From a virus, in the IMG/VR virus record IMGVR_UViG_3300011261_000048, positions 1 to 64,000 of that record: 64,000 nt of DNA; one strand, written 5' to 3'. The first letter of the stretch is position 1, and the number at the start of each line of letters is the position of its first letter. Positions 1 to 64,000 of the stretch are shown here, in pieces. The notes under the pieces were generated by a model that saw only the letters and a list, made by a program, of their open reading frames with translations, was not told the DNA's origin and searched no databases. The translations under genes were made by a program, and so were the position numbers.

Positions 1-3000
1 AATTTACCATTAGCATCAGTTAAGCCTAGCTGTTCTAGTTTATTTTGAGTCATTTCTACACCATCTACCTCTACTGTTTCAGTAGTATGTAGTGTAGGGA
101 ATAAGAAAGACTTGAAAGCATTACCTTCAATTCTATCCATATTTTCTCCAAAAGTACCTTTTCCTGGAGCTACTTGATAGTAGTGGTAATATAGAATTTG
201 CTTATCATCTGCTAATGGAGGAATAGCCTCTGAAGTCTCTGTAGCCTCTTGACCATAGATAGTTTTTCTAGCTACTTCCATTCTATGTAACTCATCAGCT
301 AAGTATCCTGTAAGGATAGATAATGTTTCTGGAGATGAGTTAGTAAATTCTACTTTATTAGTAAGTGGGTTAAGTGATATACCAGATCTTCTTAATGCTG
401 GGCCATAGAAATAAGACTGTTGTCCTTTATCTGCCTCAGCAAGTCCAATATATCTACCACTTAGTTGTTTATTAACTTGGTCAATATAAGTATCAGAGAA
501 TTTTAAGTTAGATGCTTTATCTCCTTTATCTCCTTTATCTTCTTGTTTATAGTTACCATATAAATCTAGTGTAAAAGCATCTCTGTTTTTAGCACCTTGT
601 TCTGCATGAAGTAGTTCAGCTAACCATAGTGAATTTCTCCCCCATAAAGAAGACTGTAAATCTTGTAAGTGAGTAAGTTCACCTGCTTTAAATTCATTTA
701 CAGTTTTAGAGAAACTGTTATTATCTTGATAAGCCCAAATTTGATTACCATCAGGCCCTAAGAAAGAACTTTCTCCTCCTAGTTTTCTGAAGTCACCTTC
801 TACTCTAGCTAGCTCATTTTTAAAGAAAGTATCCTCATCTAATAACATATTAGTATCATTAGTTAAAGGAGTACCCACTTTTTTTACTATACCTCTAGTA
901 GCTTTATCTAACTTATTAGTAATAAGTTTGATAGCTTTGGCCTGGTGGAAAGTAGGGAATCTAGGATCAACAGGTAAACCTTGATTGTACATTAGCTTTG
1001 TAATAGCTTTATCTGCCATAGTTACTCCTAATTGAGTAAGCACATTACCAAAAGCAGTAGCTAACTCAGGAGTCATTGCTTTTTTACCCATTGCAGTAAT
1101 TAACTCTGCATTAAGTTTAGTTTTAACTGCTATTAATTTATCTATTTCTTCAGCACTGTAAACTGGTGCACCATCAACAAGAGTAGTATACTTGTTACTA
1201 AACTCTGCAGCCCATGACCCTCTAATAGTATATTCTTTAGAATTAATATCTGATGTACCTATCTTAGATATAGTAGCTTTAGGTTCTCCTGCAATAATAT
1301 GGTTAATGTAGTTACCTTTAGTTCTAGAAAAAGAGAAATGAAACTGAGTCTTAATTTGGTCAGGCATAGCTTCTAGCTTATTCAATAAGAAAGTAAATTC
1401 AGGTTTGTAACCTGATTCAGCTTTCAATGCATCTACCATTACTTGATAACCATCTTGAACTTGACCTTCTTTCATAGTAGCAGTTTTACCTGCAAGTAAG
1501 TTTTCCAAAGCATTATATGTAACACTAAAGTCATTAAACTTAGGTAAACCTAATAATGTATCAGTATTATATATAGCTTCTCCATCTTTATACCCTTTAA
1601 TATCAGGAGTCATAGAGATTAGGAACTTAATAGTTTCTGTAGCAGATTCTTTTCCTGATACTTCATAAGAAGACTGTAAGAAACTAAGCATACCTTCATC
1701 AGTTTCATCATAGTCCTCTTTATTATCTATCTTGGTTACTTCTTTAAGGCCAAATTGGTCTTTAATGTAATCTTTAACATTTTTAATCCAGAAAGGTTGT
1801 ATTTGTAAGTCATCAGTAAATACTCCTTCTAATCTACTCATCTGCTCTGCAGCAGCAGTATCGTCAGGGTTCTCTTCTAATAACGCTTCTGCTTTATTAT
1901 ATTGGTTTGATAAACCTTCTACAATGTTATTAGCATTAAATTTATCAAGAGTATCTAAAGAAGTCACATCTTTAAATGCTAAGTAAGCCATCTGCTTAGT
2001 AGTTTCTCTTACTTCTTGAGCTGTATATAACTTATGTCTAGCAGAAAATGCTGTACTTCTAGTAATGTTAGGTTTCTTAGAAGCATATTTACCTCTACTA
2101 ATATCAAAGAATAACTTTCTAGCTTTTACTTTATCAGAAAATACACCAGAAATCCAATCCATTAGTTTTTGGAATAGTCCTTTAATACCTGTAGAATACT
2201 TATAATGTTTATTAGCATACTTAGGATTAGCCATATATGACATAAAATCATCAGCTATTTGCTCTTCAAAATAAATCTTAATAGCTTCTACTCTACCCAC
2301 ACCAACATCTTCCATAGTAGATGTGATATCTCTTTCTGTAGGATAAGCATACTCATTCTCTGCTTCAGTAATAAGTCTATCTCTTTGCTCCTCATTAAGT
2401 AGAGTTCTAAATACCGCATGGAAAGCTTCATGGTAAGCAGTACCTGCTTCTGCCATTTCACTAACTGTAATCATACCATCTTGAAATAAACCAGCTATAA
2501 CTTTACCTTGAGAAAGTAAACCAATGTAATCAGGAGTTAACTTAGTAGCTATCTCTTTAGGAAGTATACTATTAATATGAGCTATCTCTGCTTCATGCCC
2601 TTTCTTATTAGGGGTATGTGATACAGAAGCACCTGGAGTATAAGTTTTAAATGCACTTTTACCTGAATTCTTTTTACCTAAAGCACTTAATCCTGCCTTC
2701 TTTTTAGTAGAAGTAGTAGTTTCAGTTCCTGGTAAATTCTCTACTTGACTAAATAAATCTTGTTGAGCATTATCTTTTTGTGTAGTTACATTGTCTGTTA
2801 CTTCTAATAGTTGATTATCAAAGTGTTCATTAATTTCTTGTATAGTAGGTACATTACCTTCTAATAAATCTATAAATTGACTAAAGTTAAAAGAAGTTTT
2901 ACTGTCATTGACATTTATAACTTGTCCTCTGCCTATTAGACCTACTACAACGCCTGGAGCAATAACTTTAAAGTATAACGTACTTGTAGCAAAATAATCA

Positions 3001-6000
3001 TTGTCTGCAGTTCTTAAATCTTTTTCTGTTTTTCTAAACACCTGTCCTACAGGTAAATCAAGTATAACTTTACGTACAGACTGTTTCCCTAAACTTTTAC
3101 TTATTGGTAACTCTGCTAAATCCTGCCTACGTTCCCTATTATTAAGTGCTTCCTTTCTAGCTATTTCTATACTTTCTTTATTTACTAGATTAGGCTTTTC
3201 TATTTTAGATAACGGTGTAGACGGCTTACTTAGTGCTTCCTTATTAGCTTGTCTTTTAGCTTTCTCTGGGTTAATTACCCCTTTTTCTAAAATATCTAAA
3301 GCCTCTTCAGGTTTAAGTTTACTAATGTCTTGTTTAGTATAACCTAAATCAGCCAACCCTTGCTTAGTAGCAGTAGTAATAAAGAAAGGTACTCCTTTAT
3401 TCTCAGTGTTTTTAACACTAGTATCTAAATCACTTTTAGCTTTAGTAGTTGCTTCTTCTGTAACTTCTTCTGCTGAAGAAGTAGTTTCACCTAAAGCAGC
3501 TATCTCAGCATCGTATTTAGCGTTGATTTCCTCTACAATAGCAGATCTAGCCTCTTCTTCACTATTGTATTTTTTTATCTTAGTTGAAAAATGATACCCT
3601 TTTTTCGTTTTACCTTCTGCAGTGTATTCCTGACTATAAAAACTGAATCCTGGGGAAAGTTGTGTACCTTTTATTTTTGTAATTCTATCTAGTACAGTTC
3701 TTTTCCTTTCTTCAATACTTTCTACAGTATTAGTTTCTGTAGTATCAACAGCAGCTGTTTCAGAAGTAGTAGTATTTGCACTATAAACAGGAACAGGTTG
3801 AATAAATAAGTTACCCTCTGGAGTAGCCTTAGCATTAGTATATAAAACACCATTGTTATCTAAGTACTCTTTATACTTTTTATCTCCTAGTTTTTTAACG
3901 TCTACTTGTCTTCTTCTATTTTTAGCTAAGTGGTTAATAAATAAGTCTTTACCTTGAGCTGACTTTAAACCATCTATATCTACCTTTTTTGCACCAGTAC
4001 CATATACTAAAGTAGCAGGTCTTTTTTGTCCTTTTAAATTTTGAGCAGGAGTAATGAATAACCTAGATTCTCCTTTAGACTCTGTAACAGCTTCACCATT
4101 AAATACTAAATGGTTTAATAACTCAGAATGAGTCATAGTGTTAAGAGGAAGATATTCAGCTAACCCATTAACAACAGCATCAGGATGATTCTTTATTTTA
4201 TTAATAAGTTCATCTGATAATCCTTTCTTATAGTTACCTGGATCTCCTAGTACTTGTACATATATATCATATATAATGCTAGCTTCTGACATACTAAGGT
4301 TATTAACATGTGCCCTTAAAGGAAATGATTCTCCATTAGCCTTTTTAACTACTGTATAAACAGCTCCTGGAGTAGCAGAAGCTAAGTGCAATAAATCAGA
4401 GTTCTGTGTACCATCTACATTAAAGTAGCCATCTGTAGAATCACCATATAGATAAGTAATGTCTTCTGCAGTTTTACCTAATTCCTTGGATATAGAATTC
4501 TTTACAAATTTACCATTACTGTCTTTAGCAGTGTTTAGTGAACCACCAGTTTTATACTCTAATTTTGTAGAAACTTTTTCCCCTTTGAAATGTGCTTCTA
4601 TTACTTCTCTTTTAGTTCTTTCTACTTCTTTTACTTGAGCTTCAGCAACTTTAGGGTCTTTAGTAGAATCAAAGAAAGTAGTATCATGTAAACTTACACT
4701 TAAGGCTATACCATTATGTACTAGATTACCACCATTCCTTTTTAATGAACCTTTAACAGGAAGTCTACCTACTAATTCTTCTGGGATAGTACCACTTTCA
4801 ACAGCAGTTTTCATTGCTACATATTCTTCTAATCCTGCAGCAGCTTGAGCATCTATAAGCTCTGTGTTAATACTGAACTCAATACTTACACCTTCTATAC
4901 TATTATCTCTTTCTAGGAAACTAGTTAATGCTTTATTTTCTGGAGTATTAAACTCCTCAGCCATATGTCTAGCATTATTTACAGATAACCATGCAAGAGG
5001 AGTAGTTTGATTAGTAGTGTTTAAAGTCTCAGTTTCATCTTCTGATACTATAGTTCCTGTTTCATTACTAGGAGTTTCCACTGTAACATGTGACACAGCA
5101 GCGTTATTAGCAGCTTGGTGGTCAGTATTAGCATCTCTACCTAAATCTACTTTACCTTCAGATTTTCTTTTCTTAAAGTCAGCTAATGCATCTTGTACTT
5201 CTTTAGGGAACTTGTTTATAGATGTTTCCTTTCTAGATATAGCTCCTTGTAGTTGATTTAACTGTTCATCAGTCATCTTATTTTTAGTAGCTCCTTGAAG
5301 CACTTGTTCTTCTTCTACTTTACTTGCACCATCATTTAACTCTTCTTTTTTAAGAGCATGCTTTTCTTCAGTATCTTTAGCCTTTTCTGTTTTTTGAGAT
5401 GCTTTAATGGAAGCTAGTCTCTTCTCCTCCATTTCTTTTTGCCCTTTTGCAGAAGTCATATAGTTTATATCATTGATATAAGCATCTTGATAGTGCTGAG
5501 TCCATTGTAATTCAGAAATAGCTTTAGATAACTCTTCAGCATATGCGCCTTTAACAGAGTTAGTTGCAATTTTATCAGGGCTAGTTAAAAACTTCTCTGA
5601 TACTTCTTTAATTTTAGCTTTACTATTATCTACTATTTGTTGATGTACAGCTATAGATGTTTCCAATGCTGCTTTGTCTTCTGTAGGCATCGTAACATTA
5701 GCTATTTTCCACTTAGCTGATCTAATAAACCTTTCTCTAGATAGTACTTTTAAATTCTCTTCAAAAGATATTTTACCATTATCAGATAAATTATTAATAC
5801 TAGGGATTTTATCAGTTAACTCTTGTATAGTATTACCTAACTCTATTGCTTTAGTTGACATTTCATCAACCATATATTGACTATAAGTAATAACTGGTAC
5901 AGAGGCACTATTATATTTAGCACTATTCTTTTGATACAGTGCACCTACTTTCTTAGCAGCCGCTATATATGTATCTAAATCTTTCTGAAAACCTTCTTCA

Positions 6001-7616
6001 AAACCATGTTTCTCCATTTCCTCTGGAGTAGCATTTTTTAATTCTTCTAAATTCTCAATAGCTAAGTCTAAGTTACCTACTTGAGAAGCATTCATACCAA
6101 TATCAAAAGCAATTCTAGCCTTAGCTGTATGTACTGCTTTATCATCTTCAGCTTGTACTGCCTGATTTAAAGCTTGTAAGTTAGCTGATATGTTTTTATT
6201 TCTATTTAGATGCTCTTCTATTCTAGAAGTTACTTCACTCTTATATTTAGTTACTCCAGTTTTATTACTTATTGTGGAGTTTACTTTATTTTTAATTGCT
6301 TGTGCTTTTTCTGTTTTATTTAAATCACCAGCAAACTGCATAGCCATACCACCAAACCCTCCAAAGAAAGCTGATGTCCATAACTCAGAATCCTTAGAGT
6401 ATGATTCCATTCTATCTGCAAGTGATGTCTCATTAGGGTCAATTATACCTGCAGTAACTCCTGCTAAATGTTTACCTTCCTCACCTATAACAAATTGGTA
6501 AGCTTCTTCAAAACCTTCTGATGCAAATTGCTTAGCATAATCTTTCCCTGCTACTGCTAATGCTTTATATGGGGATTTCCCTACAGCTCTAGCATGTCTC
6601 ATAGAACTAATAGCCTTAGATGGAGCCATACCCCTACCCAGCATAATGTATTGACCTATATCTTGTACTGCCATAGCCCAGTTCATTCTATATGAAAAAG
6701 ACGCACCTGCAGCTGCAGCATTTTTTGCATCTTTATCTGATAGACCTTGGTCTAAAGCATTTTGATATGCCTCCTTATAAACTCCACTAGCCTCCATAGA
6801 AGATTCTATGTGCCTAGAGATAACCCCTTTATGTACAGCATCAGCTACTTTTTTACCTGAATTAGCTAATCTAGGAGATTTATTAGCAATTTTACTTGCC
6901 ATCTTTGCTATATCTTTAGCTTTAGCCCCATACTTACCTACTTTAGCTCCCGTAGCTAATAGTTTACCGCCTTTACCAACCATACTAACCCCTTTAGCCC
7001 AACCAGCTACAGGAATCATAATACTAAGTGCAGAAGCAATAGATACACCATTAGAAAACCACCATGCACTACTGTCCATAGCAAATCTACCTTTATCATC
7101 TGGATGTAAGTGTATAGGTGCAGCAGCATTGATATCTTCTTTCATACCTGCAGCCCAGTCAGAAACTGCGTTACTCCAGTCATCTTCTGCTCCTTTAGTA
7201 ATAAAAGATTCCCAATCCATTAGATACCCAGCACCTTCTATAGCACCAAAAACTATTTCAGAACTTACTTGAGCTCCAAATGCTAAAGCCTCACCAAAGA
7301 AACCTTGTTCCTCAGATTTTTGAACAGCTTCTGCTCTCATCTCTGCTTGAACAATATCATTGTATTTACCTACAAGATATTTCTCTCCTTTACTTAATTG
7401 AAAATCATCTCCTAATTTATTTCTAAATTTACCATAATCTAAATTACTACCTATACCAGTAGCTACTGTAGGCTTAATTTTAGGTTGCTCTGCAACTATA
7501 TCAAAGGCTTTATCTCTACCTCTAGTATTCTCACTGGCTGGTTTAGTTCCTTCATAACTAGGTGTAGGTGTAGTGTTAGATGGTAAACCATCTTTATCTA
7601 TTGTGTTATCTTCCAT
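1..7616 (-). CDS. Giant virion (ejected cargo) protein with zincin-like metallopeptidase motif, probably the crAss-like virion RNA polymerase-associated polyprotein; runs off the window at the 3' end (>2,538 aa)
   Basis: ATG at 7616 (MEDNTIDKDGLPSN...). The same frame reads open wherever I checked, including the window start (...QLGLTDANGK). HEAFH at 2432-2418 is followed by YFEEQIADDF. TATATTTG promoter at 7642-7635. Position follows the muzzle and cargo genes as in crAss-like phages. Missing from the ORF track because no stop lies in the window. Confidence 0.85.
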   Translation of the reverse strand, partial: MEDNTIDKDGLPSNTTPTPSYEGTKPASENTRGRDKAFDIVAEQPKIKPTVATGIGSNLDYGKFRNKLGDDFQLSKGEKYLVGKYNDIVQAEMRAEAVQKSEEQGFFGEALAFGAQVSSEIVFGAIEGAGYLMDWESFITKGAEDDWSNAVSDWAAGMKEDINAAAPIHLHPDDKGRFAMDSSAWWFSNGVSIASALSIMIPVAGWAKGVSMVGKGGKLLATGAKVGKYGAKAKDIAKMASKIANKSPRLANSGKKVADAVHKGVISRHIESSMEASGVYKEAYQNALDQGLSDKDAKNAAAAGASFSYRMNWAMAVQDIGQYIMLGRGMAPSKAISSMRHARAVGKSPYKALAVAGKDYAKQFASEGFEEAYQFVIGEEGKHLAGVTAGIIDPNETSLADRMESYSKDSELWTSAFFGGFGGMAMQFAGDLNKTEKAQAIKNKVNSTISNKTGVTKYKSEVTSRIEEHLNRNKNISANLQALNQAVQAEDDKAVHTAKARIAFDIGMNASQVGNLDLAIENLEELKNATPEEMEKHGFEEGFQKDLDTYIAAAKKVGALYQKNSAKYNSASVPVITYSQYMVDEMSTKAIELGNTIQELTDKIPSINNLSDNGKISFEENLKVLSRERFIRSAKWKIANVTMPTEDKAALETSIAVHQQIVDNSKAKIKEVSEKFLTSPDKIATNSVKGAYAEELSKAISELQWTQHYQDAYINDINYMTSAKGQKEMEEKRLASIKASQKTEKAKDTEEKHALKKEELNDGASKVEEEQVLQGATKNKMTDEQLNQLQGAISRKETSINKFPKEVQDALADFKKRKSEGKVDLGRDANTDHQAANNAAVSHVTVETPSNETGTIVSEDETETLNTTNQTTPLAWLSVNNARHMAEEFNTPENKALTSFLERDNSIEGVSIEFSINTELIDAQAAAGLEEYVAMKTAVESGTIPEELVGRLPVKGSLKRNGGNLVHNGIALSVSLHDTTFFDSTKDPKVAEAQVKEVERTKREVIEAHFKGEKVSTKLEYKTGGSLNTAKDSNGKFVKNSISKELGKTAEDITYLYGDSTDGYFNVDGTQNSDLLHLASATPGAVYTVVKKANGESFPLRAHVNNLSMSEASIIYDIYVQVLGDPGNYKKGLSDELINKIKNHPDAVVNGLAEYLPLNTMTHSELLNHLVFNGEAVTESKGESRLFITPAQNLKGQKRPATLVYGTGAKKVDIDGLKSAQGKDLFINHLAKNRRRQVDVKKLGDKKYKEYLDNNGVLYTNAKATPEGNLFIQPVPVYSANTTTSETAAVDTTETNTVESIEERKRTVLDRITKIKGTQLSPGFSFYSQEYTAEGKTKKGYHFSTKIKKYNSEEEARSAIVEEINAKYDAEIAALGETTSSAEEVTEEATTKAKSDLDTSVKNTENKGVPFFITTATKQGLADLGYTKQDISKLKPEEALDILEKGVINPEKAKRQANKEALSKPSTPLSKIEKPNLVNKESIEIARKEALNNRERRQDLAELPISKSLGKQSVRKVILDLPVGQVFRKTEKDLRTADNDYFATSTLYFKVIAPGVVVGLIGRGQVINVNDSKTSFNFSQFIDLLEGNVPTIQEINEHFDNQLLEVTDNVTTQKDNAQQDLFSQVENLPGTETTTSTKKKAGLSALGKKNSGKSAFKTYTPGASVSHTPNKKGHEAEIAHINSILPKEIATKLTPDYIGLLSQGKVIAGLFQDGMITVSEMAEAGTAYHEAFHAVFRTLLNEEQRDRLITEAENEYAYPTERDITSTMEDVGVGRVEAIKIYFEEQIADDFMSYMANPKYANKHYKYSTGIKGLFQKLMDWISGVFSDKVKARKLFFDISRGKYASKKPNITRSTAFSARHKLYTAQEVRETTKQMAYLAFKDVTSLDTLDKFNANNIVEGLSNQYNKAEALLEENPDDTAAAEQMSRLEGVFTDDLQIQPFWIKNVKDYIKDQFGLKEVTKIDNKEDYDETDEGMLSFLQSSYEVSGKESATETIKFLISMTPDIKGYKDGEAIYNTDTLLGLPKFNDFSVTYNALENLLAGKTATMKEGQVQDGYQVMVDALKAESGYKPEFTFLLNKLEAMPDQIKTQFHFSFSRTKGNYINHIIAGEPKATISKIGTSDINSKEYTIRGSWAAEFSNKYTTLVDGAPVYSAEEIDKLIAVKTKLNAELITAMGKKAMTPELATAFGNVLTQLGVTMADKAITKLMYNQGLPVDPRFPTFHQAKAIKLITNKLDKATRGIVKKVGTPLTNDTNMLLDEDTFFKNELARVEGDFRKLGGESSFLGPDGNQIWAYQDNNSFSKTVNEFKAGELTHLQDLQSSLWGRNSLWLAELLHAEQGAKNRDAFTLDLYGNYKQEDKGDKGDKASNLKFSDTYIDQVNKQLSGRYIGLAEADKGQQSYFYGPALRRSGISLNPLTNKVEFTNSSPETLSILTGYLADELHRMEVARKTIYGQEATETSEAIPPLADDKQILYYHYYQVAPGKGTFGENMDRIEGNAFKSFLFPTLHTTETVEVDGVEMTQNKLEQLGLTDANGK

Positions 7617-7634
7617 TAAGTAATGTTATTTATA

Positions 7635-7642
7635 CAAATATA
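7635..7642 (-). promoter_or_regulatory. Bacteroidota sigma-A -7 element TATATTTG
   Basis: Matches TAnnTTTG, about 20 nt upstream of the giant ORF ATG. Confidence 0.7.
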
Positions 7643-7649
7643 GTTAAAT

Positions 7650-10427
7650 TTAGTTTCCTGAACTAAACATAAAAGATTTTTTAAGAGTATTTAGGTAGGG
7701 AGCAGTATAATCAGGTTTAGTAGATGAACTCTCTTGATTTTGTCCAGTTAACTCTGTAGTACCTTTATACACCCCTTCATCAGTAAAGCCTGCTTGTTTA
7801 TCAGTAGGAGGTCTTAATCCTAATGCTCCACTTTTAATATCCTCGCCTTCTTGGGCCCACTCTGCTTCATACCTAGCAATAGTACCTGATAATTGGGCAG
7901 AGTTAGCTACTACTATAGAAGGTACATTTGTCAAGTAGTTTCCTGCTTTATCAGTAATTTCTACTATAAGCCCACCATCAGTACTACCTGATTTCTTAAC
8001 TTGATAGTTAATTTGCTCATTTTTGCCTGAGTAAGGATTAACATTGTACCTACTAAAGAATACTTTTTCCCCAGGGGATTTTAATCCTGAAGTTTTACTT
8101 ATTTGTTCTGCTAGTTGAGGATCTCCGTAAGTAGTATAATCAATAAGTGACTGATTACCATTAACACTAAGATTCTGCTGTTCCGACATAGGTAAATTAG
8201 GGTCATAATTAGGGTCTGCTAGTACATTAGATTTAGCCTCTAAAGATTTAGCAGAAAAATAGTTATCTGCATTTGTCATGTTGGTAGCCTCTATAGTATA
8301 GTTATATGTAACTTTTTTCTTAGGAGCTATTCCCCAAGCATCTTCTACAGTCACTTCTTTAGATGCATTAAAGGTAGGTTTACCGTTATAAGTCTCCTTG
8401 TTTGCAGAAGCAAATGTTATATCAGTAGGGTATCTAGGGTCATCAGGGTAAATTCTCTCACTACCAATACGTACTGTAAATGCATCTGAATTAGCATTGA
8501 ATAAATTCTCCATTTGCTTATCAGCAGTATATGCATTCCCTGTAACAACTACTTGCCCATATTCATCTACTTGGCGTTGTGCGTATTTATCTGTTTCTTG
8601 ATTAATAACTTGGGCTACAGGTTGGTAAGCCTTTTGTGAGTTATATACTTGCTCATAATCATATGTAGTGAAAGGATTGTAGCTAATTTGGTCCATAGTA
8701 TTCTCATATACTTTAGTAGCAGTAGCCCAAGTTTTTATATCATCGAAACTTTGTAGGGCTGTATTATGGTCTTGTTTTATCTTATCTTTCTCTACTTGAG
8801 ACAAATCTGAATCATCTATAGTCATTGTAAAGTCTTCAGCATTAATCCCTTTTATACCTCTATAAGGAGAGATTAGCTCTGCTTCATATTCCTTTTTAAT
8901 GTTATTAAGCGCAGTCTTCCAATCTCCACCATTATCTATTATGGATTGTAATTCCTCTTTAATATCTTTAAATGCTGGGTCTTGGTCAAAGCTATTACCT
9001 AAGTCCAATGCCTCAACTAATGTCAAGTCTTTTTCCCCAAATCTTACGTCTTTACCTTCCTTAATGCTGATAAACTCCGAAGCAGCTTCTATGTTCTTTT
9101 GTTGTATAGTAGTCTGCTCACTTCTAATACCATTAATTTGGTAATCATGATCCTCTATCTTATTATCTAACATAGTAGTGAATTTCGTCATTTCAGGCTC
9201 AGATAACCTGACACCATTTATAAAATCTTTAGCTCCAGGTAAACCTTCTAATAACTTCATATCTGCAGGAGGCAAACGTAATACACCATCTTTATCTCTG
9301 AATTGCTCTAAGGAACCTTCATTTAATCCTCTTTTAATCTTAGCAAACGTGTCTCTAACATTAGTATGCTGCACTAGAGCTTCTTTATTAGCTTCAAATG
9401 CTGCTGTACTTTCTTTAAATGTAGGGGTTTTAATTTCTAAAGTGTTACCATTAACTTGGAAGTTAGCTTCTTGGGCATATAGTTCTTTATCTTTCTTATC
9501 CCAACCTGCTTTTATATTTAAAGCTACATCTTGGTTAGTAGTAGTTTTACTATGTATGAATCCTTGTCCTACATTAATAAGATGATTAGCTACACTTTGT
9601 TTTTTAGCTGTTTCAAATGCTTCTAACTGTTCAGGAGTTCTAGAACTATAAAACTGGTCATAAGTCATTCCTAGAGGAATATTTTCCGCATTAAACTTAG
9701 CTTGAAGTTGTTGACCTGCTCTAGTTTCATAGTATTCATCTAGTACATTAGCTGCCTGTTGGTTTACTTTTTTACCACTGACTCCAACCCATCCATCCTT
9801 ATAAGATAGTCCTTGAGTTAAAGATTTAAGTGTTTCTCTACCATCTGCCTTAAGATGGTCAAAGTATTTTTCTGTTTCTGTATTAATATCTACTCCTTCA
9901 AGTATACTAGGATCTGCTAACTGTGTACTACCTTCAAAACCTAATCCTCCTGCAGCAGTGGACTTAGTGTATTCACTATAATTTCTATTATACTTATCTA
10001 CAAAGTTTTTATCATAATCTGTACCTTTCCCTTCTTTAAGCTTTTTAGTTCTTTCTAGAAATTCTTGGTGAGTAGCTAATGAAGATGCTACTGACTTAAG
10101 TCCTTTATCAGTACTAAACTTCTTTTTAAGTGATTGGAACTCCCTCATAAATTCTGGGGAAGCTAAATCCTTAGTCATAGACTCATCTATAAATTTAGCT
10201 ATTTTTCCTTCTTCTCCTACCCATTCTTGAGCATATTCAGTATCTCTACCTTTTAAAGCATCTATTTCTACCTCTCCAAACTTATTAAGTAAAGCAGCAT
10301 TAGTATCATATTTTTGTTGCTTTGCAGCTAACCCTTTAAGCATTAAATCTGCAGGTAACTGGTCAGGTACAAATTGAGATACGTATTTAGAACTTGATGG
10401 TTTATAAAATCTATTTATTCCAGCCAT
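7650..10427 (-). CDS. Virion cargo/ejection protein (925 aa)
   Basis: ORF track. N-terminal NRFYKP..YVSQFVP pattern and position between cargo protein 1 and the giant virion protein match crAss-like synteny. Confidence 0.65.
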   Translation of the reverse strand: MAGINRFYKPSSSKYVSQFVPDQLPADLMLKGLAAKQQKYDTNAALLNKFGEVEIDALKGRDTEYAQEWVGEEGKIAKFIDESMTKDLASPEFMREFQSLKKKFSTDKGLKSVASSLATHQEFLERTKKLKEGKGTDYDKNFVDKYNRNYSEYTKSTAAGGLGFEGSTQLADPSILEGVDINTETEKYFDHLKADGRETLKSLTQGLSYKDGWVGVSGKKVNQQAANVLDEYYETRAGQQLQAKFNAENIPLGMTYDQFYSSRTPEQLEAFETAKKQSVANHLINVGQGFIHSKTTTNQDVALNIKAGWDKKDKELYAQEANFQVNGNTLEIKTPTFKESTAAFEANKEALVQHTNVRDTFAKIKRGLNEGSLEQFRDKDGVLRLPPADMKLLEGLPGAKDFINGVRLSEPEMTKFTTMLDNKIEDHDYQINGIRSEQTTIQQKNIEAASEFISIKEGKDVRFGEKDLTLVEALDLGNSFDQDPAFKDIKEELQSIIDNGGDWKTALNNIKKEYEAELISPYRGIKGINAEDFTMTIDDSDLSQVEKDKIKQDHNTALQSFDDIKTWATATKVYENTMDQISYNPFTTYDYEQVYNSQKAYQPVAQVINQETDKYAQRQVDEYGQVVVTGNAYTADKQMENLFNANSDAFTVRIGSERIYPDDPRYPTDITFASANKETYNGKPTFNASKEVTVEDAWGIAPKKKVTYNYTIEATNMTNADNYFSAKSLEAKSNVLADPNYDPNLPMSEQQNLSVNGNQSLIDYTTYGDPQLAEQISKTSGLKSPGEKVFFSRYNVNPYSGKNEQINYQVKKSGSTDGGLIVEITDKAGNYLTNVPSIVVANSAQLSGTIARYEAEWAQEGEDIKSGALGLRPPTDKQAGFTDEGVYKGTTELTGQNQESSSTKPDYTAPYLNTLKKSFMFSSGN

Positions 10428-10430
10428 AAT

Positions 10431-12638
10431 TTACATTTTTGGGAGAATATATCCTCCATAAGCATTATTTTGTGTAGTCTTGTATTGTTGTTCAAATTGT
10501 AAAGCAAATTCACCATTATCATCTTCCCATCTATAATTAGGGAAAGTAGCATTGATAACAGACATAAGCCTATCATTTTGTCTTGCATTTTCACTGCCCA
10601 TCTTTTTATCTTTAATATAACCTTGATAGTTAGTACTGATATCAGATAGCCCCATATTTTTAAGGGTAGCTGCCATAGCTCTGTTCTGCTCATTAGCAAT
10701 AATCTCTTGATTACTGATTTGAGTATTTTGAGCATTAGCTGCATTTCTTATTTGAGCATTAGCATTTTCTTGGGCCATATAAGACTGACCTAATTGCTCA
10801 TTAAGATTTCCTGTGATAGCTGCATTTCCAGTAGACATTGCAGTAAGTGCTTCCCCAGAAGATTTAGCACTACCTCTTACATTTTCTCTTTGAATATTTC
10901 TAGCTAAACTAGCTTGCCTAGCCATAGCCTGTCTCTGAGGATCTAAATCTATATTAGCTGCCTTAACTCTATCAAATTTAGTAACTTCAGGTTTCATACC
11001 TCTAATCATATTATCTAAAGCAGGAAGTGATGAAGCTATAAAAGCTTTCTCTTCATTATTACCAGAGGTAGTCTCTTCTCCTTTATTAGTAAGTTTATTT
11101 AAACCTTCTTTAATTTTATCCTTAGTAGTGCCATTCATTTTTAAAGGATTATCTTGGAACTCTACAGGTAACCCTGTATTCCTATCTAGTCCTGCAGGAG
11201 AGTTAAGTGCACTACCTGCTCTAGAAGGAGCATCAAAAGGGTCAATACTTGAAGGTAAAGGAGTAACTCCAAACTGCTGCCCAAAGTCAGGTATAACTCC
11301 TACTGGAATGTCACTACCTTGGGATAAACCTGCTTGAGGTAATTCTAAAAATGGCTTTAAGCCATTATTAAGTTCATCTAGTGGTCCACCTGGCCAAAAC
11401 TGTTTAGGTCTTCCTTGAGCAGTAGCTCTAGCTTTTATTAGTTCTGAAGGTGTGTATTGTTGATTAGACCTAGGTATAGCTCTTTCAGTTTCTGCTAATG
11501 TGTATAAAGTATCTCGATGTATTTCATCTAGTTTCCTTTTAACTTTGTCTGATAAATTTGGATCATTCCTATAATCTGTATTTTTACTAAAGTCACTTAG
11601 AAATTGTTCATCTAAAGGTCCACCATTAGCAAACTGTGAAGGTAAATTTAATTCTCCTCTTTCTGTTTGTAATCTAGGAATAGGTAACTTTGTTATATCT
11701 CTATTAAAACCCTCTAAATTTACAGGGATATCTAACTTATCTTTACTAAAATCTAAGTCTGGAACTTCTACTTGTGTAGAATCTGTTATAGGGCCTCCGT
11801 TAGCAAACTCTTGAGCAGTAGCACCTTCTTGAGACATTGGGTCCATAGGAGGTTGTTCTACAGGAACTTGTCCTTGACCTTGAGGCATTTCTTCTTGCCC
11901 TAGATTTGCTACAGCTTCTTTCTCTGCTATAGCAGCTTGTTTTTCTTTATCTTCAGCTTCCTTAGCAATTCTTATCTGCTCATTAGCTTCCATTAACTTA
12001 GTTAACTCTGCTTTTTGACTTCTTAAAGTTATAGCATCATCTCTAAGTTCGTATTTCTTTTTAATCTTTTTAGCTTCATCAGCAAAAGTAGTTTTAGAAT
12101 CAGGTAAACCTAATCTATCTGAGAAGATGTAGTCATCTACTTTAACTTCTCCACCTTCAACTTCTGCATTGGCTCCCATCTGAACTCCACCTTGTTCATG
12201 TCTTGGCCCGTTTATTTCTTCTATATCTCCACCCATAGCTAGCATAAAGGGGTCTAATGACCCACCATTGGCCCCATAGAATTTACTTTTAAGAGCATTA
12301 AACTGGTCATCTTGTAGTTGATTACCTTTTATATTTGATAGTATTGAGCCACCAATAAATCCTGCTGCAGCTCCAACTCCAGTGCCTAATGGGCCAAAGG
12401 CAGAGCCTAACTTAGCTCCTTGACCTGCTGCTGATATTCCACCAGATAATGTATTTTTTGCTATATCCCTATCAGTAGTCCTATCTGACATACCTTGATC
12501 TCCAAAGGTATCTATTGCAGATGAGGCTAAAGTTGCTCCTGCACTAAACAGGTCAGAACCTAGACCTCCACCATCTCCATACTTAAAAGGGGGTAATTTA
12601 GGAGTAGTTTTTTTCTTTTGTTTTTTATTATTGGCCAT
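10431..12638 (-). CDS. Cargo protein 1-like internal virion protein with Gly-rich hydrophobic segment and repeated xxGG motifs
   Basis: Contains GPRHEQGG...AEVEGGE...YIFSDRL block and AGQGAKLGSAFGPLGTGVGAAAGFIGG hydrophobic stretch. Start moved to ATG 12638 (MANNKK) because the promoter at 12677-12670 overlaps the track start. Confidence 0.7.
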   Translation of the reverse strand: MANNKKQKKKTTPKLPPFKYGDGGGLGSDLFSAGATLASSAIDTFGDQGMSDRTTDRDIAKNTLSGGISAAGQGAKLGSAFGPLGTGVGAAAGFIGGSILSNIKGNQLQDDQFNALKSKFYGANGGSLDPFMLAMGGDIEEINGPRHEQGGVQMGANAEVEGGEVKVDDYIFSDRLGLPDSKTTFADEAKKIKKKYELRDDAITLRSQKAELTKLMEANEQIRIAKEAEDKEKQAAIAEKEAVANLGQEEMPQGQGQVPVEQPPMDPMSQEGATAQEFANGGPITDSTQVEVPDLDFSKDKLDIPVNLEGFNRDITKLPIPRLQTERGELNLPSQFANGGPLDEQFLSDFSKNTDYRNDPNLSDKVKRKLDEIHRDTLYTLAETERAIPRSNQQYTPSELIKARATAQGRPKQFWPGGPLDELNNGLKPFLELPQAGLSQGSDIPVGVIPDFGQQFGVTPLPSSIDPFDAPSRAGSALNSPAGLDRNTGLPVEFQDNPLKMNGTTKDKIKEGLNKLTNKGEETTSGNNEEKAFIASSLPALDNMIRGMKPEVTKFDRVKAANIDLDPQRQAMARQASLARNIQRENVRGSAKSSGEALTAMSTGNAAITGNLNEQLGQSYMAQENANAQIRNAANAQNTQISNQEIIANEQNRAMAATLKNMGLSDISTNYQGYIKDKKMGSENARQNDRLMSVINATFPNYRWEDDNGEFALQFEQQYKTTQNNAYGGYILPKM

Positions 12639-12669
12639 AATATTTGGTATTATCAAGTATATTTGGATA

Positions 12670-12677
12670 CAAATATA
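12670..12677 (-). promoter_or_regulatory. Bacteroidota -7 element TATATTTG
   Basis: TAnnTTTG upstream of the cargo gene, just after a terminator. Confidence 0.7.
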
Positions 12678-12679
12678 CA

Positions 12680-12714
12680 AAAAAAAGATGCTCTTACAAT
12701 GAAGAACATCTTTT
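12680..12714 (-). terminator. Intrinsic terminator after muzzle gene
   Basis: Inverted repeat AAAAGATG..CTT/AAG..CATCTTTT with A/T tracts. Confidence 0.65.
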
Positions 12715-12769
12715 ATTTTGTTTATAACTATGTGATTTATAGTAACATATAGAATTAGAATCTATAACA

Positions 12770-15700
12770 TTACATTGGAGTAGTACTATAAGAGTATATT
12801 AACTCATGAGCTACATGCCTCTTATTCAGGTTGTTATCATATTCTAAAATACAATGTAACCATGGGTTTCTTAATCTTGATTTACCATCTGTAGAATCTC
12901 TAGGAATAGTATATCTCCAAGTTCTCATTCTCCTTTTAATATCTCCACCATTAGTAGCAGGGATTATAGCAGTAGAAACATTAAGAGCTATCTTACCTGT
13001 ATCTTGGTATTCATTGTAAAATTGAATTGAACTAAAAGTCTCATCATACACATCTACACCATCTGTGTCATATAATTCTGACTTGTATTCTAAGTTGTTC
13101 CATACCTTGTTTAGTTGTCCTTTTTCTCCAAGTATAGTATGAAGAATAGACTTATAAGCAGGTTGACCATAGAATGTAGCTGTATCTCCTTCATTATGTA
13201 CATAAGCTGAGCTCCTATCAAAAGGAGAAGCTGACATTAGTCTTCTACCATATTGTAAGTAGATATTAGGTACATAACTGTAAAAAGATTCAAATGCCTG
13301 TATTAACTCGCTGTAACTAATAGTAAATCCTAATTGGGACTTATCTAATAACTCTCCAGAGTTTATAATATCTGATAGTCTTTCTCCTATTAGTACAGAT
13401 AAACCTGTGTCAAAATAATATATATTATTGTTGTACTCTATGTATGTTCCTGCAGGAATAGTATAATCAATAGTAGCAGGGTCATCTTCATGTATATTGG
13501 TAGTCACAAAGTTCTTTAGAAAAGTAAAGAGTACTCTATTATACCTAAAGTCTGCTACTCCGTGTACTCCTACTGCTACACCACAATCTCCTGTAGCTAA
13601 AGTTTTATCTGCTTTAAGTATACTACCTTTAATATTCTTATCAAAGAAAGAACTCATACCTTTCATTTCTGATATAGCATTGGCACCTCCTCCAGAGTAT
13701 TGATACATCTTCTTAAGTCTTGCATCATAATGGTATAAAGCATTCTCAGAAGCTACTACTCCAAACTGATGATAACTTCCTGTGTTAGTAGAAACATAAT
13801 CATAGTTAGGGAAAACTCCTCCAGTACCTAGTACTAACTCTTGGCCAGAACTATCTTGTATTAGACTCCTTTCATTAATTGATGCTACTCCAAAAGCCCT
13901 ATCTTGGTAAAAGAATAATCTATCTTTAAAGTTTATAATTCTATTTATAGGTCCGTATATACCATTAACTTCTGTAGAGTTGGCTATTTTAAAAGACCTC
14001 CAGCTATCTGATAATTCTCCATCTATTTTAGTATCAGATGCCCATAGTTGATGAGGATGCTCTTCTACAAAAGAAGTTAAGAAGTCTAAAGCAAAGAATT
14101 TCTCTTCAGATTTATTCTGGACATTCCACAATGGGTTATATACCCAAGAGTTATTTTCATAGTCTCCTATACCTGCACCACCATCTCTATCTGCAGCCCA
14201 ATGTCTTCCATATCTATAGTCAGCATTAACTGTACTCTCTACAGGGAAACAAAATGCAGTAGATAATTTATTAGTATTAGGCGTATTGTAAACTCCTCCA
14301 TAAGCTGTAGTTTGATTCCAATAGAATTGAATCTGCTCTTCATCATAGTAGTTAACATATGTATCCCCTCCGTATACATCAAATGTAATAGAGTCTGGAA
14401 TATTATCGTTAAGCACTTGATAGTGGTTAGTACTAATGTACTGATTTTTACTTCTATCAGTGTAAGAGTTACCTCCATATTGATTAAGTACAAATCTACA
14501 ATATTGTATCTCTTTTAAATAGATATCACCTGTACATACATTAGTACCTCCAAAACTTAAAGTACCTTTATGGGCAAAGTCATGAGGATGTCTTAAATTT
14601 CCTGCATTTCCAGTAGCATCTGTAGGTGAACCTGTATTATTAGTAACTGAGTTAGTATCATCTAATAGCAGCATCTTTTTAACAGACCCTAATCCTAAAG
14701 GAGTGGGATCTGCTAGTAAGGCTACGGAACAGTTACCTAGTCCTGTACCTGCCCCCCATAAAGCCATTATATCTGTATTATCAAATATAAATTCTCCTAC
14801 TTTTAAATCCCTAGTTGCTTCTATTTCAAATCTTTCTCTACTGTAAGGGTTAGCTATTAAATCTCCTTCTGCTTTATAATAAAAAGCATAAGACCTACTA
14901 CCTACTCCTCCTGATTGATCTCCACCATATAAAGCTAGTGTACTATTATAGTAGCCTCTAGTATCTATGTAATCTCCAGTTTTGAAAGTAGTATTATATA
15001 ATTGCCCTAATGGTCCTAACATATATGTTAGCCTTTTAGCTTGTGCAGAGGTGTCTTGGAAAGAGTCTAACCCTGGGTAATCACTACATATAGCATTCAC
15101 AGGCTGAAATACTCCAAATATATCCAAACCTGCAGTGTAACCTGTAGCTGCACCTGGTCCACCAGGGCCTGTATTTTCCCATAAGTCAGGTAGATTATCT
15201 GTAGTTATCACAGAGGCAAAAAACATTTGAATACCTGAACCTAATTTAGTTTTATCAGATTCTTCTCTTTTAACTCTAACTATAGCGTATGCTTTTACAT
15301 TACTATCTAGAGAAGAAGTATCTACAGTGAATTCTATTCCTAATGATTGTAGATCATCATATGAGCCATTGTTTTCCATTAAAGGATAACCATCATCTAC
15401 ATTAGGGAACTTTACATCCCCTATCCAGTTAACAAATGTTACTGCACCTTTACTATTGTAAAATACTATTCCAAATCTATATGTTTCTCCTCTAGAGTAA
15501 CCTGTGAAATTGTTAGGTAACCATTGTGATGCATTATTTTTTAACTGTCCTCCGTAGTTAATTTCTTTATTGTTTCCATCTGCATCTAGTACTCCTAAGT
15601 TAACAGGGCCATCAGCAGATGTCCATTTATCTACATCCACATGTGGGAAAGTAGTAGTAGGATGACTTAGTTGAAAGTTAGCTGCACTTCCATATGTAGT

Positions 15701-17242
15701 GAATTTATAACTTATATTTTTACCACTACCTCCTAAAGTAGTACCATCTACTTGATATTTATACTGATTAACTGCAGTAAACCATCCTGCATTATCTTCA
15801 TCATTATAACTATTGATAGCATCATGTGTTTCTGGTACAGTATCATATGCAGGAGTAGGACCACTTAAAGTGATATTACCATCTGGGTCTTCAAGTAATG
15901 CATCTGTAGAGCTATTAAACCTATATACTCTAGCATCATAATCTACAGTGAAATCCTCGGTAGTTGTATTAGCAGCAATAAGTTTATTATCTACTACTTC
16001 AATATCTTTAGCTTTATCAAATCCTGATGCCAGTGCATTAAATTCTACAATAGAAATAGGTATAGCATTTTCTATAGAGCTACATACTACTGTAGTTTCC
16101 CCATCAGAAGGTACAAACTCCTCATCAAATTTGTAAATAGCTTTAGTACCGTTTTTAGAATACACTATTACTATATGCTCTATAACATCATAGTCTGTAT
16201 CTAATCCTTTTAAAGTATATGTGACAGACTTAGTACCTGGAGAAGTTACTACTGTATCTCCTTCAAAATCTTGTAAGTCTGTAGTAGTGAAGACGTTACT
16301 AGGTAAATTGACTAAGGGACTAACAGGAGAATATATTGTCTCTGCTCCTCCTGAATCTAATTGTCTATATGCAAATTGTACTACTACACCGTCAGGTAAA
16401 CTTCCTGTACCTATACTATCTATACTAGGTTGTACAAAGGTTACCCCTGACCTTAAATCTAAATTCTCTACAGGAGTTTCAAATACATATGGATCTGCTA
16501 CATTAAGAGTCCTTACTGCACTATAATTATCTGTCCAGTAAACTCTTTTTAATGTTTCTGTTTCATACCTACCAATAGCCCTACCTACTCTGTAGCAGCT
16601 AGAGAATGATACATTATTATTATATCTTAAATGTTCTGTAACAACTAATGTGTTAGATGCTCCAATGTTTTCAATAGTGTCCGTGGCTTCATTATATACA
16701 AGTTGCCATACTTGACCTGCACCTGTAGGAGTATCTCCAGTTTCTGAAGTAGTGAATACTATAATATCATCTACTATAGTAGTCCATCCTATAATCTGTA
16801 AATCAGTTTGAGCAGCAATTAAGTCTACTGTAGCACCTAGAGTACCTACTATAGTTTGAATCTTAGCTCCATTAGTATCCTCAATAACAGTAGTACTTCC
16901 TATCTGATATACTGTAACATCTCCTGCTAAAGCAACTACATTAGCATCTGTACTTATCTGGTCAAAAACATTATCCTCTGTAACAGCAATAACTATTGTA
17001 GGAGTAGCATCTTGAAAAGTGATTGTTACAGTGCCTGTTTGATTACTAACTATACCTTGTTTTTTAATATCTGGAATAGTGAAGCCAATTTTATTACCTT
17101 TTTCTGTTTCTAATGACCCAGTAGATAATCCATCTTCAGTAGTAACTCTAAAATTTAATAAGGAGTAATATGAGTTAGCAGGTCTTTTATTCTTTGCAGA
17201 ATCCTGATTCATTCCTCCTAAATAAGATTGAATTGCTTTCAT
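12770..17242 (-). CDS. Tail muzzle / tail stabilisation protein (crAss Tstab family, 1490 aa)
   Basis: N-terminal GGMNQD, YWTDN, GYSRGETYRFGIVFY, YGGDTY, and C-terminal W.S..KIDGE..DSWR.F / YGPI motifs typical of crAss-like muzzle proteins; synteny. Confidence 0.85.
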   Translation of the reverse strand: MKAIQSYLGGMNQDSAKNKRPANSYYSLLNFRVTTEDGLSTGSLETEKGNKIGFTIPDIKKQGIVSNQTGTVTITFQDATPTIVIAVTEDNVFDQISTDANVVALAGDVTVYQIGSTTVIEDTNGAKIQTIVGTLGATVDLIAAQTDLQIIGWTTIVDDIIVFTTSETGDTPTGAGQVWQLVYNEATDTIENIGASNTLVVTEHLRYNNNVSFSSCYRVGRAIGRYETETLKRVYWTDNYSAVRTLNVADPYVFETPVENLDLRSGVTFVQPSIDSIGTGSLPDGVVVQFAYRQLDSGGAETIYSPVSPLVNLPSNVFTTTDLQDFEGDTVVTSPGTKSVTYTLKGLDTDYDVIEHIVIVYSKNGTKAIYKFDEEFVPSDGETTVVCSSIENAIPISIVEFNALASGFDKAKDIEVVDNKLIAANTTTEDFTVDYDARVYRFNSSTDALLEDPDGNITLSGPTPAYDTVPETHDAINSYNDEDNAGWFTAVNQYKYQVDGTTLGGSGKNISYKFTTYGSAANFQLSHPTTTFPHVDVDKWTSADGPVNLGVLDADGNNKEINYGGQLKNNASQWLPNNFTGYSRGETYRFGIVFYNSKGAVTFVNWIGDVKFPNVDDGYPLMENNGSYDDLQSLGIEFTVDTSSLDSNVKAYAIVRVKREESDKTKLGSGIQMFFASVITTDNLPDLWENTGPGGPGAATGYTAGLDIFGVFQPVNAICSDYPGLDSFQDTSAQAKRLTYMLGPLGQLYNTTFKTGDYIDTRGYYNSTLALYGGDQSGGVGSRSYAFYYKAEGDLIANPYSRERFEIEATRDLKVGEFIFDNTDIMALWGAGTGLGNCSVALLADPTPLGLGSVKKMLLLDDTNSVTNNTGSPTDATGNAGNLRHPHDFAHKGTLSFGGTNVCTGDIYLKEIQYCRFVLNQYGGNSYTDRSKNQYISTNHYQVLNDNIPDSITFDVYGGDTYVNYYDEEQIQFYWNQTTAYGGVYNTPNTNKLSTAFCFPVESTVNADYRYGRHWAADRDGGAGIGDYENNSWVYNPLWNVQNKSEEKFFALDFLTSFVEEHPHQLWASDTKIDGELSDSWRSFKIANSTEVNGIYGPINRIINFKDRLFFYQDRAFGVASINERSLIQDSSGQELVLGTGGVFPNYDYVSTNTGSYHQFGVVASENALYHYDARLKKMYQYSGGGANAISEMKGMSSFFDKNIKGSILKADKTLATGDCGVAVGVHGVADFRYNRVLFTFLKNFVTTNIHEDDPATIDYTIPAGTYIEYNNNIYYFDTGLSVLIGERLSDIINSGELLDKSQLGFTISYSELIQAFESFYSYVPNIYLQYGRRLMSASPFDRSSAYVHNEGDTATFYGQPAYKSILHTILGEKGQLNKVWNNLEYKSELYDTDGVDVYDETFSSIQFYNEYQDTGKIALNVSTAIIPATNGGDIKRRMRTWRYTIPRDSTDGKSRLRNPWLHCILEYDNNLNKRHVAHELIYSYSTTPM

Positions 17243-17342
17243 GTTTTATATATCCATTTAAAATTCATAGCTGTTTTATTTCTCCCTTGACACACTTTAA
17301 GTATCGTGGAAGGATTACATTGTATACTGTACACCCCTGATT

Positions 17343-18167
17343 TCATTCTGCTATATTAAAATAAGTTTCTGTACCTGAGTTATGGTTATTTCTACCATTA
17401 CTATTACCTACTGTATTATGATTATGTCTTTGCTCTGCACTACCTGCAGATTTAAACCCATCAGCATGCTGATTAATTTTAGGGATAAGTCTTATCCAAT
17501 TATTCTTAATAGATTCCATCATATCTACACCAGGCATTACTGCTCTATTTTGTGCAGCACCTATATACCAATCTCTATCTGCTTCTAGTTTTTGATAAAC
17601 GGCTCCAGGCATTTTACCATTGGACCATTTAATAAATCCTAGTCTCCATTTAATATGAGCAGCAACTGCTTCTTTAAACTTAGCATCATCTGGAATTTTA
17701 GGAAAACCTCTATCATCTACAGGCATAGATATCATAGCTATCTTTACATACCCTGTTTTAAAGTTAGTAAAGATATAGTTATCATTTACTTTATATGTTA
17801 ATTCTGAATTACATTGATGGTCATTACTAGCATCACAATACCAATGATGGTAAGCATCAGTAGAATATCTTAGTTGAGTATAGTTTTTAGACTCTCTGCA
17901 TTCTTCTTCAGGAGTACCATCAGCAACAGGACTCCCTGCTATAGTAGTAATCTGGAAAAGTTCTACAGGTAGGCATGCTCTATAATCAGATACATACACT
18001 TCTTTAACTGATTCAATTAGGTAGTAGTTAGCTCCAATTATTTCCATGGCTTCACCAGCCCATTCTAAAGCATCTCCAAATTCTATTGAACCTGATAAAC
18101 CTAAATCTCTATAAACCTTAGAGATAATAGTTTCTACACTTACATATTTTCCATTAAATAAACTCAT
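17343..18167 (-). CDS. Tail ring / tubular protein (crAss Ttub-like)
   Basis: EWAGEA..IG motif and PVDDRGFPKIPDD; directly upstream of the muzzle gene. Confidence 0.8.
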   Translation of the reverse strand: MSLFNGKYVSVETIISKVYRDLGLSGSIEFGDALEWAGEAMEIIGANYYLIESVKEVYVSDYRACLPVELFQITTIAGSPVADGTPEEECRESKNYTQLRYSTDAYHHWYCDASNDHQCNSELTYKVNDNYIFTNFKTGYVKIAMISMPVDDRGFPKIPDDAKFKEAVAAHIKWRLGFIKWSNGKMPGAVYQKLEADRDWYIGAAQNRAVMPGVDMMESIKNNWIRLIPKINQHADGFKSAGSAEQRHNHNTVGNSNGRNNHNSGTETYFNIAE

Positions 18168-18739
18168 AATTCGTAATAATCTATTTTGTTATTAGGGGTT
18201 TTAAGTATTGTACATAACTCTACTTTAGCAGTTCTACAAGGAATAAAAGAATATGCTGATTTCCATTTGTAGTTAGCTTTCCTAGTAGAGTAATACCATT
18301 GTACTATATACCCATTAGTATGTTTATTGAAGTGTCTTACACGTTTTTTTTCTTTCTTTGCTTTAGAATCTACTTCCCATAGATCCATAGTAGCTTTCCA
18401 ATCTACAGGTAAAGGATTAACTAATTCTCCTTCTGCATTTATCCAGGGAGTAATTTTCTTTTTCCTTATACCTAGTATACCCATCTTTCTGGGTAAGTTG
18501 AAATCAAAAGATTCATTTAATATAGCTTCTCTAATCTTTAGATTAAAGGCACTAATAACTTTACAATACACTTCATAGCTAACATAGTAAGGAGTATCCC
18601 TATCTACCTTAGCTCTTTTAATTTCTTCTCCCTTCTCATTAGTATAATCTTTAAAATACTTTCTAGCATAGTACTCAAAGAATTCTTTACTTTTAATGTG
18701 GGCAACATACTTCTCTTTTTGTTTCCCTTTTTTCTGCAT
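18164..18739 (-). CDS. IHF/HU-like DNA-binding protein of the crAss tail module
   Basis: Basic protein with FNLPRKMGILGIRK and VDWKAT..LW...HFNKHTNGY; conserved position before Ttub. Confidence 0.7.
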   Translation of the reverse strand: MQKKGKQKEKYVAHIKSKEFFEYYARKYFKDYTNEKGEEIKRAKVDRDTPYYVSYEVYCKVISAFNLKIREAILNESFDFNLPRKMGILGIRKKKITPWINAEGELVNPLPVDWKATMDLWEVDSKAKKEKKRVRHFNKHTNGYIVQWYYSTRKANYKWKSAYSFIPCRTAKVELCTILKTPNNKIDYYEL

Positions 18740-19431
18740 TATTGTTTATTTAGTAGTTCTTGACCATCATTAGCTGAATCCTTTGGAGACATTATACCTA
18801 GTTGTGATAGGACTTGCTCCTTGATATAAGGTAGCATATGCCTGTTAATAGGGTACTCATCATCAAAAGAAAAGCATGTAGTACCTTCATTATCACATTT
18901 ATAATCTATTAGGTCTGCAGGAGAAGCTACTACTCCTCTTACATTAATATGAGTTAAGTGAACCATATTAGGGTCTGTCATAATTGTATATACATACCCA
19001 TTTAATAAGAAAGCTAAAACTCCTTTACTGTACTTATTCTCTGCACTAGCAGTATAAATTGCTTTATCATAGTCAGTATAAGTAAAAGGTAGTTTAAGTT
19101 TATGTATTGGACCCACTCTAGTAATACCTAATCCTTCAGTAAACTTAATAAAGTTAGGTAACTTTCTACTAGTCCTAAGTACAGTACATCCTAATTCTAC
19201 AGTGCAACATTCTGCTGCATCTACTTCAATTAATTCTAGGCATCCTAAATCACTAGTTATCTGAGTATCAATATTCTGACCTGGCTTATCATATTCCCTT
19301 TTTAACCAAAGTGCTCTCTGGTTGTCTATTTGGTATATAACTTGTTCTTCTGATATTTCAGTATCGTCAGAGATTTGATGACCTCTGATGACCTCCATTA
19401 CATCAAATATAATCTCATTGAATGTTGGCAT
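18739..19431 (-). CDS. Tail ring protein
   Basis: ISDD...RALWLKRE and C-terminal CFSFDDEYPI...D..ND pattern; synteny. Confidence 0.7.
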   Translation of the reverse strand: MPTFNEIIFDVMEVIRGHQISDDTEISEEQVIYQIDNQRALWLKREYDKPGQNIDTQITSDLGCLELIEVDAAECCTVELGCTVLRTSRKLPNFIKFTEGLGITRVGPIHKLKLPFTYTDYDKAIYTASAENKYSKGVLAFLLNGYVYTIMTDPNMVHLTHINVRGVVASPADLIDYKCDNEGTTCFSFDDEYPINRHMLPYIKEQVLSQLGIMSPKDSANDGQELLNKQ

Positions 19432-19434
19432 AGT

Positions 19435-20508
19435 CTAGTATAATTTATTGTTGAAAGAGAAATGATTATTTTTAAAATCTACTATAGTAGGATACGCTAC
19501 ATTATCTTTTAATGTTACCGTAAGTATACCATTTCTCCAGTTTTCTTTTTGTGACTTAGACATGTAACTAAATACAGGGCTATCTTTATCTCCTCCCCAA
19601 CCACAGTTATATCCTGCAATGTTACTTTCAAAGTAAGTACCCATTCTATGAGTATGGAAGAAAGCTATGTTTCTATGTAGCTCTGCAGCATGTTTATGTG
19701 CAGCATGTTTATTACACCACTCTCCATGGATAATTTCTAAGTCTCCTAATTTTACATTAGCAGTTTTCCAGTTAAATTGTGTATTGTAACCTCTATGTTT
19801 AAAGCATGCATCGTAAGGAGACTTTGCTCCAGCTCTACCTAAGTAGTTGTTATCTACATCTTTACCCCATTGGTTATACCAATCTTCATGGTTTCCATAG
19901 AAGTATTCTTTAATTATTTTCCTATCTCCTATAGCAGCATCTAATTCATCAAGAGCAAGGTTTGCCTCTTTGTATTCTCTAGCTAATGTATATCCAGGAA
20001 GTCTAATCTTACCTTTACTGTGTCTTGATATAGAATGCATATCTAAGATATCTCCTGCAAGGACAATACCTTTAAGATCTTCCATATCAGCTATAAGTTT
20101 ACAGGTAGCTGTCCACATTTCCTTATTATGGAAAGGTAAGTGACTACAACCTAGTACTACGTAGTTACCGTCTTTAAACTTACTAGTAGTATAAGAAGGT
20201 TTATCTACTTCTTTTTCTACTCTAGTTAACAAGTCAATAGCTTCTTCTATTTTTCCTGCACTTATTAAAGCAGTAGCAGTAAATTGAAGGGCTTCTTGTT
20301 TAGACATTGCTACTTCAGCATCTTTAAGCTTAGATTGAATAAAGTCTATATGAATAGCTTCCCCACCTCTAATCTCATTTTTCACTTCTCTAATAGCTTG
20401 CTTAGCGAGATGTTTAGGAATATCAAACTGTAAAGACAGTCTATGTGGTCCAGACTTTAAGTATCCTTGTTTATCTCTTAGTACTTCTTTTAGTTGATTC
20501 TTAGTCAT
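19435..20508 (-). CDS. Calcineurin-like metallophosphoesterase
   Basis: Motifs GCSH, GDILD, GNHED, HG, HTHR. Confidence 0.85.
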   Translation of the reverse strand: MTKNQLKEVLRDKQGYLKSGPHRLSLQFDIPKHLAKQAIREVKNEIRGGEAIHIDFIQSKLKDAEVAMSKQEALQFTATALISAGKIEEAIDLLTRVEKEVDKPSYTTSKFKDGNYVVLGCSHLPFHNKEMWTATCKLIADMEDLKGIVLAGDILDMHSISRHSKGKIRLPGYTLAREYKEANLALDELDAAIGDRKIIKEYFYGNHEDWYNQWGKDVDNNYLGRAGAKSPYDACFKHRGYNTQFNWKTANVKLGDLEIIHGEWCNKHAAHKHAAELHRNIAFFHTHRMGTYFESNIAGYNCGWGGDKDSPVFSYMSKSQKENWRNGILTVTLKDNVAYPTIVDFKNNHFSFNNKLY

Positions 20509-20965
20509 TTATAAAAAATTCAGTTAATATTCCTAGTACTCTTGAGTCTACCTCAGTAGATTTTTCTAAAAAACGTTGTATAGTAAAAGTTGTGTATTCA
20601 CCATTAACTTTAACTAGTACTTCTTCATCTTTAGATACAGTAGGAAAATTAATTTCTACTTCTGCTTCAGTAATAGCCTTTATAGCTTCTACCATGGCCT
20701 CTTCATCTGAAGACTCAAAATCCGTAACCATTAATTCTTTTGCGGCATCTATTCCTTCTTTAAGGATACCTTTACCTTCCTCATCTCTAGTAATATACTT
20801 ATCTATAGCGTCTTGCTTTTTATTAAGTGTATCTTCTACTACTTCTCCAAGTTGAGTTTTAACTTCTAGTAACTCAGTTTTTAATACTGGAATACCTCTT
20901 CCAATAATGTTTCCTAAGATGCTATCTAGCATCATTACTTCTTCTACTTTTAATTTCTTCTCCAT
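20501..20965 (-). CDS. Hypothetical acidic protein
   Basis: ORF track; own TATCTTTG promoter. Confidence 0.6.
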   Translation of the reverse strand: MEKKLKVEEVMMLDSILGNIIGRGIPVLKTELLEVKTQLGEVVEDTLNKKQDAIDKYITRDEEGKGILKEGIDAAKELMVTDFESSDEEAMVEAIKAITEAEVEINFPTVSKDEEVLVKVNGEYTTFTIQRFLEKSTEVDSRVLGILTEFFIND

Positions 20966-20987
20966 GACATCGTTTTTAGTTATAATG

Positions 20988-20995
20988 CAAAGATA
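20988..20995 (-). promoter_or_regulatory. Bacteroidota -7 element TATCTTTG
   Basis: TAnnTTTG about 23 nt upstream of ATG 20965. Confidence 0.7.
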
Positions 20996-21014
20996 AGAAA
21001 TTAAAATTTAATAA

Positions 21015-21491
21015 TTAAAAAGCGGCTGTAACTTTATCAATTCCTTTCTTTTTAATATAGTCCCTCATCATATTTTTAAATAGAGGCATTACATCTTCAT
21101 CTCTTACTCCTAAATTTTTACCTATAGATGTTACAAAACTAGTTTGGATACTGTCCATGGCTAATAATTTACTTTCTACTTCTCTATGGATTTCTAAAGC
21201 TTTATCTTCAGCATAGCTACTAACAAAGGGACTGCTTAGTACATCTAAAAATAATGTAGGGTCTTTAAGACATTTCTCTAAATTATATTGAAATCTATTA
21301 TCTATAATAGTATCAAAGTGGACCTTAAGGTCTTCTTTTACTATTCCAGTAATTTCTGATCTAAACTTTAACTCAGCTCCTGCATTAAATGTATCTTTTA
21401 CTATTCCCCATAAAAGTAATGCTCCAGATAGTAGTATAGCTATAGCATTCTTTTTAAGTAGTTCTAATAACTCATTCTTCTTTTCTGTCAT
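21015..21491 (-). CDS. Membrane protein with single N-terminal TM, lysis-module candidate
   Basis: NAIAILLSGALLLWGIV hydrophobic helix. Confidence 0.55.
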   Translation of the reverse strand: MTEKKNELLELLKKNAIAILLSGALLLWGIVKDTFNAGAELKFRSEITGIVKEDLKVHFDTIIDNRFQYNLEKCLKDPTLFLDVLSSPFVSSYAEDKALEIHREVESKLLAMDSIQTSFVTSIGKNLGVRDEDVMPLFKNMMRDYIKKKGIDKVTAAF

Positions 21492-21768
21492 CTCTTACTC
21501 CTTTAATTGCTGTATAAGCGTCAATAAATTTACCTCCAAACACATATCCTCCAAATAGAGTCATTGCATATTCCAGGGCATCAATAATTATCTTAAATTT
21601 ATCTATTTCAATTTCAAACTTAGAGCTTATACCTGCAGCAGTTAGTATACCAATGGTTAAGTAGTAAGCTACTATAGACCAAAGCAAGTATACTCTACCT
21701 TGGGAGTATCTACCTTTTTCTTTTAAGATATCTTTAAATAATTGGAAATATTCTTTTTTAGTTTTCAT
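21472..21768 (-). CDS. Putative holin (2 TM)
   Basis: 98 aa, GRYSQGRV followed by two hydrophobic helices, charged termini. Confidence 0.55.
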   Translation of the reverse strand: MKTKKEYFQLFKDILKEKGRYSQGRVYLLWSIVAYYLTIGILTAAGISSKFEIEIDKFKIIIDALEYAMTLFGGYVFGGKFIDAYTAIKGVRDDRKEE

Positions 21769-22411
21769 CTTTCTTAACTTCTTTTTTAATGGTGTCTATA
21801 GCTGTTTTCATTACTACTAACTCCTGTCCTGAAAAAGGAGTAGGTTCATGAGTAGCTACAGAACAGTAGAATAACCTATCTTTGGTTGAGTTAATTTTAG
21901 TCCTATTTAGAAAATAAATTAAAGAGTGCTTAACTTTTTCTACTTTATAGATATTTTTTAAATCTCCTTCATGCATATGACCTACATCTAAAGTAGTCAT
22001 CCCCTGTGCTTCAATAGTCTTAAGCATTTTTCTATACACCTCATCAAATTCAAACCTAACATATTTACCAACTGCACCAATAGATAGCATTACTTTACCA
22101 CTATCTTTATGCTGCTCATAAATAGCTGTAGCAAACCGCATATTAGTTTTACCATTACATGCAGTAAATATAATAAACCTGTCTGCTTGGGTTTCTTTAA
22201 ACATCCTTTCTACTGCATCTTTTATAGTATTAAACATTTGTAGGTCTAAAACCATAGGGTCTGAGAAGTCTTTAACTTCTTGTTTTAGATTCTTGTTTTC
22301 CTTTGCTAGTAGTAAAGAGGTTTTTCTTTCTCCTCTAACTTTATATACTGCTATAAAGACAGTGCTTAATACTACTGAGAAAGGTAATAGGATACTTATA
22401 ACTAATTCCAT
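21758..22411 (-). CDS. TM plus GAF-like domain protein (T4 holin T-like architecture)
   Basis: N-terminal TM, then ADRFIIFTACNG...FATAIYEQ pattern resembling GAF-type holin domains. Confidence 0.45.
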   Translation of the reverse strand: MELVISILLPFSVVLSTVFIAVYKVRGERKTSLLLAKENKNLKQEVKDFSDPMVLDLQMFNTIKDAVERMFKETQADRFIIFTACNGKTNMRFATAIYEQHKDSGKVMLSIGAVGKYVRFEFDEVYRKMLKTIEAQGMTTLDVGHMHEGDLKNIYKVEKVKHSLIYFLNRTKINSTKDRLFYCSVATHEPTPFSGQELVVMKTAIDTIKKEVKKDEN

Positions 22412-22412
22412 T

Positions 22413-22898
22413 TTATTTTTTTATTGACTGATGATAATCTGCTTTATCTATTTTTTCTTTTGCTAATTTATAATCCCATGACCCTTCTGCGTGTCTCTTC
22501 TGCCTAAACACTTTATTTAATACTTTACTAAGTGTAACTCCTCTTGTATAAATAATTGATTCTCTTTTTTCTAACTGCCCTATAGATGCGGATATAGTAG
22601 TATTCTTTTCTCCAAAATGAGTATTATCATCTGGAGTAATAGCATCTTCTACCCATTCTCCCCATACATTACCTAAACAATCATAATCAACTGCTAAGTT
22701 ATAGAGCATACCTCCTACAGTAGCTAATGTACCATCTAATAACTTATACCATACTATAAAGAAGTAAGATATGTTCCTTTTTTGCACTGCTAATATAATA
22801 GAATGGAAAGGAGAATATAGTATACCTATAACTATAACAGTACTAAATACTATTAAAGATCCTACTAATGCTACTATTCCCCTTATTAATTCCTTCAT
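22413..22898 (-). CDS. Membrane protein
   Basis: Long N-terminal hydrophobic region; FGEKNTTISASIG. Confidence 0.6.
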   Translation of the reverse strand: MKELIRGIVALVGSLIVFSTVIVIGILYSPFHSIILAVQKRNISYFFIVWYKLLDGTLATVGGMLYNLAVDYDCLGNVWGEWVEDAITPDDNTHFGEKNTTISASIGQLEKRESIIYTRGVTLSKVLNKVFRQKRHAEGSWDYKLAKEKIDKADYHQSIKK

Positions 22899-23119
22899 AC
22901 CTCATTACCTTGGTTAATCCACTCTGGTATATTAACTTCCTCAACACTATTAACTAATATTTCTCCAAATTCTCCTAAGATATTTGGGTAGTCTTTTAAT
23001 AGCATTTCTATATCTTTAGGATTGATTACTACTAATCACCTAGTTCCATTAATCTCTGGTAAGCAATAAGTGTAAGTTTTACTCTCACCCTTAAACATAA
23101 ACTTAACCTTGCTATCCAT
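22895..23119 (-). pseudogene. 74-codon ORF interrupted by an in-frame TGA (23038-23036)
   Basis: MDSKVKFMFKGESKTYTYCLPEINGTR*LVVINPKDIEMLLKDYPNILGEFGEILVNSVEEVNIPEWINQGNEV*; the final TGA overlaps the next ATG (ATGA). Confidence 0.6.
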
Positions 23120-23143
23120 GGTTTTTATTGTGTTTTTTAGTTA

Positions 23144-23902
23144 TTATAAATCGTTAATTATTAAAGGTTTTTGGTAGTCATCCCATATTTTCAAATACCC
23201 ATCTACGCTAGGGTGCTTATCGTCTATATTCCAATCTATTACTGTTGGAGTAAATAACCTTCTGTTGTTAGTATCTAAATTAGTAAATGCTAATTTACCT
23301 GAATTCACTTCTGCTTTATATGGTCTACCTAAACTTGGCGGATCAATAATATTATATTGATAAATCTTTAAATTAGCGTTACCAGTTTCTGTTATAATAC
23401 CATTAAAAAAGTTTGTTGAATTAGTTTGATAAGCGTTAGCATCTACTAGAGTTTTACTATCTTGCTCTCCTTGCCACCAAATTAACCCCTCAAACACATA
23501 AGACTTGCCCCTATTGTCCATCCATGTCTTAGCGTTCTGTATTGCTGCTATTGCTTCATCATACAACTCTGCTACACTTGCTACATTCCAATCTACTATC
23601 CCTGCATCTTGTGCTAATCCTGCTCCACCTTTGGCGCATTTAACTATATAAACATCTCTACCTAATAAATCTGCAATATCTTTAAAGTAGAACTCAATAG
23701 AACATCCGTTATTTTTATAAGCTAAAGGAAATTGATTATTATTTAAAGTTGAGTCAATACAGGAAAAATTAACTCCGTCTTTTAGTATTCTAGTGTTGAT
23801 TTTTAACCCTGTATATTCCGCTTGCAAATCTAGTATTCCGTCAGTCTGTCCTGCGCTCCAACTTTGACCCATCGAAAGCCATATTTTATTCACTTGTGCC
23901 AT
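23144..23902 (-). CDS. SGNH-type carbohydrate acetylesterase (SASA / sialate O-acetylesterase-like)
   Basis: GQS nucleophile motif, AKGG, WWQGEQD, D..HP. Confidence 0.85.
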   Translation of the reverse strand: MAQVNKIWLSMGQSWSAGQTDGILDLQAEYTGLKINTRILKDGVNFSCIDSTLNNNQFPLAYKNNGCSIEFYFKDIADLLGRDVYIVKCAKGGAGLAQDAGIVDWNVASVAELYDEAIAAIQNAKTWMDNRGKSYVFEGLIWWQGEQDSKTLVDANAYQTNSTNFFNGIITETGNANLKIYQYNIIDPPSLGRPYKAEVNSGKLAFTNLDTNNRRLFTPTVIDWNIDDKHPSVDGYLKIWDDYQKPLIINDL

Positions 23903-23904
23903 AA

Positions 23905-24678
23905 TTAATAAGGGTTTTCGTTACAATCTTTATCTATTGCGCTAACATTTACACTAATTCCATCATTTGTAGATACACTATCTAAAATATCCCAATCTGT
24001 ACCGTCAAAAGTATCATTATCAAAAATATATTGCTGAACCATATTATCTAAAACATCGCTTGTTATTCTAGGACTTCCAGCGTTCCAAAGTTCGGAGGCT
24101 TCTGTGCTTGTGATTACGTCATTTGTCCAACCTACTTGGTTATAATAACCCTCGAAAAACTTAAAAGGTGCTGTTAAAAGTCTTGTAGTTCCGTATGTTG
24201 TAGGCAAAGCATTATTATATACTGTTGTTGGTATTGTTGTTGACGTTCCTGCATCAGCTAAACCATCAACGTAGCAAGTCATAACGCCATTGTTATAAGT
24301 TAGTATCAAATCATAAAAATCAGTCGTATTATTAAATTCTTTAACTGTTTTATAATTGCCAGAATTAGCTGAGCCATCACTAGATAGTGTAAGTGTTAAA
24401 GTATTGTCAATATTTAAAGTTCCTACAAATTGTTTTAAGTTTCCAGATACTTGAAAATTGCCAAATAAATACTCTTGCGTTGCTACTCTTAGCCTCCTAA
24501 ATACAATTCTAACACTCCATATTTTACCAGTTCCACCTACTAAATCAGTAGTTGTTGTAGTGCCTTGTAAATAACTGTCTGTACCGTTTAAATAATAACT
24601 ACAATAGGTCTTATTAAATGAGTTCAATACCCCCAACCTCGGCAGTGACCTATCATATCCATATCCAAAACTAAACAT
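23905..24678 (-). CDS. LamG / concanavalin A-like tail-associated protein
   Basis: LNGTDSY, YVDG, FFEG..NQV...WN, ELWNAG pattern. Confidence 0.7.
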   Translation of the reverse strand: MFSFGYGYDRSLPRLGVLNSFNKTYCSYYLNGTDSYLQGTTTTTDLVGGTGKIWSVRIVFRRLRVATQEYLFGNFQVSGNLKQFVGTLNIDNTLTLTLSSDGSANSGNYKTVKEFNNTTDFYDLILTYNNGVMTCYVDGLADAGTSTTIPTTVYNNALPTTYGTTRLLTAPFKFFEGYYNQVGWTNDVITSTEASELWNAGSPRITSDVLDNMVQQYIFDNDTFDGTDWDILDSVSTNDGISVNVSAIDKDCNENPY

Positions 24679-24681
24679 ATA

Positions 24682-24957
24682 TTATCGTATTAAAGCTATA
24701 GATCCACTAGCTAATTTATATCCTGAAATTCTTTTACCGTCTAACGCCCTTACTACCATACCTGATTTTAAAGTGTTGGCCCCTATTCCTTGTGTAGTAA
24801 GAATATCTACACCTTTTTCATCTGTTAATATATCAAATCCTGCAGCATCGTTTATTACTAAATACTTATAGTTAACTCCTGTTACTGCTGTAGTAGTAAA
24901 GTCATATATTGTTCCTGCACCTCCTAGTGCATCATTTTCATCTCCGTATACTGGCAT
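24682..24957 (-). CDS. Small beta-rich tail-fibre-associated protein
   Basis: ORF track; ends LASGSIALIR. Confidence 0.5.
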   Translation of the reverse strand: MPVYGDENDALGGAGTIYDFTTTAVTGVNYKYLVINDAAGFDILTDEKGVDILTTQGIGANTLKSGMVVRALDGKRISGYKLASGSIALIR

Positions 24958-25003
24958 AATGTTTTTGTTTTAATGTGTTTGTATTTTAAGGTATACTTCT
25001 ATT

Positions 25004-25603
25004 TTAAAGAGTTACTAGTCTATAGTATATAGTTAATCTACCAGTGTTAGTACCACCTGTTAATGCTACAGAATCATATAAGTACATTTCTGAATTTGTT
25101 AATAGTCTTACTGAAGCTACAGAGTTAGTTGTATAGGCTCTTTCACCAGCCCCAAATATTGCAGAAGAAGTCAGAGCTGTAACTTGCTCTGTACCTACAG
25201 GGTCTATAATGGATACAGTACTTCCTCCTGCATATGCATTTCCACCTGAACCAAAAGTTTGTAAAGTAGCACTAACTATATCATAAGCAGTACCTGAAGC
25301 AGGAATAGGTAGTACTTCTTTACCATCTCCTGAAGAAAGTGCTAAAATATCAGCAGAACTTAATTCTACAACTGTTTTCAGTACTACATCTACCCCTGTA
25401 ATTGCTGTTGTTGCTAATTGTGCAAGTACTTCTGGAGCAATAGCATTGATAAATTGCGCTTTACTAAGTTGCTTAGGTTTCTTATTAGGACCTACAGCTA
25501 TAAGTATAGTATCTTTTTCTGTTATTGCAGATATAGAACCTGCTTGTTTTATATTAGGTACTGCCATGTCTTTATTTTTTAAGTGATATTTTTTTACTGA
25601 CAC
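25004..25603 (-). CDS. Putative virion structural protein
   Basis: ORF track; true start may be the internal ATG (MAVPNIKQ). Confidence 0.5.
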   Translation of the reverse strand: MSVKKYHLKNKDMAVPNIKQAGSISAITEKDTILIAVGPNKKPKQLSKAQFINAIAPEVLAQLATTAITGVDVVLKTVVELSSADILALSSGDGKEVLPIPASGTAYDIVSATLQTFGSGGNAYAGGSTVSIIDPVGTEQVTALTSSAIFGAGERAYTTNSVASVRLLTNSEMYLYDSVALTGGTNTGRLTIYYRLVTL

Positions 25604-26156
25604 CTACATGGTATCCTCTGTTAATAATGTCATAACCAACTTCAAACTTAAGTTCTTGTTTAGTCATAAATTCTACTTTAGGTTTTAATAAGATATAGTT
25701 AGCAGATACTCCACCATCTATTCCTAGAAAAACCTTAATTTTTTTCTCCTCTGGTTTTAATAAAGTAACACTATCAGTTTTGATAATGTACTTTGGAAAC
25801 TTAGGAGTGTATGTTAACTCTTGTGCTACTAAAGTACCATCTGTAGTAACCTTAGAAAAAATACTACCTTTTATTAAGGTATCTTCATAAGGATTATTGT
25901 ACTCATAGGTATTATATATAGTATCAGTGATAGTATCATGATACGTAACATACTTAGGTACAGTAACTTCCACAGGTACTTTATAAGGAACAGCTACCAT
26001 AAATGGAATAGTATCTACTACTGTAGTATGAGATATAACTTCATAGTTTTTAATGTCCATGGGCTCAGATTGATTTCTAGAGCATACATTCATTAGTATA
26101 GCTATAGCAATAATATACAAAGGTACAAATTTTATGTCATTTGTTTCTAATTGCAT
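25572..26156 (-). CDS. Putative spanin-like membrane protein
   Basis: N-terminal TM ending in Cys, repeated DTI/DTV segments and beta-rich C-terminus; directly after the endolysin candidate. Confidence 0.5.
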   Translation of the reverse strand: MQLETNDIKFVPLYIIAIAILMNVCSRNQSEPMDIKNYEVISHTTVVDTIPFMVAVPYKVPVEVTVPKYVTYHDTITDTIYNTYEYNNPYEDTLIKGSIFSKVTTDGTLVAQELTYTPKFPKYIIKTDSVTLLKPEEKKIKVFLGIDGGVSANYILLKPKVEFMTKQELKFEVGYDIINRGYHVGVSKKISLKK

Positions 26157-26728
26157 ATGTCTTTTTTCTCTAATAAAGTATAAGTAAAGCTATCTCCATA
26201 TAATAAAGCACTTGCTTTCATTACTTTTAATGCTCTCTTCAAGTCTTTAGGGTCTTGGAATACTTGACATCCTGCAGAATACTTTCCAATAGTATCAGCA
26301 TCATATGCATGATGTAAATTAATTCCAAATCTACCTGTGTCATCTACATCTACATCAATAGAAGTATCTTTATTTTTATCTCTGTAAACAGTAACCTTAG
26401 CAGATTGTGTTCCTGCTTCATACTTACCTCTGTGTTTACCTATCTTCCACATACCTTTATGTTGGCCTGGTTTAAGTATAGCTACCCCTTCAGAGTTTAG
26501 TAATTTATACTTAGAGTAGTAATTACCTGGATCAGTAGTGAAGTCATCATATAACTCTACTATCTTAGAACCATTGTCTTCATATACTATTAAAAATAAA
26601 TCATCAAATAGGTTAGTAATTAAATTACTAGTTCTTATCCCTATAAGGTTAATGTTGTAATGCCCTGTAAAGAATTTGTATCCTTTGGCTTCTACACTCT
26701 TTTTTATATTATCGTAACTTAAATTCAT
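26147..26728 (-). CDS. Putative endolysin with YkuD/L,D-transpeptidase-like catalytic motif
   Basis: NLIGIR, TTDPG, GINLHHA...YSAGCQV (H...SxGC). Confidence 0.7.
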   Translation of the reverse strand: MNLSYDNIKKSVEAKGYKFFTGHYNINLIGIRTSNLITNLFDDLFLIVYEDNGSKIVELYDDFTTDPGNYYSKYKLLNSEGVAILKPGQHKGMWKIGKHRGKYEAGTQSAKVTVYRDKNKDTSIDVDVDDTGRFGINLHHAYDADTIGKYSAGCQVFQDPKDLKRALKVMKASALLYGDSFTYTLLEKKDICN

Positions 26729-26733
26729 ATAGA

Positions 26734-28320
26734 TTATATTTCAATTAGTATATACTCAAATTCTGCTTGAGCTATAGTTGCATTATCTGATACTGCATCT
26801 ACAGTCACTTTTATATCTGCTCCTGCTTCTGCTACAATACCTCCTCCGAACTCATTATTCAGAATTGCCCCTGTTTGTAGTCCATATACTCTTTTAGCAT
26901 TATAAACTCCTGATTTAGGTCTTACTCTAAGAGATATTGTTGCAGACCCAGCTGCTCCACTTGCTCTAGTGATCCCTGCTTGAATCTTTTTGATAAGCAT
27001 TCTCTTATTGTAAGGCACTGTATAAGTACATACTGTACTTTGATTAAGACCTATTGCTATAGTAGCAAATACATAAGTTGTAGTAGTAGTTGCTCTAGCA
27101 GTTATAGTTCCTGCATTACTTCCTCCTGTACCTGCTGTTAGTACAACGATTCTGTTTACTCTCCACCATGTATTAGTTGATGTCACTGGAGTAACCCCAT
27201 TAAGAATTATGTCTTCATACTCGTAGTTCTCAGATAAGTCCGTTTTAAGTCCATATATCCTAACTGTTCTAGCACCTGTACCTGCACTTGTATCATTAGC
27301 ACTTGATGAGAATACATTTACGGTCTCTGGTGTATAACTAAGAGGATGTCCTGCATATACTCCTCCAACAGAAGTAATATCACTAGGAGCAGATGCTATA
27401 TTAATTACAGGGTTTCTACCAAACTTAGTATCTACTTCATAGTTAGGTACATTATTCAGGGCAACTTCTGTTTTAAAGTCAGATACTAATAAAGCACCTG
27501 CTTCATTTCTGTTATTAGGTTGAGAAGTTACTCTAAGGGCAATCTCAAAGAAAAAAGAAGTTTGTGCTGTAGCACCATTAGTATAAGTTACTTTAATACC
27601 ATCTAAAAGCGGTTCTAGATTTAATCTTAAGAAACCTCTTTCTATATCTTTTTCTGTAAAGGAAAAAGTTTGTGATGCTCTAGTTACAGGAGATCCAATA
27701 TTTGCATCATCTGTAAATTCAATTAACACTCCTCTTGAAGCAGAGGGCTGGTCAGCATTAATAAATATTTGAATATCTGCCCAACCATCAGTATCAACCC
27801 ATCCTGTAGAAACAGAAGCACCTATACCTAGGTTTGCTGAAGTTGAGAATGCACTTCCATCAGCAGGAGTTGATACATAGTCACCATCAGGTTGTCTACC
27901 TCTAGTAACAGACTGTACTAAAGCTGCTTGTGAGAAATCAGTAGGGTTTACACTCAATGGAAATACAGATAACTTATCCGAAGCACCCTTAAATGCCTTT
28001 ATTTCCATAGAGGCATCTGTAACTCCTACTCCTGTATTATTAGTCCAGGTAAACTTCATAAACCTTTGTCTACATATAACATTAAATAGGTAGAAAACTC
28101 CTTCATTATAAGTAACTGGGGTACTTAGTTGAGTACTTCCTCCTGAAGTAGATTTACTTTCAATTAGCATAGTCATACCAGCTGTACTAGCATACCCTGA
28201 AAATTGAACTTTATCAAACGCCTGCATATCAAGCCAACCTGAATCTATACTTGATCCGTTATTTAGTGTAGCTTGTAAATCACTATATAGTATGACACTA
28301 CTTGAACCTATGTTACTCAT
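26734..28320 (-). CDS. Tail fibre / structural protein (528 aa)
   Basis: S/T/G-rich. KFGRNP...SSSANDTSAGTGARTVRIYGL domain; two related N-terminal modules (SIDSGWLDMQAFDKVQ / SVSTGWVDTDGWADIQ). Confidence 0.65.
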   Translation of the reverse strand: MSNIGSSSVILYSDLQATLNNGSSIDSGWLDMQAFDKVQFSGYASTAGMTMLIESKSTSGGSTQLSTPVTYNEGVFYLFNVICRQRFMKFTWTNNTGVGVTDASMEIKAFKGASDKLSVFPLSVNPTDFSQAALVQSVTRGRQPDGDYVSTPADGSAFSTSANLGIGASVSTGWVDTDGWADIQIFINADQPSASRGVLIEFTDDANIGSPVTRASQTFSFTEKDIERGFLRLNLEPLLDGIKVTYTNGATAQTSFFFEIALRVTSQPNNRNEAGALLVSDFKTEVALNNVPNYEVDTKFGRNPVINIASAPSDITSVGGVYAGHPLSYTPETVNVFSSSANDTSAGTGARTVRIYGLKTDLSENYEYEDIILNGVTPVTSTNTWWRVNRIVVLTAGTGGSNAGTITARATTTTTYVFATIAIGLNQSTVCTYTVPYNKRMLIKKIQAGITRASGAAGSATISLRVRPKSGVYNAKRVYGLQTGAILNNEFGGGIVAEAGADIKVTVDAVSDNATIAQAEFEYILIEI

Positions 28321-28322
28321 AA

Positions 28323-28868
28323 TTATAATATATAAAAGTTTGTGCCATCAGTAACTACTTTAGTTACATCATAAGCACCTGTTATTGGTACTGTTCCTAC
28401 TCCGTTAATTAAACCTGTAGCAGGTGTTAAATCCATTGTGTTGTTACCTGATGTTTTTATAAAGTACCACTCTGTACCTACATCTAAACCAGTTACATCT
28501 AAATCTATATCTACATCATTAGATGAGGTATCTACTAAGTAGTATCTAACAGTATTAAGTGCAGTGAAATCAGTAGTCTTAGTACTAAATGCTGTAATAG
28601 GTGCAGATAACGGAGTACCAAACTCTAATGCGTCTAAAGCAGAATTTACTTGTAATACCTGTCCTACAGTACCTAGAGCACTAGGGGTATCTGTTAAGTT
28701 TAATATAGATAATTGTAGTATATTACTACTTATAGCCTTACTGAAGAAATCAGTTACAGTTATCTTTAAAGGTAACCCTGTTAACTGGTCATCTATTAAT
28801 AAGAAGTTGTTACTCTTAAGAGTCTCAGTAAGTTTTATCTGTGGGTAGTATACGTTATTAGCTGCCAT
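28323..28868 (-). CDS. Tail fibre-associated protein
   Basis: LTDTPSALGTVGQVLQVNS linker; C-terminal VDTSSNDVDIDL...TDGTNFYIL. Confidence 0.6.
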   Translation of the reverse strand: MAANNVYYPQIKLTETLKSNNFLLIDDQLTGLPLKITVTDFFSKAISSNILQLSILNLTDTPSALGTVGQVLQVNSALDALEFGTPLSAPITAFSTKTTDFTALNTVRYYLVDTSSNDVDIDLDVTGLDVGTEWYFIKTSGNNTMDLTPATGLINGVGTVPITGAYDVTKVVTDGTNFYIL

Positions 28869-28869
28869 G

Positions 28870-29433
28870 TTAGTTACATTTACAATTCCCTAGTAGAGAA
28901 TTAAGTTTATTTTTGATAGCACATATCTCTTCTAATGACAAGCAGTTCCATGTATTTAGGATTACACTTAAGTCATTTTCTAAGTTTACTGTGCTTACTA
29001 CAGCTTCAGTTGTACTTATAGCTGGTATAGTAAATGTTTCTCCTGTTTTATAGGAGTATATGTAAAGACTACTTCCTACTATTAAAGCTACGTATTCTGT
29101 ATTATCATTAATTTCTCCTGCTATAAAAGTAAGGATGGAACTTATATCATCTGTACCTGCATAACTTACAGCATACCCATCTAAAGTAAAAGCTATTCTA
29201 ACAGTAACATCTTCTGTAATACTATCTATAGTAAAAGAAAATGCATTAGTTACTGTACTTGTAAAAGGTACATATCTATGTAAGGGCCCAAATAAATTAG
29301 AAATTGTTATGTTATTCTCTATAAAAGAATCAATGCAAGTACCAAAAGATAAAGCATTATTGAAACTAGTAGACCATGTAGAATACTTGCATTGTAAATA
29401 GTACAGCCAGTTATTTAGTTGGTCTTGAGTCAT
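28870..29433 (-). CDS. Tail hub protein B-like
   Basis: Cys-containing; ends NCLSLEEICAI...NCKCN; synteny. Confidence 0.55.
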   Translation of the reverse strand: MTQDQLNNWLYYLQCKYSTWSTSFNNALSFGTCIDSFIENNITISNLFGPLHRYVPFTSTVTNAFSFTIDSITEDVTVRIAFTLDGYAVSYAGTDDISSILTFIAGEINDNTEYVALIVGSSLYIYSYKTGETFTIPAISTTEAVVSTVNLENDLSVILNTWNCLSLEEICAIKNKLNSLLGNCKCN

Positions 29434-29945
29434 TACAGTTCTTTATTAGTTAGTATATCTACTTGAGTAGCTACAATAGATGTTGTACCTGTACCTAGAA
29501 TTCCTCTAAGTTCCAGTACTTGTCCTGCAGTTACAGCTCCTCTCCATGTAAATGATGGAAAAGCTCTTCTTGCCATAGTATCTGTATCTGTATTCCTTAC
29601 TACTGTTTTAGTTTGTAACTGTACAGCATCTAAGAATAACTCTACAGTACTATCTGCAGAAGGTGTTCCTGTAGATATAGCAAATTCACTAGATATGTGT
29701 ACTTGGTAAGTTCCTGCTGTTGCAAAAGTTACAGTAGCTCCTGTAATTAAAGCTAATGAGCTTGTAAAGGTATAATCTGAAGGTAACTCTGTAAAAGAAG
29801 AAAAAGTCATCCCACTTACGCCATCAGCACCATTTGCACCATCTGCACCTGCAGCTCCAGTAGCACCTGTATCTCCTTGGGGCCCAGCAGGTCCTTGAGG
29901 TATTGTTATATTTGAAGTGTCAAAACACTCATTACATCCACACAT
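29433..29945 (-). CDS. Short collagen-repeat fibre protein
   Basis: MCGCNEC N-terminus, about 9 Gly-X-Y repeats (QGPAGPQGDTGATGAAGADGANGADG), C1q/BclA-like C-terminus. Confidence 0.75.
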   Translation of the reverse strand: MCGCNECFDTSNITIPQGPAGPQGDTGATGAAGADGANGADGVSGMTFSSFTELPSDYTFTSSLALITGATVTFATAGTYQVHISSEFAISTGTPSADSTVELFLDAVQLQTKTVVRNTDTDTMARRAFPSFTWRGAVTAGQVLELRGILGTGTTSIVATQVDILTNKEL

Positions 29946-29946
29946 A

Positions 29947-30525
29947 TTAATTACAATTACATTTTTCTAAATTACAAACTCTTTGTAATTTTAATAGTAA
30001 AGCATCTCTAGTAGCAGTATTACTACAAGCAGCTGCTGCACAAAGTGCTTTAAAGATAGCTTCTGCATTTAATGCTTTTTGTTGAAGACTAGATGAGGTA
30101 CAACCACAATCTGTACTTACAGTATCTGAAGCAAAGTTACTCCAAAGAGTATCTACACAGCATCTTACATTACATAGCAAGTAGCTACAAAGATAGTAAC
30201 TTCTGACCTCAACTCCAAATGTAAACGTTAGTTTAATTTCATACTCACCATCTACAGTGTAAATAGCGTAGCTACCTAAGCTATCATCTCCTGATATAGT
30301 TAACGCATTTACTAATGCTGTAATATCAGTAGTAGTTACTGTTCCTGATGGGTCAGTTATCTCTAGTATAGCAGAATCTATATCTGAAGGGTTAGCTGTT
30401 GCTCCACCCCATCCATTTATATTAGTTACATCTATATAGGACCCTACCTTATCTTTTAATTCTAAAGTACCACAACTATTAGTTACAGCTACTTCTAAGT
30501 TTAATTCTAAATCAGCTAATGCCAT
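29947..30525 (-). CDS. Tail hub protein A-like
   Basis: DGEYEI and Cys-rich C-terminus (CNVRCC...LQRVCNLEKCNCN); follows the auxiliary capsid gene. Confidence 0.6.
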   Translation of the reverse strand: MALADLELNLEVAVTNSCGTLELKDKVGSYIDVTNINGWGGATANPSDIDSAILEITDPSGTVTTTDITALVNALTISGDDSLGSYAIYTVDGEYEIKLTFTFGVEVRSYYLCSYLLCNVRCCVDTLWSNFASDTVSTDCGCTSSSLQQKALNAEAIFKALCAAAACSNTATRDALLLKLQRVCNLEKCNCN

Positions 30526-30544
30526 TTATTTAATTTTTTAAAAC

Positions 30545-30577
30545 AAAAAAAGGGAAAGGATTAATTCCTTCCCCTTT
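30545..30577 (-). terminator. Intrinsic terminator after auxiliary capsid gene
   Basis: AAAGGGAA.GGA/TCC.TTCCCTTT stem with U-tract on the minus strand. Confidence 0.75.
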
Positions 30578-30599
30578 AATTTGTAGATTAGTATTACTA

Positions 30600-31826
30600 T
30601 TACAATGCTAAGTCACCTGTTGCTACTACAGCAGCAGCTAATACCTCAAGAACATCAGTGATGTCATCAGCAGTACCTGTTACAGCGTAGTTAGGAGTAG
30701 TTTCTGGAATAGCTAGTGTGTATCTTTTCTTGATAGGTCCACTTACTATTGATGTATTCATTGTATCCTCTACAATAAGGTCAATAAATTCATAATTTCC
30801 AGAAGCTTCAGTTCTTGCATCAAAGATATTAGGTTCTCCCATTCTCATGATATCACCTTCATTACCTTGACAGAAGAATTCAAGTTCCTTAACTTGTTTC
30901 TCTGTTCCGTTACCTGCAGTAGCTGCAGTTACAACTTGATTAGGAGTTGATCCAAATCCAGCTACAGTAACATCAAAGATTAATGGTTGTAAATCTGCAT
31001 GTAATTTACCTACTCTATGTGGTAAAGCTACACCTGTCAATAGTAAACCAAAGTTAGCTGTTGCTGCAGTTGCTGCTACAATAACTTCACCTGCTACAGC
31101 TGTTGCTGAAGCATCTGTGATTCTTTGTCTTACTTTGATGTTTACACCATTTACAGAAACTACTTCATAAACTGAATCAGTTACTGCAGTTCCAATTCTA
31201 ATGTAATCACCTGCAACTACTGTGTGAGTAGAAAGTGAAGCTACAATATATTGAGAACCTTCTGCATAAGATAATGTTGCTGGACCTACACCAAGTGCAG
31301 CACCTGCATCATCACAAAGCATTGTAATTTTGACTTTGTTATCTGCTTCTTTAGCGAATTCATTAATCAAGTTTTCAGCAAGATTAGATGCAATTTCAGC
31401 TTGTGTAGCAGTTAAGTCAGATTTGTAAAACCCATGTTTTACATACAAACCACCATGGTTAGAAGTTCTTCCTTCACGCATGTTGATTCTTACTTGATAA
31501 TCATTGTCGTTGGTTACGTCAATAGAACCTGAAGTTCCATCAAATCCTAAAGCAGATACTTGATTAGCTGCAGCTACATAAGCAGTTGCAACAGCACCTT
31601 TAATAGAAGCCTTCTTAATGATACCAGAGTCAAAGAGTGCCGTAGCAGTCTTTTTTACGATTTTAAACTCCGTAGCTGTAGCTGCTGATGCCTCAGTAAG
31701 TCTAGTCCCTGCTGGAGTAAATAATCCAATTTCACCGTCATTTAAAGTAGATACGCCACCAGTTGTTTTAGTAGCTGCTGCTCCAATGAATAGTAGTTGG
31801 ATGTCATTTTGAGAAAATGTTGCCAT
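30600..31826 (-). CDS. Auxiliary capsid protein (crAss gene 73-like)
   Basis: MATFSQN start, GNGTEKQVKELEFFCQGNEGDIMR motif; Ala-rich; synteny MCP-75-74-73. Confidence 0.75.
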   Translation of the reverse strand: MATFSQNDIQLLFIGAAATKTTGGVSTLNDGEIGLFTPAGTRLTEASAATATEFKIVKKTATALFDSGIIKKASIKGAVATAYVAAANQVSALGFDGTSGSIDVTNDNDYQVRINMREGRTSNHGGLYVKHGFYKSDLTATQAEIASNLAENLINEFAKEADNKVKITMLCDDAGAALGVGPATLSYAEGSQYIVASLSTHTVVAGDYIRIGTAVTDSVYEVVSVNGVNIKVRQRITDASATAVAGEVIVAATAATANFGLLLTGVALPHRVGKLHADLQPLIFDVTVAGFGSTPNQVVTAATAGNGTEKQVKELEFFCQGNEGDIMRMGEPNIFDARTEASGNYEFIDLIVEDTMNTSIVSGPIKKRYTLAIPETTPNYAVTGTADDITDVLEVLAAAVVATGDLAL

Positions 31827-31852
31827 TTTTATTCTTTGTTTTTAATTAATAA

Positions 31853-32566
31853 TTATGATTCGCCTTCTTGTTGCTCTATACTTTTTAATTGGTATTGTTC
31901 AGGATCAGTAACACCTGTGGCTATTTTAACAGCTTCATCTACTATTCTCTTATGGAGAATAACATTTAACTCTGAGTCCAATGGTCCTGCTACACCGTCT
32001 ACTGTATTACTTCCCAGAATAATAGGTTGTAAGTTTTTGATGTAACGTAGATGATACTCACTAACTGTAGATTGCCCATCTGTAATTAGTTCATGAATTC
32101 TACCTTGGTAATCTAGTCTCCAAATAAAAGTCCTATTGTTAGGTTTCTTAAAAGGATTCTGTAAATTAATACTATACTCATCGTGGGTAATAGGTTTTAC
32201 TCTTATTCTCTTCCCGTTTATACAAGGGTCAGCTGAAGCTAAAGTAACTTCTTCTGAGATTGCATATAAACAGTCTGCAGGTAAATCATAAAACTCTCCA
32301 TTAGGTAGAGTATTAGTTTGAGTAGCAGAGGGAGAAGTAATAGTAACTCCCTTTACTAACTCTTGTATATCTTTTCTTCTTGCTTCTGTTTCTTCAAACC
32401 CCTCACGGAATTTGTTTGCCAGAGGGTTATAGTGTGCAAAAAATACTCTTTCCTGGGCCTTAGTTAAAAAGATGCTTCTTTCTAGCTCACTGTAACCAGG
32501 AGCATCCAAATTTGCAAACTTATCATACAGGACTAAAAACTCCTGATCCATTTCAACTCCAGTCAT
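31853..32566 (-). CDS. Ring / head-tail adaptor protein (crAss gene 74-like)
   Basis: EF.VLYD...APG...E.SIFLTKAQE...GFEETE.RRKD; NPFKKP; LH..IVDEAV. Confidence 0.8.
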   Translation of the reverse strand: MTGVEMDQEFLVLYDKFANLDAPGYSELERSIFLTKAQERVFFAHYNPLANKFREGFEETEARRKDIQELVKGVTITSPSATQTNTLPNGEFYDLPADCLYAISEEVTLASADPCINGKRIRVKPITHDEYSINLQNPFKKPNNRTFIWRLDYQGRIHELITDGQSTVSEYHLRYIKNLQPIILGSNTVDGVAGPLDSELNVILHKRIVDEAVKIATGVTDPEQYQLKSIEQQEGES

Positions 32567-32572
32567 AGTATT

Positions 32573-33454
32573 TTATTTTGCTGCTTTAACTCTTGCTTGA
32601 ATACTTAATAATAAATCTTGTTGTGCAGGAGCTAATAAATACTCTACTGCTACATCTATAGAAGCTACTTCTGCTTCTCCACATAAAGGATCTCCTCCTG
32701 GTAGAGAATACTTTCTTCCTTGTTTAATTACTACTCCTGCATCAACTGCTTCAGAGATAAGTAACTTCATATCAAAAGCTTCTTTGTTTTCAACTATCTT
32801 AAGGAAAGTATCAATATCATCAGTAATAATCTTTCTAATTTCTGCAAATAAGAAAGAACCTTTAGATGATTCAGATACTTTTCTCCCATATACCTTAAGG
32901 AAGTTAACCATGGCTTCTTTATCATCTTTAAGTTTCCCTAAAGCCATAAATGCTTCCATTTCTTTGTCTCCTTGAGATATAATCTTGTTAGTTTCATACT
33001 CTTCTGAAACCAAAGCATATCTATATGTTTTCTTCTTTAACATTGAATCTCCATCAGGAGCAATGAATAAAGTGTTTGCTCTTAAGATAATGTATATCAA
33101 GTAGTCTTTAGGACTTCTTAGATTAAGCTTAACTGTGTCTTTACCTAGCTTAGCTTTAATCTTATGCCATTCATTATCTTTGTTTTTGTGCCAGTTTAAG
33201 TCTAAGTCTAACTCATACTCTAACCATTCTTGTTCTGCTTTACCTTCTTCACCTGGTAAAAAAGGCTTAATTAAATTGTTTCTGTTATCAACAGGTAAAC
33301 AATATGTTATAGTGCTACTTCCAAATAAGTAATATGCCTCATGTTCTGGGTCACTTACTAGTGGATTTCTAGCTCTCATAATAGGCTTGACAATGACTAT
33401 TCTGTCTTCACCTGAAAATTTCTTAGCTTTTACAGCTTTCTTTGTTTCTTCCAT
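32573..33454 (-). CDS. crAss gene 75-like conserved protein downstream of MCP
   Basis: LNLRSPKDYLIYIILRAN..IAP motif; synteny. Confidence 0.7.
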   Translation of the reverse strand: MEETKKAVKAKKFSGEDRIVIVKPIMRARNPLVSDPEHEAYYLFGSSTITYCLPVDNRNNLIKPFLPGEEGKAEQEWLEYELDLDLNWHKNKDNEWHKIKAKLGKDTVKLNLRSPKDYLIYIILRANTLFIAPDGDSMLKKKTYRYALVSEEYETNKIISQGDKEMEAFMALGKLKDDKEAMVNFLKVYGRKVSESSKGSFLFAEIRKIITDDIDTFLKIVENKEAFDMKLLISEAVDAGVVIKQGRKYSLPGGDPLCGEAEVASIDVAVEYLLAPAQQDLLLSIQARVKAAK

Positions 33455-33480
33455 CTCTCTCTTTATGAATTGTTTATTTA

Positions 33481-33512
33481 AAAAAGAGGGCTCTGCTTCC
33501 TACAAAGCCCTC
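33481..33512 (-). terminator. Intrinsic terminator after major capsid gene
   Basis: GAGGGCT...AGCCCTC stem with U-tract on the minus strand. Confidence 0.75.
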
Positions 33513-33529
33513 ATTATATTTATTGTTTA

Positions 33530-35023
33530 TTATGCAAATGATGAATAATAACCAGCTTGCATGTTATGGATAAAGCTAGCAGTACGAGAAGGATCTCTTA
33601 CAATAGCAGCTCCACAATAGAACTTGTGCTCTTCCCATGCATCTTCAGCAGTACCTACTGCAGAAAATTGTGCATCTGGTGCAAAAGGATTTCTCAAACC
33701 TGGGATGTACTTGTGTACAATAGGCTGTCCTTTAACTTTACACTTTTGGATGTTTGGTGCTCCTGCAGATGTTCCGATATCCATGATATCATATCTGTAA
33801 GATTCAACAACTCCTCCAGAAGGATGAAGCATCTTGTTACGGTTTCTGTCATCATACATAGAATCTACAGAAAGGTTAACCTTAATGTTGTTAGGTCCTA
33901 GATATTCAATGAACTGTCCACCATATCCTAATCCCATTTGGAATCCTGATTGTGATACTTTATACATTCTATCTTGATTCAACAATGGAGTAAACAATTG
34001 TGAAAAGTCTTCTAAAGATTTGTGGAACTCGTAAGCACCTCTTTCTCCAGTTCTTAATACAAATTGTCTTTCATCTGTTTTCAATTTACCTTCAGATAAA
34101 TCCAAAAGTCTTGAAGACAAATCATTGATATCAAATACATTATAGAAAGAGCTGTTAGCTGCTTCCATTTGTTGTCTGATTCCTGCTCCTTCAGTAATAG
34201 AATAACCTGAGTCACCTTTTATTCTGTATTGTCCATCAGCACTTCTGTTAGATGTTCCAAACATGTATAACTTGTTGATATCCTCACGGAACTCATTGTC
34301 AAACATGAAAGACTCATAATGTTGCCAGAACTTGATTACCTTTCCAGAATCATCTTTGAAGTATGATCCCATCTTTTTATTACTCATGTTTCCAGGAGTC
34401 TTCTTTTGGATTCTAATTTGTGAGAAAGACTGTCTCATTGAGATATGAGATTTATAGTTAATCTCTCTACCTTTTCTAGACATAGTTCTTTCTACTGGAG
34501 AGAACTCACCTGAGAATCTTTTATTTGCTTGTACTTCCTCGTAAGGAATAAACAAATCTGCATCTCCTGAGTCCATTTTACAAGTGTGAACTGTGTTTAG
34601 ACCTTCAGAAGCAGTAGAGATTACCAATATAGGATAAATCTCATTTAATTCACCTACAATTCTTTGTCCATCAGAGAACCAGTTTTTAGGGAATACTAAT
34701 TCAAAAGTGTTGTAGTTTTTTCCTGGTTCGTCTGCAGGAGTAACTGGTGTTCCGTCAATTCTACATTCTACCAACTCAATGTTGTCTAGCCCTTGTGATT
34801 GTAAGTCCCATACAAAATCTGTATCGTCTTCTAATTCCAAAGCAGGGTACATAGATAGTACACTATCAATGTTATTCCCAAAATAGTTTTGCTGAACATT
34901 CATAATCATGTCAGATACCTTTTGTGGAGCTTGTCCCCAGATAGCACCTAAGTGATTTTCTGTAGTCAAACCTTTCCATGTAGTAGCATCCGTCATTTGT
35001 AATGGGGATATTCTAGTTGCCAT
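33530..35023 (-). CDS. Major capsid protein (crAss-like)
   Basis: WKGLTTENHLGAI N-terminus, GAGIRQQ, TGERGAYEFH, GLRNPF; 497 aa. Confidence 0.92.
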   Translation of the reverse strand: MATRISPLQMTDATTWKGLTTENHLGAIWGQAPQKVSDMIMNVQQNYFGNNIDSVLSMYPALELEDDTDFVWDLQSQGLDNIELVECRIDGTPVTPADEPGKNYNTFELVFPKNWFSDGQRIVGELNEIYPILVISTASEGLNTVHTCKMDSGDADLFIPYEEVQANKRFSGEFSPVERTMSRKGREINYKSHISMRQSFSQIRIQKKTPGNMSNKKMGSYFKDDSGKVIKFWQHYESFMFDNEFREDINKLYMFGTSNRSADGQYRIKGDSGYSITEGAGIRQQMEAANSSFYNVFDINDLSSRLLDLSEGKLKTDERQFVLRTGERGAYEFHKSLEDFSQLFTPLLNQDRMYKVSQSGFQMGLGYGGQFIEYLGPNNIKVNLSVDSMYDDRNRNKMLHPSGGVVESYRYDIMDIGTSAGAPNIQKCKVKGQPIVHKYIPGLRNPFAPDAQFSAVGTAEDAWEEHKFYCGAAIVRDPSRTASFIHNMQAGYYSSFA

Positions 35024-35051
35024 TTATTTGTTTTTTGTTAATTAATAATTG

Positions 35052-36227
35052 TTAAAAAGTTATATTCTTTAAAGCCTCGCCTATTTCTCTACTTGTTTTA
35101 CCTTGAGTCACATTGCTGATAATGGAACCTCCACTAACTCCTGATCCTTGTTGAGATAATACTTTTTCTAGGTCATTAACTGCAGCAGTCTTACCGCTAG
35201 TAGTTATTTTACTAAAATCTGTAAATCCTTTTGTAATTACATGTAAAGTATGTAGTCTTACTTTGTACTCTTCGTCATCTTTATAACTGGCCATTACTTC
35301 ATTTAGTGGAGTGTCATCATCCATTCTTATTGGAGATGTCATACTACTAAAAATTTTATTCTTAGTATTGGTAGTCACTTTGATACCTTTGAGTATTTCT
35401 GATTCACCATCTAACTTTGATTTAAGAGCTGCTATTCTGTTTTGCTCTTGTTCCAATTTAGATGCTTTATCAGCTTTTGCTAATTCTAATTCTTTTGAGA
35501 ACTCAGCTTCTTCATGGGCAACAAGGGCATTTTTTGCAGAAAAAGCATCACTAAAAAAAGTATCAGACTTAGCTGCAAGAGAAGCGTAATTCTCTGCAGT
35601 GTGTTCATCAAAGCCTTTAACAATGAAACTTCTTCTGATTAACTCCTTAGCTAATGCAGGTGATTCATTTATTGTAGTATCCTCAATTTGTTTGTACTGT
35701 GCTGAGTTAGACTTAGCTTTAGCAAATGTTTCTTGAGGTACTCCGTTTCTTAGGGCTTCTAAGTATTGTTTTTGATTCTCATCTAAATCAGAGAATTCAC
35801 TTTGTTTAATTTGTTTTCCTATACTTTCCAGTAAGGAATTTACATCTTTAATTTCTGTAATCTCTTCTTCAGATAAAGAAGAGAAAGCTCCTGTTTCAAT
35901 TAATGCCGAGGCTAGGGAAGTAAACGTGTCTTGAGAAGAGAGAGAAGCATTTTTATCTACAGGAGCTTTCTTGTCTTTAATATCTTTATTAATCTCTTCA
36001 CCACTAGCATCTATGTTTGGGTCAACTATTGGGGTTTCAGCAGAAGCTAATGCTTCAAGGTCTATACCTTCATTATCTACTACTTCAACTTCTACTTTTT
36101 TATCATCTGCGTTAGCAGCAGGAGTAGTTTCCTTTACTGGGTCAGGTGTAAAACCTTCTGTATCTACAATTGGAGTCTCAGAGCCAGCCAGCTCCTCCAA
36201 ATTAATACTGTCAAAATTAAAATCCAT
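35052..36227 (-). CDS. Putative scaffolding protein (crAss gene 77-like)
   Basis: Acidic low-complexity N-terminus, YLEALRNGVP, coiled coil, TKGFTDFSK; between portal and MCP. Confidence 0.7.
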   Translation of the reverse strand: MDFNFDSINLEELAGSETPIVDTEGFTPDPVKETTPAANADDKKVEVEVVDNEGIDLEALASAETPIVDPNIDASGEEINKDIKDKKAPVDKNASLSSQDTFTSLASALIETGAFSSLSEEEITEIKDVNSLLESIGKQIKQSEFSDLDENQKQYLEALRNGVPQETFAKAKSNSAQYKQIEDTTINESPALAKELIRRSFIVKGFDEHTAENYASLAAKSDTFFSDAFSAKNALVAHEEAEFSKELELAKADKASKLEQEQNRIAALKSKLDGESEILKGIKVTTNTKNKIFSSMTSPIRMDDDTPLNEVMASYKDDEEYKVRLHTLHVITKGFTDFSKITTSGKTAAVNDLEKVLSQQGSGVSGGSIISNVTQGKTSREIGEALKNITF

Positions 36228-36250
36228 GTCTCTTTCTCTCTTTATGTGTA

Positions 36251-36258
36251 CAAATATA
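36251..36258 (-). promoter_or_regulatory. Bacteroidota -7 element TATATTTG (capsid operon)
   Basis: TAnnTTTG 24 nt upstream of ATG 36227. Confidence 0.75.
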
Positions 36259-36330
36259 CGTACTATTAATAATACAAATCACAAAAATTATGTGACATAA
36301 CAAAAAATATTATCTCCGTGATGACTAAAA

Positions 36331-38772
36331 CTACTTTTTAGGTGTAGCCTTTACCTGTGCCTTCTTAGCAGCTATTTCCTTTTCTTTCATCTCTTCTGTT
36401 TTCTTATTGTGTCTTACTGTCTCTTTTTGTGCTTCCTTCTTTATGTTATAATCTTTATTTATCTTATCTGCCTGAAGCTTAATACTTTCCAATGATGAGG
36501 CATCTGCAGAATCATTTCCACCATCATAATACCTTGAGTCTTCATTATCTTGTCTCATGCTTTCTATAGTAATCTTAGTGTCTAGGTCTTTATCTTGTCT
36601 AGCATCTTCTCTATCCCACTCTTCTCTTATAAAGTCTCTAGCTTTTTCTGCTTCTTCTGCCTGAGCTTTCATAGCTTCTTGTTGCATTTTTTGCTGTCTT
36701 TCTTCATTTTCCTGATCTCTTTGCATCTTCTCATTCTCACTTCTAGTAAGTTTCTTTCTAATAGAAGAAATAGATTCAGTAGAGAAGATATCAATAAGTT
36801 GGGTGTAGTTAAGGATACCATTCTGAATACCTGCATGTGCAAGTTGTTTCATACTTTGCATTAATTCTGCAGAACCAGCCCCATCAGTAATAAGTAATCC
36901 GTATTCAGAATCCATAAAGTCTGTACCATCTAAGTTCATCATTACTGATGCACCGTCATCTAATACATACTGTACCTTCTTATTCTTTTTATCTTTCCAT
37001 GCATACTTAGCAGTTTGAAGTAAACATTCTAATACTCTAAGTTTAACTTGGTCATGTTCCATAAACCAATACTCAGTAATATGTGAAGACTGTGCTACTT
37101 CTCTTTCTACATTACCTACAGCTTCTCTAGTAGATATCTGACCTTGTCTTGCTGCAGATACTCCTGCAATTTCACCAAGTTCTTGTTTGATGTATGACAT
37201 CATATTCATATACAACTGGATACTGTTACCCATTTCCATATCAATAACTGGAGCTTGTGCATTCATAGCACCTGCCATCTTACCTTGAGCAGCACCTTTG
37301 TTACCTTCTTTGAAAGCGTCATAAACAGCAATGTTCATAGAATCTGCCATAGATAACCACTTGTCTATTTGCCAACCTTCAGGAATTTCATGGATACCTA
37401 ATCTCATGATTTTACCTTTATTCTTAGCAATCATTAACTCAGTGTTATAAGCTAAGATATTATATAAGTATTGGTATGGTTTCATTCTATCCATAAGAGA
37501 TACTCCTATGTTAGAATTAGTATTGTATATAGTCCCTACTATTCCTGGATGGCATTTAGAAGGGTTTTCCATAGATCTGTACTGAACCTTCTTAGGTTGC
37601 ATTCTTACATAGATAGCATTTATATCATTGTCATCACCTACTCCGCCACCTATTTTATGGCCTTCCCACCATTCTGATACCCAAAGGATAGTTTCTTCTT
37701 CTCCTTTAGTTTCATCTATAGTGTAGTTCTCATCTTGAAAACTGTAATCATATTCACCTTCTTCATTGATAGACTTAACTTTCTTAAGCTTTCTCATAGA
37801 TTTCCAGTAAGCTTTTACTACTCTAATATTACCAGAGCCGTCAAATGTAGAACCATAAGAAGTGTCATTTTCTAAAAAGGATACGTTAATGGTATCATCT
37901 AGCTTTAATGTCAAATCAGGTTTACTACCTATATCTATAGCAGATTCTCCTGAAGAGTTACCTACCATATCATTTTCTATTCTAGTTATCTCCTGTGGAG
38001 TAAGCTCATCATGATACTCATCTATAATTTGTCCTGGGCTCATATAGCCTGATATAGTTATAATATCAGCATCTTCTATTTGATTACTTTCTCCAGACCT
38101 TACTGTATTGACATTAAGTACATTAAGTATCTTAACTACAGGTTCACCTGCTATAATATCAATAAGGTAAGCTTCTTCAGCACTAATCAGTGCATTTTTA
38201 AATCCTTTAGCAAATAAGTTATCTAACTTAAGATGCTTATATAAGTAAGTAAGTATCTGTGTACCTACTCTTTCTCTAGCAGATTGGTAATCAAAGTCTA
38301 CATAATTCTGAAACTTCTTCATCTTCTCAGCCATCTCTTCTTCAGTAGATGACTCATCTTTGATGTCTTCAGTAATTATTTGAATAAGTTTTTGTTTAAG
38401 TTCTTCTTCTTTTTCAGAGATAGCATCAGCATTGATAACTCTAACTCTAAAATCAAATCTTCTTTTAATAGATTCTCCTACAAGTAAATCAATTTTAGGA
38501 TTAGCAATAGGATAGTTCTGCATCTTAGCAGGAGAAGTTAACCCCCCTAACTTATGCGGGTTACATACCCTTTCTACATCTGCCTGGTCCAAGATATCTG
38601 AATACAGGTCAAAGTTAATGCTCTTATTATAGTAAGATTGTCTTAGGGTATCACTACCCCAAATAGCTAAAGCTTCTGCCCCATTGACACATTCTTTTCT
38701 CCACTTAGGAGTTTTGCTACTAGTGGATTTCTTTTGTGAGGGGAATTGTATGTTGTTTCCGTTATTTTGCAT
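36331..38772 (-). CDS. Portal protein
   Basis: FPSQK, NYPIANPKIDLLVGE, YWKS, WVSEWWEG.KIG, SLMDRMKPYQYLYN, AGVS..RQGQI; 813 aa. Confidence 0.92.
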   Translation of the reverse strand: MQNNGNNIQFPSQKKSTSSKTPKWRKECVNGAEALAIWGSDTLRQSYYNKSINFDLYSDILDQADVERVCNPHKLGGLTSPAKMQNYPIANPKIDLLVGESIKRRFDFRVRVINADAISEKEEELKQKLIQIITEDIKDESSTEEEMAEKMKKFQNYVDFDYQSARERVGTQILTYLYKHLKLDNLFAKGFKNALISAEEAYLIDIIAGEPVVKILNVLNVNTVRSGESNQIEDADIITISGYMSPGQIIDEYHDELTPQEITRIENDMVGNSSGESAIDIGSKPDLTLKLDDTINVSFLENDTSYGSTFDGSGNIRVVKAYWKSMRKLKKVKSINEEGEYDYSFQDENYTIDETKGEEETILWVSEWWEGHKIGGGVGDDNDINAIYVRMQPKKVQYRSMENPSKCHPGIVGTIYNTNSNIGVSLMDRMKPYQYLYNILAYNTELMIAKNKGKIMRLGIHEIPEGWQIDKWLSMADSMNIAVYDAFKEGNKGAAQGKMAGAMNAQAPVIDMEMGNSIQLYMNMMSYIKQELGEIAGVSAARQGQISTREAVGNVEREVAQSSHITEYWFMEHDQVKLRVLECLLQTAKYAWKDKKNKKVQYVLDDGASVMMNLDGTDFMDSEYGLLITDGAGSAELMQSMKQLAHAGIQNGILNYTQLIDIFSTESISSIRKKLTRSENEKMQRDQENEERQQKMQQEAMKAQAEEAEKARDFIREEWDREDARQDKDLDTKITIESMRQDNEDSRYYDGGNDSADASSLESIKLQADKINKDYNIKKEAQKETVRHNKKTEEMKEKEIAAKKAQVKATPKK

Positions 38773-38789
38773 AGGAGTAATATATCTTG

Positions 38790-38797
38790 CAAAGATA
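38790..38797 (-). promoter_or_regulatory. Bacteroidota -7 element TATCTTTG
   Basis: TAnnTTTG upstream of the portal gene. Confidence 0.7.
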
Positions 38798-38808
38798 GTA
38801 ATTTTAAA

Positions 38809-41151
38809 TTAGATATTGAAATTAAACTTATTAGTAGCTGTTTGAGAAGTTGTGAACTGGTCAAAGAAAGGGTCTGATGCTACATCATTAACTTTCTGTT
38901 TTTGGGCCCTTTCTATATACTTAACCTTCTCTTCTTTAAGTATCATTAACATTATTAACGCAGATACTCTATCAAAGTTACCTGTATTATTATAGTTTAG
39001 TAACTCTCTAAGTAAACCTACACTCTTTATTGTATGTAAATTAAGTATCTCTTCACTGTCTTTACCATATGCAGGAGCAAGTAACCAATCTAGTATTAAT
39101 CTTAATCCATAAGCATTAACAGGCTTACTTGCTGTAGTACCTTTTCTTTTGTTACCTATCTTACTTATGGTAATATCTGCAACATCTCTAAGAGATTCTG
39201 GAGTATCACATAACCAATGTGTGCTATTTTTCTGCTCATAGTAGGTGTATAATCCTTTCTTATTTTGCTCATAATTATGTTCTGCTTTATAATAGATAGT
39301 TAGTTTCCTTGTTATCTCATAGAATTCTTTAGCTCCTCTACGTCCTGTATACTCAGCTACTATTCTATCCGTCCAAGTATCCATTACCCAAGAAGACCCT
39401 AGGGATGTAGTTATGGATTCATCATCATCATATGTATCTGTTCCTACTATGTATCTACCTTTAACTATCTCGTTATTAGCATTACGCTTAGGCATCTCAT
39501 AAATCTCTATTACCCCAGGTCTATTTTTATTATCCTTTATAGGCCAATCTTTCTCTACAGCATTACCATCTATATGCGTTAACTTAAGTTCACCTTGAGC
39601 ATCCCATTGTAAATCTACATAGTAGTTAGTATCAGTATACTTGTGAGGATTAGCTAATACATCAGCAAGATGTGCTTTAATCATAGCCTGTGGGAACATA
39701 CTTCCTTTGGCATTCAAGAACATCTCACTAGGAATAAGAGGGTAGTTCATCATCTCTGATGCTAGAGCAGAAGGGTCTTTAGACTTTCTTTTCTCATCTC
39801 TTCTTTCTTCATATGCTTCTATAGCCTCTTCTACTAGAGTATTCCCTTGCTTATCCTTGTAGTTACCATCCATATAGTAGGCAGGGACAAACCACCCAGT
39901 AGGTGCAGTACCTTCCCACTCATCTTCAAAGGCTAAGAAGTTAAATCCAGTAGGATCTCTAAATATAATCTCTGCTTCTTGAATCTTTTCTACGTTACCA
40001 CCTGTACCAATGTAAACAGAAGAACCAAACTTAACAGTACCATCCTTCATCTGACATGCATCATTAGAACCATGGACAGCTAATACATTACCTAATAGTC
40101 CAACTTCCTCTACCCCCATTACTGTGTAACGTCCACCAGCTGCTGCTTCAGGATTCTCAGTAGTGTAGATAACATGTTTAAGTGAAGTACCTGACCCTTT
40201 AGTAACCCAGTCATGCCCTACTTTCTTATCATATTCTGCTTTATAAGGTTTCTTTACATTGTTAGGGCCCAAGCCTCCTGTAGTACGCTTACTAAAAGGA
40301 GAAGGTTTATACTGTTTAGTACCTACACCGTATTCTCCAGGTAAGTTATCTTTACCAATACTGAACTTCTCTAGAATCTCTGCAGACTTAGATGATATTG
40401 CAGCACCTAAACATATTTGAGCTCTAGGTGGATTCTTAATAGATTCTTCTGTATATCTTTTAAGCCCATCAAATAAGAATTCATGTAGTAATACACCAAT
40501 ACCTACTAAATAGGATTTACCTCCACCCCTTGCACCAAGTAAGAATAAGTTTTTTGCCTCATTACCAAATAGGGCTATACCTAAAGACTTAGGATGTAAT
40601 TTACGTAAATAAGTTCTAGCAGGCTCATACTGTTTAAGTTCTCCGTCTTCCTTGTAACAGTTAGACCTCATTCTTCTCTTAATCCTAGCAGCTTTTCTAT
40701 GATTGTTCTTACTTACTGCTTTGATATACTCAGGTATCCTCCTATCACATGACACTTCATTATCATCTTCAAATCCAGAGAAACCTCTAGCCTCAATCCA
40801 GTTATAGAAGAATTCCCATTCAAAATCCCTTAAGTGAGGCCTCATCTTAATCTTAGGAGCAGTTTCATCTGCATCCTCAGTATCAGGATTGTGTTCTATA
40901 GTACCAAAGTTTACATAGAAGTATAAGTTAGATGGCATCCATCTCCAACCACCTTTTCTATCTAGTATCTTAGGATCAATTTCATTATTTATATCTACTG
41001 TAGCACTTTGGTCATCTATGGACCATAGTCCTTCAATACATCTTTTCTTATGAAGTTTCCAGTATTTTACATACGCAATTGAGGCAGGATGTAGTTCAGG
41101 TACATCTGATATTAAAAAATTCTCTCTTTTATTTATCTTTATAAATGCCAT
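38809..41151 (-). CDS. terL: Terminase large subunit
   Basis: Walker A ARGGGKS, Walker B GVEEVG, GTGG, RNase H-like GTDTYDDD, NFDRVSA. Confidence 0.93.
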   Translation of the reverse strand: MAFIKINKRENFLISDVPELHPASIAYVKYWKLHKKRCIEGLWSIDDQSATVDINNEIDPKILDRKGGWRWMPSNLYFYVNFGTIEHNPDTEDADETAPKIKMRPHLRDFEWEFFYNWIEARGFSGFEDDNEVSCDRRIPEYIKAVSKNNHRKAARIKRRMRSNCYKEDGELKQYEPARTYLRKLHPKSLGIALFGNEAKNLFLLGARGGGKSYLVGIGVLLHEFLFDGLKRYTEESIKNPPRAQICLGAAISSKSAEILEKFSIGKDNLPGEYGVGTKQYKPSPFSKRTTGGLGPNNVKKPYKAEYDKKVGHDWVTKGSGTSLKHVIYTTENPEAAAGGRYTVMGVEEVGLLGNVLAVHGSNDACQMKDGTVKFGSSVYIGTGGNVEKIQEAEIIFRDPTGFNFLAFEDEWEGTAPTGWFVPAYYMDGNYKDKQGNTLVEEAIEAYEERRDEKRKSKDPSALASEMMNYPLIPSEMFLNAKGSMFPQAMIKAHLADVLANPHKYTDTNYYVDLQWDAQGELKLTHIDGNAVEKDWPIKDNKNRPGVIEIYEMPKRNANNEIVKGRYIVGTDTYDDDESITTSLGSSWVMDTWTDRIVAEYTGRRGAKEFYEITRKLTIYYKAEHNYEQNKKGLYTYYEQKNSTHWLCDTPESLRDVADITISKIGNKRKGTTASKPVNAYGLRLILDWLLAPAYGKDSEEILNLHTIKSVGLLRELLNYNNTGNFDRVSALIMLMILKEEKVKYIERAQKQKVNDVASDPFFDQFTTSQTATNKFNFNI

Positions 41152-41152
41152 A

Positions 41153-41737
41153 TTATATTATACCCTCTTCTGATGCAGATTCTGTAGCACCGCCTCTTAA
41201 ATGTCCTTCAGCAGACTCTTTAGATATCTTTTCTCTGATAAGATCAAAGTCACTATAGATTTTACTAGTGTTTAGTAATAGTTTATCTATCTGCTCAGCA
41301 GTTCCCTTTTGTACTCTACCTGTTTCTTCATTATACGTATCTAATGAGTACTTAGTTCCTTTAATAAACCTTGCTCTATCTTTAACCTTATCTTCTAACT
41401 CTACTAACTCTCTCTTAGCTATAGATAAACATTTAGAATCGTATTCCTCTACTAGTTTTACTACACTGTCTTCAGTCCAGTCAAAAGCCTCATTATCTAG
41501 AAACTCTAGAGCTATAAGCCCTTTCTTATCCTCCCTGGATACATTCTTCCAAGGGTTATCCTCATGTGGGTCACAGTGTAGAGCTATAGCCCACATAAGT
41601 TTACTTGATTTAACCTTGTTCTTACTTTTATCAGCATCCTTAAGTTCCCTGAATAACTTTATACTAGTCATTGCTGGGTTTAGTAACCAGTAATTCTCAT
41701 CTACATTCCAATTCCTACTTATACTCTCCTGACTCAT
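41153..41737 (-). CDS. Conserved protein upstream of TerL, possible terminase small subunit
   Basis: DKSKNK..SSKLMWAI; C-terminal LRGG..ES; position. Confidence 0.5.
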   Translation of the reverse strand: MSQESISRNWNVDENYWLLNPAMTSIKLFRELKDADKSKNKVKSSKLMWAIALHCDPHEDNPWKNVSREDKKGLIALEFLDNEAFDWTEDSVVKLVEEYDSKCLSIAKRELVELEDKVKDRARFIKGTKYSLDTYNEETGRVQKGTAEQIDKLLLNTSKIYSDFDLIREKISKESAEGHLRGGATESASEEGII

Positions 41738-41740
41738 AAT

Positions 41741-42028
41741 CTATTTATCTTCTATAATCTCTGATACGGGACTCATCTTACTAAGCATCTCTTCAGGTAT
41801 ATCCTTTTGGCCACCTTCAATAGATACTAGTTTTGTTTCTCTCTCTTTATTAATTTCTCTTAAGATTGCTATGTTCTGATTATCCATGAACTCCATTAGA
41901 GCTAACATAGTCATTCTTCCCTCAGCATTCTCACATAGGGCAATGACTCTTAAGCCATCTTTACTTACCCTTGTCATCATGTTATTAAGTACATTAGTTG
42001 CACTGTTTACTTCTCTCTCTTTACTCAT
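41741..42028 (-). CDS. Hypothetical protein
   Basis: ORF track; overlaps the GroEL stop. Confidence 0.55.
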   Translation of the reverse strand: MSKEREVNSATNVLNNMMTRVSKDGLRVIALCENAEGRMTMLALMEFMDNQNIAILREINKERETKLVSIEGGQKDIPEEMLSKMSPVSEIIEDK

Positions 42029-43547
42029 TTACTTCCTTTTTAATTATTACACAGTTAGTAGTAAATAACATGTTTGCTGCACTAACAGCATTTGTTATAG
42101 TTGCCTTAATTACTAAAGCAGGATCTACTATTGTACTCTCTATTAACTCTGCTTTTAGTATAGCAGCTTCACCTTTAGTTAACTCTCCATTCTCACATAG
42201 TGTTACCCATAACTTTCTCATACTATCAAATACAATTGGGGCAGCTACGTTACCTTTAAACTTAGGCTCACACTTATAGATTAGGTTCTCATAAGCCATA
42301 CATCCACCTTTAACAACTCCTTGTTCTAGTGCACTCTGTACTGCTCTAATAGTATCATCTAGTCTATCTTTCTTCTCTTTAACTTCAGCCTCATTAGCTC
42401 CTCCTACGTAGATAATAGCTGCACCTGAAGTAAGTAGACCTAACCTCTTCTTGAAGTTCTTAGCTAATCCTTCCTTATCGTCCTCTATCTTATCTCTGTA
42501 GTATTGAACTCTTTCAGCAATAGCTTCAGGTACACCTTTCCTACCAATAATAGTAGTTTCCTTTAAAGTAATGTTAACTGCATCAGATAAACCTAATGCT
42601 CCTACAGTAATACTCTTAACGTCCCATCCTTTCTTCCTAGATATAAAAGCTGCTCCAGTAGCAATAGCTATATCTTCTAGTGCCTCTGTTCTAGCATCAG
42701 CAATAAAAGGAGCTCTAATAATCTCTATTAAAGAACCATTAGTCTCGTTATTATAAGCAACTATACTAGCAGCTTGTTCAGTAATGTCCTCACATATAAC
42801 AAGTAAAGGTCCACCACAACTTTCCTGTAACTTTACTATCTCTACAGCATCTGTTTGAGTAGTGATCTTCAAGTCAGTAACTAGTATCTTACACTCTAGG
42901 TGCTTAACACTAGTTCTACCTCCTACTAAAGCAGGAACAATGTGGCTTCTATCTAACTTAATACCTTCAGTAGCATCTAAACTAGTCTCGTAGTTTCTTG
43001 AATCAAATACAGACACAATACCTTCTACCCCTATTACTTTAAATGCATCACTTACTAATCCAGCAATATAACTATCACCATTACAAGCTACCATAGCAAC
43101 ATCTAAAACATCGTCTATAGTAATGTGTTTAGTATTAAGTTCTAGCTCTTCTAGTAGTACCTTTACTATCTCATCAATTGAGTTCTTTAATTGAGTAGTG
43201 TTTAAAGACTTATTACTATTAAGTACGTTAAATCCTTCCTCTACAATATACCTAGTAAGTATAGTAGTTGAAGTAGTACCATCTCCAGCAATCTCAGCAG
43301 TTTTTGCTGCAGCCTGTCTAATGATCTGGGCTGCAACATTTTCTACTGGGTCTACAAGGTTAATACTGTTAGCAACAGTTACACCATCTTTTGTAATATG
43401 AGCATCGTTAAAGATTTTAGACAACGCTACATTTCTTCCAAAAGGTCCAAAGGTTGTACTTACTGCATCAAAGATAGTTTGACTACCTTTTAATAATCTT
43501 TCTTGTACTTCCTTCCCTTTAATTACCTCACAAGTCTCTCTTACCAT
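42021..43547 (-). CDS. groEL: Phage chaperonin GroEL-like
   Basis: TFGPFGRNV, TKDGVTVA, AGDGTTS, VGGANEAEVKEKKDRLDD, GVVKGG, DPALV. Confidence 0.93.
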   Translation of the reverse strand: MVRETCEVIKGKEVQERLLKGSQTIFDAVSTTFGPFGRNVALSKIFNDAHITKDGVTVANSINLVDPVENVAAQIIRQAAAKTAEIAGDGTTSTTILTRYIVEEGFNVLNSNKSLNTTQLKNSIDEIVKVLLEELELNTKHITIDDVLDVAMVACNGDSYIAGLVSDAFKVIGVEGIVSVFDSRNYETSLDATEGIKLDRSHIVPALVGGRTSVKHLECKILVTDLKITTQTDAVEIVKLQESCGGPLLVICEDITEQAASIVAYNNETNGSLIEIIRAPFIADARTEALEDIAIATGAAFISRKKGWDVKSITVGALGLSDAVNITLKETTIIGRKGVPEAIAERVQYYRDKIEDDKEGLAKNFKKRLGLLTSGAAIIYVGGANEAEVKEKKDRLDDTIRAVQSALEQGVVKGGCMAYENLIYKCEPKFKGNVAAPIVFDSMRKLWVTLCENGELTKGEAAILKAELIESTIVDPALVIKATITNAVSAANMLFTTNCVIIKKEVNE

Positions 43548-43852
43548 TTTCCTACAAAATTACTTTCTCTAATCATAAGGTGCTCTCCCTTATTAATAAT
43601 AATCCCTGAAGCAGACATTGCTACAGTAGTGATAGCTTTATCACCTACCTCTAATGTTACTACTCCTGGCCCTACAGCTAGTATTTCTACATCCTGCCAT
43701 ATATCAAACATGTTATGCTTCATATATTCTCCCTTCTCTGCAGGAGCTAACTTAGCTAAGTCTCCTTCCATTGTTTTCTCCAGTCCGTATACTGGGTTAG
43801 CTATTAATACATAGTTAGCTAACGGTGTTGGTAAATTTTTCCCTAAATCCAT
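43541..43852 (-). CDS. groES: Co-chaperonin GroES-like
   Basis: PLANYVLI...ILAVGPGV..LEVGDK...LMIRESNFVG; overlaps groEL start. Confidence 0.8.
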   Translation of the reverse strand: MDLGKNLPTPLANYVLIANPVYGLEKTMEGDLAKLAPAEKGEYMKHNMFDIWQDVEILAVGPGVVTLEVGDKAITTVAMSASGIIINKGEHLMIRESNFVGKW

Positions 43853-43869
43853 TTCTCTTTATTTTAAAA

Positions 43870-44112
43870 TTATTTTTTATCCTCTGTGTACATCGCCTTT
43901 ACTGCAAACATACATGCTTCTTCAAACTTTGTTTGTGCTAAAGCAATTAGCCTGTGTCTTTCCCTGTTATCTAAATCAGGAAAAGCTGGTAGTTTTTGAC
44001 CTTCAATGTAATCAATCATCTCTGCTACCTTCTGTTTCATAGTGTTAGCAGGTTCATAACTTGCTTTGTTAGGAACTCCTGTTCTCTTTTGTCCAAATGT
44101 AAATTCTCCCAT
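43870..44112 (-). CDS. Acb2/Tad1-like hairpin protein (putative immune-signal sponge)
   Basis: 80 aa, two helices ending RLIALAQTKFEEACMFAVKA. Confidence 0.65.
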   Translation of the reverse strand: MGEFTFGQKRTGVPNKASYEPANTMKQKVAEMIDYIEGQKLPAFPDLDNRERHRLIALAQTKFEEACMFAVKAMYTEDKK

Positions 44113-44124
44113 CTCTTTTTGTTT

Positions 44125-44418
44125 TTAATTACTTTTTTTAAAAAATCCATCTCTCTTAATGGCTGCTCTCTTCTTGTTTACTTCTTTTAGGAGTGAAACT
44201 AACTCTTTCTTTACTAATAATACATCTCCAGTATATAAATGTACATTAGTTAAGTTCTTATTCCCATTCTCTACTAGTGTACCTACATATTCATCCATGT
44301 ATTGTATATCTAAAGGATGGATAGCTACTTTACTGTATACAGTCTCTATTTTATCTGTTAACTCATCAGTCAGTACTTGGATTCTCTCCAGTACTAGTTC
44401 TTGTATTTCTACCATCAA
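44125..44418 (-). CDS. Hypothetical protein
   Basis: ORF track. Confidence 0.55.
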   Translation of the reverse strand: MMVEIQELVLERIQVLTDELTDKIETVYSKVAIHPLDIQYMDEYVGTLVENGNKNLTNVHLYTGDVLLVKKELVSLLKEVNKKRAAIKRDGFFKKSN

Positions 44419-44629
44419 CTATCTTTTTAATTTTACTAGGTTTTGCTACTAACAGTCCTAAATGCCTGAACCTTATATTTAAAAAGGTAGCAGGAGTATC
44501 AGCTTCTCCCTTCTTAGTGTTTTCCCTAGCACACTCAAACTGAGAATCAGTTATTGCCTTCACTACCTCCACTGATAAGTCAAACTCCTTAGCTACCTCT
44601 TTAATTATATTAGTTACTCTTTTTTGCAT
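44366..44629 (-). CDS. HU/IHF-like DNA-binding protein
   Basis: IIKEVAKEFDLS.EVVKAI...NIRFRHLGLL. Confidence 0.7.
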   Translation of the reverse strand: MQKRVTNIIKEVAKEFDLSVEVVKAITDSQFECARENTKKGEADTPATFLNIRFRHLGLLVAKPSKIKKIVDGRNTRTSTGENPSTD

Positions 44630-44781
44630 TCTATTTTCATTGTATGAAATCCTGTTCTAGGACCTATAGTAATCTCTATCTTATGACTGTACTTTGGGTG
44701 TTCCTTCTCCCACTGTGCTAGTGTGATAATGTGTTTTAGATAATCTTCCAGAAGTAATGACACATTTTGATAATGATTCAT
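44614..44781 (-). CDS. Small hypothetical protein (MNHYQNVSLLLEDYLKH...)
   Basis: C-terminal part of track ORF 44614..44844; ATG 44781 has an A-rich leader. Confidence 0.45.
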   Translation of the reverse strand: MNHYQNVSLLLEDYLKHIITLAQWEKEHPKYSHKIEITIGPRTGFHTMKIECKKE

Positions 44782-44867
44782 GTTTCTTAGTTTCGTTTTT
44801 AATATCTCTTTGTGCTTCTTTCTGGGCCCGCATAACATCTTCATTATCTAGTCCAGGTATTTCAAAA

Positions 44868-45245
44868 TCAAGCTCCTCCATCTTTCTTAATATTAAATAT
44901 GAAACTTAATGTAACCTTACTTTCAGGAGAAACTAAATAAACATCACTTATAGTGTTGTCATCTAATAGTAATCCTCTACTTCTAAGTCCTGTTAAAGCA
45001 TTTCTAAATATTGCAGTAGAGATATTAAGCTTATCTTCTATTAATCTTCTGCAATCTGGGTCCATGATTAACTTAAACCTATCATTTTTATTTTTAATTT
45101 CTCTCTTCTTATGATTCCAGTATATAAGTTCAGCAAAAACATCTGCTTCTCTATCTCTAATCTTCTTAAGAAAAGGTTTTAACATCTCTACATAAGCTCT
45201 AAAGAACTCTCTCTCTGTAAGTGTTAATCCAAATTCCTTCTTCAT
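44868..45245 (-). CDS. Winged-helix DNA-binding protein (RepL-like)
   Basis: IRDREADVFAEL...KLNISTAIFRNALTGLRSRGLL; TACATTTG promoter at 45268-45261. Confidence 0.6.
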   Translation of the reverse strand: MKKEFGLTLTEREFFRAYVEMLKPFLKKIRDREADVFAELIYWNHKKREIKNKNDRFKLIMDPDCRRLIEDKLNISTAIFRNALTGLRSRGLLLDDNTISDVYLVSPESKVTLSFIFNIKKDGGA

Positions 45246-45337
45246 CTCTCTTATTTTCTACAAATGTAATAATAATTTCTGTTACTGCAAGTAATGTTGT
45301 GTTAAATAATTACTTTTTGGGCAAAATAAAACCCAAA

Positions 45338-45502
45338 TTAATGGGTTTCTTCATCTATTACCATAGAATATCTGTTTAGTTTACCATATCTGGCCCACCA
45401 AGTAACCTTAGAACTAAAACCTAACTGCAACCCAGCTAGGGTAAACCTATGTTTATACCAAGTACCTCCTCTCCATTTCCTATACCAGCTAAATCTCTTC
45501 AT
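45338..45502 (-). CDS. Small basic aromatic protein (54 aa, MKRFSWYRKWRGGTWY...)
   Basis: Read manually; ATG 45502, TAA 45340-45338, followed by a hairpin. Confidence 0.5.
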   Translation of the reverse strand: MKRFSWYRKWRGGTWYKHRFTLAGLQLGFSSKVTWWARYGKLNRYSMVIDEETH

Positions 45503-45740
45503 ATCTTTTTAATTTAAATGCCTTATCTCCCCGTGCATTTTTGATTTCACCACCACAAACTGCAGAGCTGTGTCTTGCAGAACAGGAACCGTATACCTCA
45601 TTTTCCATGATTTTTAACTAACATCTAAAGATGTACTACCTGATCCAAATACTGTCCATCTTTTTTAGGTAGTATAAGTAAACCCTGTTCTTATGGGAAG
45701 AGTGCTCTTATTACTAAGAGACTATAATTATTATAATTTA

Positions 45741-46175
45741 CTATCCTGTTATATTAGGATTATGTGTAAAATTCAAAATAGGTCTGTACTTCTTTATGTA
45801 TTTAGCTTCTTTCTTCTTTCTTTCTGTAGCATTACCTTCAAACTTCTCATATTTAAAAGAAGTAAATTCTTTTTCAGTAGATTTAAAATGTTGAGATAAT
45901 CTACTAAATATACATATGGATTCTCCTACATAAACAACTTCATTATCTCTAAATAAAAAATATATACCTGATATACCAAAAAAATCACTTACTGGAAAAG
46001 CACCGTTACTGAAATTACTATTTCTTTTTTCTCTAAGCTCCTTTTGTATTTCAATATTTGATTTACCTGCTTGCTTATTTCGTAACTTAGTAGCTTCTTC
46101 ATCTAGAAGTAACTCATACTTCCTCATTTCCTCTCTACCTTTACCTTTAAATCCCATGATGCAAATATAAGCCAA
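45741..46175 (-). CDS. GIY-YIG nuclease
   Basis: SGIYFL...VVYVGES...RLSQH...EAKYI..YRP.LN; true start probably internal because TATATTTG occurs at 46169-46162 and 46197-46190. Confidence 0.8.
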   Translation of the reverse strand: MAYICIMGFKGKGREEMRKYELLLDEEATKLRNKQAGKSNIEIQKELREKRNSNFSNGAFPVSDFFGISGIYFLFRDNEVVYVGESICIFSRLSQHFKSTEKEFTSFKYEKFEGNATERKKKEAKYIKKYRPILNFTHNPNITG

Positions 46176-46216
46176 ATAAATTATATATGCAAATATAAGC
46201 TATATAGCTTATAAAG

Positions 46217-46287
46217 TTTTGGGGAGAAGACTTGAACTCCTATTACCTGGACCAAAACCAGGTGTCCTGCCATTAGACGACCCCAAA
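46217..46287 (-). tRNA. tRNA-Gln (UUG)
   Basis: Acceptor TTTGGGG/CCCCAAA; anticodon arm CCTGG-TT[TTG]GT-CCAGG; T arm AGGAG-TTCAAGT-CTTCT. Confidence 0.9.
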
Positions 46288-46292
46288 ATATG

Positions 46293-46364
46293 TGGAGATA
46301 ACAAGATTTGAACTTGTGTCCCTAGTTCTTCAGACTAGTGCTAGGCCAACTCAGCTATATCTCC
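46293..46364 (-). tRNA. tRNA-Phe (GAA)
   Basis: Acceptor GGAGATA/TATCTCC; anticodon arm CTAGT-CT[GAA]GA-ACTAG; T arm ACAAG-TTCAAAT-CTTGT. Confidence 0.9.
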
Positions 46365-46369
46365 ATATG

Positions 46370-46440
46370 TCTATAAGTCAAGATTCGAACTTGAGTACTC
46401 CTACGTCCAAGGTAGGCATGAAACCTGGCTTCGCTTATAG
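46370..46440 (-). tRNA. tRNA-Pro (UGG), atypical short D arm
   Basis: Acceptor CTATAAG/CTTATAG; anticodon arm CCTAC-CT[TGG]AC-GTAGG; T arm TCAAG-TTCGAAT-CTTGA. Confidence 0.85.
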
Positions 46441-46444
46441 ATAT

Positions 46445-46477
46445 AAAAAAAGCCCCTTTAAATTAATAAAGGAGCTT
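46445..46477 (-). terminator. Intrinsic terminator (attenuator 3:4 stem) immediately upstream of the tRNA cluster
   Basis: AAGCTCCTTTA-TTAATT-TAAAGGGGCTT followed by a T-tract ending 4 nt before tRNA-Pro. Confidence 0.85.
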
Positions 46478-46512
46478 AAAATCACGTAACAAAATGTTAA
46501 AACATCAACTTA

Positions 46513-46587
46513 TTAGGTAACAGTAAATCCTTTCCAGTAGTGAAACTGAAAAGGTAGAGGCATTGTATTTACTGTTAATGAGTTCAT
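46513..46587 (-). CDS. Putative leader peptide MNSLTVNTMPLPFQFHYWKGFTVT (24 aa)
   Basis: ATG 46587, TAA 46515-46513; lies between a promoter and a terminator; its codons form the attenuator stems. Confidence 0.7.
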   Translation of the reverse strand: MNSLTVNTMPLPFQFHYWKGFTVT

Positions 46588-47048
46588 TATTTTTTCTTTG
46601 TGATGCAAATATACATAATTAATATGTACCACCAAACTTTTTTGAAGAAATCTTTAAATTTATTTACTCTTCTGCCCTTATCTAATAGTAACCACTTATA
46701 AAAAGTATGAAAAGAGAAGTTCCTAACTACTAAAACTAGTATTGCTATATACCAAGTTGTTACTAATCCTATAGCTACGGCCCATAAAGTTATCTTAAGT
46801 CTCTTAAATAAATGCCAAGCATCAGTAAAAGAAACAGGCTTAGTAATCTTAAGTACTAAAATAGACCACTTAACTCTACCTGAAGCAGGATCCCTATCCA
46901 CATATTTAGATAACCATGACACATCTGGGTTCCAGAAGTAGGGGTTTGATCTTTTAAATGTACTTACAGAGAAGTGATGACTCAAAGTATCCATTATAGC
47001 ATCACATATTCCTGCTAATGCTATACATATTATTACTGCTACTATCAT
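46587..47048 (-). CDS. Membrane protein
   Basis: AGICDAIMDTL...FWNP.VSW..KY...FTDAWHLFK with hydrophobic helices. Confidence 0.65.
   Translation of the reverse strand: MIVAVIICIALAGICDAIMDTLSHHFSVSTFKRSNPYFWNPDVSWLSKYVDRDPASGRVKWSILVLKITKPVSFTDAWHLFKRLKITLWAVAIGLVTTWYIAILVLVVRNFSFHTFYKWLLLDKGRRVNKFKDFFKKVWWYILIMYICITKKK
46606..46613 (-). promoter_or_regulatory. Bacteroidota -7 element TATATTTG for the leader peptide / tRNA operon
   Basis: TAnnTTTG 19 nt upstream of the leader ATG. Confidence 0.7.
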
Positions 47049-47317
47049 TCTCCTAAAGATTTAAGTCTTTTCCAATGCTTAATTACCTGGTAAGCAATTA
47101 GAGATAGTATACTTGTACTACCTGCTAGTAATATCCACTTCCAATGCATTTCATGGTAGGCAAATAAGTCAGGTGCTACTCCTATAAACAGGGTAATACC
47201 AATAAACAGGATAAGTAAACCTCCATTCTCTAACTGTAGTAGATGGTCCTTAAAACTGTAGCCATCCCATATACCTCCTTTAACAGGGGATAAAAATTCC
47301 TTTAATTGCTTTTTCAT
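47045..47317 (-). CDS. Membrane protein (2 TM)
   Basis: Track ORF; start moved to ATG 47317 because TACCTTTG promoter lies at 47349-47342. Confidence 0.6.
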   Translation of the reverse strand: MKKQLKEFLSPVKGGIWDGYSFKDHLLQLENGGLLILFIGITLFIGVAPDLFAYHEMHWKWILLAGSTSILSLIAYQVIKHWKRLKSLGE

Positions 47318-47349
47318 ATTTTCTTTTAATGTTAATACTGACAAAGGTA

Positions 47350-47711
47350 ATAAAACCTAGGGAGTGAGTATAATTTTTGGGAAATTTTTAAAATTTTTTT
47401 TTGGATTTGGGGATTTCTAAAAAATTTTTTTGGATTTGTAAGTGAGGAGTAACTATTAAAATTGCACCCCTTCACAATCTTGCGGGTAATACCCCCACCA
47501 AAGTCGTAAAAGTGACTTAGTAATTTACAAACTGTTCTTACAGTATTACTAAAGTTGCAATGATGCATAGCATATAGTGCTCAGAAAGTGTGATACATAT
47601 ACACATCTACACTATGCTCTTGTTGACCCTTTACTTTCTTGGTGTTCTACTGTTGTTGGGAAAATCCTGATGACACATACAATTTATATACATAATTAAA
47701 CACGTAACATT
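47350..47711. other. Divergent non-coding strand-switch region (candidate genome end / origin / early promoter region)
   Basis: Gene orientation flips. T-tract repeats (TTTTTTTGGATTTG twice), a C-rich patch and hairpins such as TTAGTAAT...ATTACTAA 47517-47552. Confidence 0.55.
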
Positions 47712-48137
47712 ATGACACATTCAGATGCAGTAGGGATACTTAAATCCAAATCAGTAATTTCACAGGCAGGTAAATACACAGTTAAGTGTACTAATGTGAA
47801 TGCTTATGTTAATGGTCAAACCATTGCAATTGCTAACTTCAATGCTATGAACGCATATCAATTTGGAGAGGCTAAAGACCTTCTTAGAGAGGGTAAATTA
47901 GATGATGCTACAAACCAAGGTTTGTCTTTATCTATTAGAGGTAATGATTATATGCCTGCAAAGGGAGAAATCGTTGATATTGAGGTTTCTGAAGTAACTC
48001 TTAAGAGTGGAGAAACAGCATTGTTGGCTACTTCTTTAGTTGCTAGACAGGCTAAAACTGCAGTAAAAGCAGACTGGTCAGAGTTTGAGATTGATGCTCC
48101 TGTAGCAGAGACTCAAGAAGAGGGAGACATCTCTTAA
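47712..48137 (+). CDS. First early gene; possible ssDNA-binding (OB-fold-like) protein
   Basis: Beta-rich with an acidic C-terminal tail (EFEIDAPVAETQEEGDIS); own terminator. Confidence 0.45.
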   Translation: MTHSDAVGILKSKSVISQAGKYTVKCTNVNAYVNGQTIAIANFNAMNAYQFGEAKDLLREGKLDDATNQGLSLSIRGNDYMPAKGEIVDIEVSEVTLKSGETALLATSLVARQAKTAVKADWSEFEIDAPVAETQEEGDIS

Positions 48138-48155
48138 TCTAGGATAGAATATAAT

Positions 48156-48183
48156 AAGGGGAGCACTTAGGTGTTCCTCTTTT
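48156..48183 (+). terminator. Intrinsic terminator
   Basis: AAGGGGAGCAC-TTAG-GTGTTCCTCTT plus T-tract. Confidence 0.8.
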
Positions 48184-48249
48184 ATTTGTTCTTAGCATTG
48201 TAACTTATAACTGAATCTCAGATAAATTAATCACTAAAAATAAATAAAA

Positions 48250-48423
48250 ATGAAATATTCTAATTACTTTCTAACAATGATGCTATATGCATTTGTCTTC
48301 TTAATAGTATCCTTTGTTGCTTTTTATGCAAAAGAGAGTACTACTTCAGCAATATTTGCTGTTGCTACGTTTACTACGTGGTTTGCAGGCATTATGGCTC
48401 CTAAAGAGGAGAAGTATAAATAA
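48250..48423 (+). CDS. Small membrane protein (57 aa, MKYSNYFLTMMLYAFVFLIVSF...)
   Basis: Read manually; two hydrophobic helices, A-rich leader. Confidence 0.6.
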   Translation: MKYSNYFLTMMLYAFVFLIVSFVAFYAKESTTSAIFAVATFTTWFAGIMAPKEEKYK

Positions 48424-48606
48424 TAACCCTAAAAAATCAATCATTATGAATTTAGTATTTGTAGATGGTGTTTATACAGTAAGAGAATGGACTGTAAACA
48501 CTAACAGTTAATAAATTAAGAGTTGCGTATATATTACGTGACTCTTTCTTTTTCTTAAATGACGTAACATACATACCAAACTAAATTCTATTAAAACTAT
48601 AATACT

Positions 48607-48843
48607 ATGAACAATTTAAATAACGTAACATCTATACCAAACTCTGTTTCAAAACAGCAGGCTAGAAGACAACAGTATGTAAATACTACTACTTTTGATG
48701 TAGTTTGGATTGTTGATGGTAGATGTAGAGAAGTAATTAGAAGAAATACTCTTAGACCTATAGCAATATGGGAAAAGAAGAAAGCAGAGAATAGAAATTA
48801 TACTACTGGGAAAGTCCTAGTTGTACCTAATGGAACTTATTAA
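48607..48843 (+). CDS. Hypothetical protein
   Basis: ORF track. Confidence 0.6.
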   Translation: MNNLNNVTSIPNSVSKQQARRQQYVNTTTFDVVWIVDGRCREVIRRNTLRPIAIWEKKKAENRNYTTGKVLVVPNGTY

Positions 48844-48977
48844 TAATAAAATGGGAAGTTTGTGAAAGTTTTTAAGATAATGTGAATGTTACCTTATAAA
48901 CATCACCCCATTTTCCCCCAAATTTAACCCTATGTAAAGTACAAGGGATATAAATATTATACCTAAAACTTAACATT

Positions 48978-49145
48978 ATGAGTACAGATAAACCATCATT
49001 AGAAGATGAGATAGCAGTAACTTATCTCTATAAAAACTTCCCTACTTTTCCTATGACTACTTATATGCCATCAAATACTTTTAACAAAAAGAAGTTTAAT
49101 GCTACTTGTACTAAGAATAGGAAGAAACGTAAGAAGAAGAAATAA
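48978..49145 (+). CDS. Small protein with basic tail (55 aa, ...CTKNRKKRKKKK)
   Basis: Read manually. Confidence 0.55.
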   Translation: MSTDKPSLEDEIAVTYLYKNFPTFPMTTYMPSNTFNKKKFNATCTKNRKKRKKKK

Positions 49146-49166
49146 TTAACCTTAAAAATAACTAAA

Positions 49167-49427
49167 ATGAAAAAGAAAATAAAATACTGTGTAACTATTA
49201 CACATAAGCAATTAAGAAAGTCATTAGCCTGGATTACAGGTATGGGATCATCTATATTAATAAAGGATATGGAGGATACACATCTAATAAATACAGTTCT
49301 TTATCTTAACAAGAAAAGAGATGACTTAGAACTGTATAACCTACCAATGGTACAAGTCAATGATAAGTTGATTACAGAATGGATTGATATCTTAGACAAT
49401 GAGATAACATTTAGAAAACTTAAATAA
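49167..49427 (+). CDS. Hypothetical protein (W...G..I.IKDM...HL.N motif)
   Basis: ORF track. Confidence 0.65.
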   Translation: MKKKIKYCVTITHKQLRKSLAWITGMGSSILIKDMEDTHLINTVLYLNKKRDDLELYNLPMVQVNDKLITEWIDILDNEITFRKLK

Positions 49428-49429
49428 TA

Positions 49430-49557
49430 TTAACTTCTATCCAATAGGAATATGTCCACTATAAATTAGCAACTGAAGGCACAAGTAATGTGGTAGCTAT
49501 TAAATGTAACGTGTCCGCATTGACAGATGCCAAGGATATGAACCTTGTAGAAGTTAA
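49430..49557 (+). ncRNA. Stem-closed structured RNA A1
   Basis: TTAACTTCTA/TAGAAGTTAA closing stem; TCCAAT; 3' CAAGG-ATATGAA-CCTTG hairpin abutting the stem. Confidence 0.6.
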
Positions 49558-49563
49558 ACTTAT

Positions 49564-49672
49564 TAAACTCTCATCCAATTGCAGGGATGGTCTATTCAAT
49601 GGTATTATACAGAACAGTATAATGTTAGACATCAGTTAAAAGTCAAGGGCTAAGCAACCTTGTGAGGGTTTA
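49564..49672 (+). ncRNA. Stem-closed structured RNA A2 (paralogue of A1)
   Basis: TAAACTCTCA/TGAGGGTTTA closing stem; TCCAAT; CAAGG-GCTAAGCAA-CCTTG. Confidence 0.6.
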
Positions 49673-49741
49673 TATTTTATTAACCATAGTAAAAAAATTA
49701 AAGATAGTTGGGCAGACAACCTGCACTATGGTTATATTTTA

Positions 49742-49847
49742 TTAAGAACCTTGCTCCAGTGAAGTAGACGTAAAACTCTACCTGATGTGTGATGCTTGAG
49801 ATGTAGACGGTGTACAACGTTGAAATCAAAGAGTAGCAGGTTCTTAA
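49742..49847 (+). ncRNA. Stem-closed structured RNA B1
   Basis: TTAAGAACCT/AGGTTCTTAA; contains TGAAGTAGACGT, also present at about 54798. Confidence 0.5.
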
Positions 49848-49920
49848 CTTACTAATCACACCACTCCCAGTTAATGATGGGTCCACAAATAGTATAGTTT
49901 GGTGGTGTGTTTATTTATAT

Positions 49921-49996
49921 CCCATCAAAGCCTCTTGTAGGTTAACCGATGCGTCAAAATAATACGACAGAGTAAGTTTAAATCTTACTGATGGAA
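49921..49996 (+). ncRNA. Degenerate tRNA-like RNA
   Basis: CCATCA/TGATGG acceptor-like stem; GTAAG-TTTAAAT-CTTAC T arm; no canonical anticodon arm. Confidence 0.55.
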
Positions 49997-50237
49997 CACG
50001 TGATTGCTAATAACAATCTAGTACAACTCTGTACGATGAGAAAAGGGAGTAATTACCTTATGAGTTGCCTAGTAGTATAGGTTGTATACTACAGGATATG
50101 AATCCTAGTTTGAGAGACTGAATCTTAGTTCTAACTACAATAAAATATACGTAAGAAACCATGCAATTGAGTAGGTGGAGTATAGTAGGACAGCAGTAAT
50201 GTTGAACGATTTTTTTAATTAACCTTAAAACAATAAT

Positions 50238-50597
50238 ATGAAAGATAATAAAATCATAGTAGTAGGTGCAGATAATACTGGCCGTACTACATTAACAAAG
50301 AAAGAACATAATGATATTATACTTATAGGTGCAGACAACACTATAGAAGTAAATGGTGTAATATATAAAAGGAGAGCAAGCAAAGCGAGTACACCAATGT
50401 CACGAAGAGTTTCAAGTATAATGATGATGGCACAAATGTTTGGAGAAACTACTTATAGTACAAAGAAACAAAGACAAAGACCTAATGTAATAATAGAAAA
50501 AGAGTTTGCTTTAATACAGCAAAAGAAATCTAACCTATCAAAAAGTGATAGAGATTGGGTAGAACATATGTTTCATATGCAGTACGATAAACTATGA
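50238..50597 (+). CDS. Hypothetical protein
   Basis: ORF track; C-terminal EFALIQQKKSNLSKSDRDWV. Confidence 0.65.
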   Translation: MKDNKIIVVGADNTGRTTLTKKEHNDIILIGADNTIEVNGVIYKRRASKASTPMSRRVSSIMMMAQMFGETTYSTKKQRQRPNVIIEKEFALIQQKKSNLSKSDRDWVEHMFHMQYDKL

Positions 50598-50977
50598 AAA
50601 ACGTAACAGATATACCGTACAAAGTATTATATGTAGAACAATGTAAATTAGCAGGTTATCCTATAGGTATGTCATTATATAAAGATATAATTAATGAGTA
50701 TCCAGAGTATTTTCCTATAGAAGCAGAACATAGTAGGAAATGGGCGTTAATACCTGAAGAAGTACATAAACAGTACAATAAAGAGTATTTAGAAGTATAT
50801 AATAACTATATGAGTAATTTACCACATGAAGGTAAAGGTATAATGTATTTTATACGAAATCCGAAAGACTATACTGAATGGAGTAAAGCATATAATGATG
50901 CAATAGAGAAATCAAAACCTCATTTAGATGCTATATATAAAAAACATTATAGTAAATATAATATTACACTAACATAA
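50594..50977 (+). CDS. Hypothetical protein
   Basis: ORF track; ATGA coupling. Confidence 0.65.
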   Translation: MKNVTDIPYKVLYVEQCKLAGYPIGMSLYKDIINEYPEYFPIEAEHSRKWALIPEEVHKQYNKEYLEVYNNYMSNLPHEGKGIMYFIRNPKDYTEWSKAYNDAIEKSKPHLDAIYKKHYSKYNITLT

Positions 50978-50992
50978 CTAAAACTAAATAAT

Positions 50993-51190
50993 ATGGAAAT
51001 ATGGGATAGTAAACAAGGGAAGTTTATTCCTAGACCTAAAGAAATAGATGACTTCTTAAAGGATATAGATGAAGTATGTAAGAAACATAATTTATCTATA
51101 AGCCATGAAGATGGTCATGGTGCTTTTGAAATAGAAAAATATGATAAGCAGAATATAATTTGGTTAAATAACGCACTTAAAAGATATTGA
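50993..51190 (+). CDS. Hypothetical protein (SISHEDGHGAF motif)
   Basis: ORF track. Confidence 0.65.
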   Translation: MEIWDSKQGKFIPRPKEIDDFLKDIDEVCKKHNLSISHEDGHGAFEIEKYDKQNIIWLNNALKRY

Positions 51191-51191
51191 C

Positions 51192-51563
51192 ATGAAAGAG
51201 CAACTAATAACAATTGAAACAGCTAAGTTAGCTAAAGAGAAAGGGTTTGATATACCACTACGTAGTCAATACTATGAAAAAGGAAAAATAACTCAAGATA
51301 TAACTGATGGTCAAAAATTAAGAGGAGGTAATTTTTATGCTGTAAACACTCAATCACTACTACAAAAATGGTTACGGGAAAAATATAGTTTTGAAATAAA
51401 TATCCATAGTTTTGAAACATGTGGTTGGTGGTACTATATTGGTTACATTGGCAACAATGCTAGTGAGATAGACTCTTCAGAACATGAATGGTGGTTTGCA
51501 GATTATGAAGAAGCCCTAGAAGAAGGATTACAAGAAGCGTTAAAATTAATTAGTAATGAGTAG
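51192..51563 (+). CDS. Bacteroidota-phage-type hypothetical protein (ETAKLAKEKGF...QKWLRE...YEEALEEGLQEAL)
   Basis: ORF track; paralogous to 55118..55498. Confidence 0.7.
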   Translation: MKEQLITIETAKLAKEKGFDIPLRSQYYEKGKITQDITDGQKLRGGNFYAVNTQSLLQKWLREKYSFEINIHSFETCGWWYYIGYIGNNASEIDSSEHEWWFADYEEALEEGLQEALKLISNE

Positions 51564-51804
51564 ACAGTTAGTAATGTACACAGGTGCAGGAGGTATTAAA
51601 ATGTATATTAAATCATTTTTAATTGAAATGGGTAGTGTGGATGTTACTGATAAAATGGTAAATACTATTTATAATCAAATTAAGTACTACCCTGAAACAG
51701 CCGCTTTCTTTGGTGTTACTGTATCTAGGACTTTTAAACTACCTAGAAAGAAGAAAAAGAAGTATAAACAATTAAAACTAAACGAAAATGAAAGAAGGAG
51801 ATAA
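51556..51804 (+). CDS. Hypothetical protein
   Basis: ORF track; KLPRKKKK. Confidence 0.55.
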   Translation: MSRQLVMYTGAGGIKMYIKSFLIEMGSVDVTDKMVNTIYNQIKYYPETAAFFGVTVSRTFKLPRKKKKKYKQLKLNENERRR

Positions 51805-52030
51805 AATAATATGGAATTCTGGATTTGGATATGAACTAGGTACATATATTTCAGATAAAGGAGTAATGTATGATACAGTACTAATTAATTTAGAAACAGG
51901 TGTAGCACAAGGGAAATTAAGTGTACCTATACATCAGATAATACCTAGAAGTAAGAAAGCATTAGAGATAATGCTACGTGAGTATCCTAGAGTACAAGTA
52001 AGTAAAACAATAACAACATTAACACATTAA
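51788..52030 (+). CDS. Hypothetical protein
   Basis: ORF track. Confidence 0.6.
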   Translation: MKEGDKIIWNSGFGYELGTYISDKGVMYDTVLINLETGVAQGKLSVPIHQIIPRSKKALEIMLREYPRVQVSKTITTLTH

Positions 52031-52052
52031 CAAACACTTAAAAATTAAAATT

Positions 52053-52286
52053 ATGAAATTATTACTATCAATACTATTAAGTATCTTATTGAGCAGCTGT
52101 CTTAAAAGTAATGAATATATGGATGCTGCAGAATTTTATAAAGTTTCTAAAGGGTGTATTGTTACAGGAGACTCTCCAGAAACTACTTTTATGCATCGAA
52201 GAATAACAGTAAAAACTACTACAGATGAATTTTTAACCTATATAGGTGAAGAATTATATTATGAAGTAGGAGATACTATAAAATAA
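52053..52286 (+). CDS. Putative lipoprotein
   Basis: Lipobox LLSSC. Confidence 0.65.
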   Translation: MKLLLSILLSILLSSCLKSNEYMDAAEFYKVSKGCIVTGDSPETTFMHRRITVKTTTDEFLTYIGEELYYEVGDTIK

Positions 52287-52291
52287 TTACT

Positions 52292-52528
52292 ATGGGGAAA
52301 TTAATGGATAGGTTAGAAAAACAACTAACTACAGAAAATAAGAAAGATGCAGAAGAATGTATAGAGATATATAATTGGATTAAATCTACTGATAAAGATG
52401 GAAGAGTTTGGTCTAGTAGATGGGAGCCTTTAACAAATGTTAGATTTATTGGAACATACCCTAGTACAAGAATTTATAACCTTAATATTACTGGTAAAGC
52501 ACTTCTAAAAGAACTAAGAACAGATTAA
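52292..52528 (+). CDS. Hypothetical protein
   Basis: ORF track. Confidence 0.6.
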   Translation: MGKLMDRLEKQLTTENKKDAEECIEIYNWIKSTDKDGRVWSSRWEPLTNVRFIGTYPSTRIYNLNITGKALLKELRTD

Positions 52529-52885
52529 TAATTTAAAAGTATAGGTTAAACCCTCATTAGGAGGGGGACAGCAAATTAATTGAAAGAAAATAATATAATA
52601 TTACCTATTGGGCCGATACTAAGGCTATAGTATGTTGAGATCATAACTACTGTTCTAAAAAGTGGTAAGTGTAGGAACTTATCAACTGACATGTGACTCT
52701 TAACTGAGAGCATGAGTGCAAGGCACACTAATATAATAAGCCTCTGAACAGGTACTTAAACAAGAAGTAATAATATAGTATTTTTGGTGTGTGTATTCCA
52801 CTACTAATTAAGGGATTTGTTTTACCGCCTGGAGCAATATGCTCAGTAGAAGGGTGTGAATAAGTGCTTATACTTTTAAGTTATT
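52527..52885 (+). ncRNA. Large (about 360 nt) stem-closed structured RNA
   Basis: About 20-bp closing helix AATAATTTAAAAGTATAGGT/GCTTATACTTTTAAGTTATT; internal hairpins; no ORF. Confidence 0.6.
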
Positions 52886-52921
52886 ATATTTAAATAATTA
52901 TAAACCCAAAAAATCAAAACA

Positions 52922-53311
52922 ATGAAAAATCTAATTTTAACAGTAATATGTATTCTAGTGAGTACAGTTACATTTGCAGGAGAACCAAAAAAAGATAAAG
53001 ACAATACCTTTGAAATATCAGGGTACTTCTTAAAGAATAGTAATATCTCTTATGAAGTATATGAAGTAACTAGTGACTCTTGGGAGTTGATAGAAAGTGG
53101 TAAAGGTATGAAACACTACAAGGTAGAGTTGGAGACTAACCATACATATGTAGTAATATTTAAGAAAGATGAGAAACAGAAGCTATTATTTGTTGATGTT
53201 CAAGTTCCTTCTTATATTGATATAGATGTAGACTTTAAATATTTACAGGATGCTACTTTAAAATACACTACTGATATGGAGGAGTATAAAGTAGCATTAA
53301 TAAAGAAATAG
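52922..53311 (+). CDS. Secreted/periplasmic protein
   Basis: Signal peptide MKNLILTVICILVSTVTFA. Confidence 0.65.
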   Translation: MKNLILTVICILVSTVTFAGEPKKDKDNTFEISGYFLKNSNISYEVYEVTSDSWELIESGKGMKHYKVELETNHTYVVIFKKDEKQKLLFVDVQVPSYIDIDVDFKYLQDATLKYTTDMEEYKVALIKK

Positions 53312-53486
53312 TAATATTATTTATGTTTTTACACGGAGGCCTTGTGTAATGTAATTAGCTTAAGCCTTAGGTACCATAAATTAGAATTAAATAGTGCCAC
53401 GCTTCCCATGGTTTAAAGTACAAGGATAATGAAGGAAATAATACGTTCCCTAAGCACTATTTATTTATTAACTAAAATTAAAAAAT

Positions 53487-53639
53487 ATGCCAGATATAAC
53501 AATGTGTAGGAATACTAAATGTATTCTAAAAGAGAAATGCTATAGATTTAAAGCAAAACCCAATCCACATAGACAATCTTATAGTAGTTTTACTCCTGAT
53601 AAAAGGGATAGATGTGATGGATTTGTAAAGATTGAATAA
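53487..53639 (+). CDS. Small Cys-rich protein (MPDITMC...C..KEKCYRF...QSY)
   Basis: Read manually; 50 aa, four Cys. Confidence 0.7.
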   Translation: MPDITMCRNTKCILKEKCYRFKAKPNPHRQSYSSFTPDKRDRCDGFVKIE

Positions 53640-53642
53640 ATT

Positions 53643-53856
53643 AAGACTCTCTGATTAAAGATAAACGTATCATAACACACCTCTCATTGTGAAGTACGCC
53701 AGTAGTAGTATAAACTGTATCAGCAGTTGTGTTTATTGTAGATGTAATAGGTAAAGGTGTAGATATAACACCCCACTTAAAGTGATGCAGGTTCCCATAT
53801 AAGTGAACTCGACTACAAGAAACTATTACCCCACTGAAATTTGGGCAGAGAGTTTT
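53643..53856 (+). ncRNA. Stem-closed structured RNA C1
   Basis: AAGACTCTCTG/CAGAGAGTTTT; 3' hairpin CCCA-CTGAAATT-TGGG abutting the stem. Confidence 0.55.
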
Positions 53857-53884
53857 ATTATTAAAAGAAAAGACTAAACATTGA

Positions 53885-54100
53885 ATCTTTGTGAATGAGA
53901 GAAGTCATAAAAATAGGAAAGATACCAAGACTTTTGATGGTAGATGCTTATTCACATAAAGATACTAGCAGTAATGTTAGATGTGTTGTCACCTTGAGAA
54001 AGTGATGCGAGCCATAAGTATATAGAAGCAAGTTAAAGGGATTCGACACTTAATCTTTGAACTTATGAGCTGGCTTTCCACAACACAAATGAGTTCTCAG
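53885..54100 (+). ncRNA. Multi-stem RNA with predicted pseudoknot
   Basis: ATCTTTGTGAATGAG/CTTATTCAC..AAAGAT; CTAGCA-GTAA-TGTTAG; TGTGTTGT/ACAACACA; loop TGAGAA complementary to TTCTCA. Confidence 0.55.
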
Positions 54101-54292
54101 CTAGTAGTTAAGGGGCTGGACACAGCATTTAGGCTGGTATAAACCTATCTAAAATGTGCATTAACAAGGTGATTAACTACGTGGACCCTACTCTTATTAG
54201 TCAAGTAGACTTGTTAAATATCTTAACATGTACCTGCGGGTATAGGATGAGCTAATAAGAAAGAGGGTACTAATGGGTATAATACCTGAAAT

Positions 54293-54362
54293 GGACAGAA
54301 GTAGAAATAGAGAATACGTCTACATTGTAGAAAGGTGTGAGGTTGGAATCCTCACCTGTCCA
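54293..54362 (+). ncRNA. tRNA-like RNA lacking an anticodon loop
   Basis: GGACAG/CTGTCC acceptor; GTA..TAC D arm; TCTAC-ATT-GTAGA; TGAGG-TTGGAAT-CCTCA T arm. Confidence 0.7.
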
Positions 54363-54388
54363 CAATTTATTAAATAAAATTAAAGAAA

Positions 54389-54763
54389 ATGAGTTATAAA
54401 TCAACAAGTACTAAAGGTTATATACCTTATGATTTTATTGAGCCAAATTTAGTAAGAGAACATAAAGAAGTAGATAGGTATATAAAATTATTGAATATAA
54501 CTCTACCACAAGAGGAATTTATTCTTAAATGTTTGTTATCTCAGAAATGGGGTAATAAAATAATAATAGGGGAAATAAAAGAAATATCAAGAGAAAAAAC
54601 TTTAGGTATGACCAAATATAAATTTTCATTAGTAGCTCCTTCAATGAATGTATCTTATTGTGATTCTAACCCTTTTGAAAAAGAAGGTTGGTCATTAGAT
54701 AATTTTGAAGATAGAGCTAGTTCTGTATATCATACTTTTATTAAAAGATTAATAAAATATTAA
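54389..54763 (+). CDS. Hypothetical protein
   Basis: ORF track. Confidence 0.6.
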   Translation: MSYKSTSTKGYIPYDFIEPNLVREHKEVDRYIKLLNITLPQEEFILKCLLSQKWGNKIIIGEIKEISREKTLGMTKYKFSLVAPSMNVSYCDSNPFEKEGWSLDNFEDRASSVYHTFIKRLIKY

Positions 54764-54768
54764 AATAT

Positions 54769-54946
54769 AGAGTTCAGAGTACTGAAGATATTCAGTGATG
54801 AAGTAGACGTTGAAAAATTACGTAGCAATCACAGCATGCTAAGATGCGTTGTTTATTGTAAGCTACTATTAACTCAGGGTATCCGAGACTATTGTGACTC
54901 AAGGGACTGAGATGTATTCCACTTAGAAATGGATGCTCTGAACTTT
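54769..54946 (+). ncRNA. Stem-closed structured RNA C2
   Basis: AGAGTTCAGAGTA/TGCTCTGAACTTT; 5' ACTGAA-GATA-TTCAGT; 3' TCCA-CTTAGAAA-TGGA. Confidence 0.6.
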
Positions 54947-54976
54947 TATTTATTAACTAAAACTAAAACTAAAATT

Positions 54977-55102
54977 ATGTATAAAGTTGTAACAACAGAT
55001 GATAAAAATACTGCATTGTTTTATGGTACTTATGATGAGTGTGAGGAGTGGGCAAGAAATAACCATCATACTTACGGCCCTATGAATATATTACCATATT
55101 AA
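54977..55102 (+). CDS. Small protein (41 aa, ...FYGTYDECEEW...)
   Basis: Read manually; A-rich leader. Confidence 0.55.
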   Translation: MYKVVTTDDKNTALFYGTYDECEEWARNNHHTYGPMNILPY

Positions 55103-55117
55103 CTAAAACTAACTAAG

Positions 55118-55498
55118 ATGAAAAAAGAATTTATACCATATGAAGAAGCATTAGTCTTAAAAGAATTAGGTTTTGATTATTGTTGTTTTTGTTCTTATCC
55201 TGAAAAAGATAAATTATCTGATTCTTTTGGAACTTTTTACAGAATAACACCTAGTAAAGTTGTGTTAGCACCTTTATACCAACAAGTATTTAGATGGTTT
55301 AGAGACATACATAATATGCCTCACTCAATAATTGTAGGCACAAATCCTACAACAAATATTGCTTATGCTAACAACATACCAGCAGTTATTGAGGGCAAAA
55401 CAGATAGTGTATATACTACCTACGAAGAAGCAGAACTCGCTTGTCTTAGAAAATTAATTGAAATTGTAAAACAAGAACAAGATGAAAAAAGAATGTAA
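55118..55498 (+). CDS. Hypothetical protein (KEFIPYEEAL.LKELGF...APLYQQVFRWFR...TYEEAELACL)
   Basis: ORF track; paralogous to 51192..51563. Confidence 0.7.
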   Translation: MKKEFIPYEEALVLKELGFDYCCFCSYPEKDKLSDSFGTFYRITPSKVVLAPLYQQVFRWFRDIHNMPHSIIVGTNPTTNIAYANNIPAVIEGKTDSVYTTYEEAELACLRKLIEIVKQEQDEKRM

Positions 55499-56195
55499 AA
55501 CACACATGTTACCTACTAAAGGTGAAAGTCAGATACACGAAATTGATAAAAACTATTTATATTTTTCAATATCTCAAGCAGTGCCAGCAGATAGAAGATA
55601 CCACCTATACATAACAGATGACTCTAAGATTGAGGAAGGTGATTGGGTTTATAACCATGCCACCAACAAAATTTTTCAACCAAAGGGTCTAGCTGTTAAT
55701 TTAGTAGGGCTTAGAAAAATAATAGCCTCTACCGATAAGTCATTAACAGTAAAAGAAACTATCAAAGTTGGAGACATAGTTAACAGCAGTAAAGAAGACT
55801 TTAATATTCAGCAAGTTCACACGCAAGAGAGTGCTAACCTTTACAATAAGTCAGACCACTACTTTAAGTGTTTACCACAAATCCCACAAGACTTCATCAA
55901 ACAATACTGTGAGAATCCAGTTGAGAGTGTTTTGGTGGAGTATGAATTTAATGGAGGTGCTTGTAGTTTGGAAGAAGGGTGTACAGAACCCACAGAAGAA
56001 TGTACTTGTGAACCCATTATATATTATAAGCCAACACTAAAAGACAACTGTATAATCATATCTCCTATTGAAGAGAAGAAGAAACACCCAACACCATTTA
56101 GTTTGATTAGAAAGTTCACGCAAGACCATCCCCTTGAAAGAGGTTTGCAAATTCTTGATAGTGATATTGAAAAATGGATTAAAGAAAACTTATGA
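55482..56195 (+). CDS. Hypothetical protein (HLYIT..IEEGDW...KIIASTD..LPQIP)
   Basis: ORF track. Confidence 0.7.
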   Translation: MKKECKTHMLPTKGESQIHEIDKNYLYFSISQAVPADRRYHLYITDDSKIEEGDWVYNHATNKIFQPKGLAVNLVGLRKIIASTDKSLTVKETIKVGDIVNSSKEDFNIQQVHTQESANLYNKSDHYFKCLPQIPQDFIKQYCENPVESVLVEYEFNGGACSLEEGCTEPTEECTCEPIIYYKPTLKDNCIIISPIEEKKKHPTPFSLIRKFTQDHPLERGLQILDSDIEKWIKENL

Positions 56196-56302
56196 TTATG
56201 GCTTCGAGGGTTTAAAGAATGAATTACTAAACCAGTTAACTTTTTAAATAACGATTGCAATATGTTTAGTTACGGATTAATAATAACTTAAAATTTTATA
56301 AA

Positions 56303-56575
56303 ATGGAAAATACGATAAACAAATACACAGAGAAACTTGCGATATTAAAAGAGAATAGAGAAAAAACAGTAGATACTAATACTGATGCAGAAAATGAACT
56401 ATACGACCAACTAATTAAGCAAGTTGCGGAGTTTGTTAGAGACTTGAAGCAATTAAATATATTATGTGTTAGCAACTGCAGGGAACTGTTACTTGCTTTC
56501 GCTGAATATTGGAATGGATGTAATAACTCTTTAATTGAAGAAACAAACATTGATGAGTTTCTTAAAAGCAAGTAA
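56303..56575 (+). CDS. Small protein within an attC-like inverted-repeat framework
   Basis: ORF track; LNILCVSNC is encoded by the GTTAGCAAC box. Confidence 0.6.
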   Translation: MENTINKYTEKLAILKENREKTVDTNTDAENELYDQLIKQVAEFVRDLKQLNILCVSNCRELLLAFAEYWNGCNNSLIEETNIDEFLKSK

Positions 56576-56645
56576 TTGTTGCTAACGGACAAGAATATGA
56601 AGCGTTTTAATGCTTTGCAAATAATTAATAAATAACTTTACAAAA

Positions 56646-57611
56646 ATGAGAAAAGTAACAAAAGATGAAGTAATAGAAAAATATAAAGATGCATTACGAA
56701 TAAAAAGTACATTTGGACACCCTTTTACACTTGACTTAAGTACTTTACATGGCAATGGTAGTTCTTGGTATGTAAAAGATGGTGTGGATATGGTTAGAAA
56801 CATATATACGGCTACTGAAAATGAGCCGTGGGGAGAAATAATAACATTTAAAGCTAAATCTAATGTAGTAACAGATGAACATTTAAAGCACTTTAACTAC
56901 GAGTACCCAAAAGAAGTATTAGAATTATGGTGTAAAGAGCAAGTATTACAAGGTAATAAATTTGACCCTACTAAACTTAAAAAGGATAAAGGCTCAGGTG
57001 GGGTGCTTTGGCGTACATCTACTCAAGGACATAGTTTCTGGCAACGGATAATAGAGGATAAAATGTTTGATAGTGCACGTATACCTGCACCTAGGCCTAC
57101 TGAATATGCCTATAAACATAACTACCCTCCTAAAGTTAATGAAACAAAGAAAGTAGTTTGGTACAGAATAGTAAAGCCTTTACATTATGACGGGGAGCCA
57201 AGGGTATTAGTTAAGTCTTCTAAACCTCTTCCTGAAGTAGGTGATATTTCTTGGGAAATTACCCCTATTACAGGGAAAAGTATAGACTGTATACATTTAG
57301 AGCGTAATAAATTCAGTGCTAATATAGATAAAAGCTGTGTAGTAGAAATAGATAATCCTTATGATTCTAAACCAACAGTACATGGTGGAAGTTGGATGGG
57401 ATTAACTAGTGAAAACCATTTAGGTAAATCATTTGTAATTAATAGTGATAATGCAGGAAGTATACAGTTACCATGGGAAACACATACGTATAGTAGTAAA
57501 ACAGAACTAGTACCTAAAAAAGAATCTAGCTCTATGCTTAAAAAAATAGGGGAACCTATTATCTTTAAAAAGAAGAAAGAAAGAAAACGTAATTTAATAA
57601 TAACCAAATAA
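56646..57611 (+). CDS. Hypothetical protein (321 aa)
   Basis: ORF track; EQVLQGN...GG..W..STQGHSFW. Confidence 0.65.
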   Translation: MRKVTKDEVIEKYKDALRIKSTFGHPFTLDLSTLHGNGSSWYVKDGVDMVRNIYTATENEPWGEIITFKAKSNVVTDEHLKHFNYEYPKEVLELWCKEQVLQGNKFDPTKLKKDKGSGGVLWRTSTQGHSFWQRIIEDKMFDSARIPAPRPTEYAYKHNYPPKVNETKKVVWYRIVKPLHYDGEPRVLVKSSKPLPEVGDISWEITPITGKSIDCIHLERNKFSANIDKSCVVEIDNPYDSKPTVHGGSWMGLTSENHLGKSFVINSDNAGSIQLPWETHTYSSKTELVPKKESSSMLKKIGEPIIFKKKKERKRNLIITK

Positions 57612-57620
57612 AAAGTAAAC

Positions 57621-57983
57621 ATGAGTTTAACAGAAGGAGTAACAGAAGGAGTATCGTATTTTGTAAAGCAAACTATTGCCTTGATGAAAGGAGATACAGA
57701 TGAAGCATTAGCTTTAAAGAACAGAAAAAGAGCAATTGCTGGTATCAAAGCAGAATTAACTCAATTAGAGTTATTGAAAATGGATGCAGAGCAAGAAGTA
57801 GAAGATGCTGAAGCATTAGTGAAAGCTGCAAAGTTTCCAGTAGAATTAATTACTGACACTAAGAGCTACATCTTTAATCTTAAAGAATATTTAGGATTAC
57901 TAGAGACTAGACAGGATGCTTTAGATGATGTAAATCATTCTATAGAATTTCAAACTGGTTTACTAGCTGAAATCTCTAAGTAA
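57621..57983 (+). CDS. Coiled-coil protein
   Basis: ORF track; followed by terminator 57990-58017. Confidence 0.65.
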   Translation: MSLTEGVTEGVSYFVKQTIALMKGDTDEALALKNRKRAIAGIKAELTQLELLKMDAEQEVEDAEALVKAAKFPVELITDTKSYIFNLKEYLGLLETRQDALDDVNHSIEFQTGLLAEISK

Positions 57984-57989
57984 AATTAA

Positions 57990-58017
57990 AACCCTCTCTT
58001 GAAATATAGGGAGGGTT
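57990..58017 (+). terminator. Terminator-like hairpin
   Basis: AACCCTCTCT...AGGGAGGGTT. Confidence 0.6.
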
Positions 58018-58041
58018 ATTATTAACCTAAAAAATCACAAT

Positions 58042-58251
58042 ATGATCACATTACCAATAATAATTACTTTAGTAGTTATACTATGGAATTATATAACCTA
58101 CAGAAAATGTAGAAAAGTTAAAGCAAAATTTAACTTATTTGAAGCATGTGTATATGAGAAATGGAAAACCACTAGGTATTTTATAAACACTTCTTACATT
58201 TGCTTACTTATAACAGCAATAGGACTATTAATAATATATTATTGTCCTTAG
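58042..58251 (+). CDS. Small membrane protein
   Basis: Two hydrophobic segments. Confidence 0.55.
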   Translation: MITLPIIITLVVILWNYITYRKCRKVKAKFNLFEACVYEKWKTTRYFINTSYICLLITAIGLLIIYYCP

Positions 58252-58274
58252 TATTAATCTAAAAAATTAAAGAT

Positions 58275-58547
58275 ATGTTTGAATCAGAATGTAAAATATT
58301 ATACCAAGATTATGATAAAAAGCATCTTAAGAGGTGTTTGAAAGTCCTAAAGAAAAGGCAACAGATGGATCCAGATGATGAATTAGCATATCATATAAAC
58401 TATCTTGAAGATAGAATTTACTTTTTAGCAATTACTAACAGTAGACTAGAAAGGCTTAGAAATTGGCTTGTAGAGTCAGCTGATTTATTCATAGTATTTT
58501 TTGGAATCTTAATGGCTATGCTATTATTATATATACTGATTAAATAG
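58275..58547 (+). CDS. Hypothetical protein with C-terminal TM
   Basis: ORF track. Confidence 0.6.
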   Translation: MFESECKILYQDYDKKHLKRCLKVLKKRQQMDPDDELAYHINYLEDRIYFLAITNSRLERLRNWLVESADLFIVFFGILMAMLLLYILIK

Positions 58548-58548
58548 T

Positions 58549-58854
58549 ATGAAAGTAACAGCTAAGCAAGAAAAGAAGAAAGATTTAATATGGCATATGT
58601 GGAGTGTAAAGAAAATGACTTTTAGGGCTATTGCTAAAGAAGTAAAATTACCTTTAACCCATGTATACAATACTGTTAATGCTAAAAAAGTACAACATAA
58701 CTATAAGGAGAGTTATGCTATACCTATTGGCCTGGGTAATGCTAAAAATAAAGTAAACCTAAAAGTAAATGATGAAATGGAGTATGGTACTCCTGTTTTT
58801 AAATGTACTTGGGATGATTTATCTAAAGCAGAACAACAGTTAGCAACAAATTAA
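58549..58854 (+). CDS. Putative HTH DNA-binding protein
   Basis: KMTFRAIAKEVKLPLTHVYNTV helix-turn-helix pattern. Confidence 0.6.
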   Translation: MKVTAKQEKKKDLIWHMWSVKKMTFRAIAKEVKLPLTHVYNTVNAKKVQHNYKESYAIPIGLGNAKNKVNLKVNDEMEYGTPVFKCTWDDLSKAEQQLATN

Positions 58855-58966
58855 AGAAGTATACCCGACAAGGAATACGTAGTCTATAGCCCTTTGAGGT
58901 TCACTGTAAATATAGTCTAGCCCTGATGAGTGTGAAGGGGCTTATTTAACAACTTAAAAATTAACA

Positions 58967-59281
58967 ATGAGTAAGAGAAAACCAAGACATCATTATGCTA
59001 CCGCTAAGTACCCTACTAAAGTAATAATATTACCTAGGTTTGATGCTGAAGAAGATAATTATATGCAATTTCAAAAAGAAACTGTATTAGTTACTCCTAA
59101 CAAAGTGATAGATAAGGATACCGAAACAGAAAGATGGGAATACCCACATGAAGCATTAGCTAGAATAGAGAAACTAGCAGAGGCAAGAGTGGCCCAATTG
59201 AATATAGAGTATAAAACTAGTAATGGTTTTTATATTCTTAAGAAAGGAATACGTACTTCACGTAAAGTGAAGAATTATTAA
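58967..59281 (+). CDS. Hypothetical protein
   Basis: ORF track. Confidence 0.6.
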   Translation: MSKRKPRHHYATAKYPTKVIILPRFDAEEDNYMQFQKETVLVTPNKVIDKDTETERWEYPHEALARIEKLAEARVAQLNIEYKTSNGFYILKKGIRTSRKVKNY

Positions 59282-59295
59282 CTAAACTAAATACA

Positions 59296-59730
59296 ATGGA
59301 AAAATCTACAAGAAAAGATATTATACTGAATATAATATTCTGGGCAATAGTAGTACTAGCTTTCCTATTTATGATAGGAGGCAGTTTACATGCACAGACT
59401 AAGAGTGAAGTATATAAGGAGATAATTAAACAGGGTATAAAACATCCTGATATAGTTATGGCCCAAGCTAGATTAGAAACAGGTAACTTTACTTCTGGTA
59501 TTTGTAAGCGTAATAACAATTTGTTTGGTATGAAACTACCTAAACAAAGAAGAACTACAGCAATAGGAGAAAGTAAAGGGCATGCTAGGTATAATAACTG
59601 GAAGAAATCAGTAGAAGATTATAAAATTTGGCAAGATACCTTTTATAAAGAAGGAGATTATTATATTTTCTTAGAATCTCATGGTTATGCTACAAGTAAT
59701 ACCTATATTAGCAAACTAAAACAATTTTAA
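59296..59730 (+). CDS. GH73 glucosaminidase / FlgJ-like peptidoglycan hydrolase with N-terminal TM
   Basis: AQARLETG, NNLFGMK, GYAT. Confidence 0.85.
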   Translation: MEKSTRKDIILNIIFWAIVVLAFLFMIGGSLHAQTKSEVYKEIIKQGIKHPDIVMAQARLETGNFTSGICKRNNNLFGMKLPKQRRTTAIGESKGHARYNNWKKSVEDYKIWQDTFYKEGDYYIFLESHGYATSNTYISKLKQF

Positions 59731-59732
59731 TA

Positions 59733-59906
59733 ATGGGAGATGAAAGTATAATGCCTTGGGGTATTCATCAAGGTAAACAAATGCAGGAAGTACCTGCTAC
59801 CTATCTTATATTTCTATTAACAGAAAATAAGGCTAATGGAGAAGTACTAGAGTACATTCAAGAAAATGAAGAGACTTTAAGACTTGAGATAAAACAAGGA
59901 CTATGA
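59733..59906 (+). CDS. DUF3820-like small protein (MPWG.H.GK.M.EVPA.YL)
   Basis: Read manually; ATGA-coupled to the next gene. Confidence 0.7.
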   Translation: MGDESIMPWGIHQGKQMQEVPATYLIFLLTENKANGEVLEYIQENEETLRLEIKQGL

Positions 59907-60220
59907 GTGAAATAGGGGACAGAAGTAATGAAGGTAAATTAAAATGGTCTTTAGTATCTTGGAAAGCATTAGCTCCTATGGTAAAAGTACTAATGTTTGG
60001 AGCAACTAAATACTCTGCATGGAATTGGACTAAAGGACTTAAGTATACAGAAATCTGTGAAAGCCTTTTACGGCACACACATGCCTTTTTAGAAGGAGAA
60101 GATGATGATCCAGAAAGTAAATTAGAACATGTAGGGCATATACTATGTAATGCAATGTTCTTATCATATATGTTTCTTTTTAAGAAAGATATGGATGATA
60201 GAGAAAAATTAAATAATTAA
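59903..60220 (+). CDS. dATP/dGTP diphosphohydrolase domain protein (DUF5664)
   Basis: GKLKWSL, FGATKY..WNW.KG, SLLRH...GE..DPES.L.H..H..CN..FL. Confidence 0.85.
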   Translation: MSEIGDRSNEGKLKWSLVSWKALAPMVKVLMFGATKYSAWNWTKGLKYTEICESLLRHTHAFLEGEDDDPESKLEHVGHILCNAMFLSYMFLFKKDMDDREKLNN

Positions 60221-60244
60221 AATAATATAAAAATATAGACACAT

Positions 60245-60604
60245 ATGGGAAATTTTAGCAGGAGATTAGATTTTGTAGTAGGATTAATTACTGGGAGAAC
60301 TAAGAAAGTAAAAGATAGTGAAGGTAGAGTAAGAGAAGAATTTGTTCCTAATCAATGGAATAAGCATCCTCTAATCTCTGTATTAGAGAAAGGTAGTCCA
60401 GATAAGACTAGGATGGAAATCTTAGAAAAGGAAGGATTAGTGCTACCAGCCTTAAATATCAATAGAGATGTTTTTGGTAAAACACCAAGAGAGAAGAGAT
60501 ATCTTAAGAAACTTAAAGCTGAACATAAAAAGGCTTTAATTAATGCAGGATTTAATCCTAAGAAGAGACTAAATGTGTCTGAACCTATGACCTTACATGC
60601 GTAA
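60245..60604 (+). CDS. Hypothetical basic protein
   Basis: ORF track. Confidence 0.6.
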   Translation: MGNFSRRLDFVVGLITGRTKKVKDSEGRVREEFVPNQWNKHPLISVLEKGSPDKTRMEILEKEGLVLPALNINRDVFGKTPREKRYLKKLKAEHKKALINAGFNPKKRLNVSEPMTLHA

Positions 60605-60632
60605 GGTTATTATAGTTTAGATAAACAATACT

Positions 60633-60663
60633 GAGGGCTACTACTATAGAAGTAGTCCTCTTT
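60633..60663 (+). terminator. Terminator-like hairpin immediately upstream of tmRNA
   Basis: GAGGGCTACT-ACTATAGA-AGTAGTCCTC-TTT. Confidence 0.6.
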
Positions 60664-60667
60664 ATAT

Positions 60668-61052
60668 GGGCCTGTTCTGGAATTGCTTTATGTAGGAAAA
60701 TTATAATATCAGCAGTCAGTGGTGACTTTAAATACTGTAGGTGAATTTCAATAAACGGAAATACAATCAAAAATGAAGTTGGCTCTAGAGCTGACGTAGA
60801 AGCTCCAATGATTAAGTTCTTTGGAGGTGACGTAACAGAAGGTTCTGTTATTGCTCCAGCAATGGAGATGGCTATTGCAGCCTAAACCCAAAATAGTTTC
60901 TTAGTTCTATAAAAACTAAGTGGTGGAGGTTAACATCTAATGTTGACCCTAGACTAATTCTGAAGTTAGTCTTTAAATAAGTATCAGAGTAAGCTGTATA
61001 AATATTATATTTAGAATATGTGAATACAAGGGTTCGACTCCCTTCAGGTCCA
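60668..61052 (+). ncRNA. ssrA: tmRNA
   Basis: Acceptor GGGCCTG/CAGGTCC with G3.U alanyl identity pair; T arm AAGGG-TTCGACT-CCCTT; tag frame 60757-60885 ending MAIAA*. Confidence 0.92.
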
Positions 61053-61056
61053 CTAC

Positions 61057-61156
61057 AATAGTTAAAAGCGAAAATCTTTGGATAAGTAGAGTAGGTAAGA
61101 GTTAGATCTGAGATTTACCTTCTCCCTTTGAATAACGTGAGTAACTTTTAACTATT
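61057..61156 (+). ncRNA. Stem-closed rod-like RNA directly after tmRNA
   Basis: Perfect 12-bp AATAGTTAAAAG/CTTTTAACTATT; inner GAG.AGGTAA/TTACCT.CTC. Confidence 0.5.
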
Positions 61157-61179
61157 TTTATTAACTTTAAAAACAAGCA

Positions 61180-61923
61180 ATGAAATATAAATTAATTAAA
61201 GAATATCCAGGAAGTCCTAAAAAGGGGTTTATTTCTAATAATGAAGGAGGAGTAAGTCATTATCATAAAGACCATCCTGACTTCTGGGAGGAAGTAGTTG
61301 AAAAAGATTATGAGATACTGTCAATTATATCCACTAAGTACAATAGTATATATGGTAGAGGAGAAATACAAAATATTCATAGAAAAAATTATACACATAG
61401 TAATAATTTGGCAGATGATTCTCCTTGGAATATCCATTCAGTCAAAAGATTACATGATGGTGAAGTATTTAATGTTGGTGATAGTATCAATGTAATGCAT
61501 CATCCTCATCACCCTAAAGGAGTTAAGATAAGATCTTTGACAGTAGATAAGGATTATATTTGTGTAAGTACCACTGATGATATAGATAGTGCTTTTTCAG
61601 GTGGAGCAGGGTTTAACTTCTTAATAGCGGAACATAATATCAAACCATTATTCACAACAGAAGATGGTGTTGATATATTTAAGAATGACACTTATTATGT
61701 TGTTTGGAAAGATTTTACTTTTGCCTTAACAAACCAAGAACCTGGGAGTGAGGCAGTAAAAAGAGTTTTAACTAGATACTCAACACAAGAAAAAGCTGAA
61801 GAATATATTCTAATGAATAAACCTTGTTTATCTATTAAGGAAGTACAAGAAGCATACTATCTTAGTGCTAGAGAACATACTCATATAGATAAATTAATAA
61901 CAATAGCAAAAAGTAAATTATGA
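61180..61923 (+). CDS. Hypothetical protein (YKLIKEYPGSP...DYEILS...IHSVKRL.DGEVF.VGD...LFTTEDGVDI)
   Basis: ORF track. Confidence 0.7.
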   Translation: MKYKLIKEYPGSPKKGFISNNEGGVSHYHKDHPDFWEEVVEKDYEILSIISTKYNSIYGRGEIQNIHRKNYTHSNNLADDSPWNIHSVKRLHDGEVFNVGDSINVMHHPHHPKGVKIRSLTVDKDYICVSTTDDIDSAFSGGAGFNFLIAEHNIKPLFTTEDGVDIFKNDTYYVVWKDFTFALTNQEPGSEAVKRVLTRYSTQEKAEEYILMNKPCLSIKEVQEAYYLSAREHTHIDKLITIAKSKL

Positions 61924-62255
61924 AAAAATACATAGCAATAATGTTAGTAGTAATACTAACAAGTATTAGTTGTACAAAGATGACAACTAATAACAGAATA
62001 GAAGGAACATGGACTGCCAATGATATTGGTGTTGAACATGTAGAAACTTATTCTGATGGGTATATAATGAATGAAAATGGAGATACTACTTATATTTATG
62101 AAGTAATGTCTAAAGGTATAATTCATTATAATCAAGTGTTTCCTAATGATTCATTAGGTGCTTTAGAAGAATACACAATTATTTCTATAAGTAAAAAGGA
62201 AATGATTATAGAATATGGAGTTTTAGGTCAGAAAACCTGGAGTAAGAGAGATTAG
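61920..62255 (+). CDS. Lipoprotein with lipocalin-like domain
   Basis: Lipobox TSISC, then IEGTW. Confidence 0.65.
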   Translation: MKKYIAIMLVVILTSISCTKMTTNNRIEGTWTANDIGVEHVETYSDGYIMNENGDTTYIYEVMSKGIIHYNQVFPNDSLGALEEYTIISISKKEMIIEYGVLGQKTWSKRD

Positions 62256-62302
62256 TGGGTTATGGTTTTCTACACTTAAACAAGAAATCCGTGGGTTAAT
62301 AC

Positions 62303-62331
62303 GGTCCAGGTGTGATTACCTGGACCTTTTT
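62303..62331 (+). terminator. Intrinsic terminator
   Basis: GGTCCAGGT-GTGATT-ACCTGGACC-TTTTT. Confidence 0.8.
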
Positions 62332-62355
62332 ACATTAAAAATTAAAACAACTATA

Positions 62356-62577
62356 ATGAATAAAGAATTTACCGTAGAATATGCATGTGACTTTGAAGGA
62401 GATTACACTGCAAGTATAGTTAACTGTACTGAAACAAAAGAAAAAACTTTCAAGTGTTGGGAAACCGCACTAAATTTTATAAATAAATGTACAATGGTAC
62501 ATAACTTAGACCAATTATTAAATGTAGTACCTATAGAGCTCGTCCCTGATGCTGTATATGAACCTACATTTTATTAG
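62356..62577 (+). CDS. Hypothetical protein
   Basis: ORF track. Confidence 0.55.
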   Translation: MNKEFTVEYACDFEGDYTASIVNCTETKEKTFKCWETALNFINKCTMVHNLDQLLNVVPIELVPDAVYEPTFY

Positions 62578-62606
62578 GTAATTATTAATTAATTAAAAAT
62601 AGACAT

Positions 62607-62900
62607 ATGTTAGACATAGGTACTAAATTTGAAGGCGCAGAACAATATGAAATGTGTGAATTACAAGTAGTTGATAATTCTCAATTTGAAGAGTCAGATA
62701 TATATGAATGTATTATAACAAGTTCTCCAGAAGAAGATGAGATAGGAGACACTTGCTTTTTAGATTCGTATGAAGTAGGAGATTTACTACGTCAAAGTTC
62801 TACAGGGACAATTGGAGTAGTAGTAATGAACTTTTCTTCTGCCCCATTATTTCAAACTTCAGAAATGAACACAGCCATTATCTTAGGCTTAGTAAAGTAA
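62607..62900 (+). CDS. Hypothetical acidic protein
   Basis: ORF track. Confidence 0.55.
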   Translation: MLDIGTKFEGAEQYEMCELQVVDNSQFEESDIYECIITSSPEEDEIGDTCFLDSYEVGDLLRQSSTGTIGVVVMNFSSAPLFQTSEMNTAIILGLVK

Positions 62901-62974
62901 GATAAATTAAATTACAATTTCAAGTAAACTACACGAAGTAGTTTGCAATTATTAATGTCACAAAAAATATAAAC

Positions 62975-63265
62975 ATGGCAGCAACAAAAAAAGATGTATT
63001 GAGCTTAGCATTAGCTAACGTAAAGAAAACTGATATTGAAAGAGAATCAGAAGGAATCAGAAGAGCAGTAGCAGATAATGCTCATTCTTGGGGAAATGAA
63101 TTACATAATGCAAAGAAAGCAGTTCAAACTGCAGGAGACAAGATTGCAGCATTAGCCTCTAATGTTAACGCTACAGCAGCACAATGTCTACAAGCAAGTA
63201 GAGATTTGGCATTGGCGGAAGCTAATGTTAAAGCTATTGAAGAATTAATGGCAGTAAGATTTTAA
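62975..63265 (+). CDS. Ala-rich coiled-coil protein
   Basis: ORF track; followed by a terminator. Confidence 0.65.
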   Translation: MAATKKDVLSLALANVKKTDIERESEGIRRAVADNAHSWGNELHNAKKAVQTAGDKIAALASNVNATAAQCLQASRDLALAEANVKAIEELMAVRF

Positions 63266-63284
63266 TTAATCTTATGATTATTAT

Positions 63285-63313
63285 GCCCTCTACTTAATTG
63301 TAGGGGGCTTTTT
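63285..63313 (+). terminator. Intrinsic terminator
   Basis: GCCCTCTAC-TTAATT-GTAGGGGGC-TTTTT. Confidence 0.8.
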
Positions 63314-63478
63314 ATTAAATACTAGATTTGAGTTCGAATCTTGATAAGACTACGATAATCGCAGTTTTTCTTATCCTCTCTTCAACGATTAGAAATATTG
63401 AAAGACGGGATAAAGCAGCTATGCTTTGAAATAGCATTTAGTCTTATGGTATAAGGTATTACGAGTATTTAATAAAAA
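63309..63478 (+). ncRNA. Circularly permuted tRNA-like RNA (YrlA / Y-RNA-like topology)
   Basis: Order is T arm (TTGAG-TTCGAAT-CTTGA), acceptor 3' strand TAAGACT-A, insert, acceptor 5' strand AGTCTTA, D arm; closed by a 15-bp helix in the anticodon-stem position. Confidence 0.7.
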
Positions 63479-63491
63479 ATAATTAATTTAA

Positions 63492-64000
63492 ATGATATAT
63501 TTAATAACTAATCAAACATCAATAGGTTTAGAAAAAGGTATCAAACAGGCTTCTTTACAGGAGTGTATTAGTTACCTTTCAGGTATACCTACGCTAGGAT
63601 TAGATATAGAAACTACTAGGAAGTATAATAAGTATTTTGATTTTGAGGGTTTAGATCCTCACACATCTAAAATAGTAATGTTACAGATAGGAGATTTACA
63701 TAATCAATATGTTATTGATACTAGAAATGTAGACATTAGTCCTTTAGTTCCTATGTTTGGTAATAAAGATATCACCTTTGTAGGACACAATATAGCCTTT
63801 GAGTATAAACATATACTTAAGAACTATGGAGTAAGACTTGCAAAAGTATATGACACTATGATTTCAGAGCAGTTGCTTAACAATGATGGTGTACAGAAAT
63901 CCTACTCTTTAAATGCTTTAAATGAGAAGTATTTAGATATTACAGTAGATAAAAGTATTAGGTTAGGTTTCCTTACTATAGGAGACAGGCCATTTAGTAC
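63492..64000 (+). CDS. polA: Family A DNA polymerase, N-terminal 3'-5' exonuclease domain (partial)
   Basis: ATG 63492; LGLDIETT...GLDPH..KIVMLQIGD, VGHNIAFE, VYDTMISEQ, YSL..L..KYL; open to the window end. Confidence 0.85.
   Translation, partial: MIYLITNQTSIGLEKGIKQASLQECISYLSGIPTLGLDIETTRKYNKYFDFEGLDPHTSKIVMLQIGDLHNQYVIDTRNVDISPLVPMFGNKDITFVGHNIAFEYKHILKNYGVRLAKVYDTMISEQLLNNDGVQKSYSLNALNEKYLDITVDKSIRLGFLTIGDRPFS

Follow-up and report, generated by a model that had tools for sequence, protein, structure and literature searches.

In the attenuators trpL, pheL and hisL, the regulatory codons of a short translated leader ORF form part of the first strand of a 1:2 hairpin, and a 2:3 antiterminator excludes the 3:4 terminator, with a stalled ribosome leading to read-through; a kinetic switch is the accepted view of trp attenuation. 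A single leader may also test several amino acids by interspersed codons, as do thrL and ilvL (ilvGMEDA) in enterobacteria, and in the pheM leader (pheST) attenuation tunes a component of the translation machinery upon slow decoding of its own codons. To our knowledge, the leader-peptide attenuators described so far all control genes of amino-acid biosynthesis or synthetase genes. The tRNA clusters of phages (T4, T5-like) are thought to supplement or replace host tRNAs in infection. Their regulation is largely unknown; the genes are usually seen as passive codon-usage supplements or as spares against tRNA-cleaving defences and, as far as the literature could be searched, published clusters are treated as promoter-driven genes. 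A literature search returned no description of leader-peptide or attenuator control before tRNA genes, and a look-up in the text of the nearest paper gave none either.

The window analysed here is a stretch of 64,000 nucleotides (positions 1 to 64,000 of IMG/VR record IMGVR_UViG_3300011261_000048) from an uncultured 93-kb phage, whose host is probably a member of the Bacteroidota, without Shine-Dalgarno sequences. Three tRNA genes (Pro-like, Phe and Gln) are the sole tRNAs of this phage, and we consider it likely that their operon, the only one of its kind in the phage, is headed by a ribosome-mediated (leader-peptide) transcription attenuator. The controlled genes would then be unlike those of the described leader-peptide attenuators. 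This conclusion was reached by computation only, with no transcript or experimental evidence; for the sequencing runs with the stretch, no RNA run is listed, only three DNA runs with small shares. On the minus strand, the order is promoter, 24-codon ORF with an internal long hairpin, intrinsic terminator, tRNA-Pro(UGG)-like, tRNA-Phe and tRNA-Gln. An earlier sequence-only reading had proposed that a mini-ORF in cognate codons gates the terminator in this unit; its coordinates for the tRNA unit could all be confirmed on the minus strand, and the attenuator proposal is supported, within the limits of computation, by conservation, co-variation, a frame-specific class test and folding.

The unit is preceded by a 153-aa ORF of unknown function (46587..47048, minus strand), which holds the leader promoter in its 3' end and for which searches of Pfam and PHROG gave no match. 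Homologues of this ORF occur in the relative L002 (70% identity) and in L003 (46%), the latter without a tRNA unit behind it. The promoter suggested earlier at 46613-46606 is of the Bacteroidota type, TTTG-N19-TATATTTG, with the -33 element TTTG at 46633..46636 and, 19 nt downstream, the -7 element TATATTTG at 46606..46613 (minus strand), a motif match to the Bacteroidota TAnnTTTG; the spacing amounts to 19 nt in L002 and 20 nt in L007, a different phage with a larger tRNA block. The -33/-7 promoter consensus of the Bacteroidota has been described (PMC6847099, PMC7366714), and transcripts of F. johnsoniae start 4-5 nt past the -7 element (PMC6847099). Upstream of the ORFs of this phage the -7 motif is enriched (9/80, with 2.0 expected), and the predicted transcript start near 46601 leaves a 14-nt A-rich 5' UTR before the leader ATG. 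The start region lacks a Shine-Dalgarno sequence and has A at -3, -6 and -10 to -12, matching the phage's own genes (features compared with PMC6847099).

The leader ORF (46513..46587, minus strand; ATG at 46587, TAA at 46515-46513) consists of 24 codons plus TAA and encodes the peptide MNSLTVNTMPLPFQFHYWKGFTVT. It is present as the sequence-only reading had it, ≈ 14 nt past the predicted transcript start, and is kept in L002; its ATG shares a base with the TAA that ends the preceding 153-aa ORF (TAATG). Codons 12-14 (CCT TTT CAG, 46554-46546) spell P-F-Q. That these codons follow the order of the tRNA genes, as had been claimed, holds for the window but not for L007, whose leader ignores its tRNA order. 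For any one amino acid the test rests on no more than one or two codons, without a run such as hisL and pheL have.

Minimum-energy folding reproduced the proposed 1:2 hairpin with the P-F-Q codons on segment 1. On the minus strand, segment 1 provides the 5' arms (46545..46575) and segment 2 the 3' arms (46520..46538). The outer helix is formed by ACAGUAAAU (46575-46567) with AUUUACUGU (46528-46520), and the inner helix by CCUUUUCAGU (46554-46545), the arm that holds the P12-F13-Q14 codons, with ACUGGAAAGG (46538-46529). The leader fold has an energy of -40.9 kcal/mol (z = -4.87), and none of 200 shuffles was as stable. In a covariance search of 45500-47500 against Rfam, the site for PyrR binding (RF00515) scored 29.5 bits against a gathering score of 54 (E = 0.15), matched only a generic hairpin-hairpin-terminator layout and was rejected as chance; neither T-box (RF00230) nor any other cis-regulatory family was matched in this region at E up to 10, and SNORD and sRNA matches, below threshold, were taken as chance.

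Between leader and tRNA genes, a strong intrinsic terminator could be confirmed (46445..46477, minus strand; segments 3 and 4), with an 11-bp stem (46477-46450, including its 6-nt loop) followed by seven T. The tRNA-Pro-like gene begins 4 nt past the T run; this gap cannot accommodate a promoter, so that no tRNA transcript can arise without passing the terminator. As for the Pro-Phe-Gln operon itself, Phe and Gln are clear, but the Pro gene is not canonical. ARAGORN and Rfam agree on tRNA-Phe(GAA) at 46292..46364 (66.9 bits) and tRNA-Gln(UUG) at 46216..46287 (56 bits), both on the minus strand. The tRNA-Pro(UGG)-like gene (46370..46440, minus strand) reaches 33.2 bits with the Rfam tRNA model (gathering score 29), is missed by default ARAGORN and is called tRNA-Pro(tgg) only at a relaxed threshold. 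It has the UGG anticodon, C1-G72 and A73, and its cloverleaf is kept by three compensatory pairs relative to L002. On the other hand, the D arm is short (a 3-4 bp stem with a short loop), and position 37 is A in the window and U in L002, in place of the usual G37, so that its function as a Pro-tRNA remains unproven. Since the leader Pro codons are CCU and the anticodon is UGG, their decoding needs U34 wobble.

The alternative pairing of segment 2 with the 5' arm of the terminator, an element of the original proposal, does exist: bases 46533-46524 of segment 2, AAAGGAUUUA, can pair with UAAGCUCCUUU (46478-46468), that is, the terminator 5' arm plus one base, in a duplex of -10.6 kcal/mol, though 4% of random genome segments equal it. 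In the three focal leaders (window, L002 and L007) this complementarity is only modestly above that of random genome segments (p = 0.04, 0.11, 0.04). When the antiterminator helix forms, it encloses a middle hairpin found by folding (46481..46521, minus strand); the corresponding position in L002 is taken by another hairpin.

On this basis the following sequence of events may be envisaged. With the leader untranslated or quickly read to its stop, segment 2 (46538-46520) would be occupied by segment 1 or lie under the ribosome, the terminator would form, and transcription would end at ≈ 46445. With Pro-, Phe- or Gln-tRNA scarce, the ribosome would be expected to linger with its A site on codons 9-15 and to mask segment 1, such that 46533-46524 could pair with 46478-46468 before the 3' arm of the terminator exists; once this antiterminator had formed, RNA polymerase would proceed into tRNA-Pro, tRNA-Phe and tRNA-Gln. 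The predicted outcome is a demand-driven, self-limiting supply of exactly those tRNAs that read the tested codons. How the tRNA pool would come to fall is not known; phage codon demand, host shut-off and a tRNA-cleaving defence come into question, and destruction of host tRNAs by anticodon nucleases as the trigger is pure inference.

Folding with and without a ribosome gave a divided answer. In equilibrium folding with ribosome masks, the terminator formed at any ribosome position and the antiterminator was never favoured; as the terminator always wins at equilibrium, the switch must be kinetic, and this kind of calculation was discarded as a test of it, being uninformative about a kinetic mechanism. 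In a co-transcriptional model with a ribosome mask, position-specific antiterminators appeared: in the window fully at A-site codons 9-14 and partially at 8 and 15, in L002 at codons 9-14, and in L007 at all positions modelled through codon 14, to be lost from codon 15. Ribosome positions in L007 were modelled from codon 6 onward only, and because the antiterminator forms at all of them up to codon 14, its stall window is bounded only on the 3' side. The stall-sensitive stretch of the window predicted by this model, codons 9-15 (M P L P F Q F, 46543..46563, minus strand), contains cognate codons at five of its seven positions, versus one of 16 elsewhere in the leader, and such codons are concentrated in the permissive stretches of all three focal leaders (Fisher p = 0.003 for the window, 0.002 and 0.01 for the other two).

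Conservation could be assessed with L002, which keeps the promoter, the ORF start overlap (here ATGA), the hairpin and the terminator, and which has the leader MKTLIANNLPQPFQFTNWRDLL at the same place. Its core reads PQPFQF, compared with PLPFQF in the window; within PxPFQF there are two synonymous TTT-to-TTC changes and one replacement, of Leu by the cognate Gln. The motif P-x-P-F-Q-F-x-x-W is common to both leaders; little of the peptide is conserved beyond the core. The outer helix shows two compensatory double changes and the terminator two compensatory and two one-sided changes without a broken pair, which makes four compensated pairs in these two elements. A search of GenBank phages (blastn, distant mode) returned no relative and only a 53-nt match to tRNA-Gln, a metagenome scan with the tRNA-Phe pattern gave nothing beyond copies of L002 and large, unrelated arrays of tRNAs, and a scan with the tRNA-Pro-like pattern recovered L002's own contig alone. 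L004, a relative identified by GroEL, was dropped, its contig ending before the tRNA region.

The sequence-only reading had called for leader codons that co-vary with tRNA identity in other phages, and such co-variation was found in L007, L173 and L181. The tRNAs of L007 are Pro, Thr, His, Asn, Phe, Gln and two probable Ser, the latter found only at relaxed thresholds; its leader MKNITHTSQFSNQFPKGSEDSIV, with a stretch reading NITHTSQFSNQFP, is followed by a terminator and then the tRNA block, and it folds alike (z = -3.98). In L173, a leader with homologous ends has the core QQQYQPQPYP before Tyr, His, Pro and Gln tRNAs, and L181, from a fresh sample, carries three paralogous leaders, each matched to its own tRNA block.

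For the class as a whole, 31 units were taken from phage contigs by a terminator-conditioned rule, which was written after the first sample had been seen. Their leaders hold 163 of 175 cognate amino-acid types, compared with 136±4.4 by permutation (z = 6.2; z = 5.6 without the three focal units), and cognate residues are enriched with z = 3.7; with the same DNA read in the +1/+2 frames or on the reverse strand as decoy, z was about 0. For Leu, Arg and Ser, 36 of 60 codons fit the particular anticodons that are present (26.8 expected, z = 2.7). A fresh sample of 18 units, with the rule unchanged, contained 79 cognate residues among 493 versus 55±8.5 (p = 0.006); the measure of types present was not significant in this sample (z = 0.3). 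In the related units L112 and L065, as many as 15-17 amino acids are tested by the leader. Of the ORFs next to terminators that the surveys brought up, many are plainly noise. A crude first survey, which included all tRNA clusters, used a whole-ORF binomial test and needed no terminator, gave a weak excess only and was superseded by the terminator-conditioned rule. An apparent counter-example, L101, with a leader of 12 types and only Thr-Gln-Pro behind it, turned out to be an artefact of the 400-nt cluster gap, as the block goes on with Lys, Val, Tyr, Asn, Ile, Ser, His, Arg, Arg, Trp and Phe.

These data bear on three other explanations. It could be argued that a leaky terminator simply ends an upstream two-gene transcript, that the tRNAs come from partial read-through of a constitutive kind, and that the mini-ORF and the P-F-Q codons in it are due to chance. 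Only ≈ 110 nt separate the 153-aa ORF from the terminator, a binomial test over the whole ORF gives only weak values for the focal leaders taken by themselves (p = 0.04-0.06), and both the missing ribosome dependence at equilibrium and the noise among terminator-adjacent ORFs would fit. We nevertheless hold this to be unlikely. For a given 24-codon ORF the chance of a PLPFQF-like stretch is about 1e-3, or once in 1,000, and the whole phage offers just four places in 118,088 six-frame windows that meet the criterion of six residues with at least five P, F or Q and all three present. Furthermore, a promoter is conserved directly before the leader ORF, in L002 the ORF is retained together with start overlap and core while the remaining peptide drifts, the leader codons of L007, L173 and L181 change along with the tRNA content, and the class statistics are frame-specific, with the decoys at about zero.

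Translation of the leader might instead act by another route, the candidates being Rho-dependent termination, an effect on the stability of the transcript, coupling with the ORF upstream, or a micropeptide with a function of its own. The modest antiterminator complementarity leaves room for this, the overlap of the leader ATG with the upstream stop codon means that ribosomes could reinitiate, and the conserved P-x-P-F-Q-F-x-x-W could be read as a peptide motif. Against this stand a canonical terminator with U run, conserved exactly where a switch needs one, the absence of peptide conservation outside the cognate core, and the position-specific antiterminators that the ribosome-mask model yields for each of the three focal leaders; in a set of 49 units, moreover, cognate codons sit where a stalled ribosome permits the antiterminator (odds ratio 2.2, p = 9e-10), and we regard such a route as improbable. 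Least credible, and in our view very improbable, is a leader RNA that works by structure without translation (a PyrR-like or T-box-like riboregulator, or a processing or stability element, with the open frame as a by-product of the helices), for although the strong fold is conserved with compensatory changes, a weak PyrR-site match exists, and the P-F-Q codons lie on a helix arm, where RNA constraints alone could conserve them, that match is far below its gathering score, no T-box or other cis-regulatory family was matched at E up to 10, the match to tRNA identity is limited to the ATG-initiated frame and absent from the other two, and leaders unrelated in sequence and fold share the codon-to-tRNA match alone.

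Returning to leader-peptide attenuation, we lean, with some reserve, towards a general picture in which Bacteroidota phages commonly gate their tRNA blocks by multivalent 'checklist' leaders, each block being transcribed only upon slow decoding of cognate codons, in a closed loop of demand-driven supply that would also replace depleted or cleaved host tRNAs; the window would then hold a minimal example with three tRNAs. If this is true, the phage gauges decoding speed codon by codon and responds with matching tRNAs, and classical attenuation widens from amino-acid supply to tRNA supply and from cellular operons to viruses. It would open a direct and testable way of learning when a phage needs its tRNAs. 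For annotation the rule follows that the codon list of a leader predicts the tRNA block behind it, and that leader codons flag tRNA genes missed by finders, examples being the Ser-like genes of L007 and, in the window, the Pro-like gene. Leaders of this kind could also serve as compact sensors of tRNA availability for Bacteroidota.

In comparison with the known systems, the unit in the window shares with trpL, pheL and hisL the short leader ORF with its regulatory codons on strand 1 of the 1:2 hairpin; the mutually exclusive 2:3 and 3:4 structures and read-through upon stalling are predictions here. It differs from all three in that phage tRNA genes stand in the place of biosynthetic enzymes, in having no runs of codons but just one or two for each amino acid, in a predicted antiterminator that encloses an extra hairpin, and in its probable Bacteroidota host, without Shine-Dalgarno sequence. 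The best analogues of a leader testing P, F and Q are thrL and ilvL, with the difference that these report amino-acid supply to pathways making the same amino acids, whereas the output here would be the decoding tRNAs themselves. The pheM leader is close in tuning the translation machinery, but it controls a cellular synthetase and tests one amino acid by tandem Phe codons. T-box riboswitches share the input, a shortage of charged tRNA, and the output, antitermination in the leader; they bind uncharged tRNA directly and without translation, through specifier codon and T-box sequence, whereas the signal in the leaders analysed here is frame-dependent.

The parent IMG/VR virus record spans 93.5 kb at ≈33% G+C, with its first 64 kb covered by the window, and the unit of interest sits close to the start of a long run of minus-strand genes, which begins at a strand switch at ≈47.4–47.7 kb. 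As the sequence-only reading had proposed, a promoter, a mini-ORF, an intrinsic terminator and tRNA genes follow one another on the minus strand. An ORF of 153 aa (47048-46587, minus), whose function is unknown and for which Pfam and PHROG searches returned no match, carries within its last codons a TTTG promoter element (46636-46633), followed 19 nt later by the element TATATTTG (46613-46606); its TAA is overlapped by the ATG of the 24-codon leader ORF (46587-46513). The terminator (46477-46445) combines an 11-bp stem with seven T, and four bases past it begins a tRNA-like gene (46440-46370, anticodon UGG), behind which tRNA-Phe(GAA) and tRNA-Gln(UUG) close the unit; ARAGORN found no further tRNA genes over the whole phage genome. 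A separate tRNA promoter downstream of the terminator, which would have refuted attenuation, finds no room where only 4 nt separate the T run from the first tRNA, so that every tRNA transcript must cross the terminator. The leader is predicted to fold (-40.9 kcal/mol), far better than shuffles (z = -4.87), into exactly the two-tier hairpin described earlier, with the inner helix carrying codons P12-F13-Q14 on its 5' strand.

Searching IMG/VR with the 153-aa protein yielded two relatives, L002 (70% identity; L129 and L132 are the same sequence) and L003 (46% identity). L002 contains the same unit, comprising a promoter at identical spacing, leader, terminator, Pro-like gene, Phe and Gln; its mini-ORF overlaps the upstream stop as ATGA, and its leader folds as that of the window does (z = -4.49). 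The outer helix reads ACAGUAAAU/AUUUACUGU in the window and AUAGCAAAU/AUUUGCUAU in L002, a difference of two compensatory double changes; the terminator differs by two compensatory and two one-sided changes, and the inner helix by three one-sided changes, without a single broken pair in terminator or inner helix. About half of the leader-peptide positions differ and the C-termini are unrelated, whereas the core is retained (P-L-P-F-Q-F in the window, P-Q-P-F-Q-F in L002) with two synonymous TTT-to-TTC changes; its sole replacement, Leu to Gln, exchanges a non-cognate for a cognate residue. In L003 (4001-4780), the homologous ORF lacks leader, terminator and tRNAs, and another protein gene stands directly behind it. 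Present in the one relative and absent in the other, the promoter-leader-terminator-tRNA unit looks like a cassette that has been gained or lost.

The surroundings of the unit hold further features. Directly after tRNA-Gln stand two copies of TTATATTTGCAT (46159-46197, minus), which resemble promoter -7 motifs, and behind them a leaderless-looking 138-aa GIY-YIG endonuclease ORF (45741-46157, minus; Pfam PF01541, E = 8e-6), which may represent a homing-endonuclease insertion beside the tRNA cassette. L002 retains both motifs, the sequence behind them being different. The window also encodes a 508-aa GroEL-type chaperonin (42021-43547, minus; PHROG 5725, E = 4e-94; Pfam Cpn60_TCP1), of which the contig L004 carries a 73%-identical copy, and a very large open frame (3-7616, minus; ≥2,538 aa), with its ATG at 7616 and its 3' end running off the low-coordinate edge.

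The tRNA-Pro-like gene was missed by ARAGORN at default settings, a relaxed threshold being needed for the call tRNA-Pro(tgg), and it scores 33.2 bits with the Rfam tRNA model (gathering score 29). It carries C1-G72 and A73, the identity marks of bacterial tRNA-Pro, together with a short D arm and A37 in place of G37. Three compensatory pair changes and zero broken pairs relative to the L002 homologue indicate that its predicted product is a maintained tRNA-shaped RNA, for which charging with proline is unproven.

The correspondence between leader codons and tRNAs can be judged against chance. Six-residue stretches in which P, F and Q are all represented and fill at least five positions were counted at 4 places among the 118,088 six-frame windows of the whole phage, and the chance of one in a given 24-codon ORF is ≈1e-3. 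A survey of phage tRNA clusters bore out the suggested co-variation of leader codons with tRNA identity. In 120 phage contigs collected by a tRNA-Gln pattern, a unit was defined by the strongest terminator within 160 nt upstream of the tRNA cluster, together with the longest ORF that starts with ATG, has 12-60 codons and stops no more than 110 nt before, or 20 nt after, the terminator start. The 31 non-redundant units contained 163 of 175 cognate amino-acid types (expected 136±4.4 by per-amino-acid permutation, z = 6.2) and 340 cognate among 960 residues (expected 282±15.5, z = 3.7). The excess of types persisted when the three focal units (window, L002, L007) were left out (151/163, expected 127.5±4.2, z = 5.6) and with one unit per leader family (141/153, expected 115.6±4.3, z = 5.95). 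A mere RNA-sequence effect is disfavored, and decoding supported, by the restriction of the match to the leader frame, since neither reverse-strand open frames (120/175, expected 121.2±4.6, z = -0.3) nor the +1/+2 frames of the leader DNA (248/350, expected 244.9±6.6, z = 0.5) showed it. Furthermore, of 60 Leu, Arg and Ser codons in the leaders, 36 can be read by the particular anticodons that are present (26.8 expected, z = 2.7). Because the unit rule was written after the first sample had been seen, a second one was drawn with an unrelated D-arm pattern and the same code; its 18 new units gave 79 cognate among 493 residues (expected 55.1±8.5, p = 0.006; decoy frames z = -1.7), while the count of cognate types did not reach significance in these mostly single-tRNA units, many of them with obvious chance ORFs.

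Other phage contigs pair other leaders with other tRNA sets. L007, found with the tRNA-Phe 5' half, has the promoter TTTG-N20-TATCTTTG, 4 nt after which begins a 23-codon ORF, MKNITHTSQFSNQFPKGSEDSIV, followed by a 13-bp terminator, tRNA-Pro, a 180-nt spacer, and Thr, His, Asn, Phe and Gln. All six tRNA amino acids fall within 13 consecutive residues, whose codons make up the 5' arm of a long hairpin (fold z = -3.98); the agreement in P-F-Q order between codons and tRNAs, correctly noted for the window, does not extend to L007, where the orders differ. The spacer (9655-9466, minus) holds two type-II tRNA-like genes, neither called by default ARAGORN or Rfam: the first is called as tRNA-Ser(GCU) once the threshold is relaxed, and the second is, by eye, Ser(UGA)-like with loop CUUGAAA (anticodon UGA) and G73. 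If both were real, the TCA and AGT serine codons of the leader would be matched and 12 of 13 residues cognate, which is suggestive only. The leader of L173 ends as in L007 (MKN...SIVV), and its core QQQYQPQPYP precedes a terminator and Tyr, His, Pro and Gln tRNAs. The clearest case, with the cleanest within-genome co-variation observed among predicted units, is L181, a 67-kb contig from the second sample with three paralogous MRTI... leaders (5244-5125, 3819-3745 and 2323-2207, all minus), each placed between a Bacteroidota-type promoter and a terminator, with a tRNA block of its own behind: KHKHFSKSSKWF stands before Lys, His, Phe and Trp tRNAs, SSSRSSS before Arg and Ser, and a core with seven Asn before two Asn tRNAs.

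Long "checklist" leaders stand before large tRNA blocks in L112, L065, L071, L077, L057 and L061; that of L112 holds all 15 cognate amino-acid types, its second leader (..DFTLRKEDSLLED..) precedes Glu/Asp/Met/Leu tRNAs, and LRQLSLEQLIEE in L061 precedes Leu/Arg/Ile/Glu/Gln tRNAs. At ≈630-754 (minus) in L131, where ARAGORN calls no tRNA, ≈50-60 extra bases lie between a 5' half resembling tRNA-Phe and a 3' half with the matching acceptor/T arm, possibly a tRNA gene that is interrupted or carries an intron.

For the ribosome-dependent switch, the outcome depends on how the leader is folded. At equilibrium the terminator forms regardless of which part of the leader is masked, whereas the proposed pairing of segment 2, the 3' arms of the leader hairpin, with the terminator 5' arm was obtained in a co-transcriptional model, in which the RNA was cut before the terminator 3' arm and folding was confined to what lies past the 3' edge of a 29-nt ribosome mask. 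In the window, AAAGGAUUUA (46533-46524) then pairs with UAAGCUCCUUU (46478-46468) around a middle hairpin, fully with A-site codons 9-14 and partially at 8 and 15; at earlier codons the inner hairpin holds, and at later ones segment 2 is covered. L002 likewise pairs at codons 9-14, and L007 at every modelled position from codon 6 to 14, with loss from codon 15, such that its stall window is bounded on the 3' side only. Cognate codons are concentrated in the modelled stall stretch (window, 5/7 inside and 1/16 outside, p = 0.003; L002, p = 0.002; L007, p = 0.01), and over 49 pooled units they favor positions where a stalled ribosome permits pairing of the terminator 5' arm with upstream sequence (odds ratio 2.2, p = 9e-10). 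The antiterminator complementarity is only modestly unusual, 4%, 11% and 4% of random genome segments pairing equally well. A stalled ribosome would leave segment 2 free to pair with the terminator 5' arm, the antiterminator winning kinetically over the terminator; this competition is inferred, and the modelled switch is plausible and correctly positioned, not proven. The trigger is likewise inferred, the anticodon nucleases suggested earlier being one possibility among several.

The consensus of the Bacteroidota primary sigma factor is TTTG/TAnnTTTG at -33/-7, with transcripts starting 4-5 nt past the -7 element (PMC6847099, PMC7366714), which predicts a start at ≈46601 and a 14-nt A-rich 5' leader, with A at -3, -6 and -10 to -12 before the mini-ORF. 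The ORFs of the phage share this pattern: among 80, the A frequency at -10 to -13 is 55-68%, a Shine-Dalgarno-like 4-mer precedes only five, and TAHHTTTG lies within 70 nt upstream of nine (2.0 expected). On these signals the host is probably a member of the Bacteroidota and the mini-ORF start site credible; translation of the leader itself is inferred.

At this locus, Rfam detects no T-box or other cis-regulatory family; a PyrR site (29.5 bits versus 54) was rejected, the match reflecting no more than the generic hairpin-hairpin-terminator shape. In the full-text literature searched, including the nearest paper, attenuation in front of tRNA genes was not found described; a B. thetaiotaomicron transcriptome paper merely remarks that short ORFs in long 5' UTRs are "reminiscent of leader peptides" (PMC7366714). 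Given the anatomy, the conservation with compensatory changes and the way leader codons track tRNA content in the leader frame only, all of which are observed, a leader-peptide attenuator before phage tRNA genes is the best-supported explanation, and we regard it as likely. Among known systems, the multivalent leaders thrL and ilvL come nearest in style, and pheM of pheST in that it controls a component of translation. With these leader-peptide attenuators the unit described here shares its layout and, as inferred, its logic; what sets it apart is its output, namely tRNA genes, in a phage.

Follow-up and report, generated by a model that had tools for sequence, protein, structure and literature searches.

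Stem-closed structured RNAs in the early arm of a crAss-like phage genome: a probable island of non-coding RNA genes

The window analysed here is a stretch of 64 kb that makes up the first part of a 93.5-kb crAss-like phage genome. An earlier note on this DNA described the longer intergenic gaps of the early arm as a bank of stem-closed, often tRNA-mimicking non-coding RNA modules. This raises the question of whether the helices bracketing the gaps mark RNA genes at all and, if so, of what kind. In our assessment the early arm probably is a true island of phage non-coding RNA genes that have a common frame (Table 1).

Closing helices in the early-arm gaps

All 11 closing helices described earlier were found at their intervals, with RNAfold terminal stems of 6-21 bp, and two extra units of the same type (M3 and M5) were recognized in an 810-nt gap. 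The claim that more than 2 kb is spent on such elements proved correct, as the 11 units comprise 1586 nt, the two extra ones 107 nt, RNA B approximately 410 nt and the tmRNA 388 nt. Long open reading frames are absent from the gaps in the standard code and also when TGA, TAG or TAA is recoded. Most units begin a few nucleotides after the upstream stop codon and finish 20-40 nt ahead of the next gene, and six of them form an array (49430-49996) with no intervening gene. All copies lie on the transcribed strand and are oriented like the neighbouring genes. The units are arranged head to tail with AU-rich spacers of 6-15 nt, and no common promoter motif was found upstream of them, which fits co-transcription.

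Table 1. Structured RNA units and associated features in the early arm (positions in the window).
Feature	Position	Strand	Description
M1	49430-49557	+	11-bp closing helix, abutting hairpin CAAGG..CCTTG; diverged family C paralogue
M2	49564-49672	+	Family C member, ~110 nt; AAACTCTCATCCAATTGCAGG ... CAAGG-loop-CCTTG-TGAGRGTTT
M3	49681-49734	+	10-bp closing helix; small hairpin or possible pseudoknot GTTG-GGCAGA-CAAC-CTGC
M4	49742-49847	+	10-bp closing helix; weak support
M5	49857-49909	+	9-bp G+C-rich closing helix, then TTTATTTAT
M6	49921-49996	+	6-bp closing helix, abutting T-arm-like hairpin GTAAG-TTTAAAT-CTTAC
M8	52526-52886	+	~360-nt ORF-free RNA candidate, 21-bp closing helix with G.U pairs
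M9	53388-53463	+	10-bp closing helix, then TTTATTAAC
RNA family A member	53642-53857	+	Closing helix, abutting 3' hairpin, U tract
RNA family B	53866-54274	+	Between units; six invariant blocks, GNRA hairpin, pseudoknot TGAGAA/TTCTCA
M12	54292-54362	+	tRNA-like minihelix: 6-7 bp acceptor-like stem, abutting 6-bp hairpin, 7-nt loop TTGGAAT
RNA family D member	54769-54946	+	Paralogue of family A
tmRNA	60668-61055	+	Rfam RF00023, 53.1 bits (threshold 47)
M14	61057-61156	+	12-bp A+T-rich closing helix directly after tmRNA, then TTTTTATTAAC
Terminator-like hairpin, classical	63285-63308	+	GCCCTCTAC..GTAGGGGGC; T run is the 5' strand of M15; read from sequence
M15	63309-63478	+	Perfect 15-bp closing helix around four-way junction, 9-bp inner helix

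Exact 10-mer inverted repeats at such distances are common, with 86 in the 93-kb genome. When long-range helices were defined by a span of 45-400 nt and a stacking energy of <= -15 kcal/mol, 14 mutually disjoint ones were counted in 10 early-arm gaps (3.6 kb), compared with 6.2+-1.5 in dinucleotide shuffles of the gaps (maximum 10, n=100) and 5.9+-2.0 in native coding sequence (maximum 12, n=60). Taken collectively, the helices thus stand out from dinucleotide-shuffled controls. The per-unit MFE z-scores range from -1.2 (M9) to -3.9, with a mean of -2.25 against -2.41 for 37 coding intervals selected because they happen to carry an inverted repeat of at least 10 nt (p=0.35). Since these chance intervals score alike, the z-scores provide no evidence for the units, and a lone unit without further support may be due to chance. 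Approximately six of the 14 helices are expected by chance, and about half of the units could have arisen in this way.

In 7 of the 13 units a hairpin sits directly against the 3' strand of the closing helix, versus 0.88+-0.93 with shuffled interiors (maximum 4, n=500); the earlier note ascribed such hairpins to several units and likened them to a T arm. T-rich tracts (at least 5 T in 8 nt) follow 6/13 units at a background of 6.4% (binomial p=7.6e-5). Comparative data back five units, namely the A and D members, M2, M1 and M3. Homologue searches returned nothing for M4, M5, M6, M9 and M14, leaving these five without comparative support, and nothing for M8. The M8 helix reaches -25.6 kcal/mol, a value matched in 1/120 shuffles. 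M4 also has no abutting hairpin or T tract, and M9 is probably a 3'-end or terminator structure.

RNA families conserved among phages

The units are supported as non-coding RNAs as opposed to noise. Four of them fall into three RNA families (A, C and D) kept across phages whose proteins are merely 33-40% identical, and covariation in the closing helix is strong. Family A is defined by a covarying 7-9 bp terminal helix, a GAAGATAAAC 5' motif, the core ACTGTAYYAGCAGTTGTGTTT, an abutting 3' hairpin and a U tract. All of these are found in the member located in the window, which has a GAAGATAAAC-like motif and the invariant core AAACTGTATCAGCAGTTGTGTTTATTG and is recovered by a profile built without the window (E=1.8e-24). 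The family is restricted to phages, its core being found in 104 viral contigs versus 4/185,579 species genomes. The closing helix was identified in 77/83 instances, nearly all of them followed by a TTTTTA-type tract. Its positions are 96.8% paired, with compensatory changes at 7/9 pairs, and the covariation score of 0.34 compares with <=0.108 for slid partners and was reached by 0/500 shuffles. At one hairpin pair, C-G and U.G occur in 21 sequences each; as the latter would be a C.A mismatch on the opposite strand, the structure fits an RNA of the + strand. A tRNA or tmRNA lies within 2 kb in ~40% of the loci of families A and B, always on the same strand. In the commonest neighbouring protein, phrog_15656, no recognizable fold was found.

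Family D, the paralogue of A, is characterized by the core ATGCTAAGATGNTGTTRTTTATTG, the hairpin TCCA-CTTAGAAA-TGGA abutting the closing helix and a T tract. The member in the window possesses these features, with the core ATGCTAAGATG.TGTTGTTTATTGTAAG, and a profile built without the window finds it at E=9.2e-16. Homologues were detected in L198, L174 and L030, the motif is present in 9 contigs, and the closing helix differs from those of L174 and L030 by compensatory changes. Family C is defined by a length of ~110 nt, 5' AAACTCTCATCCAATTGCAGG and the hairpin CAAGG-loop-CCTTG directly before the 3' closing strand TGRGRGT, which follows the hairpin immediately in 60/65 instances; its 19-mer motif occurs in 72 viral contigs. 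M2 displays these features, is recovered by an independent profile (E=5.5e-13) and has two G.U pairs in its closing helix on the + strand. M1 shares with M2 the 5' TCCAAT and the 3' hairpin, and their closing helices have four compensatory differences; the family C profile built without the window rows misses M1. The interior of M3 shares 97.6% identity over 42 nt with a stretch inserted at the apex of the last RNA B hairpin in L061.

RNA B lies between the units. An exact 23-mer of this family was found in 75 viral contigs of 13-306 kb, and in L007 an HNH endonuclease ORF is inserted in it. A homologue is present in Cellulophaga phage phi14:2 (2903-3373), at the g004-g005 junction (2905-3589). 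In that phage a tmRNA, scored by Rfam at 46 bits (E 2.6e-16), lies in the g005-g006 junction (3911-4601) and a family A homologue (1284-1500) in the g002-g003 junction. Phage phi14:2, also a member of Crassvirales, has early long non-coding RNAs in the corresponding arm (Drobysheva et al., bioRxiv 10.1101/2020.03.07.982082). Already at the earliest time point, rightward transcription of the g004-g005 and g005-g006 junctions is above that of most genes, and the transcripts are very abundant, stable and still abundant late in infection (10.1101/2020.03.07.982082). Just these two junctions, of B and of the tmRNA, were singled out, and not the family A junction (10.1101/2020.03.07.982082). RNA families, structures and boundaries are not defined in that study, A, C and D are not mentioned, and tmRNA appears in its main text only within the description of how genes were predicted. 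The transcription data belong to phi14:2; the units of the present phage are candidate RNAs predicted from sequence.

The same conservation bears on the proposal that the inverted repeats act as DNA, i.e., as terminal-repeat miniature mobile elements, recombination sites or origins, and that RNA folding is incidental. An inverted repeat bounds every unit, and motifs do change their context, as seen for the M3 interior in the RNA B of L061 and for the HNH endonuclease ORF in the B of L007. The compensatory changes, however, keep pairing and not sequence, and the helices contain G.U pairs, for which DNA or the opposite strand would have A.C mismatches. In addition, the terminal repeats vary among units with no single transposase site evident, and all copies share the strand and orientation of their transcribed neighbours. 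We disfavour this explanation and regard it as very improbable.

Relation to tRNA, tmRNA and other structured RNAs

The description of the modules as often tRNA-mimicking can be retained for three or four units only. T-arm-like hairpins, with a 5-6 bp stem and a 7-nt UUNRANY loop, are confined to M6, M12 and M15. When such a hairpin is also required to abut the 3' strand of the terminal helix, as in a tRNA-like minihelix, M6 and M12 remain, the TTCGAAT arm of M15 being placed on the 5' side. In families A, C and D, the loops of the abutting hairpins are 5-9 nt long and do not follow the T-loop pattern. No unit was called as tRNA by Rfam RF00005 or by default ARAGORN, nor did any match at E<=5, and the only tRNA-scoring interval was 46217-46440 (- strand). 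Relaxed ARAGORN settings produced solely contrived intron-containing calls reusing the T-like hairpins of M6 and M12. M15 has a canonical T arm (TTGAG-TTCGAAT-CTTGA), its segment 63330-63350 matches the 3' end of a tRNA-Pro encoded by the phage itself, and it is possibly a circularly permuted tRNA-like RNA. M12 follows RNA B, and tRNA-like elements or tmRNA adjoin B in relatives.

These observations can be set against the earlier proposal that the units are tRNA mimics excised by tRNA-processing enzymes (RNase P or RNase Z) or by RNase III, forming with tmRNA and tRNAs a translation-protection kit of putative decoys or antitoxin mimics. The closing helix with its abutting hairpin does have the topology of an acceptor/T-arm stack, the three T-arm-like hairpins and the tRNA-Pro 3'-end copy of M15 point in this direction, and tmRNA and tRNAs lie alongside the units. 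Furthermore, 106 T-arm-plus-acceptor elements missed by ARAGORN are present in related phages, and many of these have a tRNA-Leu-like frame in which the anticodon region is aberrant or expanded. Nevertheless, no unit reaches a tRNA score, T-loop consensus, D-arm and anticodon-like loops are all missing from A, C and D, the families with the best support, and neither a discriminator nor CCA follows the helices. We consider this proposal as a whole improbable. The decoys would be directed against anticodon nucleases, type III toxin-antitoxin systems or Cas13, but no defence system or nuclease target was identified.

Among known RNAs, tmRNA resembles the units in that its ends pair, its T arm abuts the 3' strand and a large structured insert separates the two, and a true tmRNA is present in the same arm. 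Its acceptor stem has a G3:U70 pair, as read from the sequence. In contrast, the units have neither this pair nor a tag reading frame, none qualifies as tmRNA by RF00023, and the T-loop consensus is missing except in M15 and, loosely, M6 and M12. The tRNA cluster of phage T4 encodes the stable small RNAs C and D (species 1 and 2), which are co-transcribed with the tRNAs and matured from a shared precursor. By description the units would resemble these as phage-encoded stable small RNAs near tRNA genes, but the T4 RNAs are part of a tRNA operon, and most of the present units are between protein-coding genes. Bacterial Y RNAs (YrlA), also reported from phages, are stable, protein-bound RNAs with a tRNA-like module and a long closing stem formed by their ends. 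The units share the topology of the long closing stem, yet match no Y RNA model at E<=5.

The Rfam scan, proposed earlier as a check, did not place the units: no Rfam 15 family, including 6S, Y RNA, GOLLD, ROOL, riboswitches and ribozymes, was matched at gathering score. At E<=5-10 only weak, chance-level matches appeared, such as SpF41, the sole match of M12 (25.5 bits versus a threshold of 52, over 54290-54395). The large ornate RNAs GOLLD and ROOL and the structured RNA candidates from IMG/VR (PMC10690425) are likewise phage-borne and often near tRNAs; the units differ from GOLLD and ROOL in matching neither Rfam family. The IMG/VR set comprises 8495 anonymous candidates found by covariation in metagenomic viral contigs (PMC10690425). 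Families A-D, which match no Rfam family, may be among them.

Possible roles of the units

The common frame consists of paired 5' and 3' ends, often with a small hairpin stacked on the 3' strand of the helix, followed by a U-rich tract or by a 6-15-nt AU-rich spacer. We infer that such a frame would let each unit fold independently inside a long early transcript. It could also fix the 3' end, where transcription would terminate at the U tract or the RNA would be cleaved within the spacer, and guard both ends from exonucleases, so that the RNAs accumulate and persist. The interiors may then be regarded as payloads: in A, C and D, and also in B, they include invariant stretches of 20-26 nt kept across ~10 to 100 phage contigs. 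These payloads may work in trans, with a conserved protein of the host or the phage as the most likely binding partner.

A more far-reaching version, which we consider unlikely, is that A, C and D (perhaps also M8, M12 and M15) descend from tRNA or tmRNA. They would have kept only the acceptor/T-arm-like frame, acquired new invariant payloads and borrowed the tRNA end-processing and stability pathways of the host, thereby supplying abundant early decoys or sponges. If this were true, they would represent a phage-specific class of framed RNAs delivered from the first minutes of infection and directed against a conserved Bacteroidota factor, which could be an RNase, a nuclease used in defence or a factor of translation.

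The units could instead be purely cis-acting, as terminators of the early polymerase, mRNA 3'-end stabilizers or processing sites that separate early transcription units, with no role in trans. Their placement between stop codon and next gene, the T-rich tracts (including those following nearly all family A instances) and the lack of a conserved interior in several units agree with this, as do the unrelated stem-plus-T-run elements found after the tmRNA in relatives. At the place of M14 these relatives have a different such element, and M14 is likely the 3'-end structure of the tmRNA unit. Early genes of phage T7 are separated by RNase III sites, structured gap elements that define and stabilize RNA 3' ends and are each formed by one irregular hairpin of about two helical turns. 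The helices of the present units differ in being long-range, mostly 9-12 bp in length, and in surrounding conserved multi-branched interiors. RNase III sites would require approximately 20 bp or more of near-continuous dsRNA, a length reached by the 21-bp closing helix of M8 alone, the others having 6-15 bp. A terminator also leaves unexplained the invariant 20-26-nt interiors in 72-104 contigs with proteins ~35% identical, the gene-free array of six units and the late-abundant RNAs of phi14:2. An exclusively cis-acting role for all units is thus a tentative alternative, rather unlikely in our view. Some units without conserved payloads, on the other hand, are probably no more than terminators, 3'-end structures or chance products; for M14 and M9, for example, a terminator or 3'-end role may be the full account.

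When the gaps were inspected for intrinsic terminators, the hairpin preceding M15 fitted the pattern of a local G+C-rich stem with a U run. The T-tract-adjacent helix of the units is long-range (strands 45-360 nt apart) and mostly A+T-rich, which would be unusual for a terminator.

Group I introns were also considered and rejected for the units and RNA B, from which the P4/P7 core (Q, R and S elements) is absent. Beyond the window, group I core elements are plain at G000 65561-65740, 74545-74848 and 78676-79211. A DNA polymerase-like reading frame begins directly after the first of these, whereas the second and third match a gap that splits the DNA polymerase of phi14:2.

Closing helices in the early arm

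The most abundant human gut phages belong to the Crassvirales, and their early programme is poorly understood. The source of the window is a crAss-like phage; the ORF at 33530-35023 (- strand) matches the Crassvirus major capsid family (E=1.7e-132). The IMG/VR virus record comprises 93,469 bases and is rated 98% complete, and bases 1-64000 of it, with a G+C of ~0.32, are considered here. Strand skew changes sign near 47 kb. The late arm is on the - strand and has very long ORFs as well as a GroEL/Cpn60-family chaperonin gene (42021-43547, -), and an arm on the + strand with many small genes begins at ~47.7 kb. Structured RNAs, not proteins, take up approximately 2.5 kb of the 14 kb of this early arm. 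Only three tRNAs and a tmRNA were above threshold in an Rfam scan of the window (see table). The third tRNA, a tRNA-Pro with anticodon TGG (46370-46440, -), was found by Rfam and not by ARAGORN at default settings.

The early arm had been described in an earlier note as a bank of non-coding RNA units, and eleven intervals were listed as bracketed by a closing helix; all 11 indeed fold with that terminal helix. Two further units (49681-49734 and 49857-49909) were found in the 810-nt gap, so that there are 13 in total, and six of them tile 49430-49996 with 6-11 nt between them. Long ORFs were not found in the gaps under the standard code or any stop-codon recoding.

Because the genome is A+T-rich and contains 86 exact 10-bp inverted repeats, one such repeat alone means little. 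When all long-range gap helices were counted at cut-offs of -10 and -12 kcal/mol, their number did not exceed that in shuffles. Disjoint helices of -15 kcal/mol or below, however, number 14, compared with 6.2±1.5 in shuffled gaps (maximum 10, n=100) and 5.9±2.0 in native coding sequence. The excess is thus confined to helices that are both strong and mutually disjoint and is not seen in raw counts of moderately strong ones. The 21-bp helix of 52526-52886 was equalled in one of 120 shuffles. A hairpin that adjoins the closing helix on its 3' strand, previously seen in several units, occurs in 7/13 (0.88±0.93 expected), and a T-rich tract directly follows six of the 13 (background 6.4%, p=7.6e-5).

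The minimum free energy z-scores of single units (-1.2 to -3.9) were dropped as evidence, since 37 coding intervals selected because they happen to contain an inverted repeat score alike (mean z -2.25 for the units vs. -2.41, p=0.35); the z-scores are therefore a selection effect. About half of the units, taken singly, could be chance. The description as a bank of non-coding RNAs holds for at least five units plus RNA B and the tmRNA.

Some minor sequence features were also recorded. The octamer TTTATTAA is present in 27 copies in the window (16.6±3.9 expected), and seven of the eight + strand copies in the early arm are within 1-4 nt of a helix 3' end. Short motifs common to units (GAAGTAGA, TATTCCACT, AGGTTAAAC) are too short to be weighed alone. 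The last 240 nt of the 810-nt gap (49997-50237) have no strong closing helix, and within them, at ~50191, there is CAGCA-GTAA-TGTTG, a near-copy of the GNRA hairpin of RNA B.

RNA features of the window and tRNA-Leu-like frames in loci (L numbers) of related phages
Feature	Position	Strand	Remarks
Three tRNAs	46217-46440	-	Rfam
Family C member	49564-49672	+	5' motif, CAAGG-loop-CCTTG hairpin, closing helix
T-arm feature	unit 49921-49996	+	GTAAG-TTTAAAT-CTTAC
Family A member	53642-53857	+	core, closing helix, 3' hairpin, T tract
RNA family B	53866-54274	+	between units, absent from the earlier list
T-arm feature	unit 54292-54362	+	GTGAGG-TTGGAAT-CCTCAC, 6-7 bp stem
Family D member	54770-54945	+	core, 3' hairpin, T tract
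tmRNA	60668-61055	+	Rfam 53.1 bits
Canonical T arm	unit 63309-63478	+	TTGAG-TTCGAAT-CTTGA
TTTATTAA near helix 3' ends	49676, 49738, 53464, 54366, 54949, 61157, 63311	+	
tRNA-Leu-like frame (examples)	L033 4162-4282, L036 4838-5005, L080 839-965, L103 2085-2181, others		

RNA families and the RNA island

No close relative of the phage was found in the collections searched. Distant relatives were represented by 29 loci encoding a homologue of the ORF at 61180-61923, with amino acid identities of 27-50% (mostly 33-40%). Despite this protein divergence, the non-coding gaps share blastn patches of 80-97% identity with them. Four RNA families, A to D, were defined; none of these has a matching family in Rfam, and nhmmer profiles revealed no further paralogues of them in the whole genome. 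At least four RNAs of the window thus belong to families without an Rfam match. Viral contigs with a given family number approximately 10 to 100 and vary widely in size; bacterial genomes hardly ever have one. These families may overlap with the anonymous candidates of an IMG/VR survey (PMC10690425).

The invariant core of family A, ACTGTAYYAGCAGTTGTGTTT, was detected in 104 viral contigs vs. four of 185,579 species genomes, two of the four being Flavobacteriaceae. In 77 of 83 distinct copies a helix of at least 7 bp joins the stretch before the GAAGATAAAC motif to a stretch 150-270 nt downstream, and in nearly all of these 77 a TTTTTA-type tract then comes. In an alignment of 45 sequences the 9-bp closing helix is 96.8% paired and has compensatory changes at seven pairs, its covariation score being 0.34, compared with 0.108 or less for slid partners, and reached by none of 500 shuffles. 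The abutting 3' hairpin covaries too (CCCA/TGGG, CCUA/UAGG, UCCA/UGGA), and one of its pairs is split evenly between C-G and U.G among the sequences, a pattern compatible with RNA of the + strand only. The member in the window was recovered by a profile built without it (E=1.8e-24). A tag-peptide-like reading of the core was dropped, since the frame is not kept across members.

Family D is a paralogue of family A. The two have in common the 5' motif, the core end UGUUKUUUAUUGUA, the hairpin UAUUCCACUWAGAAWUGGA and the T tract, while the specific core of D differs from that of A. The D motif is present in nine contigs, and the window member matches an independent profile with E=9.2e-16; in the homologous loci L198, L174 and L030, D is located directly after A.

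The 5' motif of family C was found in 72 contigs. Some 110 nt downstream of it, 60 of 65 copies have the 3' closing strand TGRGRGT immediately behind the CAAGG-loop-CCTTG hairpin, and the window member matches an independent profile (E=5.5e-13). Next to it, unit 49430-49557 is built in the same way and shares the short motifs; its closing helix differs by four compensatory changes, and the unit is too diverged to be detected by the family C profile.

Among the non-coding stretches RNA B (~300-500 nt) is the most conserved. It has six invariant blocks and a covarying GNRA hairpin; in addition, a helix GTGTTGT/ACAACAC encloses a hairpin whose UGAGAA loop can pair with a downstream UUCUCA, forming a pseudoknot. 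An exact 23-mer of RNA B was located in 75 viral contigs, which measure 13 to 306 kb. RNA B has neither an Rfam match nor a group I intron core. As a rule an A, C or D unit lies before it and a tRNA-like element or tmRNA after it; with these flanks the region forms an RNA island and not a collection of independent gaps. The commonest protein neighbour of A, B and C RNAs, phrog_15656 (55482-56195, 237 aa), accompanies them in 41 of 252 loci, without exception on the same strand, and is encoded by g004 in Cellulophaga phage ϕ14:2. This protein has no Pfam family, and its structural model (pLDDT 75) has no Foldseek match in PDB. In one related phage (L007, ~6985-7530) an HNH-type homing-endonuclease-like ORF resides inside RNA B just after the GNRA hairpin, and other RNA B copies have smaller inserts at the same point.

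The interior of unit 49681-49734 shares 97.6% identity with the tip of the final family B hairpin in another related phage (L061), and therefore a small motif is used in two contexts. No homologues were found for 49742-49847, 49857-49909, 49921-49996, 52526-52886, 53388-53463, 54292-54362 and 61057-61156. The Rfam scan proposed in the earlier note returned no match in the units, either at gathering thresholds or by E-value, and the sole match in Megablast and blastn searches of the phage collection was ϕ14:2 for B. A pattern derived from a weak resemblance between unit 54292-54362 and SpF41 gave a 50-nt match in each of 20 contigs, and these were taken as SpF41 itself and not as relatives of the unit. 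As a query for related loci the protein at 50238-50597 retrieved no relatives; for that at 52922-53311 the metagenome scan was empty, and the only relative found has 65% identity.

Resemblance to tRNA and tmRNA

With its paired ends and the hairpin stacked against the 3' strand, the frame of the units, which is significantly enriched, resembles the acceptor/T-arm stack and tmRNA in topology. The units had been described as often mimicking tRNAs. Only three of them have true T-arm features (see table), no unit scores as a tRNA, and the window members of families A, C and D have no T-loop, D-arm or anticodon features. Unit 63309-63478 also contains a 9-bp inner helix and a segment that corresponds to the 3' end of tRNA-Pro from the same phage; with the T arm, these form a four-way junction compatible with a circularly permuted tRNA-like fold. 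The relaxed, intron and mitochondrial modes of ARAGORN gave only contrived calls on the units.

In 270 related loci ARAGORN called 366 tRNAs and 26 tmRNAs, and in 106 further elements, which it did not call, a canonical T arm adjoins a 7-bp helix resembling an acceptor stem. Twelve of the latter were folded, and many showed a tRNA-Leu-like acceptor stem, D arm and T arm with an expanded or aberrant anticodon region. A recurring tRNA-Leu-like frame, uncalled by ARAGORN and often adjoining A or B, has the acceptor AGTCAGG/CCTGACT, normal D and T arms and an aberrant region of 30-100 nt replacing the anticodon arm. An apparent circularly permuted (two-piece type) tmRNA gene is present at L061 3490-3640, where the T arm and 3' acceptor strand (..GAGGGTTCGATTCCCTC CATCTCCA) are ~60 nt upstream of the 5' end (GGGGATGACTGG..). 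Oddities derived from tRNA, such as the uncalled T-arm elements and the permuted tmRNA, are thus common in this phage group. The proposals of the earlier note that the units mimic tRNAs, are cut out by tRNA-processing enzymes and serve as decoys are unproven; topology and neighbourhood are their only support.

Expression and possible mode of formation

The units are arranged head to tail with AU-rich spacers of 6-15 nt. No promoter motif common to the regions upstream of A, B and C was found, including the Bacteroidota motif TAnnTTTG, and early virion-polymerase transcripts of ϕ14:2 have no common upstream motif either (Drobysheva et al., bioRxiv 10.1101/2020.03.07.982082). As the spacers are too short for a conventional promoter and a common upstream motif is lacking, we infer that the units are co-transcribed from early promoters. 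The terminal helix would then isolate the folding of each unit, and the U-rich tract or spacer would give the 3' end by termination or cleavage. Paired ends could guard against exonucleases, from which persistence of the RNAs in ϕ14:2 would follow. How the virion RNA polymerase of these phages ends its transcripts may also be visible in the shared frame (paired ends, abutting hairpin, U-rich spacer); a terminator signal for this enzyme is not given in the ϕ14:2 paper (10.1101/2020.03.07.982082).

The constancy of the interiors suggests a conserved partner. A bound protein is the better guess here, ahead of antisense pairing, if on thin evidence, since a search of two Flavobacteriaceae genomes for complements and copies of the family A core yielded nothing but family A itself. 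Units 53388-53463 and 61057-61156, with no conserved interior and located between genes or after the tmRNA, may simply be structures of the 3' end; in relatives the site after the tmRNA is occupied by stem-plus-T-run elements of unrelated sequence.

In the published strand-specific RNA-seq data of ϕ14:2 (locus L014; eight libraries, with and without rifampicin) the B and tmRNA regions were among the most abundant transcripts, read rightward from the earliest time point and still abundant later (10.1101/2020.03.07.982082). By RefSeq coordinates the B homologue (2903-3373) falls in the highly transcribed g004-g005 junction (2905-3589), and the second "long non-coding RNA" junction, g005-g006 (3911-4601), holds a tmRNA (4031-4502; Rfam 46 bits, one bit under threshold, E=2.6e-16). 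In the main text of that paper tmRNA is mentioned only as part of the gene-prediction method, and the g002-g003 junction is not singled out (10.1101/2020.03.07.982082). The family A homologue (1284-1500) is in this junction, where two short ORFs were withdrawn in 2020; positions 1279-1983 of ϕ14:2 contain a tRNA-like element besides family A. Only the B and tmRNA regions have so far been noticed experimentally, as unexplained abundant RNAs. Since ϕ14:2 can be grown in the laboratory on Cellulophaga baltica, has A, B and tmRNA and is covered by RNA-seq data, the function of these RNAs is directly testable.

Beyond the window, the phage record (G000) contains three group I introns that lack an ORF and have clear Q, R and S elements (65561-65740, 74545-74848 and 78676-79211). 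The first is directly followed by a DNA polymerase-like reading frame; the other two are paralogues, and their homologue splits the DNA polymerase of ϕ14:2 (gp029/gp031).
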